Shown: positions 1 to 50,307 of the stretch, one piece after another
Position numbering within the stretch: position 1 is the stretch's first letter
Layout of the letters: each line of letters begins with the position of its first letter
Virus record (IMG/VR): IMGVR_UViG_3300020379_000976
Span: 1-50,307 of that record
Length of the DNA: 50,307 bases
Strand: one strand, 5' to 3'
Origin: a virus
Taxonomy: Duplodnaviria > Caudoviricetes
Position numbers and translations under genes: made by a program
Notes under the pieces: model-generated
What the model was told of the DNA's origin: nothing
Database searches by the model: none
Seen by the model: the letters and a program-made list of their open reading frames with translations, nothing else

Positions 1-2
1 GA

Positions 3-284
3 ACTTCAAACGGCGCAGGAGGAAGTAGTATCGGTGGTAATGGTGGTAAAGGAGCCGCTAATGGAACGAATGGATCAGCTTACACTGGAAGTGGTGGTGG
101 TGGTGGTGGCCAAGATGGTTCTGGAGGCAATGGAGCCGACGGCGTTGTAATTTTAAGATACACAGGGGGAACTTTATCAACTACTAGTGGTAACTTAACT
201 ACTTCACATCTTAACACCACTATATCAGGTACAACTAAATATACTAGATTTACAGGGGGTTCTGGTAATATTCAAATAGCATAA
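3..284 (+). CDS. 3' end of glycine-rich tail fibre/virion protein (5'-truncated)
   Basis: Open frame reading ...GSGGGGGGQDGSGGNGADGVVILRY...FTGGSGNIQIA*, TAA at 282-284. GGNG..GVVILRY is typical of phage Gly-rich domains. Absent from the ORF track. Confidence 0.75.
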   Translation, partial: TSNGAGGSSIGGNGGKGAANGTNGSAYTGSGGGGGGQDGSGGNGADGVVILRYTGGTLSTTSGNLTTSHLNTTISGTTKYTRFTGGSGNIQIA

Positions 285-286
285 AT

Positions 287-655
287 ATGGCACATTACGC
301 ATTATTAGACATGAATAATATAGTTACGAAAGTAATTTCAGGTAGAGATGAAGGTGATTCTAATATAAATTGGGAATTATATTTACAAGATATTCATAAA
401 CAAATTTGTAAAAGAACTTCTTATAATACAAGATTTAATGTACACGCATTAGGTAAAGAACCTTTTAGAAAAAATTATGCTGCAGAAGGGCTTATTTATG
501 ATTTTAATCTTGACGCTTTTTATTCACCTCAACCATTTGAAAGTTGGACTTTAAATAAAACAACTTGTAAATGGGAACCCCCAGTAACTAAACCAACAGA
601 TAATAAAATGTATGAATGGAACGAATCATCTCAAAAATGGGATTTAACAGAATAA
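287..655 (+). CDS. Conserved phage protein typically following Gly-rich fibre genes (possible fibre accessory/chaperone)
   Basis: MAHYA..., RTSYN, FRKNYA..G..YD...DAF..PQP..SW......W.PP and Y.W.E...W motifs. Confidence 0.65.
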   Translation: MAHYALLDMNNIVTKVISGRDEGDSNINWELYLQDIHKQICKRTSYNTRFNVHALGKEPFRKNYAAEGLIYDFNLDAFYSPQPFESWTLNKTTCKWEPPVTKPTDNKMYEWNESSQKWDLTE

Positions 656-659
656 TATA

Positions 660-1022
660 ATGGGATTAACAAAAGTAACACATAACGTTTTAGAAAGCAG
701 ATATACAGGGGCTAGTGCTTTATCATCATCAGGTTCAGGGGTAACTGTAGATAGTTCTGCGGCTAATGTATTTACCGTAACAGCAGGCCACAATATAACA
801 TTTAATTTTACCAATGTAAAAATAGGCGATGTTAAAACAATTATAGTAACCGGAGGTGGTGGTTCTTACACATTAACACTTGGAACAATAAATGGGTCTT
901 CTGGTACTTATAATAATTTAGGAGGTACCTATGATGATACAGGCAGCACTAAAAATATATTAGAAATAAAATTCATATCAGCTTCGGAAGCATGGTATCA
1001 AATTTCAAAAGCAGCAAGTTAA
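660..1022 (+). CDS. Beta-rich virion/tail fibre-associated protein
   Basis: MGLTKVT N-terminus, S/T/G-rich, tightly packed in the operon. Confidence 0.55.
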   Translation: MGLTKVTHNVLESRYTGASALSSSGSGVTVDSSAANVFTVTAGHNITFNFTNVKIGDVKTIIVTGGGGSYTLTLGTINGSSGTYNNLGGTYDDTGSTKNILEIKFISASEAWYQISKAAS

Positions 1023-1023
1023 T

Positions 1024-1503
1024 ATGGCAAGAGTAAAAGTTATAAATGGTAAACCGGTAGTATTTAATAAACTACCAGAAGTTTGGCAGGGTGCAAAAGG
1101 TCATCATTTAAATTTTGATAAAATGGGTGAAGATGTATGGCTTGAAAATGAATTTTTTGAACTTAAACTTCCTGAATATAATCCAGAAAATCAAAAGCTA
1201 GTTAATTTACATTTTGTGTCTGGGGACGATATATATACGTATGATATTAAAGACTTAGATGTACCTGGAAGTACATTAAAATCTTCAAAAGAAAATAAAA
1301 TAACACAGTTAAAACAAAACGGGTATCAATTACTGTTACCCACAGACTGGTATGTTATAAGGGAAGTATCAGAAAAAAAGTCTATACCTGATAAAATAAA
1401 AGAGAAAAGAAAAGCTATATACGATTCAATTAATAAAAAAGAAGCAGAAATAAATTCTTTAAATACAATAAAAAAAGTTGAAGAGTTTGATATAACAATT
1501 TAA
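1024..1503 (+). CDS. Putative tail fibre assembly chaperone-like protein
   Basis: C-terminal LL.PTDWYVIR..E....IPD....R..I motif; lies next to fibre genes. Confidence 0.55.
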   Translation: MARVKVINGKPVVFNKLPEVWQGAKGHHLNFDKMGEDVWLENEFFELKLPEYNPENQKLVNLHFVSGDDIYTYDIKDLDVPGSTLKSSKENKITQLKQNGYQLLLPTDWYVIREVSEKKSIPDKIKEKRKAIYDSINKKEAEINSLNTIKKVEEFDITI

Positions 1504-1504
1504 T

Positions 1505-4500
1505 ATGGCACTAGACCAAAAATTTTTTAAGAAATCTACAGCGGCTGGTTCTGGATTAACAGACCAAGAACAAGGACTTGTTTTGCATTTAGATGCTAAT
1601 GATGTAGATTCTTATGATGGAGACGGCTCTATTTGGTATGATATTGATGAACATGAAGTAAATGTTCCTCTTGCGGATAAGGCAAGTAATTTAAAAGTGC
1701 ATCTTAATGCAAGTGATACAACTTCTTATAATGGTATTGGAACAACTTGGACAGATTTAACTGATACAGGATTAAATGCAACAATAAGTGGGCCTTCATT
1801 TGGTAGTGACACAGTAGGATACTTTGATTTTAGTAGTGCTGCTTCAGATTTAATTACTATTCCAGATAGTCCTTTTGTAGATATGCAAAGTAATTCTACA
1901 ATGGAAATTTGGTTACAAAAACCAGCAACAACTTGTCATATTATAAATAAAGGAGCAGGAGGCGCTAATGAATCCTACGCTTTATGGGCAACGTCTAGTA
2001 CTATTTATTTTTATAGATATAATAGTGGAGGAGGAGTTACTAGTGGTTTAAATATTAGTACATCAAGTATAGGTACAGATGAATATATGCATGTTGTTAT
2101 CACAGTAGGAAGTAGTGGGGATTTTAAAATGTATTTAAATGGAGGTAATCTAGTTACTGCATCATTAAGTTCTTATAGAGATAATTCTCATGGCGTAAGA
2201 ATAGGTAATTATAATACAAGCAATTCTTATCCTTATACAAAACGCTTATCAGTAGTTAGATATTATAATACCGCTTTAACAGCTGCAGAAGTTGGACAAA
2301 ACTTTAGGGCTGGTAATTTTTTAAATTATTCATCTACAATTACATCTAAACACGAAGCAACTCAAGGTTCTTTAGTTACAGCACCGCCAACTCAAGGCAC
2401 ATTATATACAAGTAATTTAGCATTTCATTTAGATGCAAATGGTCATTCAGGTACATATTGGACTGATAGTGTTGGTAGTATTAATGGTACAATTAATGGA
2501 GCAACCTACGTTAATAATGATAACTCAGATTATTTTACTTTTGATGGAAGTAATGACACTATAACTTTTCCAGCTACCGATACTTCACCTATAAATTTTT
2601 CAAGTGAAACACACACAATAGAATTTTGGATAAATTTTAATAATTTACAAAATGAAGATGTAGTAATCGGAAAATGGGGCGGAAGTAATGCAACAAAATC
2701 TTTTCAAATACAAGTATCTGGTTCACATAATAAATTAACCGTATTAGAAAGAGATGGCGGAAGTAGTAATACTTATGAAACTACAGGTACTTTTTCAAAT
2801 GGAACTTGGGCTCATTTTGTATATGCAAGATCAGCATCGCAAGTAAAATTATATATAAATGGTGTTATTGATAGTGACCCAGCAGCAAATAATGGTATAA
2901 ATGCAGGTTCTACTCAAAATATAACTATTGGTGATCAACCAGGGGGTGGCGTTTTTTTTGGAGGTAAATTAGCTCAATTAAGAATTTACAGTTCTACTTT
3001 AGATTCTTCACAAGTTTTAACTAATTATAATGCTACTAAAGATTTATACCAAGGTGTAGCAAGTTTACAATTAAGTTTAGACGCAAACGGATATACTACT
3101 GGAAATTGGACCGACACTTCTGGAAATAATAGGCATGCTATCATTTCTGGAAATACAGCTCATACTAATGATAATAACTCTGACTATTTTACTTTAGATG
3201 GATCAGGTGATTATTTTACAGTAGCTCATAATAATATATTTAATTTAGATGTAGATGCTACAATAGAAATGTGGATATGGAGGTCCTCAACTACAAATGA
3301 GCAAGGTCTTATGCATAAAGGGGGACCATGGAATGCTTATAACGGTTGGTTTTTAAATTGGACAAGTAGTGTAGGATATTATTTTTATGATTATGATACA
3401 GCATCTTTAACAAAATCTGGTACAGCTGCAGCTCCTTTAAATGAATGGACTCACCTTGTGTTATCATGGAATGCTGGTACTAGAAAAGCAAAAATGTATA
3501 TAAATGGTGCTGAACCATCTTATCATACAGCCCCTACAGATGGAGGTGGTGCGGTAGGTACTACAAATACAGGAACTTTAGAAATAGGTAAAGCTGCAAC
3601 TTCGTTAGGAACAGGTCATCCTGCTTGGAATGGTAAAATAGCACAGGTTAGAATTTATAACGGTGCTATGTCTGAGACACAAGTAAAAACTAATTACAAT
3701 GCTACTAAAGCATTATATCAAAATCCTACCATACTAACTGATTTGAGACCTACAAATTATTCATCGGGAACAACGTGGAATGATTCTAGCACTCAAGGTA
3801 ACAATGCAACATTACATAACTTTGGTAGTACTGTTACTTCTTATTATGATCAAGAAATTGGTAATTTTTTTGATTTAGATGGTAGTAATGATTATTTTTC
3901 AACAAGTATTACTAAAAATTGGGCATCTATACCTTTTTCAGTAGAAATGTGGTTTAATACAGATTCAAGAAATGGCGAATATTTATGGGGATTAAATGAG
4001 AATAGCTACCAGGCATATGGGGTAGGTCCATCTACTAGAGGTTCTGGTAATAATTATCAGTTAATGTTTCTTGGGTCTGGAGTTATTGTAAGTGCTGGGG
4101 TTGTTCAAACAAACCGATGGTATCATCTAGTTTTTACTTCTGATGGAACAACTAAAAAAGCATATTTAGATGGTTCATTTGTAGCAAGTAGCACAGTAAC
4201 TATTAACAGTGCAGCAAATGGTAAAGCATTTATATTTGGTAGATATGGAGAATATCCAGGGGCATATTTTAATGGTAAAATAGGTCATACTAGAGTATAT
4301 GAAGGTGCTTTAACAGCGGAGCAAGTAGCACAAAACTATTTAGCTACAAAGAATAATTATCCTAATGGTAATAATGCAACAATAAGTGGATCTCCTACTT
4401 GGGGCACTTATAATTCAGGAGGTGTTACATATAATTATTTTGATTTAAATGGTTCAAGTCATTATATGACTATACCCCAAAATACAATATTTGATTTTGA

Positions 4501-4954
4501 ATTACCTACAACTTTAGAAGTTTGGGTTAATAAAGATGGAACCGGTAGAGAATGGGTTATACAAAAATCTAACGGGGGAAGTGGTAGTTATTCATGGCAG
4601 TTAGAACACAGTAGTAGCGGAAATTATAGATTTCAAATGCATAATACTAGCAATGGCACAATAACTATTAATGTGACCAGTGCTACTAATACGGGGACAT
4701 GGTATCATATAGCTATTACTCATGATGGTAATAATGTATATAAAATATATTTAAATGGTTCTTTACAAGAAAGTGCTACTTTATCTGGTACTATTTCAAA
4801 AAATACAAACGGTGTAACGATAGGCAAATACATTGTTGGTGGCTATGAGTTTGATGGTAAAATAGGTATGATAAAATTTTACAATAAAACCTTTTCAGCA
4901 ACAGAAGTTACCGCAGCTTATAATAATACAAAAGGAACATATGGTATTACATAA
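1505..4954 (+). CDS. Multi-LamG (concanavalin A-like lectin) repeat protein, probable receptor-binding fibre
   Basis: About five repeats of LxLHLDA..W.D...N.ATI.G..YF.FDG.ND..T.E.W..W.H....Y.NG...G.I...R.Y..AL...V..NY. Confidence 0.85.
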   Translation: MALDQKFFKKSTAAGSGLTDQEQGLVLHLDANDVDSYDGDGSIWYDIDEHEVNVPLADKASNLKVHLNASDTTSYNGIGTTWTDLTDTGLNATISGPSFGSDTVGYFDFSSAASDLITIPDSPFVDMQSNSTMEIWLQKPATTCHIINKGAGGANESYALWATSSTIYFYRYNSGGGVTSGLNISTSSIGTDEYMHVVITVGSSGDFKMYLNGGNLVTASLSSYRDNSHGVRIGNYNTSNSYPYTKRLSVVRYYNTALTAAEVGQNFRAGNFLNYSSTITSKHEATQGSLVTAPPTQGTLYTSNLAFHLDANGHSGTYWTDSVGSINGTINGATYVNNDNSDYFTFDGSNDTITFPATDTSPINFSSETHTIEFWINFNNLQNEDVVIGKWGGSNATKSFQIQVSGSHNKLTVLERDGGSSNTYETTGTFSNGTWAHFVYARSASQVKLYINGVIDSDPAANNGINAGSTQNITIGDQPGGGVFFGGKLAQLRIYSSTLDSSQVLTNYNATKDLYQGVASLQLSLDANGYTTGNWTDTSGNNRHAIISGNTAHTNDNNSDYFTLDGSGDYFTVAHNNIFNLDVDATIEMWIWRSSTTNEQGLMHKGGPWNAYNGWFLNWTSSVGYYFYDYDTASLTKSGTAAAPLNEWTHLVLSWNAGTRKAKMYINGAEPSYHTAPTDGGGAVGTTNTGTLEIGKAATSLGTGHPAWNGKIAQVRIYNGAMSETQVKTNYNATKALYQNPTILTDLRPTNYSSGTTWNDSSTQGNNATLHNFGSTVTSYYDQEIGNFFDLDGSNDYFSTSITKNWASIPFSVEMWFNTDSRNGEYLWGLNENSYQAYGVGPSTRGSGNNYQLMFLGSGVIVSAGVVQTNRWYHLVFTSDGTTKKAYLDGSFVASSTVTINSAANGKAFIFGRYGEYPGAYFNGKIGHTRVYEGALTAEQVAQNYLATKNNYPNGNNATISGSPTWGTYNSGGVTYNYFDLNGSSHYMTIPQNTIFDFELPTTLEVWVNKDGTGREWVIQKSNGGSGSYSWQLEHSSSGNYRFQMHNTSNGTITINVTSATNTGTWYHIAITHDGNNVYKIYLNGSLQESATLSGTISKNTNGVTIGKYIVGGYEFDGKIGMIKFYNKTFSATEVTAAYNNTKGTYGIT

Positions 4955-4970
4955 AATTTAATTAAATAAT

Positions 4971-5381
4971 ATGAAAAAAAAATTTAAAGATACTGCAGTT
5001 GGAAAGTTTTTATTAAACAAGATTCCAGCTGTAGTAGGATCAATAGCCAGTGGCACACCAGCCGGTGGTATTATAGAAGCTATAATAGGTAGTAGCGAAA
5101 TGTCTGATGGTGATAAACAAATTGCCTTAGAAAAGCTAAAACTTGAAAGAGCCGAAATAGATGGGACAACAGAAAGATGGGTTGCGGATGCGAGCTCAGG
5201 AGCATGGCTTGCGGCTAATGTTCGTCCTTTAACATTAATATTTTTAACAGTAAGCTATGTAATTGGGTGGTACTTAGGTTATCCACTTGATTCAATAACC
5301 GGTTTATTAACAATAGTAATCGGAGGCTATTTCGGGTCACGAGGTGTAGAGAAAGTCTTTGGAAACAAAATGCACAAATAA
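4971..5381 (+). CDS. Holin (3TM/GTA-holin-like)
   Basis: RW.AD..S..WLA.NVRPL motif, TM segments and GGYFGSRG.EK ending; upstream of the endolysin. Confidence 0.7.
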   Translation: MKKKFKDTAVGKFLLNKIPAVVGSIASGTPAGGIIEAIIGSSEMSDGDKQIALEKLKLERAEIDGTTERWVADASSGAWLAANVRPLTLIFLTVSYVIGWYLGYPLDSITGLLTIVIGGYFGSRGVEKVFGNKMHK

Positions 5382-5382
5382 A

Positions 5383-5532
5383 ATGCAAGACTTAAGAATT
5401 TATGGTATAAGTTTAGGTGGTTTTACCTTTTCTATAATGCCAGATATAAATCCACTGCTACAAACAGTAGTATTATTATTAACAATAGTATATACCGTAA
5501 TAGGTATAAAAAACAAATTAAATAATAAATAA
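5383..5532 (+). CDS. Small membrane protein (49 aa), holin/antiholin-like
   Basis: Own translation MQDLRIYGISLGGFTFSIMPDINPLLQTVVLLLTIVYTVIGIKNKLNNK; fills the gap between holin and endolysin. Confidence 0.7.
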   Translation: MQDLRIYGISLGGFTFSIMPDINPLLQTVVLLLTIVYTVIGIKNKLNNK

Positions 5533-5533
5533 A

Positions 5534-5884
5534 ATGCCTTTAAAATATTTTAATGAATCTGAATTCAATGATTTTAAAATGATGAATAAAAAACTTCTAA
5601 ATATGTTAGATAACTTACGAGAAGTATATGGTTCATCAATAAAGATAACATCAAGTTATAGAAGTCCTGATCATCCAATAGAAGCAAAGAAAAAATCACC
5701 AGGTGAGCATGCATATGGCAACGCAGTTGATATTGCAAGTGTTGGGGGTGAAGCTACATTTAAATTAGTTAAAGCTGCTATGGAAGTTGGCTTTACAAGA
5801 ATAGGTGTAAGTAGAAAAAATAATTTTGTCCACGTAGGCATTGGTTATCCTGGTGCTCCTGATATAACTCTTTGGACATATTAA
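5534..5884 (+). CDS. Endolysin, peptidase M15 family
   Basis: I.ITSSYRS..H, H..G.AVDI and FVHV Zn-ligand motifs. Confidence 0.85.
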   Translation: MPLKYFNESEFNDFKMMNKKLLNMLDNLREVYGSSIKITSSYRSPDHPIEAKKKSPGEHAYGNAVDIASVGGEATFKLVKAAMEVGFTRIGVSRKNNFVHVGIGYPGAPDITLWTY

Positions 5885-5894
5885 ATAAAATTAA

Positions 5895-6113
5895 ATGAAA
5901 TTAATAAGAAAAATATCAATTGGCCAAGATTATAAGAATGAAGCTATGCATTATTCTGTAGGCCAAGAAGTTTATGGTGGTCATAAAATATGTGATATAT
6001 TTGAAAAAGATAACGGTTATCATATATATATAGAAAAAAATAATAATCAAATACCGTGGAAACACTTTAATACAAACATGGCTGTTTCCGTAGAATATAA
6101 TTTAGATTATTAA
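5895..6113 (+). CDS. Conserved hypothetical phage protein
   Basis: IRKISIG.DYK..AMHY.VGQ; stop overlaps the next start. Confidence 0.65.
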   Translation: MKLIRKISIGQDYKNEAMHYSVGQEVYGGHKICDIFEKDNGYHIYIEKNNNQIPWKHFNTNMAVSVEYNLDY

Positions 6114-6709
6114 TGAAATCACTTTACAACTATATTATATATACTGATACTAGATACGATAACAAAAAGTATATAGATGGTAAAGAACTAATAATTAATT
6201 CTGAATTATCTGAAAGAGATTACAAGTTTGTTAATAGAATAGGCACAGTTAAAAGTATACCTATAAATTATAAAACTAAAATAAAACCAGGTGATAAAGT
6301 AATTGTTCATCACAATGTATTTAGAAGATGGATTGATGTTAAGGGTAAAGAAAAAAATTCATCGTCATATATTGATGAAAATATTTATTCTGTTAGTGTT
6401 GATCAGGTATATGCATACAAAAACAATGGTAAATGGAAATGTCCCGATAGATATTGTTTTGTTAAACCATTACCACAAGATTTTAAATGGAGTGTTTTAA
6501 AAGAAAAAGAATTAGTTGGGGAGCTTATGTATAGCAATAAGCTTTTAAGTTCGTTAAACGTGTCCGTAGGCGATATAGTGGGCTTTACACCAGGTTCTGA
6601 ATATGAATTTAATATTGAGAATCAAAAATTATACAGAATTTTATTAAATGATATAACAATTAACTATGGACGTAAAAAAAACAAGAGAGAGACTACTCAA
6701 AGCTGCTGA
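6113..6709 (+). CDS. GroES-like co-chaperonin domain protein
   Basis: Two GroES-like repeats (G.V.S.P....IKPGDKVI; V.VGDIVGF....EYEF.I..Q.LYRI). Confidence 0.55.
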   Translation: MKSLYNYIIYTDTRYDNKKYIDGKELIINSELSERDYKFVNRIGTVKSIPINYKTKIKPGDKVIVHHNVFRRWIDVKGKEKNSSSYIDENIYSVSVDQVYAYKNNGKWKCPDRYCFVKPLPQDFKWSVLKEKELVGELMYSNKLLSSLNVSVGDIVGFTPGSEYEFNIENQKLYRILLNDITINYGRKKNKRETTQSC

Positions 6710-6923
6710 AAACTCTATAGAAGAGTTAATAAAAGTTATGAATAAAAAAATGGATCCAGAAGAATTAGATCCTGAAAAAGTAAAAATATCAGCATCAGCC
6801 TATAGATTAGCTATGGAAGACGCTATTGCTATGATGGCTAAAGTAGAAGAACTTAACAGTGTAGAAAAAGAAGATAATCCTAAAAAACAAGAATTCTTCG
6901 GTGTAGAAGGTCGTATTAAATAA
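6666..6923 (+). CDS. Putative terminase small subunit
   Basis: Helical 85-aa protein coupled directly to TerL; call is positional. Confidence 0.5.
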   Translation: MDVKKTRERLLKAAENSIEELIKVMNKKMDPEELDPEKVKISASAYRLAMEDAIAMMAKVEELNSVEKEDNPKKQEFFGVEGRIK

Positions 6924-9163
6924 TGTATAATCAAACTTTATATAAGGTACACACCGAACATTTATTATCTAAATTAGTTAAAAATAATAATAGATATAAA
7001 AAATTCGAGTATGGTTATAACAAAGATTTAGATTGTGTTGTTATAAGTAAGGACGGTACAATAGGTGAGATATATGAAATACAAGGATTAAAAATTGCAC
7101 TTCCTTCAATACCTAAAAAAATTAACGGTCAAGAACTAAAAAAAGAAGAACAGGTATTTATTCAAACGCCTAAGCCTGCTACACTTAAAAAAATAAAAAG
7201 TATATATAGTTTTAAGTCATATAACGAGGATATAAAAGAAAAGTATTATGAATATATTAATAAAGAGTTTGATTTTCGTTCTGATGGTTACTGGTTCATG
7301 TGCAACGGTGAGCCATGTTACCTCACCGGCTCCCATTATATATACCTCAATTGGACAAAGATCGATGTGGGTTCACCCGATTTTAGACATGCAAACAGAT
7401 TATTTTTTTATTTCTGGGAGGCATGCAAGGCGGATTATAGGTGTTATGGAATGTGCTACCTCAAGAACAGACGGTCTGGTTTCTCCTTTATGGCGAGTTC
7501 GGAAGTTGTCAACGTGGCAACTGTTACCAGAGACGCAAGATTTGGGATACTTTCAAAGACTGGAGGAGACGCGAAGAAGATGTTCACGGATAAGGTTGTC
7601 CCAATTTCCACGAACTACCCGTTCTTTTTTAAACCAATACAGGATGGCATGGAGAGGCCAAAGACAGAACTATCGTACAAGGTACCATCGAGAAGGCTCA
7701 CAAGAAAGACAATACAATCAACCTCCGCGGGCACCGAAGAGAGTGATCAGGTGGGACTTGATACCACCATCGACTGGAAGAATACAGGTGACAATTCCTA
7801 CGACGGGGAGAAATTACAGATCCTCGTCCATGATGAATCGGGCAAGTGGGAGAAGCCGGACAACATTCTCAATAACTGGAGGGTCACAAAGACGTGTCTC
7901 CGTCTCGGTTCGAAAATAGTTGGTAAATGTATGATGGGGTCTACGTCTAACTCACTAGATAAAGGCGGCGGTAATTTTAAAAAAATTTATAATGACTCAG
8001 ATCTTACAAAGAAAAAACGAAATCGCAATGGGCAGACTGCTAGTGGACTATACGCTTTGTTCATACCTATGGAATGGAACTTCGAAGGATTCATTAACAA
8101 GTTTGGTTTTCCTGTCTTCGACACTCCGGAAACTCCGGTTAAAGGAATTGACGGGGAACTTATCTACAACGGAGTTATCGATCATTGGGAGAATGAAGCA
8201 GATGGGCTCAAAGATAATGCCGATGCTTTAAACGAATATTATAGACAGTTTCCTAGGACTGAAAAACATGCATTTAGAGATGAAACAAAAGAATCTATAT
8301 TTAATTTATCAAGAATATATGAACAGATAGATTTTAATGAAGAAATGGTTGCATCAGGATATGTAACAACAGGTTCTTTTCAATGGAAGAACGGTGTTAA
8401 AGATACACAAGTACAATTCTATCCTAATCCTCATGGAAGATTTAGAATATCTTGGATACTTCCAACGGATATGCAAAATAATATAGAAGTTAAAAATGGT
8501 ATTAAATATCCAGGCAATAAAGCTTTTGGTGCTTTTGGATGTGATAGTTATGATATAAGTGGAACAACAGATGGTGGTGGTTCGAATGGATCATTACACG
8601 GATTAACAAGTTTTTCCTTATCACCAGATGTCCCTAAATCACAATTCTTTTTAGAATATATTGCAAGGCCACAAACAGCTGAAATATTTTTTGAAGATGT
8701 ATTAATGGCAATAATATTTTATGGTATGCCAATACTTGCAGAGAATAATAAGCCAAGATTATTATATCATTTGAAAAGAAGAGGTTATAGAGGATTTTCT
8801 ATGAACCGTCCAGATAAAGCTAGAAATAAATTATCTGTAACAGAAAAAGAATTAGGTGGTATACCTAATACTTCAGAAGATATAAGGCAAGCTCATGCAT
8901 CCGCAATAGAATCTTACATAGAAGAAAATGTAGGTATAACAAATGAGGAGCACGGCAGAATGTATTTTCAAAGAACACTTGAAGATTGGTCTAAGTTTAA
9001 TATAAACAATAGAACAAAGTTTGATGCTTCAATAAGTAGTGGTTTAGCTATAATGGCTTGCCAAAGACATTTATATGCTCCAAGAGCAGAAAGACAAACA
9101 AGAAAGATAGATTTTGGATTTTCAAAATATAATAATTCAGGATTAAAAAGTAAAATATTATAA
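6923..9163 (+). CDS. terL: Terminase large subunit
   Basis: Walker A-like LKNRRSGFS, Walker B LVHDESGKW, coupling motif GST, nuclease GCDSYD and FDASISSG. Confidence 0.9.
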   Translation: MYNQTLYKVHTEHLLSKLVKNNNRYKKFEYGYNKDLDCVVISKDGTIGEIYEIQGLKIALPSIPKKINGQELKKEEQVFIQTPKPATLKKIKSIYSFKSYNEDIKEKYYEYINKEFDFRSDGYWFMCNGEPCYLTGSHYIYLNWTKIDVGSPDFRHANRLFFYFWEACKADYRCYGMCYLKNRRSGFSFMASSEVVNVATVTRDARFGILSKTGGDAKKMFTDKVVPISTNYPFFFKPIQDGMERPKTELSYKVPSRRLTRKTIQSTSAGTEESDQVGLDTTIDWKNTGDNSYDGEKLQILVHDESGKWEKPDNILNNWRVTKTCLRLGSKIVGKCMMGSTSNSLDKGGGNFKKIYNDSDLTKKKRNRNGQTASGLYALFIPMEWNFEGFINKFGFPVFDTPETPVKGIDGELIYNGVIDHWENEADGLKDNADALNEYYRQFPRTEKHAFRDETKESIFNLSRIYEQIDFNEEMVASGYVTTGSFQWKNGVKDTQVQFYPNPHGRFRISWILPTDMQNNIEVKNGIKYPGNKAFGAFGCDSYDISGTTDGGGSNGSLHGLTSFSLSPDVPKSQFFLEYIARPQTAEIFFEDVLMAIIFYGMPILAENNKPRLLYHLKRRGYRGFSMNRPDKARNKLSVTEKELGGIPNTSEDIRQAHASAIESYIEENVGITNEEHGRMYFQRTLEDWSKFNINNRTKFDASISSGLAIMACQRHLYAPRAERQTRKIDFGFSKYNNSGLKSKIL
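7248..7919 (+). CDS. Nested +1-frame ORF in terL: predicted lipoprotein with R/S-rich tail
   Basis: MNILIKSLIFVLMVTGS-C lipobox-like N-terminus, A-rich upstream context, 223 stop-free codons coinciding with G/C-ending TerL codons. Confidence 0.7.
   Translation: MNILIKSLIFVLMVTGSCATVSHVTSPAPIIYTSIGQRSMWVHPILDMQTDYFFISGRHARRIIGVMECATSRTDGLVSPLWRVRKLSTWQLLPETQDLGYFQRLEETRRRCSRIRLSQFPRTTRSFLNQYRMAWRGQRQNYRTRYHREGSQERQYNQPPRAPKRVIRWDLIPPSTGRIQVTIPTTGRNYRSSSMMNRASGRSRTTFSITGGSQRRVSVSVRK
7992..8231 (+). CDS. Second nested +1-frame ORF in terL (79 aa)
   Basis: G/C-ending TerL codons continue through the ORF and revert to A/T-ending just after its stop. Confidence 0.5.
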   Translation: MTQILQRKNEIAMGRLLVDYTLCSYLWNGTSKDSLTSLVFLSSTLRKLRLKELTGNLSTTELSIIGRMKQMGSKIMPML

Positions 9164-9165
9164 TA

Positions 9166-11526
9166 ATGGCAGAAGCTACAGGATATACAACTCAATTTCC
9201 CAGCCAATCGGTTGATGATGCTACAAAAAATAGCGAAAAATACGGATTGGAAGTGGCTAGAGGTATAAAAAATGAGTGGTTTAGAAAAAGCGCCGGAACA
9301 GGTAGATTTCTTCAAAACCAACGAGAATTCCATAGACTAAAATTATATGCTAGAGGTGAACAATCAACACAAAAATATAAAGATGAATTTTCTATAAATG
9401 GCGATTTATCTTATTTAAATCTTGACTGGAAACCAGTACCTATAATTCCAAAATTTGTTGATATAGTTGTAAATGGTATGCAAGATAGACTATTTACAAT
9501 TAAAACATTTGCACAAGATCCATCATCTACTAAAAAAAGAACTGATTTTGTAGAAATGATGCTAGAAGATATGAATACACAAGACTTTATTAAAGAAGTT
9601 GATTCAAAACTAGGATTAAATGTAGAAAATTTTTCTGAAATGCAAATACCTGAAAGTGATGAAGAATTAGAACTTCATATGCAAATAGGGTACAAACAAT
9701 CTATTGAACTTGCTCATGAACAAGCTATTGATAATATTTTTAAAAGAAATAGTTACTACGAACTTAAAAAACGTTTAGATTATGACCAAACTGTTTTGGG
9801 TATATCTTGTGCTAAGCACACTTTTAATAATACTGATGGTATTAAACTCGAATACGTAGATCCAGCTAATTTAGTATATTCATATACAGAAGATCCTAAT
9901 TTTCAAGATGTATATTATTTTGGCGAAATAAAACAAATAAAATCTAACGAACTTAAAAAACAATTTCCTGGTTTATCAGATGAAGAGTTTGAGGATTGTA
10001 TAAAAAGATCTGGTAAAACTAATCAATACGATTATACTAATAATGATTCAAATGATTCTTATGATTCTAATACATTAACAGTATTATATTTTAACTGGAA
10101 ATCCTGGGAACAAAGTGTTTTTAAAATAAAAGAAACATCTTCTGGTGCTAAAAAAGCAATTAAAAAAGATGATAAGTTTAATCCACCTAAAGATCAAAGA
10201 ACAAGATTTGAAAGAGTAGCACAAGCAAGAGAAGTTATATATGAAGGTGTTATGGTTTTAGGCGCTAATAAACTTTTAAAATGGCAGAAAGCTGAGAACA
10301 TGGTTAGGCCTGATTCAAATGTTAATACAGTCATGATGAACTATGTTGTTAGTGCACCTAGATTTTATAAAGGAAAAATTGAAAGCTTAGTTAGTAGAAT
10401 GGTTACATATGCTGACTTGATACAACTAACTCATTTAAAATTACAACAAGTAGTACAAAGAATGACACCATCTGGTGTATTTGTAGATGCAGATGGATTA
10501 TCTGAAATAGATTTAGGCAATGGTACAAATTATAATCCACAAGAAGCATTAAATTTATATTTTCAAACTGGATCTATTATAGGTCGCTCAATGACTGTAG
10601 ATGGAGATATGAACCCCGGTAAAGTTCCTATTCAAGAATTACCTGGTGGGGGAGGACAACAATCTACACTTTTAATTCAAACATATAATTATTATTTAAA
10701 TATGATAAGAGATGTTACCGGATTAAATGAAGCAAGAGATGGGTCAGATCCAGATCCTCACGCTTTAGTAGGGGTACAAAAACTAGCGGCTGCAAATTCT
10801 AATACAGCCACAAGACATATACTGCATAGCTCAATGTATATAACTAGCGAATTAGCAGAAGCAATATCTATAAGATTAAAAGATGTGCTTACTTATCATC
10901 CACAAAGAGATGTATTTGTTAAAAGTTTAGGTAGATTTACAGTGGGAGCATTAAAAGAATTAGAAAATGTGCATTTGCATGATTTTGGTGTATTTATTGA
11001 GTTAGACCCTGATGAAGAAGAAAAACAATTAGTTGAAAACAATATACAAATAGCTTTATCAAAAGATCAAATACATTTAGAAGACGTAATAGATATTAGA
11101 TCAATAAAAAATATAAAGTTAGCTAATCAATTATTAAAGTATAGAAGAGCTAGAAAAGCTGCTGCAGATCAAATGAAAGCAGAAAGAAATATTGCTGCTC
11201 AATCGCAAGCTAATGCACAAGCAGCACAAGCCGCTGAACTTGCAAAAGCTCAAGCTGAAAGTGTAAAAGTTGAATCAAGAATGAAGCTTCAGGAAGCACA
11301 GAAAAACTTTGATATACAAAAACTTGAAACAGAAGCTAGAACAAAAAAAGAGTTAATGCAATTTGAGTTTGATTTAAACATGAAATTAAAACAAATGGAG
11401 TTAGATTCAAAAGAAAAAATGGAACTTAGTAAACCTGTACGAAGTGCAAAACCTTCTAAGCCATTTGAATCTAAAGGTAACGATGTTTTAGGTGGAATTG
11501 ATCTTTCAAGATTTGAACCTAAATAA
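9166..11526 (+). CDS. Portal protein
   Basis: Follows TerL; 786 aa; W.PVPIIPKFVDIVVNG and IRDVTGLNEARDG motifs; coiled-coil C-terminal barrel. Confidence 0.85.
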   Translation: MAEATGYTTQFPSQSVDDATKNSEKYGLEVARGIKNEWFRKSAGTGRFLQNQREFHRLKLYARGEQSTQKYKDEFSINGDLSYLNLDWKPVPIIPKFVDIVVNGMQDRLFTIKTFAQDPSSTKKRTDFVEMMLEDMNTQDFIKEVDSKLGLNVENFSEMQIPESDEELELHMQIGYKQSIELAHEQAIDNIFKRNSYYELKKRLDYDQTVLGISCAKHTFNNTDGIKLEYVDPANLVYSYTEDPNFQDVYYFGEIKQIKSNELKKQFPGLSDEEFEDCIKRSGKTNQYDYTNNDSNDSYDSNTLTVLYFNWKSWEQSVFKIKETSSGAKKAIKKDDKFNPPKDQRTRFERVAQAREVIYEGVMVLGANKLLKWQKAENMVRPDSNVNTVMMNYVVSAPRFYKGKIESLVSRMVTYADLIQLTHLKLQQVVQRMTPSGVFVDADGLSEIDLGNGTNYNPQEALNLYFQTGSIIGRSMTVDGDMNPGKVPIQELPGGGGQQSTLLIQTYNYYLNMIRDVTGLNEARDGSDPDPHALVGVQKLAAANSNTATRHILHSSMYITSELAEAISIRLKDVLTYHPQRDVFVKSLGRFTVGALKELENVHLHDFGVFIELDPDEEEKQLVENNIQIALSKDQIHLEDVIDIRSIKNIKLANQLLKYRRARKAAADQMKAERNIAAQSQANAQAAQAAELAKAQAESVKVESRMKLQEAQKNFDIQKLETEARTKKELMQFEFDLNMKLKQMELDSKEKMELSKPVRSAKPSKPFESKGNDVLGGIDLSRFEPK

Positions 11527-11554
11527 ATTTTAAATTATTATATATTATTAAATT

Positions 11555-12832
11555 ATGGAAAAGTGGAAAGTAAAAGGAATCGTAACAGACGAACCAAAAT
11601 CTAAACAACAAACAGAACAAGCTGTTTTAGATAAAGCTGTAGAAAAAGGTGAAATTGAACCAGAAGCTGCAGGTAAAAAAGATAACGACGTTATAAAAGT
11701 AGATTTAGATAAATTAAAAAATAAAGAAAAAGATGCCGTTCAGAAGCAAAGCACAGATGAGGTACCTGTACGCGACGGATCCGAAACTAGCAAAGAAGTT
11801 CAAAAGGAAAACAAAGAAGAAGTTAAAGAATCTGCCGGAGAAAATAAACAAGAAGAAAACAATAAAAGTAACAAAGAAGAACAAAGGGAAGAAATAGATT
11901 CACCTATTGAACTTATACAAGAAGAAGAAAATAAACAGCCTGAAAAAAGTAATCAACCTAAAATTGATGAAAGAGCGGCTGAAGTAAATAAAAAATCTGA
12001 ACCAAAAGAACCTGAAATAAACTTACCAGAAAATGTTGATAAACTAGTAAAGTTTATGGATGAAACTGGAGGTTCAATTGAAGATTATGTAGCTCTTAAT
12101 AAAGATATATCTAGTTTAAAAGACGGAGAACTATTAAGAGAGTATTATACAAAATCTAAACCATGGGAACAATCTGAAATATCAGAATATATGGAAGATA
12201 ATTTTTCATATACTGAAGAGGATGACCCAAAAGAAATACGTGCTAAAAAGCGCGCATACAAAGAAGAAATACATAAAGCTCGACAGTTTTTTACTATTAA
12301 TAGGGATAAATATTATGCTGACATCAAGTTGAATAAGCAAAATGAAATACCTGAACAATATCAAAATGCTTTGAAGTTTTATGAAGATTCAAAAAGGAAC
12401 GAAGAAGTAAACAAAGAAATAACAAATAAATTTTTACAAAGAACAGAAAATGTTTTTAATAACGACTTTAAAGGATTTGATTTTCAAGTTGGAAATAATA
12501 AATATAGATATAAAGTTAATAACGTTACAGAAACAAGAAATGCTCAATCTAATCTTGCAAATTTTGTAAATCAATTTTTAAATGATAAAGGAGATTTAGA
12601 AAATGCAAGTGGTTATCATAAAGCTTTATTTACTGCAAGAAATGCAGATAAAATAGCTCAGCATTTTTATGAGCAGGGCCGTGCCGATGCTTTACAACAA
12701 AATGCAAAAGAAGCTAAAAATATAAATATGGAACCAAGAAAAGAAGGATTTATTCAAACCAAATCCGGACAAAAATTTAGAGTTGTTTCAGGTAATTCTA
12801 GTTCAAAACTTAGAGTAAACTTAAAACAATAA
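11555..12832 (+). CDS. Putative capsid scaffolding/assembly protein
   Basis: Acidic low-complexity N-half, between portal and MCP; HFYEQG.ADA motif. Confidence 0.65.
   Translation: MEKWKVKGIVTDEPKSKQQTEQAVLDKAVEKGEIEPEAAGKKDNDVIKVDLDKLKNKEKDAVQKQSTDEVPVRDGSETSKEVQKENKEEVKESAGENKQEENNKSNKEEQREEIDSPIELIQEEENKQPEKSNQPKIDERAAEVNKKSEPKEPEINLPENVDKLVKFMDETGGSIEDYVALNKDISSLKDGELLREYYTKSKPWEQSEISEYMEDNFSYTEEDDPKEIRAKKRAYKEEIHKARQFFTINRDKYYADIKLNKQNEIPEQYQNALKFYEDSKRNEEVNKEITNKFLQRTENVFNNDFKGFDFQVGNNKYRYKVNNVTETRNAQSNLANFVNQFLNDKGDLENASGYHKALFTARNADKIAQHFYEQGRADALQQNAKEAKNINMEPRKEGFIQTKSGQKFRVVSGNSSSKLRVNLKQ
11733..11897 (+). CDS. Nested +1-frame small basic protein (54 aa)
   Basis: Own translation MPFRSKAQMRYLYATDPKLAKKFKRKTKKKLKNLPEKINKKKTIKVTKKNKGKK; resembles small phage proteins of the MPFKS.AQ.RY.YA..P.LA...LPE type; local GC rise starts at the ATG. 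Confidence 0.75.
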   Translation: MPFRSKAQMRYLYATDPKLAKKFKRKTKKKLKNLPEKINKKKTIKVTKKNKGKK

Positions 12833-12845
12833 AAATTTATAAAAA

Positions 12846-14261
12846 ATGGGAAGTCTTTCACAAGGAATAGAACACTTAACACCTTCGCCTAGCAAAGGAC
12901 AACTATTCCAAGGTAATTATATTACCAATTTTGATTTTACAAACCAGTTCTTACCTGATGTTTATGAAAAGCAAGCTGAAATTTATGGAAACAGATCTAT
13001 TGGTGGTTTCTTAAAATTAGTATCTGCAGAGATGCCTTCAGCTTCTGATGAAATAAGATGGGTAGAACAAGGTAGATTACATATAGCTTATAACAATGTA
13101 GCTGTATCTGGAAACGTATTTACAGTAACTTTAGCAGCTAATCCTGATGGAACTGCTTATCCCGCTGCTGCTGCTTCTGCAATAAGAGTAGGACAAACAA
13201 TTATGGCCCAAGGGGTTAACAGTGGAGGAGCACTAAACGGTGCTGTATTAAGAGGTGTTGTAACTGTAGCTGGAGCTGCTGCTTCAGGCGATACATCAAC
13301 ATTTACAGCAGTATGTTTAGAAGCAGCTAACTGGGGTACTGTAGCATCTAATCCAAAAGCAAGAGTATTAGTATATGGTTCTGAATTTGCAAAAGGTACA
13401 GACGGAATGACTGGCTCAATTGACGCTAGTTATTCTTCTTATACTAATAAGCCAATGATACTAAAAGATAATTATCAAATCAATGGCTCTGATACTGCAC
13501 AGATAGGATGGATTGAAGTCACTTCTGAAAATGGAGCTTCTGGATATTTATGGTATTTACAATCTGAACACGAAACTCGTCAAAGATTTGAAGATTACTT
13601 AGAAATGTCTATGATAGAGTCTGTTAAAAGTACACAAGCTGCATCACCAGGAGGTGGTACAGAAGGTTTATTTGCTGCATTAACTGGCAGAGGAAATGTT
13701 TATACAGATCTTTCTGGAGATTTAGGCTCAAATATGAATGGTTTTGATACTATATTAAAGCAATTAGATAAAAATGGAGCTGTGGAAGAAAACATGCTGT
13801 ACATTGATAAAACATTATCTTTAGCTATTGATGATGCACTTGCCGCTAAGAACTCTTATGGTACTGGCGGTACTTCTTATGGTGTATTTAATAACAGCGA
13901 AGAAATGGCTTTAAATTTAGGATTCTCAGGATTTAGAAGAGGTGGATATGACTTCTATAAAACTGACTGGAAATATTTAAATGACTTTGGCACAAGAGGC
14001 CAGTTTAATGATGTTGAAGGAGTTTTAATTCCTGCTGGAACTTCTACAGTTTACGATCAAGAATTAGGTCAAAATATTAAAAGACCATTCTTGCACGTAA
14101 GATATAGAGCTTCTGAAACTGATGATAGAAAAATGAAAACTTGGATTACAGGTTCTGTAGGTGGTGCTTATACTACTACTACAGATGAAATGCGAGTTTC
14201 ATTCTTATCTGAAAGATGTTTAATAGTACAAGGAGCTAATAACTTCTTTCTATTAAAATAA
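12846..14261 (+). CDS. Major capsid protein
   Basis: Position, size, strong codon bias; QFLPDVYEK..E.YGNR, W.EQGRLH and FLSERCL.VQGANNF motifs. Confidence 0.85.
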   Translation: MGSLSQGIEHLTPSPSKGQLFQGNYITNFDFTNQFLPDVYEKQAEIYGNRSIGGFLKLVSAEMPSASDEIRWVEQGRLHIAYNNVAVSGNVFTVTLAANPDGTAYPAAAASAIRVGQTIMAQGVNSGGALNGAVLRGVVTVAGAAASGDTSTFTAVCLEAANWGTVASNPKARVLVYGSEFAKGTDGMTGSIDASYSSYTNKPMILKDNYQINGSDTAQIGWIEVTSENGASGYLWYLQSEHETRQRFEDYLEMSMIESVKSTQAASPGGGTEGLFAALTGRGNVYTDLSGDLGSNMNGFDTILKQLDKNGAVEENMLYIDKTLSLAIDDALAAKNSYGTGGTSYGVFNNSEEMALNLGFSGFRRGGYDFYKTDWKYLNDFGTRGQFNDVEGVLIPAGTSTVYDQELGQNIKRPFLHVRYRASETDDRKMKTWITGSVGGAYTTTTDEMRVSFLSERCLIVQGANNFFLLK

Positions 14262-14272
14262 TTATTTTAACG

Positions 14273-14312
14273 TAAAGATGAGGTGTCTTAATGGCACCTC
14301 AATCTTTATTTA
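14273..14312 (+). terminator. Stem-loop after MCP, probable intrinsic terminator
   Basis: taaagat-gaggtgtc-ttaat-ggcacctc-a-atcttta followed by a T-rich tract. Confidence 0.7.
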
Positions 14313-14331
14313 TTTTATTAAATTATATATT

Positions 14332-15051
14332 ATGAAAAATTGGGAAATAAAGGAAAGAACATATAAATTAAAAAATAGTTCTCCTTTAACATATAAAATA
14401 AAAAGCTCTAAAATGCTTTGGTTTGATGAAGACAAAAAAGTTAATAGAGAAATTAGATATGCAAGTAATCAAAAAAGTTTATTTGTAGAAGAACAAGACA
14501 AATATGCACAACTACAACATGTGGTATTTGAAAACGGATTACTTGTTGTTCCAAGAGAAAATCCTTTACTACAACAACTTTTATCGGTATATCATCCAGA
14601 TAAATGGTTATGGGAAGAACTAGATGTAGTTCAAGAAGCTAAAGATGATATTGATATAATTGAATTAGAAATCGAAGCACAACGATTAGTTCAAGAATTA
14701 GAAATAGAACATCTTGAAGCTATACTTAGGACAGAAGTTGGTTCAGATGTAATTAAAATGTCTACAAAAGAAATAAAAAGAGATTGTTATTTATTTGCAA
14801 AAAATAATCCTGAGTTATTTATTGAAGTTGCTAATGATGAAGATATAAAACTTAGAAATCTTGCAAATAGAGCTGTAGAATCACATTTAGTAAATTTAAC
14901 TGATGACAATACAGTATTTAAATGGTCTAAAAATGGTAAAACAATAATGAAAGTACCATTTGATGAACATCCTTATACAGCGTTTGCTCGTTTTCTTAAA
15001 ACAGATAAAGGAGTTGACGTTATGAAAGCTATACAAAAAAAGCTTTCGTAA
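14332..15051 (+). CDS. Conserved phage protein downstream of MCP
   Basis: ORF 14278-15051; true start probably ATG 14332 because the upstream part overlaps the hairpin. Confidence 0.7.
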   Translation: MKNWEIKERTYKLKNSSPLTYKIKSSKMLWFDEDKKVNREIRYASNQKSLFVEEQDKYAQLQHVVFENGLLVVPRENPLLQQLLSVYHPDKWLWEELDVVQEAKDDIDIIELEIEAQRLVQELEIEHLEAILRTEVGSDVIKMSTKEIKRDCYLFAKNNPELFIEVANDEDIKLRNLANRAVESHLVNLTDDNTVFKWSKNGKTIMKVPFDEHPYTAFARFLKTDKGVDVMKAIQKKLS

Positions 15052-15058
15052 AACACCT

Positions 15059-15086
15059 GGCTATGGTTATTTGCTTAGCCATAGCT
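15059..15086 (+). terminator. Intergenic hairpin (terminator or processing site)
   Basis: ggctatggtta-tttgct-tagccatagct inverted repeat; no clear U tract. Confidence 0.5.
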
Positions 15087-15106
15087 AACTAATTAATAAA
15101 TAAATA

Positions 15107-15823
15107 ATGGTACTTACAGATAGTGTTTATAAAACAGTATTAAATATACTAAATAAAGAAAACAGAGGTTATGTAACGCCGGCTGAGTTTAATACTTTAG
15201 CTAAGCAGGCACAGAATGAAATATTTGAAGGTTATTTTTCTTCAAGAAACTATGCTATAACAAACTCTTCTGATTATTCTGATATAAGAAAAAATATAGA
15301 AGAAAAAATAGCTTTATTTGAAAATGAAGAAACAATATCTTCAGCAAGCTTTACAAATGCTGCCGGCAATACAACCGCTAGTTATTATGCTTATCCAAGT
15401 AATTTTTATAGACTTAGTAGTGTGTTTCACATATTAAGTTCTGTAAATATACCTATACAAGAAACAACTAATAAATTATTAAATGTTTTAAATAGGTCAC
15501 CATTAGCAAAACCAACAACTACATCACCGGTATATGTGTTACATGAAAATGGTTTAGTTGTAAATCCTACATCAGGTATATCAAGTATAACAATTAATTA
15601 TATAAGAAAACCAAATGATCCTAATTGGGTTGGTGGTACTGCAGCGGGACAAATTGTTGCAAATACATCGGATAATAACTATAAGAATTTTGAGTTACAT
15701 CCATCTGAGTTTCATGAATTAGTTATTAAAATACTTGCTTATGCAGGAGTTATTATAAGAGCTGCAGATATAACACAAGTAGCTTCAGCAAAAGAACAAC
15801 AAATAATTCAATCTGAACGATAA
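15107..15823 (+). CDS. Putative head-tail adaptor/tail ring protein
   Basis: VY.TVL.ILNKE.RGY.TP.EFN..A.QAQ and Y.RKP.DP.W motifs; position after the capsid genes. Confidence 0.6.
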   Translation: MVLTDSVYKTVLNILNKENRGYVTPAEFNTLAKQAQNEIFEGYFSSRNYAITNSSDYSDIRKNIEEKIALFENEETISSASFTNAAGNTTASYYAYPSNFYRLSSVFHILSSVNIPIQETTNKLLNVLNRSPLAKPTTTSPVYVLHENGLVVNPTSGISSITINYIRKPNDPNWVGGTAAGQIVANTSDNNYKNFELHPSEFHELVIKILAYAGVIIRAADITQVASAKEQQIIQSER

Positions 15824-16773
15824 TGGCAGAAACTAGAAAACAATATACTGGTCAACAGTATTATGCACAACATCAAGGTGATAGTGGTAATATACCGTCT
15901 GATTTTAAAGGGTTAGGTTATTACAGCAGAACTAGTTTAGAGGATATAATTAATAACTTTATAGTTGCTTATATAGGAGAAGATAAAGCTTTACCTAAAA
16001 TACCAAGATATGAATTAGACTTCTGGGCTCAAAGAGCAATGCAAGAATTTAGTTATGATGTATTACATTCTGAAAAAAGCATGGAACTAGATTTAGGTGA
16101 TTCTTTACAATTTCCATTACCACAAGATTATGTAAACTATATTAAAATATCTTGTGTGGGAGTAGATGGTACTAAAAAAACATTATTACCACAAAGAAGA
16201 TCTGGAGATCCTACAGCACCTATACAAGATAATAATAGTAATATTACATTTGATGGACAAGGTAAAATAGTTACAGCATCTAAATCAACTTTAGCAACGC
16301 GTTTTCAAGACGCTAGTAATACAGCAAATACATTACAATCTGCGCAAGACTATTATTATTCAAATTATAATAATGATAATTTTTCATATTTTAATAAAAG
16401 ATATGGTGGAGTGCCTGAAGATATGAATGCGGCTGGAACTTATTTTATAGACCATAAAGCAGGGTTAATTTTTTTTGATGGTTCATTTGCAAATAGAAAT
16501 GAAGACTTAGTTGTATTAGATTATATAAGTGATGGTTTAGATGATAATGCTGATTTAAGTAAAGTGTTTATGCCTAAACTTGCAGAAGATGCAACGTATG
16601 CATACATGTTATATAACTTATCTAAAGTCCGCCCTGCTAGTGCACAACTAGTACCTTTATATAAAAAAGAAGCTACAGCAAAATTAAGAAATACTAAAAT
16701 AAGATTAAGTAATTATAAATTAGAAGAGCTTGCTCAAATACTAAGGGGGAAAAGTAAGTGGATTAAACATTAA
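15823..16773 (+). CDS. Putative tail tubular/ring protein
   Basis: LPQDYVNY.KIS, LDYISDGL and LRGKSKWIKH motifs. Confidence 0.6.
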   Translation: MAETRKQYTGQQYYAQHQGDSGNIPSDFKGLGYYSRTSLEDIINNFIVAYIGEDKALPKIPRYELDFWAQRAMQEFSYDVLHSEKSMELDLGDSLQFPLPQDYVNYIKISCVGVDGTKKTLLPQRRSGDPTAPIQDNNSNITFDGQGKIVTASKSTLATRFQDASNTANTLQSAQDYYYSNYNNDNFSYFNKRYGGVPEDMNAAGTYFIDHKAGLIFFDGSFANRNEDLVVLDYISDGLDDNADLSKVFMPKLAEDATYAYMLYNLSKVRPASAQLVPLYKKEATAKLRNTKIRLSNYKLEELAQILRGKSKWIKH

Positions 16774-16779
16774 AATTAA

Positions 16780-19047
16780 ATGGCACAAAGCAAAAGAAGT
16801 TTTAATCAAGCTAGACTTGAAAGAGATTTAGATGATAGAATAGTACCTAAAGGTACATATAGAGATGCTTTAAATATTAGTATAGACACTTCAGAAGATG
16901 CAAACGTTGGAGTTATAGAAAATTTAAAAGGTAATGAACTTATTGCTAATCAAAGTATAACAGGGCTTTCTTCTTCTTCAAATCCTAATGCAAAAGTTAT
17001 AGGTAGTTATGCTCATCCTGAAGGTAATAGAATATACTATTTTGTTACAGGAGATAAATCAGACGGTATTTTTGAACATAATTTAAAAGATAATACTGTT
17101 AAAACTATTATTATTGATAGTTCTGATTTTATAGCTTCAAGTCCTACAAAAGTTATATTACCTACGTTTGCTTTTTCAGATGCTGTTGTTGTTGCTACTG
17201 TTACTAAAGACGGAACTATTGGTGTATCAGCAACGCTTGGTATTCCTTTTTCTTTAACACCAGATTTTGGAGCTTCTGTTTCAACTAATACAACAAGAAT
17301 AATACAGGTACAAGTTACTGTCCCTACTGGATATTCTAATACAGGTAAATTTGTTACCGGTACAGTTACAGCAACACAAGCAGCAATAGCCGCACCGGTT
17401 GTAAATATATTAGACTGTACTGATATTACAGCTACTAGTGTAACTTTAAATGCTGAATATACAAATGATAGTGCTGGGGTTACAGCAATTGGTTTTTATT
17501 ATAAAGTAAATTCAGGTGGTAGCTCTACGGTAACTAATTTTACAAATGTGCATGTTATTCGATCTTTAAGTGGTAGATCTGCAAATTTATCTTCGGGTGC
17601 ACCGTTATGGACTGATCCTTTTGATGGAGTTGCTGCAAATGATCTTACAGTAAAAGATAAAGATGGTACAACAATTACATCTTCACAATATGATTATCAA
17701 AATTTAGCAGGTCCACAGCCTAACACAATATATTTTAAATCTAGCTTAGGCACAGTAGATCAAGTACATGCTAAATTACCTATAACAGTTTCTCAAACTT
17801 CAACAGGTACTACAGTTTCAAATGCATTAACCGCATCACAAGTGCAGTCTTCAGGAACTAATGCAGCTGTTACGCCTATAACATCACCTTTTTCAAAAGC
17901 TATTACAGGGTTATCAGCTGGTACAACTTATGCTGTTGTTGCATATGCTACAAACAGTGTTGGTACAACATTAAGCAGTATAAAATATTTTACAACAGTT
18001 GCTTCTTCAATTAGAAGACCTTTATCAAATAAATTATATATTTTACCAGTTGCTATAGGTACTGATACAGCTGCTAATCAACCTCACACTGCAATAGGTA
18101 CAGGAGGGCAATCCGGTAATACCGCAGCAGATAATTATTTTTTAAATCAAGCTGCTAGACATTCTAATGGTGAAACTATGTCAAAAAATCCTGGTTATGG
18201 GCCTTTAGCAAAAACAAGTAATAGTGCAGGAGGTGATATTTTTTTCACTATAATATCAGGTGGAACTGGAGATGGTGTATATAATAATATACCAAATATG
18301 ACTAATGGTAGTACTACAGATGTAACTGGTGGGGATCATACTTTTACTAATCCAACAAGTCAACAAAATACATTTAGGGATACACATGCATCTTTTTCTT
18401 TCGTAGGGCCTGCAACACCTCAAATTTTACAAAACTCTATTGGATCGTTTGATCAACCATGGTCTGCTCATTCTATCGATGTTTCTGAAGAAAGTAGCGG
18501 TTTTTATGCTATGACTGTAAGTAGATCTGGATATACTAGCAATACCACACAGTTTAAAATAGGAACAGTTTCTAACGCTGCATTTACATCAACTTTTACT
18601 GCTAATTTTGCAAAAACAGGAACAGGTGCTGTGCCTTTTTTAGCAGCAGGTCGAAATAGTGCTCATGAGTTTAATGTACCGTCTGGATCTGGAACTGCAC
18701 ATAATATTGCAAATGCAGGAGGCTTTGTAATAGGACCTATGGAAGTAGGTTTTAAAGGTGCAGTGGTAATATCATTTGCTAATACAGTAGGGGCAAACGC
18801 TACAGGTTCAGATTCTATTGCAACCAGCGGTGTTAGCTTTACTTCTTTTCCTAGTTTTGATGCATCTAAATTAGATGTTTCTATTTCAGGTAAAACAGTA
18901 GGTGTAGATTATGATTATTATATATTTGATTCGGCGCCTGTAAATTTTGGAACGAATCCTGGTATATTAATTGAATGTGCTCCTAGTGTTTTAAATAGCA
19001 GCACAACTGCCGTAACACATACTGTAAATATAACATATAATTATTAA
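16780..19047 (+). CDS. Tail stabilization protein N-terminal piece fused to FN3-like/adhesin domains
   Basis: DLDDR.VP.G.YRDALNI....SE...VG..EN..GN start; later ITGLSAGTTYAVVAYATNSVGT FN3-like motif. Confidence 0.65.
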   Translation: MAQSKRSFNQARLERDLDDRIVPKGTYRDALNISIDTSEDANVGVIENLKGNELIANQSITGLSSSSNPNAKVIGSYAHPEGNRIYYFVTGDKSDGIFEHNLKDNTVKTIIIDSSDFIASSPTKVILPTFAFSDAVVVATVTKDGTIGVSATLGIPFSLTPDFGASVSTNTTRIIQVQVTVPTGYSNTGKFVTGTVTATQAAIAAPVVNILDCTDITATSVTLNAEYTNDSAGVTAIGFYYKVNSGGSSTVTNFTNVHVIRSLSGRSANLSSGAPLWTDPFDGVAANDLTVKDKDGTTITSSQYDYQNLAGPQPNTIYFKSSLGTVDQVHAKLPITVSQTSTGTTVSNALTASQVQSSGTNAAVTPITSPFSKAITGLSAGTTYAVVAYATNSVGTTLSSIKYFTTVASSIRRPLSNKLYILPVAIGTDTAANQPHTAIGTGGQSGNTAADNYFLNQAARHSNGETMSKNPGYGPLAKTSNSAGGDIFFTIISGGTGDGVYNNIPNMTNGSTTDVTGGDHTFTNPTSQQNTFRDTHASFSFVGPATPQILQNSIGSFDQPWSAHSIDVSEESSGFYAMTVSRSGYTSNTTQFKIGTVSNAAFTSTFTANFAKTGTGAVPFLAAGRNSAHEFNVPSGSGTAHNIANAGGFVIGPMEVGFKGAVVISFANTVGANATGSDSIATSGVSFTSFPSFDASKLDVSISGKTVGVDYDYYIFDSAPVNFGTNPGILIECAPSVLNSSTTAVTHTVNITYNY

Positions 19048-19048
19048 T

Positions 19049-19273
19049 ATGGCTAAAGCTACAATAATACCTAACTCGTATTGTAATTACGAAAAAACTT
19101 TTACTCCAAATAAAAATATTAAAATTAATTCTATTGAAAATCTATATTTATTACCTTTAAATTTTAAAAAAGATGATACAATAGAAGCTGGTACAGAATT
19201 AAAATTTAATATTAACGGATGGGATGATTTTAAAACACAACCTGTCGCTATAATAGATTATACAGAATTATAA
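19049..19273 (+). CDS. Hypothetical protein (74 aa)
   Basis: Fills the gap with 1-nt spacers on both sides. Confidence 0.6.
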   Translation: MAKATIIPNSYCNYEKTFTPNKNIKINSIENLYLLPLNFKKDDTIEAGTELKFNINGWDDFKTQPVAIIDYTEL

Positions 19274-19274
19274 T

Positions 19275-22200
19275 ATGGCAAGTAACATACTTAAGTTTCA
19301 TCCTAGTAATTTAATTACAGGAATAAACATTGTTGATGACATGCTGTTTTTTACAGATGGTGTTAACGAACCTAAAAAAATAGACCTAAATATATTTAGA
19401 GCTGCAGATCACTCTACAGGTAATACTATTGTATATGGTAGAAACTTTCAAGAAAGAGATATAACGGTTATTAGACCTCATCCACAAACAGCTATAACAA
19501 CTACTACCTCTGCTTCAACCGCTATAATAAATCCTATAGCATCTGCTCCACTTATTCAAACCGATAAAGCATATACTCAAAGCACAGATGTTATATTATA
19601 TGGTCAAGCTAGAAGCGGAACATTACCTTTTACAGAAAGAGGTTTTGTGTATAAGCAAATAGATTCTTTAGACGCACCAACATTACAAGAGTTATTATCA
19701 GGAGGTACGCCAATTGTATCTCATACTAATGGTGGAAGATTTGACGCAAAAGTATCTGGATTAGTTTTAACTAAAAGATATTATTATATTGCATATGCAA
19801 AAAATGCTGTTACTCCTGGAAAAATTTATGCAAAAAATGTAGATGGTACAGATGATATAGAAACATTTGTAATTAACGATACTTCAAATGCAGCATTCAC
19901 ACCTAATTTAGCGGTTGAAACAACTAGTATTATATCAGCAGATAATTTCCCAGGTAGAGCACCACAAGGCAGTATAGTATTGCATGGTACTATTATTTCG
20001 GGTACTAATATGGCAACTATAACAAATAAAGGTTTTTATGTTTACAAAACTGTTACCTCAGATGCTATTACATTTGGAAATAATGATATTTTAATGGATG
20101 TTTCATCTCTTAATAATAAAAATAATGATGTTTTATTTTCTATCGATGGAGGTAACGTTCATACTAAATTTCCAAACGGAAATGATGATCCTAGTGGACG
20201 TCATTTTATTACAACTATTGATGATTTTAATTTTGGTGAAAAACTATTTGTACAAGCTTTTGCATCTACAGGTATAGATCCAGTTGAAAGAGTTGGCAAA
20301 ATTAAATCTTTTCCTATATCTGCATCAACTGATCCTAATAATAAAGCTGTACAACATAAACCAAATCCATCAATGCGAGAGCCTGATCAAAATAATACTT
20401 CTGTAACTATGAAGGCCCGTATTGATCATGATAATTGGCATATAAGTACATCTGGTAGATTAGAAAGAGGTTTTTATTTTTCTAAAAAATCATTTGATGT
20501 TAAAAAAATAACTACACTTACATTTGCATCAGGAATAGGTACCGAGGTTGATCAAGGATATAATGGTAGAATAGAATGGAAACAAGCTACAAACGATCCA
20601 GAAATATTTAGAGTATCTCAATTTTGGGATGGTGGTTATATGCAATCTGAAGAAGTGTATGCTGTTGAAACTTCTGCAATATCAGCTTTTAGCATTACAA
20701 GAGATGAAAGTATATTTATATGTGCTTTTGGGAGAAGTAATTTTGGTGAAGGATACGAAAGAAATAGAGGCAAGTCTGCTGTAAAAGAATATAAAGCTGG
20801 AACAGGAAGTGCAAATACACCGATTACAATAACAGCTGACGCTATTAGATTTACTGCTGGAAAAATAGAAGTTGATGTTACTATAGCCCATAATACACCT
20901 GTTGCTACTGAAATGGGATTATATTTTACATCACAAGAGCCAGGTGTTGAATTAGGTAACGGTACTAATTTACAAAAACAAGGCATAATATTAGATAGAG
21001 CACAAAGACAAAATGATAACTTTGCTAGAATGATACCTGGACCAGCAACTAGTATTAAAGATATAAATGGCCAAGTTGTTTTAAATACCTCGACACAAAA
21101 AATACAAGCAGGTAATTTTACTTTTCAATATGGATTTGATATTGATAGATTTCCAATAACAAATGGTACAGGCAATGTTTCTAGTAAACTACCTATAGCT
21201 AGAAAAGATTATTATGCTTTACCTTTTGTAAAAGTTAATAACCAAGAAATATATGGCTCAGTGATTGGGCCACCTAAATTAGGCAACATAAATGAACCGC
21301 CAGATATTGAAACTTTAAATTATACAGGTAATCAAATAAGTGGCGGGCAACCTAAAGTTACTTTTAATGGTAAAGTGTTTGAACAATTATCTAATACACC
21401 TACATTAACAGAAGCTGGTTTTATATTTGGAACAAATGCAAATGAAGTTGCCGCGGGAACTGGAAGTACCATTGTTGCGGTAAGTAATACCGTTACAAGT
21501 AATACACCAAGTAGTATATCTTTGCTAAACTCATTTTTAGGGCAGCAAGGATCAGCCGGGCAAACCCCTAAATTTTCAGTGCAGGCTACCCTTACAGGAC
21601 AGCATGGACAAGTTATTTATTATATAGCTTATGTTAAAATATCAGGTGATGGCGGTAATACTTTACATTTAGCAGAAGATGATAATCAAACAGGTGATTA
21701 CGGTAAAGGTGTTGTAAGAGTACAATTACAAGGTACTACAGCCGTAACTTCTGGTATTGGTACTAGGCTACCTGTACCAGAATTATTAGTTGTAAAAGAT
21801 GTGGGTAGAAAAGCTGCTACATTTAGAGCAAACCAAGGTGATAATGGAGGTTCTAATAAAAGCTTAACTGAAATGACACCTAAGTTTTATTACATGAAGG
21901 AATCTTCTGTGCCTAGCGCTTCATTATATAGAGGATCAAGTACAGTTACAGAAGCAACAACACAAGCATATCTTAAAAATAATGCTGCTAGTTCTCCTAA
22001 TGCAACATCAGGGGTTGTTACTGTAACTGCTGACACTGATGATTTATCAAACTTAAAAAATACAATAGCAACAACTATTTCAGGATTAGACGCAAACACT
22101 AGATATATTTATTTTGTTACAGCAAACAACGGTGTAGCGATTACATCGTCTCCTTTTGCACAAGGTGAAGGGCCTTCAAAAAGATGTTTTTCTTTTAAAA

Positions 22201-23045
22201 CACAACCTAAACCACCAGCATTTCCTAATGGACAAAGAGCATTTTCTAAAATTATAGAAATAAAAAATGTAACAACAAATTCTGCAGAAGTACATATTAA
22301 ATGGACAGGTGGTGGTGGAGATATTTCAACTATTACAAAACACGGTGTTTATTATGCTAAAACATCTGCAATGAGTTCACCGTTTACTATTGTAAGTATT
22401 TGGAATGCAAATCCTGCTAAAACTTTTGTTTCAACAAGTGAACCATTAGAAGATATTGCACCATTAACAGGGTTAGATCCCGGCACAGAGTACCATGTAT
22501 GTTGCACTATGCTAAATGATAATACTCTTGGCGATATTGCAGGAATGACCGGATCAGGAGGTGAAGGCATTAGTAGTGTTAAAAAATTTACAACACTTGG
22601 AGGAACAGCTGCTAACCCTATACCTGTACCAGTAAAAAGCTTAAAAGTTAATCCTACAAGAATTATAGTAGCTGAAAATGGTAAAAAACAAGTTTTTGGT
22701 CGTAATAACTATGGTCAAACTACATCAATGCGATATTCAAATCCTTCTTTTACTATTGCAGTATCACCAAAAGATGCAGAACTTAAAGATTCTGATATAA
22801 CTTTTCCAGCTTACAATTTTTTGAATCCAAAAGTTTGTATTAATAAATTAAAATTAATTAAAATTTTTAACGGGCAATATAGAGTTGAGCTTGAAATAAG
22901 ACCAAATACAGGTATATTTTCAAAACCAAGTTTAGGCACAACTATAACAGTTAAACACCCTGATCCACTTGTAAAAGCAGCTACGGTTGAAATATCACAA
23001 TGTGGTCCCGCTAAAAATAAACCAATTTTTACAAAATGGCCTTAA
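19275..23045 (+). CDS. Tail stabilization protein middle piece plus about 7 FN3-like repeats
   Basis: LKF...NLITGINIVDDMLFFTDG.NEPKKI start; repeated (T/E)xGFxY ... GL....YY..AY units. Confidence 0.65.
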   Translation: MASNILKFHPSNLITGINIVDDMLFFTDGVNEPKKIDLNIFRAADHSTGNTIVYGRNFQERDITVIRPHPQTAITTTTSASTAIINPIASAPLIQTDKAYTQSTDVILYGQARSGTLPFTERGFVYKQIDSLDAPTLQELLSGGTPIVSHTNGGRFDAKVSGLVLTKRYYYIAYAKNAVTPGKIYAKNVDGTDDIETFVINDTSNAAFTPNLAVETTSIISADNFPGRAPQGSIVLHGTIISGTNMATITNKGFYVYKTVTSDAITFGNNDILMDVSSLNNKNNDVLFSIDGGNVHTKFPNGNDDPSGRHFITTIDDFNFGEKLFVQAFASTGIDPVERVGKIKSFPISASTDPNNKAVQHKPNPSMREPDQNNTSVTMKARIDHDNWHISTSGRLERGFYFSKKSFDVKKITTLTFASGIGTEVDQGYNGRIEWKQATNDPEIFRVSQFWDGGYMQSEEVYAVETSAISAFSITRDESIFICAFGRSNFGEGYERNRGKSAVKEYKAGTGSANTPITITADAIRFTAGKIEVDVTIAHNTPVATEMGLYFTSQEPGVELGNGTNLQKQGIILDRAQRQNDNFARMIPGPATSIKDINGQVVLNTSTQKIQAGNFTFQYGFDIDRFPITNGTGNVSSKLPIARKDYYALPFVKVNNQEIYGSVIGPPKLGNINEPPDIETLNYTGNQISGGQPKVTFNGKVFEQLSNTPTLTEAGFIFGTNANEVAAGTGSTIVAVSNTVTSNTPSSISLLNSFLGQQGSAGQTPKFSVQATLTGQHGQVIYYIAYVKISGDGGNTLHLAEDDNQTGDYGKGVVRVQLQGTTAVTSGIGTRLPVPELLVVKDVGRKAATFRANQGDNGGSNKSLTEMTPKFYYMKESSVPSASLYRGSSTVTEATTQAYLKNNAASSPNATSGVVTVTADTDDLSNLKNTIATTISGLDANTRYIYFVTANNGVAITSSPFAQGEGPSKRCFSFKTQPKPPAFPNGQRAFSKIIEIKNVTTNSAEVHIKWTGGGGDISTITKHGVYYAKTSAMSSPFTIVSIWNANPAKTFVSTSEPLEDIAPLTGLDPGTEYHVCCTMLNDNTLGDIAGMTGSGGEGISSVKKFTTLGGTAANPIPVPVKSLKVNPTRIIVAENGKKQVFGRNNYGQTTSMRYSNPSFTIAVSPKDAELKDSDITFPAYNFLNPKVCINKLKLIKIFNGQYRVELEIRPNTGIFSKPSLGTTITVKHPDPLVKAATVEISQCGPAKNKPIFTKWP

Positions 23046-23060
23046 AATATATAATATAGT

Positions 23061-26000
23061 ATGTCAGAAAAATTACCATTTGAAAAAATTTTTCCGTATT
23101 TTAGTTACAGATGGCGTTATAACGATGGACAATTCTCTCCTTATGCACCATTTAGTAAAGTTGCTTTTCTTCCTAAAGATCCTAATGTTGAAGATTTTTT
23201 TAGAAGAGGACACAATACTGCTGTAGCAAATAAATTAGAACAAATAACTTTAAAAGATATAGATAGAGGAGGACCAGATGTAGAGGCTGTAGATATATTA
23301 TATACAGAATCTATTTCAAGTACTATTTATGTTTTAAAAACTATTGAAATACCTGAAGCTGAAAGAGGCAACGGTAGTCCTTTAACTGTTCAATTAAAAG
23401 AAAGAAGTTTTGGTGCAGCTTTACCTAGTACTCAATTAACAAGACAATTTGATAGTGTACCTAAAAGTGCTAAAGCACAAGAGGTTACAGCTAATAGAGT
23501 TATATATGGTAATTATATTTCTAAATATAATCAAAATGATAATTTAAAAATTGAACTTAGTACAGCTGTTTTTCCAGATCCTTTAAATGGACCATCTTTA
23601 AAAGGTAATAGAACCTATGAAGTTGGTGTTGCATATATGGATAGGTTTGGAAGAATAGGCGGTATGTTAACTCAAAAAGCACCTGATACAGCTGTTGAAG
23701 GCTCAAGTATAAAAACAGCTTTTACACAAAGATTTAGAACTGGATTAACAGCAAAAATAACTAGTGATCCACCTGAGTGGGCTAAGTTTTATAGATACTA
23801 TGTAAAAGATGTATCGGGTGAGCATTTTAATTTATCTGCATTTAATATATATAATGATGGTACAGTACACGATACTGAATCAGATAATGTTTATTTACAG
23901 TTTAATTCTACAGATAGAAATAAAATAACAGAAGATACTGTATTAATACCTAGAAGACATACATTTGAAAGAAAATTAAATGGTGCTGCTGTAGAAACTT
24001 TATTTGCAGGAGAATCAAGACATCCTGTGTTAGGTATTGAAAACGATGCTCCTGATGTTGTTAAAGGCCAAGTTACAGAAAGAAAGGTTGTACCTATAGC
24101 TACATTTTTAGAAGAGCAACATGACATTTTTGATGGTAATGCTTCTAATGGAGCAACAGGAATAAATAAAGTAACTTTAAATGCTGGGGCAACAACTTTT
24201 GTAGTTGACGATGAAGATAAAGGTGGTATGGGAATAATTGTAAGTCAATTAAATAATTATTTTGCATCCCAAGATAACTCTGCAGCTGTATTTACTCCAT
24301 TAAAAGGTGATACAAGCAGCGGTGCACAAACACAAAACTGTACAGCTTTTCCAGATAGACTAGCTTTAAAATTTAAAGGCAGAGGAAATGGTAATAATCA
24401 ATTTGATTCAGATCTTGTTTTAGTAGACAGTGTTTCATTTATAAGATTTAATGGTGAAGACAGAAGAAATGGTTTAAAATTTACTGTTTCATCAAGGGTT
24501 GATGAAGATGGAATGACAATAGCTGGAACTGGTATAAGTACAGGAAACGCTGATTTAGACTCTAGCGGGGGTCCAACCCATGATTTAAAACTATTTAAAC
24601 TAGGATTATCTACAGATGGTGAAAATAAATTAAAAGGTTCGTTTTTTGTAAAGGTACCTAGACTATTTTCAACTACAGCAACAATTGTTGCATCGGGCAC
24701 AGGTCTAATAGCAGGGCAAACGCCATTTAAAAATGATGGTAATGTTAAAAGTAATGAAATTAAAGAGGCTAACTTTGAAACAGAACCGGGACCAGACTCT
24801 AATTTAGATTTATATTTTGAAGGTAACAGAACTTATGAAGTTAGAGATGATGATGGTAATATTACAGAGCATGGACAACTAAATACAGTAGAATTTGCAA
24901 ATTGTATTGCTACGGCAGAAGATACTTCAAAAGAAGTTTATTTAGAATCAAGAAAACTTTTTGATAAGTTTAACACTATTGAATTAGCAAAAGGTATTAG
25001 AGTAAATACACCTGATCCAAGATACGCAGAAGAAAATAGAAAAACAGGATTAATATTTTCTGGTTTATATAATTCTAAAACCGGTACAAATAATTTAAAT
25101 CAATTTGATTTATCTACAGGTATTACTAAAGAACTTGAACCAAATTATGGGGGTATACAAAAGTTATATACGCTTGATACAAATTTATTAGCGCTTGCTG
25201 AAGATAAAGTATTTAGAATATTAGCTGATAAAGATGCATTATTTAATGCTGACGATGGTGTAAATGTTACTGCAACTAATTTAGTATTAGGCCAAGCAAT
25301 GGCATATCAAGGTAATTATGGTATAAGTACACATCCTGAATCATTTGTATATTTTAGAAATAATGTTTATTTTTCAGATGCTAAAAGAGGTAGTATTGTA
25401 CAACTATCACCCGCTAACGGGCAAATGTTTCCTATTAGCTCAAAAGGTATGTCAAACTTCTTTAGAGATAGATTAAGTGCACTGCAAACTACAACAGCCA
25501 CAGATAATGATGGAAATGTATTTAATACAGCTAAAATTTTAGGGCTCTACGACGGGCACAAAAAAAATTATGTAGTATCAATACAAGGGTACAACCAATC
25601 GGATGCGTCTATTGGCTCCGAAAGTATCCCAAATGAAACATCTAACATTACTTTATCGTATAGTTTAAACTCACAAGGCTGGACAACTAGATATTCGTTT
25701 ATTCCAGAAACAGGAATTAGTATGAATAATAGATTTTTTACCTTTAAAGATGGTAAAGCATATTTACATCATTCTAATACCGCAAATAGAAATAACTTTT
25801 ATGGAGTTGCTGGTAATTCAGAAGTACAAGTGATATTTAACGATAATCCTTCTTTTGTTTCAGATTGGCTTAGTTTAAATTATGAAGGTACAACTGGATG
25901 GTTAGCATCGGAAATACTAGGTGAACAAGATTCAACTTATAGTATAACCAATGTTAGATTATTAGATTCTGAGGATTCTAATTTTGATGGTTGGTTTTTA

Positions 26001-26231
26001 AAAGAAGGTAAATATTATGGATCTATAGTTGGTACACAACCTGTATATATTATACAACCAGGTAGCAGTATAGGTGCAGATGGATTTTATCCATTAATTC
26101 AAGACGGATCAAACACACAAGATATATCCGGTACAAAAGGCTTTTTCTTAAAAGCAAGATTTAAAAATACATCAACTTCTGTATGTGAACTTGCAGCAGT
26201 TGGAAGTGAATATTATATTAGTCAAACTTAA
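23061..26231 (+). CDS. Tail stabilization protein C-terminal main body
   Basis: FE..FP.FSYRW.Y.DG..S..APFS.VAF, ANRVIYGNY, YGGIQKL and YGISTHPESF motifs. Confidence 0.7.
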   Translation: MSEKLPFEKIFPYFSYRWRYNDGQFSPYAPFSKVAFLPKDPNVEDFFRRGHNTAVANKLEQITLKDIDRGGPDVEAVDILYTESISSTIYVLKTIEIPEAERGNGSPLTVQLKERSFGAALPSTQLTRQFDSVPKSAKAQEVTANRVIYGNYISKYNQNDNLKIELSTAVFPDPLNGPSLKGNRTYEVGVAYMDRFGRIGGMLTQKAPDTAVEGSSIKTAFTQRFRTGLTAKITSDPPEWAKFYRYYVKDVSGEHFNLSAFNIYNDGTVHDTESDNVYLQFNSTDRNKITEDTVLIPRRHTFERKLNGAAVETLFAGESRHPVLGIENDAPDVVKGQVTERKVVPIATFLEEQHDIFDGNASNGATGINKVTLNAGATTFVVDDEDKGGMGIIVSQLNNYFASQDNSAAVFTPLKGDTSSGAQTQNCTAFPDRLALKFKGRGNGNNQFDSDLVLVDSVSFIRFNGEDRRNGLKFTVSSRVDEDGMTIAGTGISTGNADLDSSGGPTHDLKLFKLGLSTDGENKLKGSFFVKVPRLFSTTATIVASGTGLIAGQTPFKNDGNVKSNEIKEANFETEPGPDSNLDLYFEGNRTYEVRDDDGNITEHGQLNTVEFANCIATAEDTSKEVYLESRKLFDKFNTIELAKGIRVNTPDPRYAEENRKTGLIFSGLYNSKTGTNNLNQFDLSTGITKELEPNYGGIQKLYTLDTNLLALAEDKVFRILADKDALFNADDGVNVTATNLVLGQAMAYQGNYGISTHPESFVYFRNNVYFSDAKRGSIVQLSPANGQMFPISSKGMSNFFRDRLSALQTTTATDNDGNVFNTAKILGLYDGHKKNYVVSIQGYNQSDASIGSESIPNETSNITLSYSLNSQGWTTRYSFIPETGISMNNRFFTFKDGKAYLHHSNTANRNNFYGVAGNSEVQVIFNDNPSFVSDWLSLNYEGTTGWLASEILGEQDSTYSITNVRLLDSEDSNFDGWFLKEGKYYGSIVGTQPVYIIQPGSSIGADGFYPLIQDGSNTQDISGTKGFFLKARFKNTSTSVCELAAVGSEYYISQT

Positions 26232-26246
26232 AAAAAATAAATTATT

Positions 26247-26864
26247 ATGTCAAGTCCGTTAAAATTAGCTAATCCGGTATCAGCTATTGCTGGTGCAGTA
26301 GGAGGTTTAGGGCAAATTGCTACAGGCATATTTGGTAGCAGAAGAAGAAAAAGAGAAGCTAGAGCTGCACAAGGAGAATTTAATGCTGCAAGACAAGGTA
26401 TTCTTGATACAACATTTACAAATCAGTTTTCAGGTCTTGATAATCCGTTTGAGGATATGCAAGTAAATTTACAAGCATCTCAGTTTCAAGGGCAACAAAC
26501 AGATCAAGCTTTAGCACAAGGTTTAGATGCCGCTGTACAATCAGGTGGTGGTGCAACAGGATCTGCACAAGCTATAGCCGACGCTGCTCTCCGTTCTAAA
26601 CAAAATATTGCAGCTGATATTGCAAGACAGGAATCTGCTAACCAAAAAATGGCTGCAGACGCACAAATGCAATTAGACTTTAGAGCTGCGCAATCTGCAG
26701 ATGATATACAACTTAGAAATTACGATAAGCAACAACAGGTGTTAAATTTAGCGGCAGCAAGAAAACAAGCAGCTGATCAAGCAAGAGCACAAGCTACAGC
26801 AGCTATAACATCAGGGTTTGGATCAATAGCTGGGTCTGCAGCCGGTGGTGCATTTGATAAATAA
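26247..26864 (+). CDS. Putative ejection/DNA pilot protein
   Basis: A/G/Q-rich, hydrophobic Gly-rich ends, coiled-coil core; first of three post-tail genes. Confidence 0.6.
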   Translation: MSSPLKLANPVSAIAGAVGGLGQIATGIFGSRRRKREARAAQGEFNAARQGILDTTFTNQFSGLDNPFEDMQVNLQASQFQGQQTDQALAQGLDAAVQSGGGATGSAQAIADAALRSKQNIAADIARQESANQKMAADAQMQLDFRAAQSADDIQLRNYDKQQQVLNLAAARKQAADQARAQATAAITSGFGSIAGSAAGGAFDK

Positions 26865-26873
26865 TAAAATAAT

Positions 26874-29066
26874 ATGAGCAACAACAAATCAAACAGTCCA
26901 TTTTTTGCAATAGGACAAGGTATAAATCAACTTTTAGACTATCAAATGATAGCTGCCGCTGGCGCTCCAAGAAACTTTTTAGGCTTAGCTATTGGTAATA
27001 TAGGATCTCACATTTCTAGATTAGATTTTTCTGAAATGACTAAAGACAAAGAAACTCCAGCTGAACTTAAATCCGTTGGCATGGGAGAAGAGTACGAAGG
27101 CTTTGGGGGAAGTTATGGAAAAGAATATGATTTTGGGGCAGAAGATCCTTTTGCAGATTTAAATAAATTTTATTTTTTAACAAATAAAGGTAAAGAAAAA
27201 GTTACTACAGCATCTACTAAAGGTGGTGAAAATGTTGAAGAAGTAGAAGAAGAAGATCCTAGTTTTAATTTAAAATATGGTTTTGATGAATCTAACCAAA
27301 ATGCTCCTGGAATAAATGTTGGTAGTGGTAATACAGGATTTGATACTAATCAAATGAAAAACAAAATTGGAGATCCAAATCAACAATTAAAAAATGAACA
27401 GTTTTTTAAAAGTCTTAATCTAAAATACGATAAAATTAAAAAAGACGGAAAGGTTGATTTTAACAAAATATTGCAAGAAGAAAAGGAAAAACAAAAGAAA
27501 AGAAAAGAAGATAAGCTTTTTGGAAAATCTAAATATTTAAGAAATTTTAAAAAAGGTCTACCAAGATTAAAACCAGAAATATTAGATATAATTGAAAACT
27601 CAAGATATAAAAGAAAAGGTAAGGATGATACTAAACTACATAGGATAGGGTATTTTGCTAGAAGTCCTTTTTATAAAACCGATGGTAAATCTTTTAACAT
27701 GCTTGCTAAAGTAGCTGAAACTCCTGGTGATGCTTTTAGTGGTTTATTACCAAATGGTAAAAACCCAGCCATACAAGCTTATAATGCTGTAATTGAATCT
27801 GAAAATTATAGAAGAAAAATTAAAAATGATTTTGATGAAGATTTAACAGCTGAACTAGATACATTAAATGTAGACATGACTAAAGCTAATATTACTGGTC
27901 AACAAAGAGAAGATTTATTAAAGCTTTCGTTAAATAGTAAAAAAGAATTATCAGGTGCTTTTCAAAAATATGCAGAAGGAAAAATAGGTAAACTTGAATA
28001 TGAAACAATTAAATCAAAATTACTAAATGAAGTTGGAATGCTTTCTAGTGATTTAGGTTTAATTAAATCTAAAGCTGCAGATTTTTTAAAAAATAAAGAT
28101 AAAATAGATCTAGAAGCTAGTAATCCAGAAGTTGCTGATTTTTATCAAACAGCTATAAAAAATCCTGATAGTTTACGTGTAGATACAATTGGAGGAAAAA
28201 AATATTTTATAGGTACAACAAGGGGTGGTAAAGATTTTAAAATTGAAGTAGGTGCTATTTCTAACGGAGATGCCGGGTTTTTATTAACTGAAAAAGCAGA
28301 CGCTACTACTTATGTTAAAAATGCATTAACTACTATGCAAAACGCAACAATTGAAGGACAAACACCTTTAGGAATTGGACAGATGCAACAAGTAGATAAT
28401 ACCACAACTGATGAAAACGGTAATTTAGTAAAGAGTAACATAAGAAAAATTGGTGAAAATAAACTAATTGCAGATTTTAAACAAAATCCAGATATGGTTA
28501 GGTCTTTACTTGCTCAATATAGAGGTATTAATTATGAGGCTTATCAAGGGTTAATTAATAAGGATACCGATGGAGATGGTATTATAAATTCAGATGAAAT
28601 AAGATCAAATGAAGAAGGATTACTAACACAACTAGCTGAAGAAATGTACGATGAATTTGTTAGCCCTCAATATAATCCTAAATCTAAAACAACAAAAATG
28701 AGTACATCAGGGGGAAAAGGAGGTGCAAGTACCCAAAAAGAAAGAGATAGACTTAGATTTACAAAAGCGTGGGATGCTGCTCCTCTTCCAACACCTGAAA
28801 ATGTTTTAGGACAATATGGTAATTTAATAAATAAACAAAAATATAGAATTTACCAAAATAAAAAAGGTGAATATGGTATTGTTTCAGCTACATCAGGTAA
28901 AGGAATACCTGGTAGTAAAATTGATTTTAAAAACCAAACACCTCAAGAAATTAAGCAAAAATTATTAACATTTAGCCAATATGAATTATATGGGCAAGGT
29001 AATCTTAACCAAAATTTTACCGAAGAAGATGCTGCAAACTTTATAGCACAATTTGAAAATAAATAA
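26874..29066 (+). CDS. Putative internal virion (cargo) protein
   Basis: Position; contains a DTDGDG Ca-binding-like loop. Confidence 0.55.
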   Translation: MSNNKSNSPFFAIGQGINQLLDYQMIAAAGAPRNFLGLAIGNIGSHISRLDFSEMTKDKETPAELKSVGMGEEYEGFGGSYGKEYDFGAEDPFADLNKFYFLTNKGKEKVTTASTKGGENVEEVEEEDPSFNLKYGFDESNQNAPGINVGSGNTGFDTNQMKNKIGDPNQQLKNEQFFKSLNLKYDKIKKDGKVDFNKILQEEKEKQKKRKEDKLFGKSKYLRNFKKGLPRLKPEILDIIENSRYKRKGKDDTKLHRIGYFARSPFYKTDGKSFNMLAKVAETPGDAFSGLLPNGKNPAIQAYNAVIESENYRRKIKNDFDEDLTAELDTLNVDMTKANITGQQREDLLKLSLNSKKELSGAFQKYAEGKIGKLEYETIKSKLLNEVGMLSSDLGLIKSKAADFLKNKDKIDLEASNPEVADFYQTAIKNPDSLRVDTIGGKKYFIGTTRGGKDFKIEVGAISNGDAGFLLTEKADATTYVKNALTTMQNATIEGQTPLGIGQMQQVDNTTTDENGNLVKSNIRKIGENKLIADFKQNPDMVRSLLAQYRGINYEAYQGLINKDTDGDGIINSDEIRSNEEGLLTQLAEEMYDEFVSPQYNPKSKTTKMSTSGGKGGASTQKERDRLRFTKAWDAAPLPTPENVLGQYGNLINKQKYRIYQNKKGEYGIVSATSGKGIPGSKIDFKNQTPQEIKQKLLTFSQYELYGQGNLNQNFTEEDAANFIAQFENK

Positions 29067-29072
29067 TATTAT

Positions 29073-32000
29073 ATGGATAAATTAACTGCTATTGTACAGG
29101 ATATGCTTAATCAAGGCTATTCTAAAGAAGCTATTGAAACTACCATTTCTGTATATAAAAATCAAAATCCAGATTATAAAACTACCGCCCCTCCTGTAGG
29201 ACAGATTGAACAACCTAATTTTGATGAAATAATACCTGAAGATCAAAATTGGTTTGAAAGAAATATTGGAGATAATATACCCGGTATTGAGTTTATGAGT
29301 GATTTATATAGAGATATACAAAGAGGTATTGCTATAGGCCAAACCACAGATGAAAAAGGTAGGTTATTTACAGGGGATAGTTCAGATGAGGCAATTCAAG
29401 ATTATATTGAAACTACTAAAGAAGTTGGTAAGTTAAAGCAATCTGAAGAAATGCAACAATATAATAAATTTTTGCAAGAATATAAAGATCAAGGTGATTC
29501 CGATGCACTAGCTTGGTTTAAAGCACAAGCTAAATCAGCTTTAAAAGGTGATGGCGTTTTAATGGGTATGTTTGCAGAATCATTAGCCTCTCAGGCTTCT
29601 ACAATATTTGCATCACCCGGGCAAGCCGCGATAGTGGGAGCGGGAGCTGTTGCTGGCGCAAAAACCGGTGGAGCTATAGGTGCGGCAGCTAGTAGTTGGA
29701 CAGGGCCTTTAGCGGGTGTTTTTTCTGCTTTTAGTGCCGCCGGTGGTGCTGTGGCAGGTGCAAGGTCTGCTTCTATGGGTATTTTAGAAACTACCACAAC
29801 TTTTCATGATGAATTAGCAAAAAGAATTAGAGAAAATGGAGGTGATCCTTTAAATGCAGCAGATATTAGAGCTGTGCTTGAAGATGAAGAGGCAATGTCA
29901 GAGATGAGAAGAAATGCTTTAGCAAGAGGATTTACTATTAGTGCTTTTGAGGGAGCAGCTGGATTAGTTGGAGCAGGTGTTGCTGCTAAAACAGTAGTTT
30001 CAAAAGCAGGTAAATTTGTAAGAGCCACCAAAGTAGCTGGAGTTGAAGCTGTAGGCGGTGGTACTGGTGAATTTGCGGGTCAATTAGCAGCTGGTCAAGA
30101 TATAAATGTAGAAGAAATACTAACTGAAGCATTTACAGGCACAGGTATGGCTGCAACAAGTATTGCGGCGGGACAATTTAATAGAAAAGGTATTGCAGAA
30201 TATAATTTAAATGGTGAAAAAGATGCAAAGCTTAGAGGTGAAATTGAAGATCTTGTAGAAAATGGCACGGATGAACAGTTTGTAAATAGTAAAGTAAAAG
30301 TTGAAAACGATAAAACTCTTCAAGATAAAATAAATAAAAGAAGAAAAAAGATTGTTAAAGAAAACAAACAAGCAGTAAAAGATAAAATTAAACCTAAAGT
30401 TGTTGAAGAAGTTGAAAAAAGAATTGATGCAAAAATTTTAAAACTACAACAACAAATAAAACAAGTTGAAAAAGAAGATGGGCCAGTTGCTGCAGCTGCT
30501 TTTAAAAAACAACTAGAAATAGAAAAAAAGAAGAAAGAAGATATTAATAAAATCATGTTTGAGCAGCTAGATCAATTAAGTGAAGAAGAAACACTTAATT
30601 TAATGAACATGGATGACGAAGTATCTATTTATCAGTCTATATTAAATGATCCTAATTCTACTGAGTTAGCAAAACAATCTGCAAAAGAACAATTAGCTTT
30701 ATTAAAAGCAGCACAATTAGAAGTAGTAAATAATCCTGATTCTGTTGATATGGCTAAAGAAGATGGACCGGTAAGTAAAAAGAATAAAGACTTATCTGAT
30801 AAAACTCAAAAGGCTTACGAAAGAAAAGGGAAAGATGCATGGGCTGAAGTTTCAGAATATCAAGCAGGTATTATAAATACTATAGCACATTCTATGTGGT
30901 CTAAAATACCAAAAGAAAAAAGAGTAGGTACTATAGAAGATTTCATATCCGGCCTCAAAAATGATAAAGAAGGGATAAGAGGATTACTTAAAACGTATAA
31001 ACCTGAAAAAGGTGTGCCTTTAGCCGCTTATATTCAAAATCCTGTATCTGGAATAAGGGTAAGAGCTAATAGAATAATAAAAAACTATGTAAAGCAAGAT
31101 ATAGAAGCAGATGTAACTAGTCAGCAGTTTAAAGATTATTATACCACAGAAGAAGCTATAAGTTTAGATAGAAGATATTTACATGAGAAGCTTAAGCTAA
31201 ATCCTATATTATCAGATTTAGAAAGCACAACAGAGGTAGCATATCAAAAAGCTAGAAACGTATTAGAAACAATAGGCAATGTTACGCAGAAAAAACAAAG
31301 AAAAGCTTTAGTAAAAGCATTTGATGAAATATTTAAAGGTAAATACGATAAAAAAATAAAAGAATTTACAGGCAAAAATACTAAAACTGAAAAAACATTT
31401 AGTGAATTTTTAAAAAAGAATTTGCCTGCATTAAAATTAGCGGTGGTTGCAAATATTAATTCTCAAATGTCTAATGATAAAATTATGAGTACGTGGACAA
31501 AGGTTCCTCCTACTGATCAAGATTTTTTAGATTATTATGAAGGTAAAGATATTAGCCCTGACCAACCTGCTAGCGTTAAAAGTGATAGAAAAACAAAATT
31601 AGTAGAAGCTATTAGAAGACAACTAGGTATAGACGCCCGCGCTTCGTTTAGAGAACAATTTGCTGAAGATCTACCTCAATTCCAACAAATTGATGAAGTT
31701 GAAGTATTTAATTCTAAAGATTTTTTAAGTAAACTGAATTTTATTTTTACAGAACCCAGCGAGGTTATTGGTAAAGAAGCTAAAGATGTAGAAGATGCTG
31801 AGGTAGAAAACAATATTAACAAAGTTATAGAAAATCAAATTGTTCCAAATTTAAATAAAAACTTTGATAACGAAAATACTAAAAAGTTAGATCCTAATAA
31901 TGAAAATGATTTGCCAGAAATTTATGAAGAATGGCAAAGCTATATTACTAAAGGTTATGTATCTCCTGCTGTATTACAAAAAATGGGACAGTTTGGGGCT

Positions 32001-35000
32001 AAGGTTGCTTATAAAGATGTAAATGGTAAATTTCATCCTACTAAAAAAGCTGCTAAATTAGGCAATGATAAAGCTAAGCCTGAAAAGTATTATGAAATGA
32101 AAGAAGCTGTTGAGGGAAGTGAAGAGTCTAATGGAAAACAATATTTACCGTTTGGTATTGACACTAAAAACCCTGAGCTTGAAGGAAAATTTAAACCCGC
32201 AAGAGGCGGTTTATATTATGGCACTGTAGATCCTTTATATAAAAACCATTTAAAATTAGCTCAAGAAAATTATCCCAAACAAAAAATTTCTAAAAAAGGA
32301 AAATTAAATTTATTTGGTAAAATAAATAATGTAATATCAAATAATTTAGTAAATTATCCTATATTAAAAAAATTAGTAGACGGCTATGCTTCAAGTGTAC
32401 AAAACAATCAAGAGATTGTTATGCAAATGGCTGAAGATATGGCGGATGCTACCCAAAAAGGAGAAGCAAATCCGTGGGTTATGTCATTAGGATTAAAAAC
32501 TGCATATAAAGGCACTGATGGATTATTAAAAACTTCATATGAATTTAAAGGATATGAGCAAGGTACTTTAGAATTTGGAGATGGTAAATTTGCAGAAAAT
32601 TATAAAGGTAACTCTAAGCGTAGGGTAAGAGAAGAACACTCCCCACCTGTTAGTTCATTTGCAGCTAAACTTTTATTAGCTACATCTATGGTAAAATCTG
32701 AAAACATGCGTCCCCTCATTCAAAAAATGTATAGGGATGCAGGGCAATATTTAATTTCATTTAAGCATGACCAAGATTTAGAAACCGCTAAGTTAGGTGC
32801 TAGTATTGTAGAGGGAGATGTAATTGGGCAAAACTCAGGACTGCATAGAATTTTACAAGTTATTCCTGCAAATAAATTAGTTTTAATTAAAGATAATATT
32901 ACTGTAGAAGAATTAAATGATAAAATTAAAGATGCAATTCAAACAAAAAAGACTGCAGAAAGAATATTACAAGGCGTAACACAGCAATTTGAACAAGATA
33001 ATCAACAAGATATTCCTTTATCAGATAACGAAAGAATAGAAGCATTTACTGATATACTTAGTTTAGCCTATCCTGATAAAATTATAATGACTAACAAGGA
33101 AGATGTTATTAAATATCTAACCGCTAATTTTCCTGATCAATACCCTAGTAAAGAAGCAGCAAGAAAAGCTGTAGAAAATGCAAGAGGATTTAGAGATAAT
33201 ACTGTTATATTTCTTAATCCTGAAAAAGCTACTTTAGAAACAGTAATGCATGAATTTACACATGAATGGGCATATATAGTTAAAGATAGAGATCCTGAGT
33301 TATTCAATGCTATATATGAAAAAATACAAGGGCACCCTAGATTTAAAGAAGCTGTTGAAAGGATGAAACAGCCTGGTGTTGGAAATTATAATAAACTAAG
33401 CCCTAGTTCATTTGAATATAAAAATGAAGTAATAGCTTATATATTAGGAAAAGAAGGCTCATCTCTTTATGAATTATTTGAAGGTGATGCTGAAGCTAAA
33501 TCTTTAATAGATAAGTTCTTTGATTATGTAAGAGAAGCCTTAGGCTTTGATCCTACAGTTAAAAACTTTTCAGATTTAACAGTTGAAGAAGTAATTAAAT
33601 TAACCGTTAAAGATATTGTAGAGGGTAATCCTGCTGCTAATTTTGATAAATTAAAAAATAAATCTGAGGGTAAAAGTTGGTTTGCTAAAACAGAAGCAAA
33701 TCAAAGTCCTAGTCAAAAAGCTAAATTAGATCCTATATTAAGAGCTTTTAATAAAATTAAATTATCATATAGAGAGAATAAAGATTTAGCACAAGCTATT
33801 GTTGACGCTTATCCAGAAGTAGAAAGTAGCATGGAGTTTGGTGATTTTGTTAAATTAGTATTACAAAATACTAAAGAAACTGAAATAGGTAAATCTAAAA
33901 CTCTTCTTATAGCAAAAAATGATGTATTAAAAGCAAATAAAATAGCCGAAGAAAGTACTAAAAAGTTAGAACAAGATAAAATTAAAGAAGAAGATAAATC
34001 TACTCTTCAAAATAAATTTAGGAGAATGATTTATAAAGCTGCGGCAGAAGGTGCAAAAGTATCTAGATGGTTTATACCACCAAGTGCTGAAGACTTTAAA
34101 GGTTTGCTATACACATTTTTACCAAAAGGTAAAGCTGGTATTGAAGCCCGTAAATTTTTAGAAGAACATTTATTAAAACCTTATTCTGATGGTATTGCTG
34201 CCCTTGATACTGAAATATTAAATAAAAGTAAAGCTTGGGAAAAAATGTCTAAAGGATATAATCTTAATGAAAAAGTTGAGGGTACTCCATATACAATAGG
34301 CGATGCTATAAAAATTTATAATGCTATTAAGAGGGGTGATGATGTTACTATTGCAAAACAGAAGCACATGGATGCTTTAATCCATAAAGTTGAAAGTGAC
34401 CAAAATCTTTTAGACTTAGCAGAAGCTATTGAAGAAAGTTTTCCTATTGATGTAAAAGATGGGTGGCAAAATAAGACTTTAGCTAAAGAAGTATTTGATG
34501 CTATTAATAATGGTGCTAGAGAAAGAGCTTTAAAAACTTTTTCTGAAAATGTAGATGCAATATTTAACGATACAACCATGGATCTTATTGGTGATCAGTT
34601 TGGAAACAACTTTAAACAAGCGTTAAAAAACACTCTTAGAAGAATGAAATCTGGTCGTAATAGGGTAAGTACAGACGCACAGTCTAATGTGTGGTTAAAC
34701 TGGATTAATAGAGCTGTGGGGACGACTATGTTCTTCAACAGTAGATCAGCTTTGCTGCAAACTATATCATCACTAAATTTTATAGGATTAAAAGATAATA
34801 ATATATTTAAAGCGGCTGCCGCGTATGCAAATACAAAACAGTTTAATGAAGACTATAAAAAATTATGGAATAGCGATTATTTAAGAAACAGAAGAGACGG
34901 TGCAAAGTTTGATGTATTAGCAGATGAAATTGCAGAAGGAGATCCAAAAGGATTAAATAAATTATTAAAAAATGGTTTTTTACCAACTAGATATGCAGAT

Positions 35001-36260
35001 AGCTTTGCTATTGCATTAGGGGGCGCTGCATTTTATAGAAATAGAGTTAATGCTTTAGTTAAAGGAGGTATGGATGTAAAACAAGCAGAAGAGCAAGCTA
35101 TGAATGATTGGCGGAGAGAAGCTGAAAATTCACAGCAATCTGCAGATCCTTCTAAAATATCTGAGATACAAGCATCATCACTTGGTAGAATTGTATATGC
35201 TTTTGCTAATACACCTTTTCAGTATGCTAGAATTGTTAAAAGAAGATTGCAAGATATAACATCTGGTAGATCTGCTGCTGAGGGTAGAGTACAAAGTGAT
35301 CTTGGTACTATATTATATTATGGGGCTGTACAAGCTGTAATGTTTAACGCATTGCAATCAGGATTAGCTGCACTTGCTTTTGGAGATGACGATGATGAGG
35401 AAATTAAAAAACTAAAAGATAAAAAATATTTAATGTCTATAGAAAGAGGTTTAACTTCTTTTGCTAAATCTTTAGGTAATCCAGGGGCTATTTCTGCTAC
35501 ACTTTATTCTTTATTAAAAGAAGGTTATTTACAACAGACAGGCCAAAAAAGACCTGATCCAAATGTATTTGCAATAACAGCTACAAGTATATCACCACCT
35601 ATAAATTCTAAACTTAGAGACTTATCATCTGCTTATAGATCGTTTAATAAAATAGAAGAAGAAGATTTATTAACGCCATCTTTAGATAGTGAAGCATTAA
35701 CTATGTCTGGTGAAGTTGCATCTTTTGCAGGTGTTCCATTAGATAGAGTTATACGTAAAGCTAGACACTTAGCTGCTATTAAAAATGAAGAGTTAGAACT
35801 GTGGCAAAAAATATGGTTAGTTTTAGGATGGAATGAATGGGATTTAGGTGTTGATACAAAAGCTAATAAAGATTTACTTAATTTTGATAATGTAAAATTT
35901 AAAGATGTAGATTTTGATGATGTTAGTTTTGAAGATAGTGATTCATCATTTAAAAAATTAAAACCTGGTGTTGCAGGTGTTGCAAATAACGATGGTACTA
36001 TTGAGCTAGCACCTGACTTATCACCTGAAGAAAAAAAGAAAACTATTAAACACGAGAAGCAACATTTACTTGATATGAAAAATAAGAAAATAAAGTTAAA
36101 CTATGATGATAACTTTGTTTATTATAAAAATAATAAGTATAAAAGAGCAAATGGTAATATAGAATATAACGGGAAGTCTTATATAGAGGGGCACCCAGAT
36201 TTGCCTTGGGAAAAGAGGGCATATAAAGCAGAGAAAACTAAAAAGTTTTTGTATGCATAA
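29073..36260 (+). CDS. Giant polyvalent internal virion/ejection protein (2395 aa)
   Basis: A/G-rich hydrophobic helices near the N-terminus, coiled coils, HEFTH zincin-like motif, C-terminal HEKQH...PWE domain. Confidence 0.7.
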   Translation: MDKLTAIVQDMLNQGYSKEAIETTISVYKNQNPDYKTTAPPVGQIEQPNFDEIIPEDQNWFERNIGDNIPGIEFMSDLYRDIQRGIAIGQTTDEKGRLFTGDSSDEAIQDYIETTKEVGKLKQSEEMQQYNKFLQEYKDQGDSDALAWFKAQAKSALKGDGVLMGMFAESLASQASTIFASPGQAAIVGAGAVAGAKTGGAIGAAASSWTGPLAGVFSAFSAAGGAVAGARSASMGILETTTTFHDELAKRIRENGGDPLNAADIRAVLEDEEAMSEMRRNALARGFTISAFEGAAGLVGAGVAAKTVVSKAGKFVRATKVAGVEAVGGGTGEFAGQLAAGQDINVEEILTEAFTGTGMAATSIAAGQFNRKGIAEYNLNGEKDAKLRGEIEDLVENGTDEQFVNSKVKVENDKTLQDKINKRRKKIVKENKQAVKDKIKPKVVEEVEKRIDAKILKLQQQIKQVEKEDGPVAAAAFKKQLEIEKKKKEDINKIMFEQLDQLSEEETLNLMNMDDEVSIYQSILNDPNSTELAKQSAKEQLALLKAAQLEVVNNPDSVDMAKEDGPVSKKNKDLSDKTQKAYERKGKDAWAEVSEYQAGIINTIAHSMWSKIPKEKRVGTIEDFISGLKNDKEGIRGLLKTYKPEKGVPLAAYIQNPVSGIRVRANRIIKNYVKQDIEADVTSQQFKDYYTTEEAISLDRRYLHEKLKLNPILSDLESTTEVAYQKARNVLETIGNVTQKKQRKALVKAFDEIFKGKYDKKIKEFTGKNTKTEKTFSEFLKKNLPALKLAVVANINSQMSNDKIMSTWTKVPPTDQDFLDYYEGKDISPDQPASVKSDRKTKLVEAIRRQLGIDARASFREQFAEDLPQFQQIDEVEVFNSKDFLSKLNFIFTEPSEVIGKEAKDVEDAEVENNINKVIENQIVPNLNKNFDNENTKKLDPNNENDLPEIYEEWQSYITKGYVSPAVLQKMGQFGAKVAYKDVNGKFHPTKKAAKLGNDKAKPEKYYEMKEAVEGSEESNGKQYLPFGIDTKNPELEGKFKPARGGLYYGTVDPLYKNHLKLAQENYPKQKISKKGKLNLFGKINNVISNNLVNYPILKKLVDGYASSVQNNQEIVMQMAEDMADATQKGEANPWVMSLGLKTAYKGTDGLLKTSYEFKGYEQGTLEFGDGKFAENYKGNSKRRVREEHSPPVSSFAAKLLLATSMVKSENMRPLIQKMYRDAGQYLISFKHDQDLETAKLGASIVEGDVIGQNSGLHRILQVIPANKLVLIKDNITVEELNDKIKDAIQTKKTAERILQGVTQQFEQDNQQDIPLSDNERIEAFTDILSLAYPDKIIMTNKEDVIKYLTANFPDQYPSKEAARKAVENARGFRDNTVIFLNPEKATLETVMHEFTHEWAYIVKDRDPELFNAIYEKIQGHPRFKEAVERMKQPGVGNYNKLSPSSFEYKNEVIAYILGKEGSSLYELFEGDAEAKSLIDKFFDYVREALGFDPTVKNFSDLTVEEVIKLTVKDIVEGNPAANFDKLKNKSEGKSWFAKTEANQSPSQKAKLDPILRAFNKIKLSYRENKDLAQAIVDAYPEVESSMEFGDFVKLVLQNTKETEIGKSKTLLIAKNDVLKANKIAEESTKKLEQDKIKEEDKSTLQNKFRRMIYKAAAEGAKVSRWFIPPSAEDFKGLLYTFLPKGKAGIEARKFLEEHLLKPYSDGIAALDTEILNKSKAWEKMSKGYNLNEKVEGTPYTIGDAIKIYNAIKRGDDVTIAKQKHMDALIHKVESDQNLLDLAEAIEESFPIDVKDGWQNKTLAKEVFDAINNGARERALKTFSENVDAIFNDTTMDLIGDQFGNNFKQALKNTLRRMKSGRNRVSTDAQSNVWLNWINRAVGTTMFFNSRSALLQTISSLNFIGLKDNNIFKAAAAYANTKQFNEDYKKLWNSDYLRNRRDGAKFDVLADEIAEGDPKGLNKLLKNGFLPTRYADSFAIALGGAAFYRNRVNALVKGGMDVKQAEEQAMNDWRREAENSQQSADPSKISEIQASSLGRIVYAFANTPFQYARIVKRRLQDITSGRSAAEGRVQSDLGTILYYGAVQAVMFNALQSGLAALAFGDDDDEEIKKLKDKKYLMSIERGLTSFAKSLGNPGAISATLYSLLKEGYLQQTGQKRPDPNVFAITATSISPPINSKLRDLSSAYRSFNKIEEEDLLTPSLDSEALTMSGEVASFAGVPLDRVIRKARHLAAIKNEELELWQKIWLVLGWNEWDLGVDTKANKDLLNFDNVKFKDVDFDDVSFEDSDSSFKKLKPGVAGVANNDGTIELAPDLSPEEKKKTIKHEKQHLLDMKNKKIKLNYDDNFVYYKNNKYKRANGNIEYNGKSYIEGHPDLPWEKRAYKAEKTKKFLYA

Positions 36261-36301
36261 AAAAAAGGGATGTTACAATTAAGTAGCATCCCTTTATTAT
36301 T
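36261..36301. terminator. Bidirectional intrinsic terminator
   Basis: A-run, gggatgttac-aattaa-gtagcatccc, then T-rich tract, between convergent modules. Confidence 0.85.
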
Positions 36302-36493
36302 TTAGAAGAATAATATTCCAACAACTAAACCAAATACTGGACCTAGTAATGCCCATACTTTATATAGTTTTATAATATTATTTTCTTTAGAAGAATAAAT
36401 ATTATCTTCTGTATTTAAATTTAAAGACTCTATTTTATCTTCTAAGTCTTTTATTTTTGCTTTTGCATCAGCAAAGGTAAATCTTTTAGCCAT
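36302..36493 (-). CDS. Small coiled-coil protein with C-terminal TM anchor
   Basis: Likely start MAKRFT at 36493; ends WALLGPVFGLVVGILFF. Confidence 0.65.
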   Translation of the reverse strand: MAKRFTFADAKAKIKDLEDKIESLNLNTEDNIYSSKENNIIKLYKVWALLGPVFGLVVGILFF

Positions 36494-36507
36494 AAAATTA
36501 ATTTTAA

Positions 36508-38250
36508 TTATCCATCGCAGCTTAAACAATTAGGATCCATAGCTGCTGCTGCTATATCTCCTCTCAATACAGACTCTGTCCTCATATAATATAAGGTCTT
36601 TATTCCATGTTTCCATGCGTCCATATGTACCGTATTAATCCACCTAGGTGTAGCTTCAGAAGGAAAAGCTAGATTAAGTGATACTGATTGATCAATATAA
36701 TCTTGTCTTATACCTGCTTGCCTAACTAATTCTAGTTGGTTTATTTCTTTAAATGTTTTAAATACGTTTTTGACTGGTTCTCCGTCTTCTTTATTAAGTC
36801 TTCCTCTTTCGTCATAATACCATTCGTTAAGTGCATCGAGTGTTTGAACAGATCCACCATCGGCAAGTATCTTATCCCATGTATCTTTGTTATCAATCCC
36901 AAGTTTCTTAAATATTTTTTTAAGTTCGTTATTTTTTCTAATAAATGTTCCTTTAGCAGATTGCTCTGTAAATATATTAGCAGCCCAAGGTTCAATACCG
37001 GCTGAAACATTACCTGATAGTTTTGAATTACTAACAGTTGGTGCAATAGATCTTAAATGTGTATTTCTAAATCCTGTACCAACACACCATAGTGGTTCTC
37101 CATATATTTCAGCAAGAGCTCTTGAAGCGCGTTCGGTTTCAATTTTAATTTTTGAAAATATCTCACGTGTTTTAAATTGTGCTAATAAACTTTCAAAAGC
37201 TATTCCTTTCTTTTGTAATAGACTGTGCCATCCTAAAACTCCTAATCCTAAAGCTCTACCCTTCTCTGCACTACGCACTGCATTTTCAAAGCCTTTCATA
37301 TTTTTTGCTCTTTGAATAAACTCTTCTAATACTCCATCAAGAAACCACGTTGCGTCATATACTAAGTTAGTATTTTTCCATTCATCATACTTATCTAAAT
37401 TAACTGAAGATAAACAACAAACAAAACTATGTGACTCATCTGTATGTAATACTATTTCACTACAAATGTTAGTCATATGAACTTTTAAACTGTTTTTCTT
37501 ATATGCTGTTGGATTAGCTTTGTTTGTATTTCCTTTAAATAAGATATATGGTTCTCCAGTTGCTTTACGCTTTTGTATAAGCTTTGACCACCTAAGTCTT
37601 GCTTCTTCATCTCCAAGTTCAAGCTTTCGCATAAACTTATCGCCAACGACAGCACACTGCTGCAGGTTAAGAGATTGTCTATTGACATCACCTTTAGGTT
37701 CTCTAATTTCCAACCATTCGAGGAAATCATCGTGTTCAATATTGATATTAACGCTTGCAGCTCCTCTTCTAACGGAACCCTGATTGGTCGCGAGTATAGT
37801 TGAGTCGTATATTTTGCAAAAAGGGACAACCCCATCTGAAGTTCCATTACCTGTAATTTTAGCGCCAGCGGGACGAATCATATTAACTCCGATACCCACA
37901 CCCCCGCCGTGTTTTGCAAGTAACATCATTTCTAAATTTTTATTACCTATATCTTGTATACTATCTGCTACATCAATTCCAAAACAGCTTATAGGTAAAC
38001 CTCTATCTGAACCTGTGTTAGATAATACGGGTGATGCTAAACATAGCCATCCTTTCCATATATAATCAAAAAATCTATCTGCAAGTTCTGGCTTATATAA
38101 ACGTTTAGCTACAGTTTTAGCAACACGCATATATGCATCACGAGGTGACTCACCATTAATTAAATATCCACCTGATATTGTTTTCTTATATATATCTGTA
38201 TCACCCCACGCAGGGTAATCTTTATTTTTTTTCCAATTGTTATTCCACAT
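36508..38250 (-). CDS. nrdA: Ribonucleotide reductase class Ia alpha subunit (no evident ATP cone)
   Basis: ISCF, GGGVG, NICSEI, GLGVLG, APTVSNS, KTLYY and C-terminal CLSC motifs. Confidence 0.95.
   Translation of the reverse strand: MWNNNWKKNKDYPAWGDTDIYKKTISGGYLINGESPRDAYMRVAKTVAKRLYKPELADRFFDYIWKGWLCLASPVLSNTGSDRGLPISCFGIDVADSIQDIGNKNLEMMLLAKHGGGVGIGVNMIRPAGAKITGNGTSDGVVPFCKIYDSTILATNQGSVRRGAASVNINIEHDDFLEWLEIREPKGDVNRQSLNLQQCAVVGDKFMRKLELGDEEARLRWSKLIQKRKATGEPYILFKGNTNKANPTAYKKNSLKVHMTNICSEIVLHTDESHSFVCCLSSVNLDKYDEWKNTNLVYDATWFLDGVLEEFIQRAKNMKGFENAVRSAEKGRALGLGVLGWHSLLQKKGIAFESLLAQFKTREIFSKIKIETERASRALAEIYGEPLWCVGTGFRNTHLRSIAPTVSNSKLSGNVSAGIEPWAANIFTEQSAKGTFIRKNNELKKIFKKLGIDNKDTWDKILADGGSVQTLDALNEWYYDERGRLNKEDGEPVKNVFKTFKEINQLELVRQAGIRQDYIDQSVSLNLAFPSEATPRWINTVHMDAWKHGIKTLYYMRTESVLRGDIAAAAMDPNCLSCDG
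37485..37847 (-). CDS. Nested +1-frame ORF in nrdA (120 aa, helical)
   Basis: Stop-free frame overlapping a GC-raised nrdA segment; amphipathic pattern. Confidence 0.45.
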   Translation of the reverse strand: MELQMGLSLFAKYTTQLYSRPIRVPLEEELQALISILNTMISSNGWKLENLKVMSIDNLLTCSSVLSLAISLCESLNLEMKKQDLGGQSLYKSVKQLENHISYLKEIQTKLIQQHIRKTV

Positions 38251-38596
38251 TTAAATAATATATTAAATATCCTATAGATACATTTAAATTAACTAATACT
38301 AAATTCCATTGTTTTGCAACCCATACTTGAGGTATAGATAATATTCCTCCTATAATATAAGTTATAACACCTACACTTTCATATGATAACAAATATGGTG
38401 ACATCATAATAAATGCTGTACCCATATATCCTAATCTATTTGCAATTCTTTCTTTTGCTGTAAGTCTTCTGTCTTGTACTAATAAACGTATAAAAGATCT
38501 TTTCCATCTAAACTCACATCTTATACATGTTTTTTTACCTATATGTTTAAATTTATGATCTTTCTTCTTTTTCTTACAAACATTACAAACTCTCAT
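38240..38596 (-). CDS. CxxC-CxxC Zn-ribbon fused to a small 3-TM membrane domain
   Basis: CNVC...CIRC, then LGYMGTAFIMMSPYL...ILSIPQVW..KQWNLVLVNL. Confidence 0.65.
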   Translation of the reverse strand: MRVCNVCKKKKKDHKFKHIGKKTCIRCEFRWKRSFIRLLVQDRRLTAKERIANRLGYMGTAFIMMSPYLLSYESVGVITYIIGGILSIPQVWVAKQWNLVLVNLNVSIGYLIYYLNVE

Positions 38597-38838
38597 CTAT
38601 TGCATCTGTTAGTACGCCTATATATTATAGTTGTACTATTACTTGGATAAGTATATAATAAATTATAATTATAATTATATATAGGTTCTGTAACTATAAT
38701 AACTTCTCTTTGATAATCATTTAAATTATTTTGATAGTATAAATTATCAAACATATAATTATTATTATAATCCCATTGTGTAAATTGTGCATTGCTATAA
38801 AAACTTATAGCTAAAAATAATATTAAAATTTTTTTCAT
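38593..38838 (-). CDS. Small secreted Y/N-rich protein
   Basis: Start MKKILILFLAISFYSNA|Q at 38838: Sec signal peptide followed by Gln, typical of Bacteroidetes. Confidence 0.7.
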   Translation of the reverse strand: MKKILILFLAISFYSNAQFTQWDYNNNYMFDNLYYQNNLNDYQREVIIVTEPIYNYNYNLLYTYPSNSTTIIYRRTNRCNR

Positions 38839-38840
38839 AA

Positions 38841-39347
38841 TTAATTGTTTTTTAAAAATTTTTTTAAATGTATTTTTTCCCAATGCTTTCTATAATCCAT
38901 ACCTGTATAAAACTCTTCATTACACTGGCTACATTTAATTAATTTTTTACCAGATGTCTTCAAAATCTTCCCCTTCGTTAGCTTTCGAATAATCAGTCGG
39001 CCTAATAGAAAAGAAATCAGTATGAGTGTGCCCGCCGGTAAGATGGTAGAACCAGTCCAAACTGCTCGCTCCCACTTCGTCATATTCAAAGTACTTCCCG
39101 CTGTTTGAGTAACCGAGTTCAACAATTTTTTCGTTAAGACGTTTCCTGATAAATTGTTTAAGGTCATATGCTTTGAGGTTTTCAATATCCCCTTGCTCAA
39201 ACATTTTGTCAATATATCTTTCTTCTGCTTTAAGCATTGTTTTTGCCGCTTTAATAACGTGTTCATAACAACCATCTTGTAATCCTTTAATTTCTTTACA
39301 CATATGTCTAAATAACTGACATCCCATTTTAGAATGTAATGATTCAT
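38841..39347 (-). CDS. +1-frame ORF overlapping the nrdB 3' end: TM helix plus C2H2 zinc finger
   Basis: C-x2-C-x3-F-x5-Y-x2-H-x4-H at 38868-38933, beyond the nrdB stop, with no in-frame ATG between that stop and the finger; start uncertain (39347, 39167 or 39083). Confidence 0.75.
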   Translation of the reverse strand: MNHYILKWDVSYLDICVKKLKDYKMVVMNTLLKRQKQCLKQKKDILTKCLSKGILKTSKHMTLNNLSGNVLTKKLLNSVTQTAGSTLNMTKWERAVWTGSTILPAGTLILISFLLGRLIIRKLTKGKILKTSGKKLIKCSQCNEEFYTGMDYRKHWEKIHLKKFLKNN

Positions 39348-39915
39348 CTCTTACACTCCACTTCATCTGTTGGCCAATGCCTTTGAGCAAATTACGCAAC
39401 TGAAAGCTATATAACACAGCAAAAGCGGAATAGAGACTAACGCCTTCTGCAAATGCAGAAAATACAGCGAGAGACCTGCCAATCCCAATAGGGTCGCTAC
39501 CAGAGTAACTAACAAGATTATCGAAGCGCTGCGCCGTGGCGGGCTCGTGTAAGAATGCTTCAAAGTTTTCGAGTCCAAGTGTTTCATTTAAATAAGAATA
39601 AGCAACAGCGTGTATTGTTTCTTGCGAACCAAACATCATTGCCATTTGTTGTATTTCGTGTTTAGGAAACCAGCCTACAACCTTTTGTGTCCAATAATCT
39701 GATACCGCACATTCTGTTTGTGCAAATCCTAAAAGAATATTACCAACTAAATTTTTTTCTGATTTAGTTAATTTTTCATTCCAGTCCTTAACGTCACTTG
39801 ACATTGGTATTTCAGTATGTAACCAAAAAGCTTGAGCTTGTTTAAGCCAACCTTCTGTATAATATTCAGGGTATTCAAAAGGTTTATAAGGTATTCTTTC
39901 GTCAAATAATCCCAT
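38947..39915 (-). CDS. nrdB: Ribonucleotide reductase class Ia beta subunit
   Basis: W...E..M..D, QETIHAVAYS, EGVSLYSAF, RDESLH and DFF motifs. Confidence 0.95.
   Translation of the reverse strand: MGLFDERIPYKPFEYPEYYTEGWLKQAQAFWLHTEIPMSSDVKDWNEKLTKSEKNLVGNILLGFAQTECAVSDYWTQKVVGWFPKHEIQQMAMMFGSQETIHAVAYSYLNETLGLENFEAFLHEPATAQRFDNLVSYSGSDPIGIGRSLAVFSAFAEGVSLYSAFAVLYSFQLRNLLKGIGQQMKWSVRDESLHSKMGCQLFRHMCKEIKGLQDGCYEHVIKAAKTMLKAEERYIDKMFEQGDIENLKAYDLKQFIRKRLNEKIVELGYSNSGKYFEYDEVGASSLDWFYHLTGGHTHTDFFSIRPTDYSKANEGEDFEDIW
39363..39587 (-). CDS. Nested +1-frame two-TM membrane protein in nrdB (74 aa)
   Basis: Basic N-terminus and two hydrophobic helices; extent matches a GC-raised patch. Confidence 0.6.
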   Translation of the reverse strand: MKHLDSKTLKHSYTSPPRRSASIILLVTLVATLLGLAGLSLYFLHLQKALVSIPLLLCYIAFSCVICSKALANR

Positions 39916-40115
39916 TACTTTTTATCTTCTTTTTCTTTTGTGTTTTCTTTTTTAAGTTCTTCAAGAGCTTTATCATAACCAGGTAATTTTTTAGTAACCA
40001 TCATTGTGCCCACAGCTAAATCTTTTAGGTTATGTAATTCTTGTACTATTCTATTCATAGAATTGCCTAGCACTTCTATCTTATTGCGCATTTCTATTAG
40101 TTTATTCTCCTTCAT
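39915..40115 (-). CDS. Hypothetical protein
   Basis: Coupled to neighbouring genes. Confidence 0.65.
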   Translation of the reverse strand: MKENKLIEMRNKIEVLGNSMNRIVQELHNLKDLAVGTMMVTKKLPGYDKALEELKKENTKEKEDKK

Positions 40116-40317
40116 TAAAATATTTATTTAATGTATTAATTCTATCGTCGGCATCAACTAACATTTGTAATGCTTGTTCTGCATTCTTATAATAATCATC
40201 TGTTGAATGATCACCAATACCTGCAGGTTTATTACTTAATAAATCTAAGCTAAGTAATGCTTTTGTTTTATCTGCTTCAGCAGATGTTAATAACATTTTA
40301 TATAATTCCTTGTACAT
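40102..40317 (-). CDS. Conserved hypothetical phage protein
   Basis: P.GIGDHS motif in a helical hairpin. Confidence 0.7.
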   Translation of the reverse strand: MYKELYKMLLTSAEADKTKALLSLDLLSNKPAGIGDHSTDDYYKNAEQALQMLVDADDRINTLNKYFNEGE

Positions 40318-40513
40318 CTTTGCTAAGTATTATAGGACTTGCATCCTTATTGTTTTTAACTTCAATATGAGTTTCTTTAATAGTAACTATAGGATCAATA
40401 GGTTCCATTATTCTTCTAATAACTTTGCCGTGTTGATCTCTAATTATTTTCTTTCTTGAAAACAATCGTTTATAGTTTTTTAAAACGTATTCTTTTATTT
40501 TTTCTTCATTCAT
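40298..40513 (-). CDS. Hypothetical protein
   Basis: Operon packing. Confidence 0.6.
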   Translation of the reverse strand: MNEEKIKEYVLKNYKRLFSRKKIIRDQHGKVIRRIMEPIDPIVTIKETHIEVKNNKDASPIILSKDVQGII

Positions 40514-40649
40514 AATGCATGGTTAAACATAGTTCTACAAAAGGTAAATATAATACATGCTCCACAAATGTCTCCTCAGGATAGCTTCGTATTCCTACAA
40601 CAACTCCCGGATATAAACCTACGCTAACTTCCCACCCTGCTATTTTCAT
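40506..40649 (-). CDS. Hypothetical protein (47 aa)
   Basis: Own translation MKIAGWEVSVGLYPGVVVGIRSYPEETFVEHVLYLPFVELCLTMHYE; fills the gap. Confidence 0.65.
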   Translation of the reverse strand: MKIAGWEVSVGLYPGVVVGIRSYPEETFVEHVLYLPFVELCLTMHYE

Positions 40650-40740
40650 TTAAATAATAGTTTAACATTTTCATATGAAATTTTATTCTTTCAACATAGT
40701 GATCTTGAAGTGAAGTTATTTCTGTGTCTTTAAATTCCAT
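40624..40740 (-). CDS. Hypothetical protein (38 aa)
   Basis: Own translation MEFKDTEITSLQDHYVERIKFHMKMLNYYLNENSRVGS; overlaps both neighbours slightly. Confidence 0.5.
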   Translation of the reverse strand: MEFKDTEITSLQDHYVERIKFHMKMLNYYLNENSRVGS

Positions 40741-40837
40741 ATCGTTCATGTATATTTAATATATCCTTATACTTTATAGGATTTCTTTTAATTAATTTTT
40801 TAATTTCTTTATCTATTTTACGTCTTCTATACATCAT
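40730..40837 (-). CDS. Small basic hypothetical protein
   Basis: Part of ORF 40730-40948; likely start MMYRRRK overlapping the upstream stop (ATGA). Confidence 0.45.
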   Translation of the reverse strand: MMYRRRKIDKEIKKLIKRNPIKYKDILNIHERYGI

Positions 40838-41295
40838 TTCTGCCTCTTTCTTTTTCTTGATTCTTTGATCAAATTTATCGTCAGATCTACTTCTTTCTGA
40901 TTTTGAGGCTTGTAAAGTATCTTTCCAATATTGTTTTTCGTAAGCCATAATTTAAATAGTTTCCACCTTAAAGGAAAAGATTCATTTGGTCTGCCTTTGC
41001 ATTCTATAATATAATCTTTACCAATAAAATCAGGTGTATATTTTATACCTAATATTTTTTTAATTCCTCTGTTTATATATTCGCCTTTACCATTAGCTTG
41101 TTTTTCATAACTTGTATTAGGGAATTGAAATGAAGTTATTAATTCAAACGTTTCATTTTCATATCCTTCAAACAATTTATTTTTTTTTAAAGCTATATAA
41201 GTGTATCTTTCAAGACCTGAAGCAAAGTTAATACCATCATATGATATTTTTTTAGCTTGTACAGGACCTCTTTTTTTACTCCTACGTTTTACCAT
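40834..41295 (-). CDS. PD-(D/E)XK endonuclease, T7 endonuclease I/resolvase-like
   Basis: F.SGLE, YE, YTPDF...IIECKG motifs. Confidence 0.8.
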   Translation of the reverse strand: MVKRRSKKRGPVQAKKISYDGINFASGLERYTYIALKKNKLFEGYENETFELITSFQFPNTSYEKQANGKGEYINRGIKKILGIKYTPDFIGKDYIIECKGRPNESFPLRWKLFKLWLTKNNIGKILYKPQNQKEVDLTINLIKESRKRKRQK

Positions 41296-41564
41296 GTAAC
41301 ATCCCAGTTTTTATCTGTAGTGTCTGATGTCCAACTTGATTCAGGATATTTACTTAGCTTTTTTTCTTCTTCAATTAATACAGCTCTAATTTTTTCAATA
41401 TAGTTAGCAGCATCCATAAGCTCTTCTTGTAAATGATTAAGCCAAGTGTCAAGTGATTGATCATCTTTATCTAAACCAACACCATACTTTTTATAACCTG
41501 CTTCAGCACGTTTTTGAATCTTTTCAATTACGCGATTAATTATTTTGTCGTTTACTTTACTCAT
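41289..41564 (-). CDS. Small all-alpha NTP-pyrophosphatase-like phage protein
   Basis: R...G.KKYG..L......WL.HLQEELMDA..Y motif. Confidence 0.55.
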   Translation of the reverse strand: MSKVNDKIINRVIEKIQKRAEAGYKKYGVGLDKDDQSLDTWLNHLQEELMDAANYIEKIRAVLIEEEKKLSKYPESSWTSDTTDKNWDVTW

Positions 41565-42318
41565 CTTTTACAAATGTTCCGTTAACCATTTTACCTGTTC
41601 TTTTAGATATTACATTAAATGATTCATCAATGCAATCTTCAATTTTAAACCCTTCAAGTTCTGAAAGATTAGCAAGGACTATTACCATATCACCAATAGC
41701 ATCTTTTATCTCAGGTTTATTTTGTTTTAATAATGCTTGTGCAAGTTCTCCTGCTTCTTCCATTAGTTTAACATACTGAGTTTTACTATCACCTTTCTGA
41801 TAAAGATTACGATCTTTAGCCCAGTTTCTTATTTTATTAAATGCTGATGTACCGTTAGATTTAAATGCTTTAGTAAAGGCTTTATTATAAATATAACACG
41901 TACCAGGCCCAAATTGGCTTGCATGTACATTAACTAATATCCAATCAATATAATCTTGATTATTTAATTCAAATACACCTTCAGATAATTCTAAAGTAAT
42001 GTCTTTTAAAAATTCAGCATTAATATCACTAGGCGATATTTTAAATGTTGTTGTTGCTTGTGATGAGCTATGTTTATTCATTTTTTTACGAAATAAATCT
42101 TTATATAATTTAATATCTGTTTTGTATTTAAGTTCTTTTTGTAAATTTCTTTCAGCTTCTGAAGCTTCTACTATATCATCTGTTTCATATAATATATCGT
42201 ATTCACCGGGTTTATATCCTTGTTCTTCTTCAACACGTTTCTTAATATTAGTTGTACAACCAATCTTAATACCGGGGATATGGTATATTTTATATTTACC
42301 TTTCTTTAGTTCTATCAT
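41557..42318 (-). CDS. GIY-YIG-like N-terminal domain fused to MazG-like pyrophosphohydrolase
   Basis: YKIYHIPG.KIGCT.N...R N-terminus; KLMEEAGELA...DAIGD C-terminus. Confidence 0.75.
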   Translation of the reverse strand: MIELKKGKYKIYHIPGIKIGCTTNIKKRVEEEQGYKPGEYDILYETDDIVEASEAERNLQKELKYKTDIKLYKDLFRKKMNKHSSSQATTTFKISPSDINAEFLKDITLELSEGVFELNNQDYIDWILVNVHASQFGPGTCYIYNKAFTKAFKSNGTSAFNKIRNWAKDRNLYQKGDSKTQYVKLMEEAGELAQALLKQNKPEIKDAIGDMVIVLANLSELEGFKIEDCIDESFNVISKRTGKMVNGTFVKDE

Positions 42319-43130
42319 GTATTTAATTTAGCTTTAATTGGTGGATGTGAATTATAATTTTTTAATTCAATCATATCTAACTCTGGTAATATTACTTCTT
42401 CGTTAACAATACTAATTCCGCAAGAAGAATCAACCCTAGGTAATTCCATAAAATCATTATTAAGTTGCTGCTTAGCTTGTTCAATATGGTTGCTATACAA
42501 ATGACAATCACCAAGACAACCGATAAGTTCACCTTTAACATATTCAGATCCTTCAGCTAACAACTGAAGTAATAAACCATACATTGCAATGTCATAAGGT
42601 AACCCAAGAAAAACATCAACTGATCGTTGTTGCCACATAAGATTAAGTTTGCCATCATTTATATATACTTGAAAGCCATAGTGGCAAGGCGGCAACACCA
42701 TATCAGCCAGATCATTGGGATTCCATAAGCTTGCCATAATGCGCCGCGAGCTTGGGTATCTTTTAATTTTGACGAGTATTCTTTTAAGCTGATCAACGCC
42801 ATTGAAGTCCCTAAGCTGCTTCCCATAAACAGGACCAAGCGTACCGTCAGATCTACCTGATCTTTCATAATCAGGATTCCAGTAATTAACGCCATTTGAC
42901 TGCAAGTAATGCATATCAGTACGACCTTGAAGAATCCATAATAATTCCGTAACTGCATGTTTAAAATATATTTTTTTAGTTGTTAATAGTGGGAAGCCAA
43001 GTGACATATCATGCTTTATCATTCTACCAAATACAGATTTGGTGCCTGTGCCTGTTCTATCTTCTTTATCTTTACCACTATATAATACACCAGCTAATAA
43101 GCTTCTGTATTCATCTTGTATGTTTATCAT
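42315..43130 (-). CDS. thyA: Thymidylate synthase
   Basis: DRTGTGT, FPLLTTKK, LGPVYG, LPPCH, QRSVD..LGLP and GDCHLY motifs; likely start 43130. Confidence 0.95.
   Translation of the reverse strand: MINIQDEYRSLLAGVLYSGKDKEDRTGTGTKSVFGRMIKHDMSLGFPLLTTKKIYFKHAVTELLWILQGRTDMHYLQSNGVNYWNPDYERSGRSDGTLGPVYGKQLRDFNGVDQLKRILVKIKRYPSSRRIMASLWNPNDLADMVLPPCHYGFQVYINDGKLNLMWQQRSVDVFLGLPYDIAMYGLLLQLLAEGSEYVKGELIGCLGDCHLYSNHIEQAKQQLNNDFMELPRVDSSCGISIVNEEVILPELDMIELKNYNSHPPIKAKLNT
42659..42958 (-). CDS. Nested +1-frame hydrophobic ORF in thyA (99 aa)
   Basis: Stop-free frame across a GC-raised thyA core; 2-3 hydrophobic segments. Confidence 0.5.
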   Translation of the reverse strand: MQLRNYYGFFKVVLICITCSQMALITGILIMKDQVDLTVRLVLFMGSSLGTSMALISLKEYSSKLKDTQARGALWQAYGIPMIWLIWCCRLATMAFKYI

Positions 43131-43398
43131 AATAATATTTACACATTTTATAATATTCTGACCATATGCTATGTTTATCATAAACACTTGGTGAAAAGTT
43201 TATAGTCTCACCTTTTTTATATGGCCCAAAAGCAATTGCTATTTTCCATTTACCGGGCTCTTGACATATACCATAAGGTGATATTCTTATATTGTTATCA
43301 ATACAATATTTTTGCCACGTTTCTTCTTCTAAACTAGTTGTGTAAAATGGCATTTTATATGCATCTTTTTTACCTTTACCAGTTAATCCGCTTCCCAT
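43111..43398 (-). CDS. Hypothetical protein
   Basis: Operon packing. Confidence 0.65.
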   Translation of the reverse strand: MGSGLTGKGKKDAYKMPFYTTSLEEETWQKYCIDNNIRISPYGICQEPGKWKIAIAFGPYKKGETINFSPSVYDKHSIWSEYYKMCKYYYDKHTR

Positions 43399-45092
43399 GG
43401 CATCTTATTATTTATTTGTTGTACTATTGGTATATAATTACCACTTATTTTATCCCAAGTAAAATGTGCTTCAGCTTGATTCTCACCTAAGTTTTGAAAC
43501 TTTACTTTAAGAACTTTTACTTTTACAGTTTGCTTTTCATAATCTCTATGTACTAGCAGCCCGTGATAAGAAGCATCATACCATTCACCACCACCTTTAA
43601 TATTATACATATTAGGTTCATCAATAGTACCATCTTCTTTCTTATACATTTTAGTAGGATGAGCTACAACAATAACAAGCACATCGTGTTTCTTAGCAAA
43701 AGCTTCAACTCTTGTTAAGTATTCCATAGTAGCATCTGTAATACTCATATTACTAGCACCATTCATCTTAACTTTATTATACGGATCTATTACTAAACAC
43801 TTAATACCTTTACGCTTTACAAGCTCTGCACCTTTTTCTAATACAGAATCTAAATCATATCTTTCATTTTCTATAAAGAAAAAGTTATTATTAACTACAT
43901 CAGTTACTTCATTCCATTTAGCAGAACCAATATCTGATTCTCTTGGCATCCATCCACCTATCTTACGAATAAGTTTATGTCCATGCAAAAATGTTGGTTT
44001 ATTTTCCGGAGAAGCAAATGCTGTTTTCCAGCCGTACTTTAAATAATATCCTATAATCATTCTATCTACAAAATCAGATTTACCTGAACTTGGCACACCT
44101 GTTACTGTAATAAACTGTCCTGTATAAGTTGAAAATATATCATCAAAAGGCTCTAACCCGATTTGATAACCGGGTTTAAAACCTTCCTGAATAAACTCTT
44201 TTAATTCATTACTTACATCTGATAATGTTAAAACATTTTCAAGAGGTACGGGGCTTGCATTAGCAACGAGGCTAGCAAGCAAGTTGTTCCCATTGTGAAT
44301 AAGAAATTCATTAGCGTCTTTGTGATTGCCGAGGTCGATCGTATAACACGCTTCCGCTCCGAGTCTTCTAATAAGTTCTTGTTTAAGATTTTCTCCTGCC
44401 TCATCTTGATCAACTGCGAGAATGATTTTTTCTTTTGATTCAAAATAATCAATGCAGTTGTCCAAGTAATCAAGGTTAGTGTTATTAATTGTAGCTCCGT
44501 TTGGGACGCTAACCACTGAATCAATCCCAGCTTCAATAAAAGATAAAGCGTCAATCTCTCCTTCCACAATAACCACATATCTATGGCTAAGAGTAGCATC
44601 AATATTATAAAATATTTTTTCTGCTCCCTTAACAAGTTTAAAATTCTTTCTTCCATCTCTATACTTTATGTTAATTAGTTCATTGTTAATAAAGTAATTA
44701 AATTGGATTGTGTTCTCTTTTTTTCCTGTCTGTGGCATATATTCCAATCCTTCTGATACTTTCATTTTATTTAAAGTATCTTCTGATATACCACGTTTTT
44801 TAAACCATTGAATAACTTTATTACTTAGTTTAGTATTTGTAATAGGTTCCGGTTTTACATATTCTTTATCAGGATTTTTTCTTTTAAAGGTATGTAACTG
44901 AAATGTATTATTACAATTATGACAAGTACCAAGACCACGTTTCCAGTCATAAGATGCACATTTCTTTTTCTGGTTAGCAGGTTTCCTGTCAGCAGAGCAA
45001 AGAGGACAAACGCCCTCTTGCTCACCAACTTTAAGATTATATTGATTAAATATATCTATATCGAAACCATTAATCTCGATGTCATTTATCAT
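43383..45092 (-). CDS. T7 gp4-like primase-helicase
   Basis: CPLC/CHNC Zn finger, TOPRIM EGEIDALS and DQD, Walker A GVPSSGKS, IDPYN; likely start 45092. Confidence 0.92.
   Translation of the reverse strand: MINDIEINGFDIDIFNQYNLKVGEQEGVCPLCSADRKPANQKKKCASYDWKRGLGTCHNCNNTFQLHTFKRKNPDKEYVKPEPITNTKLSNKVIQWFKKRGISEDTLNKMKVSEGLEYMPQTGKKENTIQFNYFINNELINIKYRDGRKNFKLVKGAEKIFYNIDATLSHRYVVIVEGEIDALSFIEAGIDSVVSVPNGATINNTNLDYLDNCIDYFESKEKIILAVDQDEAGENLKQELIRRLGAEACYTIDLGNHKDANEFLIHNGNNLLASLVANASPVPLENVLTLSDVSNELKEFIQEGFKPGYQIGLEPFDDIFSTYTGQFITVTGVPSSGKSDFVDRMIIGYYLKYGWKTAFASPENKPTFLHGHKLIRKIGGWMPRESDIGSAKWNEVTDVVNNNFFFIENERYDLDSVLEKGAELVKRKGIKCLVIDPYNKVKMNGASNMSITDATMEYLTRVEAFAKKHDVLVIVVAHPTKMYKKEDGTIDEPNMYNIKGGGEWYDASYHGLLVHRDYEKQTVKVKVLKVKFQNLGENQAEAHFTWDKISGNYIPIVQQINNKMPWEAD
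44228..44656 (-). CDS. Nested +1-frame multi-TM-like ORF in the primase domain (142 aa)
   Basis: Stop-free frame overlapping the GC-raised patch at about 44240-44570. Confidence 0.5.
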   Translation of the reverse strand: MEERILNLLREQKKYFIILMLLLAIDMWLLWKERLTLYLLLKLGLIQWLASQTELQLITLTLITWTTALIILNQKKKSFSQLIKMRQEKILNKNLLEDSERKRVIRSTSAITKTLMNFLFTMGTTCLLASLLMQAPYLLKMF

Positions 45093-45093
45093 A

Positions 45094-45405
45094 CTAAAAT
45101 GGTAAATCTGGTTCTTCTTGTTTAGGAGTATTATTTTGCATTGCAGGTTCACCATCTCTCGGTGGCGGATCTGGAAATGCACCATTACTCCATACTACTT
45201 GCACATTACCTAAATAAACCTTATCAACTTTTGATTCTCTTTCTTCTTTAGATTGAGAAACAATCATAGGCCCTTGATTATTGAACTGATCAACTTCATC
45301 ATTAACTGTTATAGTGATAGGTAAATACTTTCCTTTTTTACCCTCAATAATTTTATCTTTAGGTATTGCAGATAAATTAATACTTCCTTTTATAATACCT
45401 GCCAT
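45094..45405 (-). CDS. Putative single-stranded DNA-binding protein
   Basis: Small beta-rich domain with acidic tail ending EEPDLPF. Confidence 0.65.
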   Translation of the reverse strand: MAGIIKGSINLSAIPKDKIIEGKKGKYLPITITVNDEVDQFNNQGPMIVSQSKEERESKVDKVYLGNVQVVWSNGAFPDPPPRDGEPAMQNNTPKQEEPDLPF

Positions 45406-45572
45406 TAATAAGAGTTTACTTGAGTAAATAATCTTCTAAGCTGATCTTTGTTAGCACCTGTAGTTCTTCTTAAGTTGTCTACAGCTTTAACATGTGACTG
45501 ATTAGAATAAAAGTTTTTTGCACTCGTAGTTATACCTGTAACATCACAGGTCATTTTTCTAGTTCTTGCCAT
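45405..45572 (-). CDS. Hypothetical protein (55 aa)
   Basis: Own translation MARTRKMTCDVTGITTSAKNFYSNQSHVKAVDNLRRTTGANKDQLRRLFTQVNSY; TAATG coupling to the next gene. Confidence 0.7.
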   Translation of the reverse strand: MARTRKMTCDVTGITTSAKNFYSNQSHVKAVDNLRRTTGANKDQLRRLFTQVNSY

Positions 45573-45588
45573 ATTAAATTAATTTAAA

Positions 45589-46320
45589 TTAAAGTGTTTT
45601 TGAAATATAAAATTGTGTTAAATCAAATTGCTCATCACCAAAAAATTCATTATAAGCTTGAGCCGCTCTCGCAACTTTATTTTGTCCTGATTGGAGAAAA
45701 TCATCGCTGCAGTCATATAAACCTAATTGATGTGTTTTTTTATCTATTACTATAAACACTAGCTCATAGCCAAATAGCTTAGAATAAATATAAGCTTGAC
45801 TGTCATAATTAAATTTATAAGCACTAGAACGAAATGAATCGATCGATGATGTAGTCTTTAAGTCTACTATTAGTTGTTGTGTGTGGTTAATAATATCGGC
45901 TTTACCTTTCCACATCACTCCTTCTAATTCAGTGACACCCGGAACCTCATAATCAACTTTACCTTCTTGTATTAAGTCTTTAAATAATTCAACTTCAAGG
46001 ACTCTCTCACGCATGTTCTGAATAGAATCCGCTTCATGTTCTAGTAAACATATTTCACCGCCGGAGAGTTCTTTGTAGACTTTTGTATTCCTTGTTGTTG
46101 CGTTAATTATTTTATACTTATCTAGTTTATGAGGTTCGAGTATACACGTATGAAAATAACCACCTATTGCAAAAGCAGTAGAGGGTTCACTAGGCTTCTT
46201 AAAATCAAGAGGATTATTCAATAGTGCTCTTATGTCACTATTAGAAAGAAACTGTTTACCATAATCACCATAATAGTTATCGTCGGATTTTAGTTTCTTT
46301 ATTATTTCCTCTTTATTCAT
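45589..46320 (-). CDS. PD-(D/E)XK exonuclease (RecE/DUF3799-like)
   Basis: LSNS, G...H..ILEP, KGKADI, DLKTT and Y..QA..Y motifs. Confidence 0.8.
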   Translation of the reverse strand: MNKEEIIKKLKSDDNYYGDYGKQFLSNSDIRALLNNPLDFKKPSEPSTAFAIGGYFHTCILEPHKLDKYKIINATTRNTKVYKELSGGEICLLEHEADSIQNMRERVLEVELFKDLIQEGKVDYEVPGVTELEGVMWKGKADIINHTQQLIVDLKTTSSIDSFRSSAYKFNYDSQAYIYSKLFGYELVFIVIDKKTHQLGLYDCSDDFLQSGQNKVARAAQAYNEFFGDEQFDLTQFYISKTL

Positions 46321-46894
46321 TTACAAGCTCAGACCTAGCTTCTTCAGTTATTGTATATTTATCTTCAAGTGTTTTCATTAATCCACCATTAGATAAAAAC
46401 TTCTTAGCTTGTTCTATATTAGCTTTATTAATTAAAGGTTTTTTAGATTTTGCTATTTTGTTTTCTAAATTTTGCATTTTAGATTTGATAGATGTTTCTC
46501 TATTATGCGAATTTGTAGCATCAGCATCAGCGGTATCATCAATTAACAATAAATTACCAAGTGCATATTTTTTGCCATATGATGAAGCACTACCAAATCT
46601 TTGAGGCATTTGTTGCCCTTTAGCATTTAAATCAACACCTACTATTGCTGTAGCTTCAATCGTATCGCCGGCTTCAGCATCAACTATAATAGCTGTTGAA
46701 TGTATTATAGGGAAATCACCCATAGTTAAATTTTCTTTAACTGTAAAATAAACACCATACTTTTCGTTTAATGGTTTTAATGATTCAAGTATATCTTCAG
46801 CTGACCTGAAATTATACTTACCAAAAGCATTATAACGAGACTTTTTGGATTTAAATTCATATTGTATTCTACTTAATTTTTCTCGTATATTCAT
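46313..46894 (-). CDS. ERF-family single-strand annealing protein
   Basis: N.FGKY.FRSAEDIL; Q..GSASSY.KKYAL..L..IDD..D.D motif. Confidence 0.85.
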   Translation of the reverse strand: MNIREKLSRIQYEFKSKKSRYNAFGKYNFRSAEDILESLKPLNEKYGVYFTVKENLTMGDFPIIHSTAIIVDAEAGDTIEATAIVGVDLNAKGQQMPQRFGSASSYGKKYALGNLLLIDDTADADATNSHNRETSIKSKMQNLENKIAKSKKPLINKANIEQAKKFLSNGGLMKTLEDKYTITEEARSELVNE

Positions 46895-47132
46895 ATTTAG
46901 TTAATTTGTGCCACTTTTTATTTTTCATTTTTAATTCTCTAATTGCATACTTTTTATCTTTATAATACATATTATGATAAAGTGCATCGCCATGCAATTG
47001 GTTCTCAGTATTTTTTTTATCATCGGTCGATGTATCGATGTTAAAATAACTTAATGCTTCAGATAAATTAGTGGCATCGCCTCTATCTATTGCATCATCT
47101 TCAATGTCGTAAAGTATATGTTTATGTTCCAT
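46869..47132 (-). CDS. Hypothetical protein
   Basis: Operon packing. Confidence 0.6.
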   Translation of the reverse strand: MEHKHILYDIEDDAIDRGDATNLSEALSYFNIDTSTDDKKNTENQLHGDALYHNMYYKDKKYAIRELKMKNKKWHKLTKYEYTRKIK

Positions 47133-47171
47133 TGTCTTATTATATATTACATAAAAAATTAGTTATGTATA

Positions 47172-47903
47172 CTATTTTTCTAAAAATTTTTCAATTATTT
47201 CTTTTACTTCAGTTTGTTTTAATTTTTGTAAAGCTTTAGCTTTTGTTTTCTTAATCCATACAATGGATTTATTATATTTTTCAGCTATTCTTGATAAAGC
47301 AACTTTTCTATCAAAAGGTTCATCTATACCGTAAAACATGCATATTACATCTTTTTCAAAAGGTGTTAAAAATATATTCATAACATCATTTAAATGTTCA
47401 TTTAATCTATCATTATTGTAATTAGATATTTCATCAACTACATCCATATAATGTGCATTGAAAAACGATGCAAATGTTCTAGTTAAAAATATATCTATTT
47501 GATAGTTCAAATCATATTTGCCTTCATATGCAGCTCCGTGAGGCTTTAACTTATAATATGCCTCAGGAATTCTAATAGTATCTCTATCGTGAGCTATGGC
47601 CCGTTTAATGCCGTTTTTAATATTAATTTTAAGATAATTAATTATAATTCCAGTTTTTTCTTCTTCTGGGGCTGCATTAATCATCTTCCAATCAAGTTTT
47701 AACCAAGCTCTATAAAAATTATAATAGCCTTCCTGTAATAAATCATTCAAGTCTAATATACCTATTCTATTCCACGACCTTTCAAACGAATTAGCCAAAC
47801 TTCTTGGCCATTGTATATAAGGCATATGGTCAGGGTCTATTAGCTTACCGCTATCCACTTCTTTTAAATGAAATTTATATGTTGGGTGGCTATACCACTT
47901 CAT
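47172..47903 (-). CDS. Phage sigma-70 family factor
   Basis: Region 2 DLLQEG, TIRIP, and region 4 HTH LTPFEKDVI...YGI.....L..IA........IK....KAL.KLK. Confidence 0.85.
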   Translation of the reverse strand: MKWYSHPTYKFHLKEVDSGKLIDPDHMPYIQWPRSLANSFERSWNRIGILDLNDLLQEGYYNFYRAWLKLDWKMINAAPEEEKTGIIINYLKINIKNGIKRAIAHDRDTIRIPEAYYKLKPHGAAYEGKYDLNYQIDIFLTRTFASFFNAHYMDVVDEISNYNNDRLNEHLNDVMNIFLTPFEKDVICMFYGIDEPFDRKVALSRIAEKYNKSIVWIKKTKAKALQKLKQTEVKEIIEKFLEK

Positions 47904-48001
47904 CTTCTATTTTTCTTTTTTGGTTTTCTAAATTCTTTACATTTTTTTGCTACGTCGAATTTGTTTGTGTATAGCAAATGCTTATATATTTTTTTACTCA
48001 T
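47900..48001 (-). CDS. Small basic hypothetical protein (33 aa)
   Basis: MSKKIYKHLLYTNKFDVAKKCKEFRKPKKKNRR; ATGA-coupled to the sigma gene. Confidence 0.5.
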   Translation of the reverse strand: MSKKIYKHLLYTNKFDVAKKCKEFRKPKKKNRR

Positions 48002-48002
48002 A

Positions 48003-48161
48003 TTAGTCCATTTTATGAATCCAAGTTATTCCTTTACTATTATACCATAACCATTTGTTTTTGTCATGCTTGTCAAAACTTGGTGGTATGTCACCAATTA
48101 AATAAGGTTTAAATTCAAACCTTATACCTATTCTAGTTGATTTTAATTTTTTATTTTTCAT
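48003..48161 (-). CDS. Hypothetical protein (52 aa)
   Basis: MKNKKLKSTRIGIRFEFKPYLIGDIPPSF...WYNSKGITWIHKMD; ATGA coupling. Confidence 0.6.
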   Translation of the reverse strand: MKNKKLKSTRIGIRFEFKPYLIGDIPPSFDKHDKNKWLWYNSKGITWIHKMD

Positions 48162-48316
48162 ATTACATCTTTAAATTTAACTTCATCAAACCATTCCCAT
48201 TCAGCATTAGAATAACTATTAAGAATTGAATTAATAGTTTGTTCTTGTACTTTATGAGAAACGTCTGTATTAATTATATAAGTTTTATTGTTTATTATTA
48301 ACTTACCTAAACTCAT
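48158..48316 (-). CDS. Hypothetical protein (52 aa)
   Basis: MSLGKLIINNKTY...WEWFDEVKFKDVI; ATGA coupling at both ends. Confidence 0.6.
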   Translation of the reverse strand: MSLGKLIINNKTYIINTDVSHKVQEQTINSILNSYSNAEWEWFDEVKFKDVI

Positions 48317-48552
48317 GGTCTATACTTTTGATATAAAATAAAAACAATAACCTTGAGCATAGTACCTGCCATAACGCCTACAGCAATTGTCAACTTCACT
48401 TCGATAATTGAAGCCATAGTAAAAACTGTTACTGTATCAAATGAAATCATTATAGGTATGAGTATCAATAGATTACGTTTAAATGTATCGCCCAGCAATG
48501 CTACTATATAAGCAGATAATGCAAGAAGTAAAGCAATTGATATACTACTCAT
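48313..48552 (-). CDS. Small 3-TM membrane protein
   Basis: Likely start MSSISIALLL overlapping the ligase stop. Confidence 0.6.
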   Translation of the reverse strand: MSSISIALLLALSAYIVALLGDTFKRNLLILIPIMISFDTVTVFTMASIIEVKLTIAVGVMAGTMLKVIVFILYQKYRP

Positions 48553-49399
48553 AATTTCTAATTGTTTTAGCTCTTGGAAATCTGTAAGCTCCAGCTGGAG
48601 TTCTTTCAAAGAATTCAAATGTTAATAGCTTACCAATATATTCATTTCTAGCTTGCCACATTTGTTTTCTAGTTTCAATAGTTAGTGTAGGCCAAGGTAT
48701 TTCAACTTTTCTGCCGTCTTTATCAATAGCCAACCATTTACCAAGACCATTAGCAAACTTACCTCTGCCTTCAACATAACCTGTAATGGTTGCTTCAGTA
48801 TCTGACCAGTCTTTCACTTTTAATAAGTTTTTACTTCGTTTAGTTTCATAAGGTGTATTATATCTAATAATAGAACCTTCATAACCTAAATCTTTAAAAT
48901 CATTATGATAAGAAAGTATCATGCTGTGAGAGTCAACTTTAAATGTATTAACAGTTTTAATTGAACGCCATTTGTAATATTTTTTATATTCTTTAATTCT
49001 ATTACTTCTTGTCATAAAAGGAATAAGATAATTTTTTGGTTCATTAAGAATAAACTGGTCGTAGCAATGAAATTGTAAATAACTTGCTGACTCAAATTTA
49101 TCAGCTTGCGTTGGTTTTTGTTTTTTAACAAGTGATATAATTTTGTTAAAGTTATTTTTAAACTTGTGATTATATAACTCGCCGTCAAGTATTCTATCAG
49201 GATAATCTTTAAAGAACGATTTAAGTTCCGTTAAGATATGTTTACAATTTTTAAACGGTTTATGGTTTCTGCTAAATGCGCCATCTTTAGTTATGTAGCA
49301 TCTAACGCCGTCTAGTTTTGGTTGTATGAAGCTTTTTGTATCTAACCGCCATTCTTTAGGGTTAAATTCTTTAGCTAACATTACATTAAAGTTCGTCAT
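48545..49399 (-). CDS. ATP-dependent DNA ligase
   Basis: KLDGVR, LDGELY, GYEGSIIR, LLKVK and RFP motifs; likely start 49399. Confidence 0.93.
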   Translation of the reverse strand: MTNFNVMLAKEFNPKEWRLDTKSFIQPKLDGVRCYITKDGAFSRNHKPFKNCKHILTELKSFFKDYPDRILDGELYNHKFKNNFNKIISLVKKQKPTQADKFESASYLQFHCYDQFILNEPKNYLIPFMTRSNRIKEYKKYYKWRSIKTVNTFKVDSHSMILSYHNDFKDLGYEGSIIRYNTPYETKRSKNLLKVKDWSDTEATITGYVEGRGKFANGLGKWLAIDKDGRKVEIPWPTLTIETRKQMWQARNEYIGKLLTFEFFERTPAGAYRFPRAKTIRNYE

Positions 49400-49679
49400 A
49401 TTCTTTTTTAATTCTGTCATATATTTCATTTAATTCTATTAATAATTCGTATTTTTCGTCGGCTAATAATTTAGCTCGTTTAGCTTCTAAATCTAATAGT
49501 TGAGCTTTCAACATATCTTTTTTAGTAGGATGTTTTATGTTACCAAAACCATCAACTTCAGCTTCAAAGAATTCTTTAGGAGTCATAGGTCTAAAATCTT
49601 GATGTATTCTATCATCAAACTCTTTTAAAATTTTATCTGCTACTAATTGTGCTAATTTTTCTAAATCTTCAGGAGTCAT
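49386..49679 (-). CDS. Hypothetical protein, UVR-like C-terminal helical hairpin
   Basis: L...E.YE....L....D.IK ending. Confidence 0.6.
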   Translation of the reverse strand: MTPEDLEKLAQLVADKILKEFDDRIHQDFRPMTPKEFFEAEVDGFGNIKHPTKKDMLKAQLLDLEAKRAKLLADEKYELLIELNEIYDRIKKEYDEL

Positions 49680-49905
49680 GGTTTACTATTATGGTATACA
49701 TATATTTTAATAATTTTTGTTTTCTAGTTAAACATTCAACTTGTTTAGCTATTTCTTCTTTAGTAGGCCCAAAGAATGAATCAGGAGTCATATTTTCCCA
49801 GTCTTTTATCTTTTCATCTAAAGGACCTTGCCTACTCATAATGTATATAAGTGCTTGACCTTTTAAATCGTCGTGGTCTAGCTTTAAGTGTTTTTCTCTT
49901 AACAT
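49669..49905 (-). CDS. Hypothetical protein
   Basis: Operon packing. Confidence 0.6.
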   Translation of the reverse strand: MLREKHLKLDHDDLKGQALIYIMSRQGPLDEKIKDWENMTPDSFFGPTKEEIAKQVECLTRKQKLLKYMYTIIVNHDS

Positions 49906-49906
49906 A

Positions 49907-50233
49907 TTAATCTTCTTTTTGTTCTAGCCATTCAATTACTTCTTGTTCAGGTAAGAAAGCTTCAGTGTCAATATATATCCTCACCTCACTACCATAACCT
50001 AAATCATGACATGTTTCTTCTATTCTATCCATAATAATATCAAAGCTTGGTTCATAATAATACACATCATTTTCCCAATCAATGTTTCTAGCATCGTTTG
50101 TCATAACATATAATGTATAATCATCAGCAGTATACCACTCAGATAATTCTAAATCAGGGTTACTCAACTCATCTTTAATTATAACTATACTATCGTATTT
50201 ATCACTTAAGTATTTTTCTAATTTTCCTATCAT
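49907..50233 (-). CDS. Acidic hypothetical protein
   Basis: Likely start MIGKLE at 50233; the longer ORF would run into the tRNA. Confidence 0.65.
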   Translation of the reverse strand: MIGKLEKYLSDKYDSIVIIKDELSNPDLELSEWYTADDYTLYVMTNDARNIDWENDVYYYEPSFDIIMDRIEETCHDLGYGSEVRIYIDTEAFLPEQEVIEWLEQKED

Positions 50234-50253
50234 TTTATTTAATTTAAAGTTAG

Positions 50254-50307
50254 AGCGAAAAGTGGGAATCGAACCCACAACCTTTAGATTGGAAATCTAA
50301 TGCTCTG
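50254..50307 (-). tRNA. tRNA-Gly(TCC), 5'-truncated by the window edge
   Basis: Reverse strand: AGAGCA TTAGA-TTTCCAA-TCTAA AGGTT GTGGG-TTCGATT-CCCAC TTTTCGC T. U discriminator and ...CGC acceptor end fit Gly; CCA not encoded. Confidence 0.85.

Follow-up and report, generated by a model that had tools for sequence, protein, structure and literature searches.

Genes nested in another frame of a host gene are so far described in tailed phages from few cases, namely T7 19.2, 19.3, 4.1 and 4.2 and the embedded spanins. The first two T7 genes lie in terL (gene 19) and the other two in the primase-helicase gene (gene 4); all four are annotated as hypothetical, encode 40–112 aa, and have +1 offsets when computed from the NC_001604 coordinates, so nested +1 phage genes are already known in kind. 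Embedded o-spanins, such as lambda Rz1 in Rz and T7 18.7 in 18.5, are out-of-frame genes nested in an i-spanin gene, while a unimolecular spanin combines an N-terminal lipobox with a C-terminal TM helix. One source assigns low essentiality to T7 gene 4.2 (10.1101/2024.10.10.617714), and another treats phiX174 E in D, among overprinted viral genes, as a de novo alternative-frame protein in a conserved gene (PMC8227390).

Here we analysed a window of 50,307 nucleotides (the whole stretch of DNA studied, from a tailed phage genome that is ~78% complete), for which a second, overprinted layer of protein-coding genes had been proposed. All eight same-strand +1 ORFs of the original prediction are present in core genes (coordinate and frame check; Table 1), and host GC3, 0.16 genome-wide, is raised over every one of them (p<0.01), as had been claimed. 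Seven lie entirely within the host gene, the exception being nrdB-b, which runs 106 nt beyond the nrdB stop; the eight ORFs cover ~920 host codons in total, including 40% of terL and 64% of nrdB. Judged from sequence comparisons, the eight frames likely encode extra proteins overlooked by gene finders.

Table 1. Host genes and +1 features of the window. GC3 is given inside the ORF/in the rest of the host gene; run gives the +1 run in codons with P under the genome-codon-usage null/within-gene shuffle; P0 is P(0 stops) in the span-confined shuffle.
Feature	Coordinates	Strand	Description	Basis	GC3	Run (P)	P0
terL	6923..9163	+	terminase large subunit, host gene	phrog_6681, E 1.6e-160
terL-a	7248..7919	+	nested +1 ORF, 223 aa	shuffles, relatives, composition	0.53/0.19	227 (0/0)	0.0002
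terL-b	7992..8231	+	nested +1 ORF, 79 aa, soluble	relatives, synonymous differences	0.39/0.28	90 (0.042/0.121)	0.033
scaffold-like	11555..12832	+	E/K-rich host gene between portal and capsid gene	synteny
MPF peptide	11733..11897	+	nested +1 peptide, 54 aa, net +21	phrog_1375, E 5e-5	0.28/0.12	59 (0.635/0.643)	0.46
nrdA	36508..38250	-	host gene	PF02867, phrog_84
nrdA-b	36741..37010	-	extra +1 run, 103 stop-free codons, 89 aa from ATG	longest-run test	not raised	103 (0/0.001)
nrdA-a	37485..37847	-	nested +1 ORF, 120 aa, soluble	shuffles, relatives	0.29/0.18	130 (0/0)	0.0034
C2H2-type mini-domain	38841..38946	-	outside nrdB, fused to nrdB-b in window	junction comparison
nrdB-b	38841..39347	-	+1 ORF over nrdB 3' part, continuing past nrdB stop	relatives	0.33/0.29	134 (0/0)	0.0012
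nrdB	38947..39915	-	host gene	PF00268
nrdB-a	39363..39587	-	nested +1 ORF, 74 aa, hydrophobic	relatives, synonymous differences	0.42/0.28	74 (0/0.060)	0.068
thyA	42315..43181	-	host gene	PF00303
thyA-b	42392..42541	-	extra +1 ORF, 49 aa	core open in 8/22
thyA-a	42659..42958	-	nested +1 ORF, 99 aa, hydrophobic	shuffles, relatives	0.38/0.19	107 (0/0.001)	0.009
primase-helicase	43383..45185	-	host gene; true start probably downstream of 45185	phrog_239
prim-a	44228..44656	-	nested +1 ORF, 142 aa, hydrophobic	shuffles, relatives	0.29/0.22	145 (0/0)	0.0006

A scan of alternative frames in 36 genes (ATG-started ORFs of >=20 aa, GC3 enrichment at p<0.01) returned 10 rows, comprising the eight ORFs, a 23-aa +2 ORF and an ordinary terminal overlap. 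In the longest-run test (1000 draws under each null), the expected excess of +1 length was borne out for terL-a, nrdA-a, nrdB-b, prim-a and thyA-a, which beat both codon-shuffle nulls (P<=0.001; 0/1000 shuffles reach the length of terL-a), whereas nrdB-a and terL-b are weaker on length and the scaffold run is no longer than chance would give. When shuffling was confined to each span, which retains local GC3 but uses spans picked after the fact, stops were still expected. The expected agreement of GC-rich tracts with ORF borders was found at the scaffold start, where the tract begins at the nested ATG (11735), and near the terL-b stop, where a tract (7289-8210) that begins 14 codons past the terL-a start ends; the top-scoring GC3 segment takes up just part of the ORF in thyA, primase and nrdB, and that of nrdA starts ~80 nt upstream of nrdA-a. 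No such layer was seen in the 40 portal, 28 capsid and 99 exonuclease genes scanned, so the layer, described as systematic, does recur in several core genes but is gene-specific, limited to certain genes and not genome-wide. The description of its products as mostly envelope-targeted is not supported: TM-like segments are no commoner in the eight ORFs (5/8) than in background +1 windows (47/74), and three products, those of terL-b, nrdA-a and the scaffold ORF, are soluble.

Among 69 distinct terL sequences (the window's own counted), 36 keep the terL-a core open, with starts and stops that wander among relatives and no lowering of host synonymous differences (0.213 vs 0.204, disjoint pairs). 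The terL-a product would combine a hydrophobic N-terminus, retained in 40/41 variants and carrying a lipoprotein-like Cys18, with a basic Arg/Ser/Thr-rich body (net +27) that is predicted to be disordered (mean pLDDT 35); over terL codons 201-275 the +1 product is more hydrophilic in carriers than the same frame in non-carriers (hydropathy -1.10 vs 0.04). The proposed lipobox is plausible, but its Cys is produced by host Met-Cys codons and is present in 26/36 carriers. In the recombinant pair L054/L046, identity is 95-97% ahead of terL-a, drops to 60-81% over the ORF and rises again to 86-93% behind it, and only L054 has the open frame. The GC3-enriched +2 ORF of 23 aa lies within terL-a. By comparison, terL-b is better constrained: its core is open in 56/69 sequences, each of which has an ATG within host codons 355-361, it is stop-free in 16/19 relatives at 72-80% identity that lie outside the span definition, and host synonymous differences are lower (0.109 vs 0.226, disjoint pairs of extant sequences). 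Neither ORF is present in the outgroup terL genes of elemoB, a cultured relative, and MW202828.

The nested ORF of the scaffold-like gene, a host gene that has no family match and is scaffold-like by position only, fails the length test and has the best homology evidence of the eight. Its MPF peptide matches the PHROG 1375 profile (E 5.1e-5), as do 7 of 11 aligned members (best E 8e-7), and this proposed signature proved real and strong. The nested ORF is present in 25/44 scaffold homologues; in L033 it has decayed, with the start lost and an internal stop. Among the best 80 viral MPF loci, 59 are nested, 18 are free-standing, as in cyanophages S-CBS2 and P-RSP2, and 3 lie opposite a long antisense frame; no fewer than three unrelated host genes carry the peptide at +1, one of them in cultured Elemovirus phages, and +1 copies are seen in a giant structural gene of Elemovirus, in one of MW202828 and at a terL start. 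Since free-standing homologues exist, the peptide does not have the absence of homologues outside the overlap expected of a de novo gene, and for this ORF capture of an old gene is a better reading than overprinting.

We considered whether late nested products replace unrecognised spanins, terL-a acting as an outer-membrane lipoprotein and/or MPF as a disruptin (a cationic amphipathic peptide able to make up for a spanin defect) like phiKT gp28, and regard this as unlikely. The window has a holin-like gene and an M15 endolysin at 1.4 kb upstream of terL-a, the lipobox-like Cys of terL-a would suit the role, and no spanin family was matched among the 48 window proteins scanned, although the incomplete genome weakens that last point; MPF is also cationic and similar in size to gp28, which is described as a 56-aa cationic peptide (10.1101/515445). 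However, half of the relatives lack terL-a, none of its 41 variants has the second TM-like segment expected of a unimolecular spanin, and its host is a terminase rather than the i-spanin gene expected of an Rz1-like embedded o-spanin. Free MPF genes often sit in head and packaging modules, with terminase, portal, capsid and tail-fibre genes as annotated neighbours and no lysis-family match among the neighbours scanned, and weak MPF-like matches (E 0.02) occur in Streptomyces phages, whose hosts have no outer membrane.

In nrdA, the nrdA-a core is open in 50/66 sequences, of which 46 start at host codon 135 and 50/50 stop at 255 or 259; ATG stands at the ORF start in 48/50 carriers vs 139/280 at comparable sites within the ORF. 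Among non-defining relatives at 80-90% identity, 44/47 are stop-free (0.32 stops observed vs 7.4 expected). Host synonymous differences are lower (0.210 vs 0.344, disjoint pairs), and a weaker reduction is also seen in non-carrier nrdA (0.273 vs 0.342, p 0.009). The product has 78 database matches, read without genomic context, mostly of 116-124 aa and some fused to RNR domains. A +2 ORF occurs in nrdA of some relatives. The status of nrdA-b, which was missing from the original prediction, as a gene is doubtful from sequence; it is fully open in the window only, with one stop each in L081, L089 and L094.

The cores of nrdB-a and nrdB-b are open in 70/78 and 74/78 sequences, respectively, and host synonymous differences are lower over both (0.201 vs 0.338 and 0.252 vs 0.322, disjoint pairs). 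Starts and stops of nrdB-a differ among relatives; nrdB-b has a variable start, and in 62 sequences its end falls at the host stop region. The C2H2 finger, proposed as an overprinting signature within nrdB, has to be set aside: the motif lies beyond the nrdB stop, outside the overlap, and the mini-domain is a gene of its own in relatives, with its own ATG in another frame in 14/15 junction rows (duplicates counted), being fused in L268, while in the closest relatives (L275, L276) the nrdB-b ORF matches only up to the nrdB end.

The thyA-a core is open in 19/22 sequences, the relatives having 58-71% identity, and 16 share a start at host codon 75; 13/16 relatives at 55-66% identity, outside the span definition, are stop-free; host synonymous differences are not lowered (0.186 vs 0.181, 7 pairs). 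The shorter thyA-b is a 3' remnant of an ~85-aa ORF held by 7 relatives, and L275 and L276 have the same short form. In the primase-helicase gene, prim-a is open in 7/31, nearer relatives only, with its start at host codon 177 in all 7 and intact frames in L275, L276 and L277 (host synonymous differences 0.318 vs 0.364, p 0.16, 3 pairs). Boundaries are thus fixed among relatives for nrdA-a, thyA-a and prim-a and wander in nrdB-a, nrdB-b and terL-a, and the predicted reduction in synonymous variation holds for terL-b, nrdA-a, nrdB-a and nrdB-b but not for terL-a, thyA-a or prim-a.

The claim of a selected second coding layer is supported by the relatives, whose +1 frames are open with stop counts far below expectation, and by pooled changes that spare the +1 protein. 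Among host-nonsynonymous first-position changes, those altering the +1 residue are depleted (30:134 inside vs 41:67 outside, p 4e-4); counting against the claim, host-synonymous first-position changes that alter it are commoner inside (17/52 vs 1/58). Selection at the amino-acid level is suggested for terL-b, nrdB-b and the pooled data, nrdA-a and nrdB-a show the synonymous drop, and none is seen for terL-a, thyA-a and prim-a. That the open frames are untranslated by-products of GC-richer recombined tracts, host amino-acid sequence or conserved RNA signals is improbable: the chance length of the scaffold ORF, the undiminished synonymous change and segment recombination of terL-a, and the constraint in non-carrier nrdA would fit, but stop avoidance persists at local GC3, ~11 stops fall over the terL-a span in non-carriers with similar host proteins, +2 frames are unprotected (18 runs vs 159 +1 runs, 109 loci), terL-b has no covarying RNA structure (compensatory base pairs 0/10), an Rfam search of the spans gave no match, and MPF has free-standing homologues. 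A rival in which ribosomes reach the +1 frames by programmed frameshifting out of the host gene, making host-N-terminus/+1 fusions or truncation products and using no +1 start codons, is equally improbable, given the ATG held at the start of nrdA-a and terL-b, the own Met of free-standing MPF family members and the signal-like N-terminus of terL-a, despite variable starts in nrdB-a, nrdB-b and terL-a and poor start-context scores of nrdA-a and nrdB-a.

We therefore keep to genes as the reading: the eight +1 frames are probably real and likely translated from their own internal AUGs into small accessory proteins. Translation would probably proceed by internal initiation on host-gene mRNAs. The host is probably a member of the Flavobacteriia; as ribosomes of that group disregard Shine-Dalgarno sequences, an AUG in an A-rich context within an AT-rich gene could suffice. 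Gene starts in the window are A-rich without a G-rich motif, and the start-context scores of six ORFs (not nrdA-a and nrdB-a) rank among the best 10% of background +1 ATGs, with non-carriers scoring alike at the same sites. Two origins are probable: the seven enzyme-core ORFs would have arisen by de novo overprinting, because nothing related to them occurs beyond the overlaps, and the scaffold peptide would go back to an older gene, normally free-standing, that was captured by a tolerant E/K-rich stretch, the host motif being only its -1 shadow. We also rather favour exchange of passenger-bearing segments among relatives, in which homologous recombination moves them as alleles of the essential gene. 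Function rests on composition and position, because the seven enzyme-nested products match nothing in Pfam or PHROGs and the predicted all-helical structure of nrdA-a (pLDDT 70) gave no fold match; tentatively, the proteins might be lineage-specific host-interaction and assembly helpers, MPF most likely serving in packaging or in the core as a basic, DNA-binding peptide and terL-a being most likely a late membrane-anchored protein with a role in lysis or exclusion, while nrdA-a and terL-b would be soluble proteins, so the set would not form one envelope proteome.

By a slight preference, we read the clade as having a second, exchangeable gene layer in essential genes, with terL, nrdA, nrdB, thyA, primase and MazG as nurseries whose new proteins are gained, lost and, through recombination, swapped as alleles, and with an old, free-standing basic-peptide gene captured as a dual-coding cassette by tolerant stretches of three or more unrelated host genes; if so, phage accessory gene content is undercounted where annotation looks best. 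The clade is widespread (an estimated ~1,800-1,900 matching IMG/VR stretches for nrdB and terL), synonymous sites of the marker genes terL, nrdA and nrdB would not be neutral in these phages, and the set, which includes carriers and non-carriers as well as a recombinant and one decayed copy, opens overlapping-gene birth, capture and loss to direct study.

Among known systems, the T7 ORFs resemble terL-a, terL-b and prim-a in strand, offset and kind of host gene, although the terL families differ; the window layer is denser, extends to nrdA, nrdB, thyA and the scaffold-like gene, and varies in presence between lineages. Like T7 18.7 and lambda Rz1, terL-a is nested out of frame, and it has a lipoprotein-like N-terminus, but at 223 aa it is Arg-rich, predicted disordered and in a terminase gene, with no partner identified. 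Compared with phiX174, the window belongs to a tailed dsDNA phage of >50 kb with many host genes involved and one ORF apparently captured, and MPF fits phiKT gp28 in size and charge but not in gene context. Free-standing PHROG 1375 copies often lie in head and packaging modules, whereas the window MPF is unannotated and sits entirely inside a structural gene at +1. The nearest cultured relatives, the Elemovirus phages of Flavobacterium sp. BAL314, share the late gene order and a terL 45% identical; elemoB terL and primase have no significant +1 run, and the part of the Elemovirus genome consulted has no nrdA, nrdB or thyA annotated. Elemovirus does carry the MPF peptide at +1 in the structural gene gp20, as in the nested arrangement here, which makes one case testable now in cultured phages with a known host.

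We found all eight ORFs that the original prediction had placed at offset +1 inside phage genes, and we regard this nested +1 layer as a real feature. The record is whole and linear (estimated 78% complete, 31.6% GC), with a holin-like gene, an M15 endolysin, terL, portal, an E/K-rich gene and virion genes on the + strand, and nrdA, nrdB, MazG, thyA, primase-helicase, exonuclease, Erf and ligase on the - strand. The E/K-rich gene, here called scaffold, is scaffold-like by position only. The nearest annotated terL is that of MW202828 (61%), followed by Elemovirus, Cellulophaga, Tenacibaculum and Maribacter phages, all <60%, so the bacterial host would probably be a member of the Flavobacteriia. 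Four RNA-library runs, compared over window 4900-12900, yielded contigs only, and such contigs show neither frame, strand nor level; pieces with 0-5 differences to the window are present in a marine RNA library. Over the whole window, Rfam matched only a partial tRNA at its end, cut by the record end and missed by ARAGORN.

Positions of the nested +1 ORFs and of other features in the window
Feature	Position	Strand	Setting
GroES-like gene run	6303-6500	+	+1 run, 65 codons
terL-a	7248-7919	+	nested in terL
GC3 tract	7289-8210		terL
terL-b	7992-8231	+	nested in terL
MPF peptide	11733-11897	+	54 aa, nested in scaffold
nrdA-a	37485-37847	-	nested in nrdA
C2H2 motif	38841-38946		beyond nrdB stop
nrdB-b	38841-39347	-	over the nrdB 3' part, running past its stop
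nrdB-a	39363-39587	-	nested in nrdB
thyA-a	42659-42958	-	nested in thyA
prim-a	44228-44656	-	nested in primase-helicase
Primase run	44855-45055	-	+1 run, 66 codons
Ligase run	49012-49230	-	+1 stop-free run, 72 codons
Partial tRNA	50254-50307	-	record end

We scanned 36 genes for ATG-started ORFs in alternative frames over which host GC3 is raised; apart from these eight, only two rows came up, both explicable, which bears out the expected GC3 rise in host codons over every ORF span. When codons were shuffled (1000 draws, two nulls), the longest runs of terL-a, nrdA-a, nrdB-b, thyA-a and prim-a were exceptional under both nulls (P≤0.001), as anticipated; nrdB-a (P 0 and 0.06) and terL-b (0.04 and 0.12) were weaker, partly because each was compared with its gene's longest run, and the scaffold ORF has a chance length (0.64). 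Shuffling within each span only still predicted 1.8-4.9 stops for the seven enzyme ORFs, so raised GC3 alone is insufficient to explain the open frames. The GC3 tract in terL coincides with both ORFs minus the hydrophobic N-terminus, as overprinting would have it, while tract and ORF borders match more loosely in the other enzymes. Long antisense runs fell mostly inside the shuffle expectation. Three further +1 runs were seen: that in ligase (P 0 and 0.011) lacks an early ATG and is partly kept, in L276 only; that in the GroES-like gene (P 0.012 and 0.031) is kept only in 92-96% relatives; and the second primase run is not significant.

For comparison among relatives, we took 80 loci per gene for terL, nrdB and primase, excluded homologues with <55% identity or <85% coverage and duplicates before counting, left out the primase stop maps of L275, L276 and other near-blank rows as extraction artefacts, and included the window's own sequence in the counts. 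The +1 frames proved to be kept open in homologues for terL-b (core open in 56/69, with an ATG at host codons 355-361 in each), nrdA-a (50/66), thyA-a (19/22), nrdB-a (70/78) and nrdB-b (74/78). Conserved starts and stops, likewise predicted, were found for nrdA-a (start at codon 135 in 46 of the 50, stop at 255 or 259 in all) and for the start of prim-a (open in 7/31, identical start in all 7), and not for nrdB-a and nrdB-b, whose starts vary. The terL-a core is open in 36/69 distinct sequences, reaching a clade of just 62-65% identity; the 66-72%-identity group has mostly many stops over the full terL-a span (mean 10.9; 14.5 expected). In the closest relatives, L275 and L276, nrdB-a, nrdB-b (as far as the host end), thyA-a and prim-a are all intact. 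A different +1 stretch, at host codons about 300-410, is open in other primase homologues (L099, L113, L151, L153, L093, L159 and others). In a protein collection (P0003-P0080), the nrdA-a product of 120 aa appears as a called gene from some long contigs, and a number of the entries are fusions with RNR domains.

Selection was assessed in disjoint pairs of carriers, that is, relatives with the +1 frame open. The predicted lowering of host synonymous differences was present in terL-b, nrdA-a, nrdB-a and nrdB-b and absent from terL-a, thyA-a and prim-a; in nrdA, these differences drop in non-carriers too (p 0.009). First-position host-nonsynonymous changes altering the +1 residue were depleted (terL-b, p 0.012; nrdB-b, p 0.0095; pooled, p 4e-4); on the contrary, host-silent first-position changes altering it numbered 17/52 inside vs. 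1/58 outside. Since terL-a shows no synonymous drop, it looks to be selected for an open frame and hydrophilic composition rather than for exact sequence. As 0/10 predicted pairs covary, we rejected the idea that an RNA structure underlies the conservation of terL-b.

The original prediction had warned that TM character is no evidence for +1 genes, and rightly: TM-like segments occur in 5/8 window ORFs vs. 47/74 background +1 windows, and therefore carry no weight; among variants, they occur in 1/58 for terL-b and 2/49 for nrdA-a. The terL-a lipobox, offered as an independent signature, is plausible, but its Cys is set by host Met-Cys codons; this Cys is found in 26/36 carriers and 2/33 non-carriers, largely from one clade. 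The C2H2 finger is no signature of overprinting, its motif lying beyond the nrdB stop; relatives carry it in another frame with its own ATG in 14/15 junction rows (duplicates included), and fusion is confined to L268 and the window, which has lost that ATG too. This fusion hints that nrdB-b is read in the window; alternatively, it could be an A-run slip. Separately, in six nrdB homologues (L094, L098, L108, L116, L134, L142), the +1 frame does not end with nrdB but extends beyond its stop to encode a Cys-rich, lipoprotein-like domain, the signal of which begins in the last nrdB codons. The nrdA-a model consists of helices (pLDDT 70), and neither PDB nor BFVD gave a structural match at E≤0.001; terL-a is predicted disordered (pLDDT 35), and its best atlas comparison (0.83, low recognition) is a lead only.

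The MPF peptide matches phrog_1375 and has free-standing copies elsewhere, vindicating the proposed MPFRS-type protein signature. It is present in 25/44 scaffold homologues (38-93% identity); in 6 others another basic +1 peptide takes its place, 13 have neither, and L033 has a decayed copy. This second peptide (~40 aa; L050, L053, L068, L069, L071, L073) is unrelated and sits at the MPF site. Of the MPF family's 80 best viral loci, 59 carry the peptide as a nested +1 frame: 56 of them within scaffold homologues, another two within genes of 1,700 codons or more, and the last at the start of a terL. A further 18 are classed free, although L222 is a broken scaffold and L210 the N-terminal part of a longer protein; in the remaining 3 the peptide faces a long antisense frame. 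Cyanophages S-CBS2 and P-RSP2 have free-standing, unannotated members; in a giant structural gene of the cultured Elemovirus phage elemoB, and likewise of MW202828, the family lies at +1, and it matches 68 Flavobacterium phage records. A word-index search with the peptide found just 2 near-identical proteins, and tblastn against annotated phages returned zero matches; atlas comparison (best 0.94, to unnamed clusters; DUF3008 at 0.86, 37% of members) gave a lead only. One host-frame motif is shared by all these unrelated MPF-bearing hosts, and the -1 frame of free copies already prefigures it; from this we infer that the MPF gene is the older frame, captured by its host gene. Where the neighbours of free copies are annotated, they are terminase, portal, capsid or tail-fibre genes, so a packaging or core role is favoured; the rival is a disruptin-like role (10.1101/515445).

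Messenger RNAs of Bacteroidetes have no Shine-Dalgarno sequences, and it is structure together with upstream A's that tunes initiation (PMC6847099; PMC13000453); gene starts in the window's clade are A-rich. By start context, six nested starts belong to the best-scoring tenth of internal +1 ATGs, but the same sites do so in non-carriers and the start-context matrix did not separate the two, so we take this context to be permissive rather than proof. By genetic-code reasoning, an AT-rich gene would have many Asn/Asp/Tyr/His-G junctions that supply a +1 ATG, and most +1 stops, also as counted in the window, would be removable by silent changes at Leu/Ile/Val codons; new frames would thus be cheap to open. 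A tree from alignment columns that lie outside the ORFs requires at least 4 changes in terL-a presence, and by sliding identity the terL-a segment was probably exchanged in the L054/L046 pair.

Across 109 loci, significant runs (P<1e-4) numbered 159 at +1 vs. 18 at +2, counts that differ from a genome-wide rate as the loci were picked via these same genes. The +1 runs fell in nrdA (62/77), terL (29/51), nrdB (39/117), thyA (13/45), primase (20/115) and MazG (14/112), with 1/430 in other genes; none was found in portal (40), capsid (28), exonuclease (99), Erf (82), resolvase (102), ligase (37) or scaffold (37), nor among 29 genes tested in elemoB. Some nrdA genes (L082, L095, L097, L118, L140 and others; not the window's) carry an 80-aa Cys-rich +2-frame ORF with a fixed ATG at codon 290, spanning host codons about 290-370 (significant +2 run in 18/77); others (L112, L129, L130, L144, L153 and more) have a different +1 ORF of ~150 aa at codons about 300-440 (open in 13/66). 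The 3' part of MazG holds +1 ORFs of ~72 aa in L141, L154, L301, L303, L305 and L313, with none seen in the window.

Sequence comparison establishes the frames and their conservation; judged from these, the MPF peptide is almost certainly a translated gene and nrdA-a very probably one; terL-a, terL-b and thyA-a each have a strong claim to be translated, prim-a a good one, nrdB-b is likely to be and nrdB-a somewhat less so.

Lambda Rz1 is a known nested-gene case. The T7 record places 19.2 and 19.3 inside terL, 4.1 and 4.2 inside primase-helicase and 18.7 inside 18.5, all at +1 as computed from coordinates. A T7 knockout screen gives 4.2 low essentiality and, in its main text, leaves 19.2 and 19.3 unmentioned (10.1101/2024.10.10.617714); phiX174 E in D is the classic nested case (PMC8227390). 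Given these precedents, the kind of feature is already known; our literature search, with subscription journals outside its coverage, returned no paper describing such a layer in Flavobacteriia phages, and what is new is its density, its spread to nucleotide-metabolism genes, its pattern of gain, loss and exchange, and the captured cassette.

Follow-up and report, generated by a model that had tools for sequence, protein, structure and literature searches.

The terL gene of an uncultured flavobacterial podophage, which encodes the large terminase subunit, almost certainly carries a second gene overprinted in its +1 frame. The evidence from sequence comparison supports well the export of the product of this gene, here called ORF1, and suggests that it may act at the outer membrane during lysis. 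Lipoprotein genes embedded elsewhere are already known; terL as the host gene is new among the literature searched, which lay largely outside subscription papers and contained no account of a gene lying within a flavobacterial terL. The stretch of DNA analyzed (hereinafter the window) is a virus record of 50,307 bases with a GC content of 31.6%, which also encodes a GroES-like protein, a portal, and structural proteins. Its closest cultured TerL relatives are those of Elemovirus (45%) and of Pachyviridae and Pervagoviridae phages of Cellulophaga and Tenacibaculum (30 to 38%), and because the nearest cultured terminases come from these groups, the host would be a marine flavobacterium. A sequence-only reading had recognized a 223-aa frame inside terL reaching from Walker A to Walker B, and its coordinates were confirmed (Table 1). 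ORF1 corresponds to TerL codons 109 to 332, and the motifs that we take to be Walker A-like (7463-7486) and Walker B-like (7823-7843) both lie under it.

Table 1. Features of the terL overlaps and of the lysis cassette, in window positions
Feature	Position	Strand	Basis
Terminase large subunit gene (terL), 746 aa, hosting both overlaps	6923..9163	+	phrog_6681, E 1.6e-160
ORF1, overprinted +1-frame gene, 223 aa, ATG start, likely exported	7248..7919	+	Stop avoidance; open in relatives
In-frame stop, then A-rich leader ahead of the ORF1 ATG	7233..7247	+	A at -3
ORF1 signal peptide (predicted), 17 aa, with a basic n-region; its h-region lies over TerL 116-125	7248..7298	+	
ORF1 Cys18 (TGT), candidate lipid attachment site; TerL Met126 plus pyrimidine	7299..7301	+	
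ORF1 body: hydrophilic, basic, predicted disordered, without C-terminal membrane segment	7302..7919	+	
ORF2, a second ORF and probable gene in the +1 frame (TerL 357-436), 79 aa	7992..8231	+	Stop deficit
Lysis cassette: holin	4971-5381	+	phrog_3427
Lysis cassette: 49-aa membrane protein	5383-5532	+	
Lysis cassette: M15 endolysin	5534-5884	+	phrog_894

Within the window, the codons of terL have been chosen in a way that keeps ORF1 open. The GC content at third codon positions was 0.53 over codons 110 to 330 and 0.16 and 0.13 outside. From the codon use of the phage itself, 13.5 stops were expected in the ORF1 frame and none was seen (exact probability of no stop, 6.8e-11), and when the region's own codons were shuffled among synonymous sites the frame stayed open in 3 of 20,000 trials; the longest +1 run among 20 other plus-strand genes of the window was 69 codons. 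At Leu, Ile, and Val sites under ORF1, NTA codons were used at 8 of 15 positions when a pyrimidine came next and at 0 of 19 when the next base was a purine. Since NTA before a purine would make a +1 stop, this pattern points to avoidance of +1 stops and not just to higher GC content. The composition of the encoded protein was as the sequence-only reading had described it: in the mature part R, S, T, P, W, and G made up 50% of residues and L, I, K, and M 16%, versus 10% and 50%, respectively, in the +1 shadow frames of seven further genes in the window. The A-rich stretch before the start, to which the same reading drew attention, is real (60% A in the 15 bases before the ATG, with A at -3) yet ordinary, being shared by 19 of 23 starts checked; the start context is normal, not special. 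ORF1 was the sole lipoprotein-like long ORF on the window's coding strand. No internal promoter was found, and assembled RNA-library contigs covered the ORF1 stretch, contigs of this kind showing neither frame, strand, nor level.

The case in that reading depended on an open +1 frame being conserved in related terL genes. IMG/VR contains about 8,000 to 10,000 stretches bearing terL. Four scans and two annotated records yielded 316 loci, from which 11 were dropped (9 partial and 2 containing N) along with 42 duplicates, giving 264 distinct terL rows including the window. The ORF1 frame was open in 145 of these and closed in 119, proportions that are not population frequencies, because the queries were themselves carriers. 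On this count the reading was not refuted. The first +1 stop past TerL 141 fell either at 145 to 198 (the 119 rows) or at 225 to 332 (the 145 rows), with none between; the cut defining carriers was placed at TerL 225 after this gap was visible. Forty-four carrier rows belong to the window's clade (A+; TerL identity, 72 to 97%), and 101 lie outside it (B+; 63 to 71%). Over TerL 121-220, no +1 stop was seen where 45 were expected in the 11 clade A clusters and 245 in the 67 B+ clusters, and among the 89 clusters of noncarriers (B-) the observed-to-expected ratio was 0.84 to 1.08; as carrier labels were defined on TerL 121-220 itself, what is telling is the gap and the traits that accompany it. 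One such trait is the start: an ATG stood 12 to 45 codons ahead of the cysteine in 44 of 44 A+ rows, 96 of 101 B+ rows, and 31 of 119 noncarrier rows. The ATG used in the window was present in its closest relatives only, most members of the clade beginning about 14 codons further upstream. A long +1 frame was absent from elemoF, phi46:3, phi38:1, Gundel, and MW202828, in which the longest runs were 39 to 87 codons. A protein search with ORF1 returned 18 relatives, which we take for the same frame, called as a gene in other assemblies; they are not independent support.

A frame might also be left open by chance if a GC-richer segment had been imported or if the DNA or RNA were under some other constraint, and the occurrence of segment swaps, the unsuppressed synonymous change in the ORF1 body, and the lack of a family or fold (all described below) would suit an ORF1 that is not a protein. 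We consider such an origin very improbable. Stops were avoided according to the base that follows (0 of 19 versus 8 of 15, and 3 of 20,000 shuffles), only the +1 frame was open in relatives, the other four alternative frames retaining their stops, and local RNA folding was not unusual. The leader, the start codon, and the hydrophilic body, moreover, travel with the open frame.

On a 177-row tree made from TerL outside the overlap, the carrier label switched 13 times, and at least 9 of these switches are forced by well-supported branches. The sister pair of L054, a carrier, and L046, a noncarrier, had a DNA identity of 0.96 over codons 1 to 60, 0.72 to 0.85 over codons 61 to 300, and 0.86 to 0.92 beyond, which looks like an exchange of the ORF-bearing segment. 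Rarely can the birth of an overprinted gene, its drift in length, its loss, and its transfer be traced across hundreds of natural genomes as they can here; the enzyme concerned is among the most conserved in phages, and the host gene is visibly recoded. The case also calls for caution in the use of terL, a standard marker for phage trees, which in this group is both mosaic and double coding.

Selection on ORF1 can be recognized in the leader region. Hydropathy was compared with a null built from each sequence's own codon use, in clusters at 90% DNA identity whose labels predate the move of 14 clusters to B+. The clade A leader, over TerL 116-125, was more hydrophobic than the null in 11 of 11 clusters (mean z, 1.5), and the leader of open group B sequences, over TerL 130-139, in 53 of 53 (mean z, 2.1), versus 64 of 104 for closed rows (z, 0.35). 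At TerL 130-139 clade A fell below the null in 10 of 11 clusters, so that the two leader registers are exclusive. The leader is very probably a Sec signal. The lipoprotein signal proposed by the sequence-only reading was borne out in its export-type leader and in the cysteine, which was retained in 44 of 44 clade A rows at a site (TerL Met126 followed by a pyrimidine) where TerL takes at least 7 residues outside the clade. Two parts of it fared less well: the h-region of the window alone had a z of 0.8, 22% of nulls reaching the same hydrophobicity, and the box T-G-S-C misses the lipobox consensus [LVI][ASTVI][GAS]C at -3 and -2. The Gly at -2 is forced by TerL Trp124. In clade A, -1 is Ser in 32 of 44 rows and Leu in 12; in group B, -1 is Thr, Ile, or Leu. 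The group B cysteine arises via the conserved TerL Met140 and is uninformative, and a second Cys, which requires a rare NTG Leu codon, was present in 57 of 67 B+ clusters versus 34 of 89 B- clusters.

Off-consensus boxes would be expected if the product were exported and not lipidated, being cut by signal peptidase I to give a soluble periplasmic chain, or held by an inner-membrane anchor, and serving as a lysis-timing factor, a decoy, or an envelope-stress modulator. A signal peptidase I site would also be suited by the small residues that follow the cysteine, namely Ala at +2 in 11 of 11 clade A clusters and Ser-Gly in group B. Against this stand the retention of the cysteine throughout clade A at an otherwise variable TerL position, the enrichment of the second Cys in group B carriers, and the occurrence of boxes deviating from the same consensus among spanins, as documented in the accessible sections of PMC6139136. 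We regard a nonlipidated product as unlikely and, on balance, favor a lipidated cysteine cut by signal peptidase II. In surface lipoproteins of Bacteroidetes the cysteine is followed by an acidic signal for export, K-(D/E)2, according to PMC5080379. An acidic residue at +2 to +7 was found in 0 of 145 carriers, an absence largely forced by TerL, and a product without this signal would stay on the periplasmic side.

The body that follows shows selection of a different kind. Its hydropathy relative to the null, under the same cluster labels, had a z of -4.2 in clade A, -3.2 in open group B, and -0.2 in closed rows; in the window the z was -4.7, with a net charge of +26 and a pI of 11.7. Mature length after the cysteine ranged from 85 to 207 residues, the end varying from TerL 225 to 332, and synonymous change in TerL under the body was not suppressed (ratios of 1.0 to 1.5, raised in parts). 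The R/S/G low-complexity tail emphasized in the sequence-only reading is present in the window and missing from many relatives. Selection thus appears to favor anchoring, a chain of some minimum length, and a body of low hydrophobicity, and not a specific sequence. Selection for cationic or amphipathic character was not found, neither charge nor amphipathy exceeding the null; positive charges per 100 aa numbered 6.8 and 5.8 in carriers versus 8.7 in closed shadows, and because positive charge is not raised over the closed shadows, a cationic-peptide mechanism is disfavored. The AlphaFold model had a pLDDT of 33 and no fold. Searches of Pfam and PHROGs gave no family, DUF4402 at an E value of 0.01 falling below the cutoff, and the best ESM Atlas match (0.83) and nearest named cluster (LPAM_1, 0.79) are leads only.

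A C-terminal membrane segment was found in 0 of 145 carriers: the best 18-residue hydropathy was at most 0.96 in A+ and 1.42 in B+, and u-spanin-like proteins used as a control scored 2.3 to 2.9 on the same measure. Because this segment is lacking in all 145 carriers, the evidence indicates that ORF1 is not a u-spanin. The absence of an evident spanin from the upstream lysis cassette, observed in the sequence-only reading, held on inspection: no lipoprotein gene adjoins the holin or the M15 endolysin, and the cassette (4971..5884) ends 1.36 kb upstream of ORF1, the absence referring to a window that is a 50-kb fragment. Phages without a spanin made up 13% of those surveyed in PMC6139136 (section 15, within its accessible text). 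Among other flavophages, PMC8776804 annotates u-spanins in two and, for Gundel and Calle, gives endolysins alone in its Table 3.

Among 50 long records (38 to 100% complete), u-spanin-like genes, by which we mean phrog_5885 (function unassigned) called by its lipobox and C-terminal membrane segment, were found in 5; these were 5 of 26 noncarriers and 0 of 23 carriers, one record being unlabeled. A further 18 records were reached via lipoprotein genes, and 10 of them held terL. Within these 10, all four u-spanin records lacked the ORF1 frame; in the 6 that encode a 217-aa lysis-cassette lipoprotein, ORF1 was intact in 4, reduced to a leader with an early stop in 1, and absent from 1. In all, the 217-aa lipoprotein and an intact ORF1 frame occurred together in 5 of 7 records, G008 included. 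A second u-spanin-like family was seen in the noncarriers L189 and L221, and the L189 protein had no match in 10 long records. The u-spanin-bearing phages form only two clades, so the exclusion between u-spanins and ORF1 amounts to two events set against a base rate near one half. No stand-alone lipoprotein was present in two complete carrier genomes, and a scan found no u-spanin in two noncarriers that are 98% complete. Gene content up to 6 kb upstream of terL differed between carriers and noncarriers in lineage-linked ways only, with no replacing gene. The data are compatible with the replacement of a u-spanin by ORF1, a proposal that rests on two events.

Our leading proposal, tentative as a whole chain, is that ORF1 encodes an exported, probably lipid-anchored late envelope factor that aids outer-membrane breakage at lysis. 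It would be translated from the same late transcript as terL, at a point downstream of the holin and endolysin. We guess that what matters is an anchor with an unfolded chain, about 85 residues long at the least, and no specific surface; that such a chain, by bridging or crowding the periplasm, might make the outer membrane weaker after the wall has been lost; and that ORF1 might stand in for the u-spanin encoded by some noncarriers. The off-consensus lipobox, the co-occurring 217-aa lipoprotein, and the noncarriers without a u-spanin count against a lysis lipoprotein, as do the lack of a C-terminal anchor and of conserved partner-engaging residues. The outer-membrane lysis lipoprotein suggested by the sequence-only reading consequently survives as the best guess, having failed the u-spanin test and fitted an o-spanin weakly. 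Such a factor ranks ahead of the nonlipidated product discussed above, which is followed by receptor masking and, last, by a widely separated o-spanin. The matter bears on how "spanin-less" Bacteroidota phages break the outer membrane.

A true o-spanin would need a partner, which in a widely separated two-component system might be a distant membrane-anchored coiled-coil protein or ORF2. Two complete carrier genomes do encode a membrane-plus-coiled-coil gene with no lipoprotein adjoining, and one such gene weakly matches the Rz-like spanin phrog_7686 (E value, 0.0014). Similar genes occur in noncarriers too, however, and no homolog of that gene was present in the window or in five partial clade A records; no membrane-plus-coiled-coil gene was found near terL in the window, itself a fragment. 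ORF1 has no linked or overlapping i-spanin, its host gene being terL, and the unsuppressed synonymous change in TerL leaves no conserved periplasmic sequence for binding a partner; its C terminus lies anywhere from 85 to 207 residues past the cysteine, with no conserved partner site, and ORF2 has no membrane segment. We judge a separated o-spanin improbable.

Alternatively, a lipoprotein might bind the phage receptor or shield it from inside, guarding progeny from debris or blocking superinfection, the other role named by the sequence-only reading, and be swapped as hosts change. This reading is modeled on what we take to be the action of T5 Llp; T5 Llp and T1 Cor are presumably receptor-blocking envelope lipoproteins that are accessory, like ORF1, and differ from it in that each is a small folded product, early or lysogenic, of a gene standing alone. 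The lipoprotein-like leader would fit, as would the elevated synonymous change seen over parts of the body and the dispensability of ORF1, which was toggled at least 9 and up to 13 times on the tree and apparently swapped with its segment between L054 and L046. Yet ORF1 has no conserved binding surface and no fold, its late-gene position is poor for exclusion, and the surface-export signal was lacking in 145 of 145 carriers (largely forced by TerL), all of which makes receptor masking a rather doubtful explanation.

Downstream of ORF1, in the same frame and after another A-rich leader, lies ORF2, which is probably also a gene. The +1 frame over TerL 346-412 was open in 11 of 11 A, 50 of 67 B+, and 62 of 89 B- clusters, versus expectations of 0.6, 7.7, and 11.5. 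Stops at TerL 361-400 numbered 0 where 12 were expected in A+, 22 of 73 in B+, and 19 of 89 in B-; in 20-codon windows this was the deepest stop deficit of noncarriers anywhere along the gene, at 0.21 to 0.23 of expectation, the next lowest being 0.47. As noncarriers keep ORF2, it does not depend on ORF1. In clade A, synonymous change at ORF2 was 0.032, versus 0.065 to 0.174 in other stretches of the window's group. Leu379 was encoded by TTG, which gives a Cys in ORF2, in 11 of 11, 42 of 53, and 71 of 104 clusters (A, open B, and closed B) versus a background of 6 to 13%. No signal peptide or membrane segment was found in ORF2, searches of Pfam and PHROGs with 77 ORF2 sequences gave no family, the ESM Atlas returned no match, and the AlphaFold model, one long helix with a pTM of 0.30, was uninformative. 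RNA structure was considered as a cause of the ORF2 codon bias and rejected: the consensus was weak, 3 of 53 pairs had double changes, and folding did not exceed that of synonymous recodings. More speculatively, and in our view unlikely as a complete account, terL in a widespread group of marine flavobacterial phages could double as a two-gene envelope cassette made up of a small, older, helical ORF2 and a spanin-replacing lipoprotein, which arose with two signal registers, requires just an anchor and a long unfolded chain, and is switched in and out by recombination of the terminase segment. If true, such a cassette would be a sequence-independent way to break the outer membrane.

Among known systems, the lambda Rz1/Rz pair offers the closest arrangement. 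Lambda Rz1 lies in the +1 frame of Rz. Like ORF1, it is a lipoprotein-type gene lying out of frame wholly inside a late gene and missed by annotation (PMC6139136, accessible sections). Embedded lipoprotein genes were counted there in 182 of 677 phages, always inside the i-spanin gene, and the word "terminase" does not occur in those sections. Unlike Rz1, ORF1 lies in the gene for a packaging ATPase and not for an i-spanin, has a product two to four times longer and without conserved sequence, and is dispensable across lineages with two alternative leader positions. The u-spanins (T1 gp11 type; here phrog_5885 and the L189 family, both assigned by architecture only) resemble ORF1 in starting with a lipoprotein signal at the N terminus and in having some 85 to 200 periplasmic residues; in this phage group they have so far been found only in phages without ORF1, which has neither their C-terminal membrane segment nor a predicted strand-rich fold. 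The disruptin gp28 of phiKT is likewise a basic candidate outer-membrane factor from a phage without an evident spanin; as described in bioRxiv 10.1101/515445, it is a 56-aa amphipathic cationic peptide, whereas ORF1 carries a signal and exceeds the null in neither charge nor amphipathy. Finally, the 217-aa lipoprotein of the G008 family, which stands behind an M15 endolysin and has 349 relatives, resembles ORF1 in its signal, its roughly 200 hydrophilic residues with a tail rich in R, N, and P, and its lack of a C-terminal anchor, but it is a stand-alone, sequence-conserved gene product in which no homology to ORF1 was found.

The terminase large subunit gene, terL, is mosaic: in two sister pairs matching a carrier of ORF1, the +1-frame ORF nested in terL, with a non-carrier (L054 versus L046 and L209 versus L184), identity falls across the ATPase segment (terL codons 61-300). 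This mosaicism affects terL-based trees. Among non-carriers, codon 184, the Walker A Arg, is CGT in 74 of 89 clusters (grouped at 90% DNA identity) and is the group's strongest codon outlier; AGA dominates elsewhere.

The second overlapping ORF in terL, ORF2 (79 aa), is under selection and has a conserved Cys codon. Its frame is also open in most relatives without ORF1, and ORF2 is therefore probably older. Antisense terminator-like hairpins numbered two, against 0.8 expected by chance.

Among genes in related phages (see the table), the 217-aa lipoprotein of G008, a carrier record, had 349 relatives and no family. Three genes were assigned as u-spanin-like by architecture only. The phrog_5885 family, annotated as of unknown function, may represent a flavobacterial u-spanin family. 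Three exported proteins of 180-210 aa adjoin an endolysin or lie close by; each has a cysteine past the h-region, in off-consensus boxes. Four proteins are encoded by the module of records G001 and G002: one of the membrane-plus-coiled-coil type, one that is secreted and thioredoxin-like, one of 608 aa carrying a type IX secretion tail (PF18962), and an exported one of 346 aa with a C-terminal Phe.

Features in the window and in related phage loci (L-numbers)
Feature	Location	Strand	Remarks
ORF2	window 7992-8231		+1 frame of terL
Terminator-like hairpin	window 7722-7740	minus	antisense
Terminator-like hairpin	window 6752-6772	minus	antisense
217-aa lipoprotein	L343:6191-6844 (G008)	minus	R/N/P-rich tail; immediately after M15 endolysin
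u-spanin architecture gene	L328:6838-7326		lipobox, C-terminal membrane segment
u-spanin architecture gene	L331:9928-10398		lipobox, C-terminal membrane segment
u-spanin architecture gene	L189:4001-4411		lipobox, C-terminal membrane segment
Exported protein, unannotated	L082:6177-6722		elemoF gp32
Exported protein, unannotated	L354:283-882		phi38:1 gp84
Exported protein, unannotated	L081:1485-2108		
Four-protein module	L317:8678-12363 (G001)		DUF5675 gene nearby
Four-protein module	L324:5381-8842 (G002)		DUF5675 gene nearby
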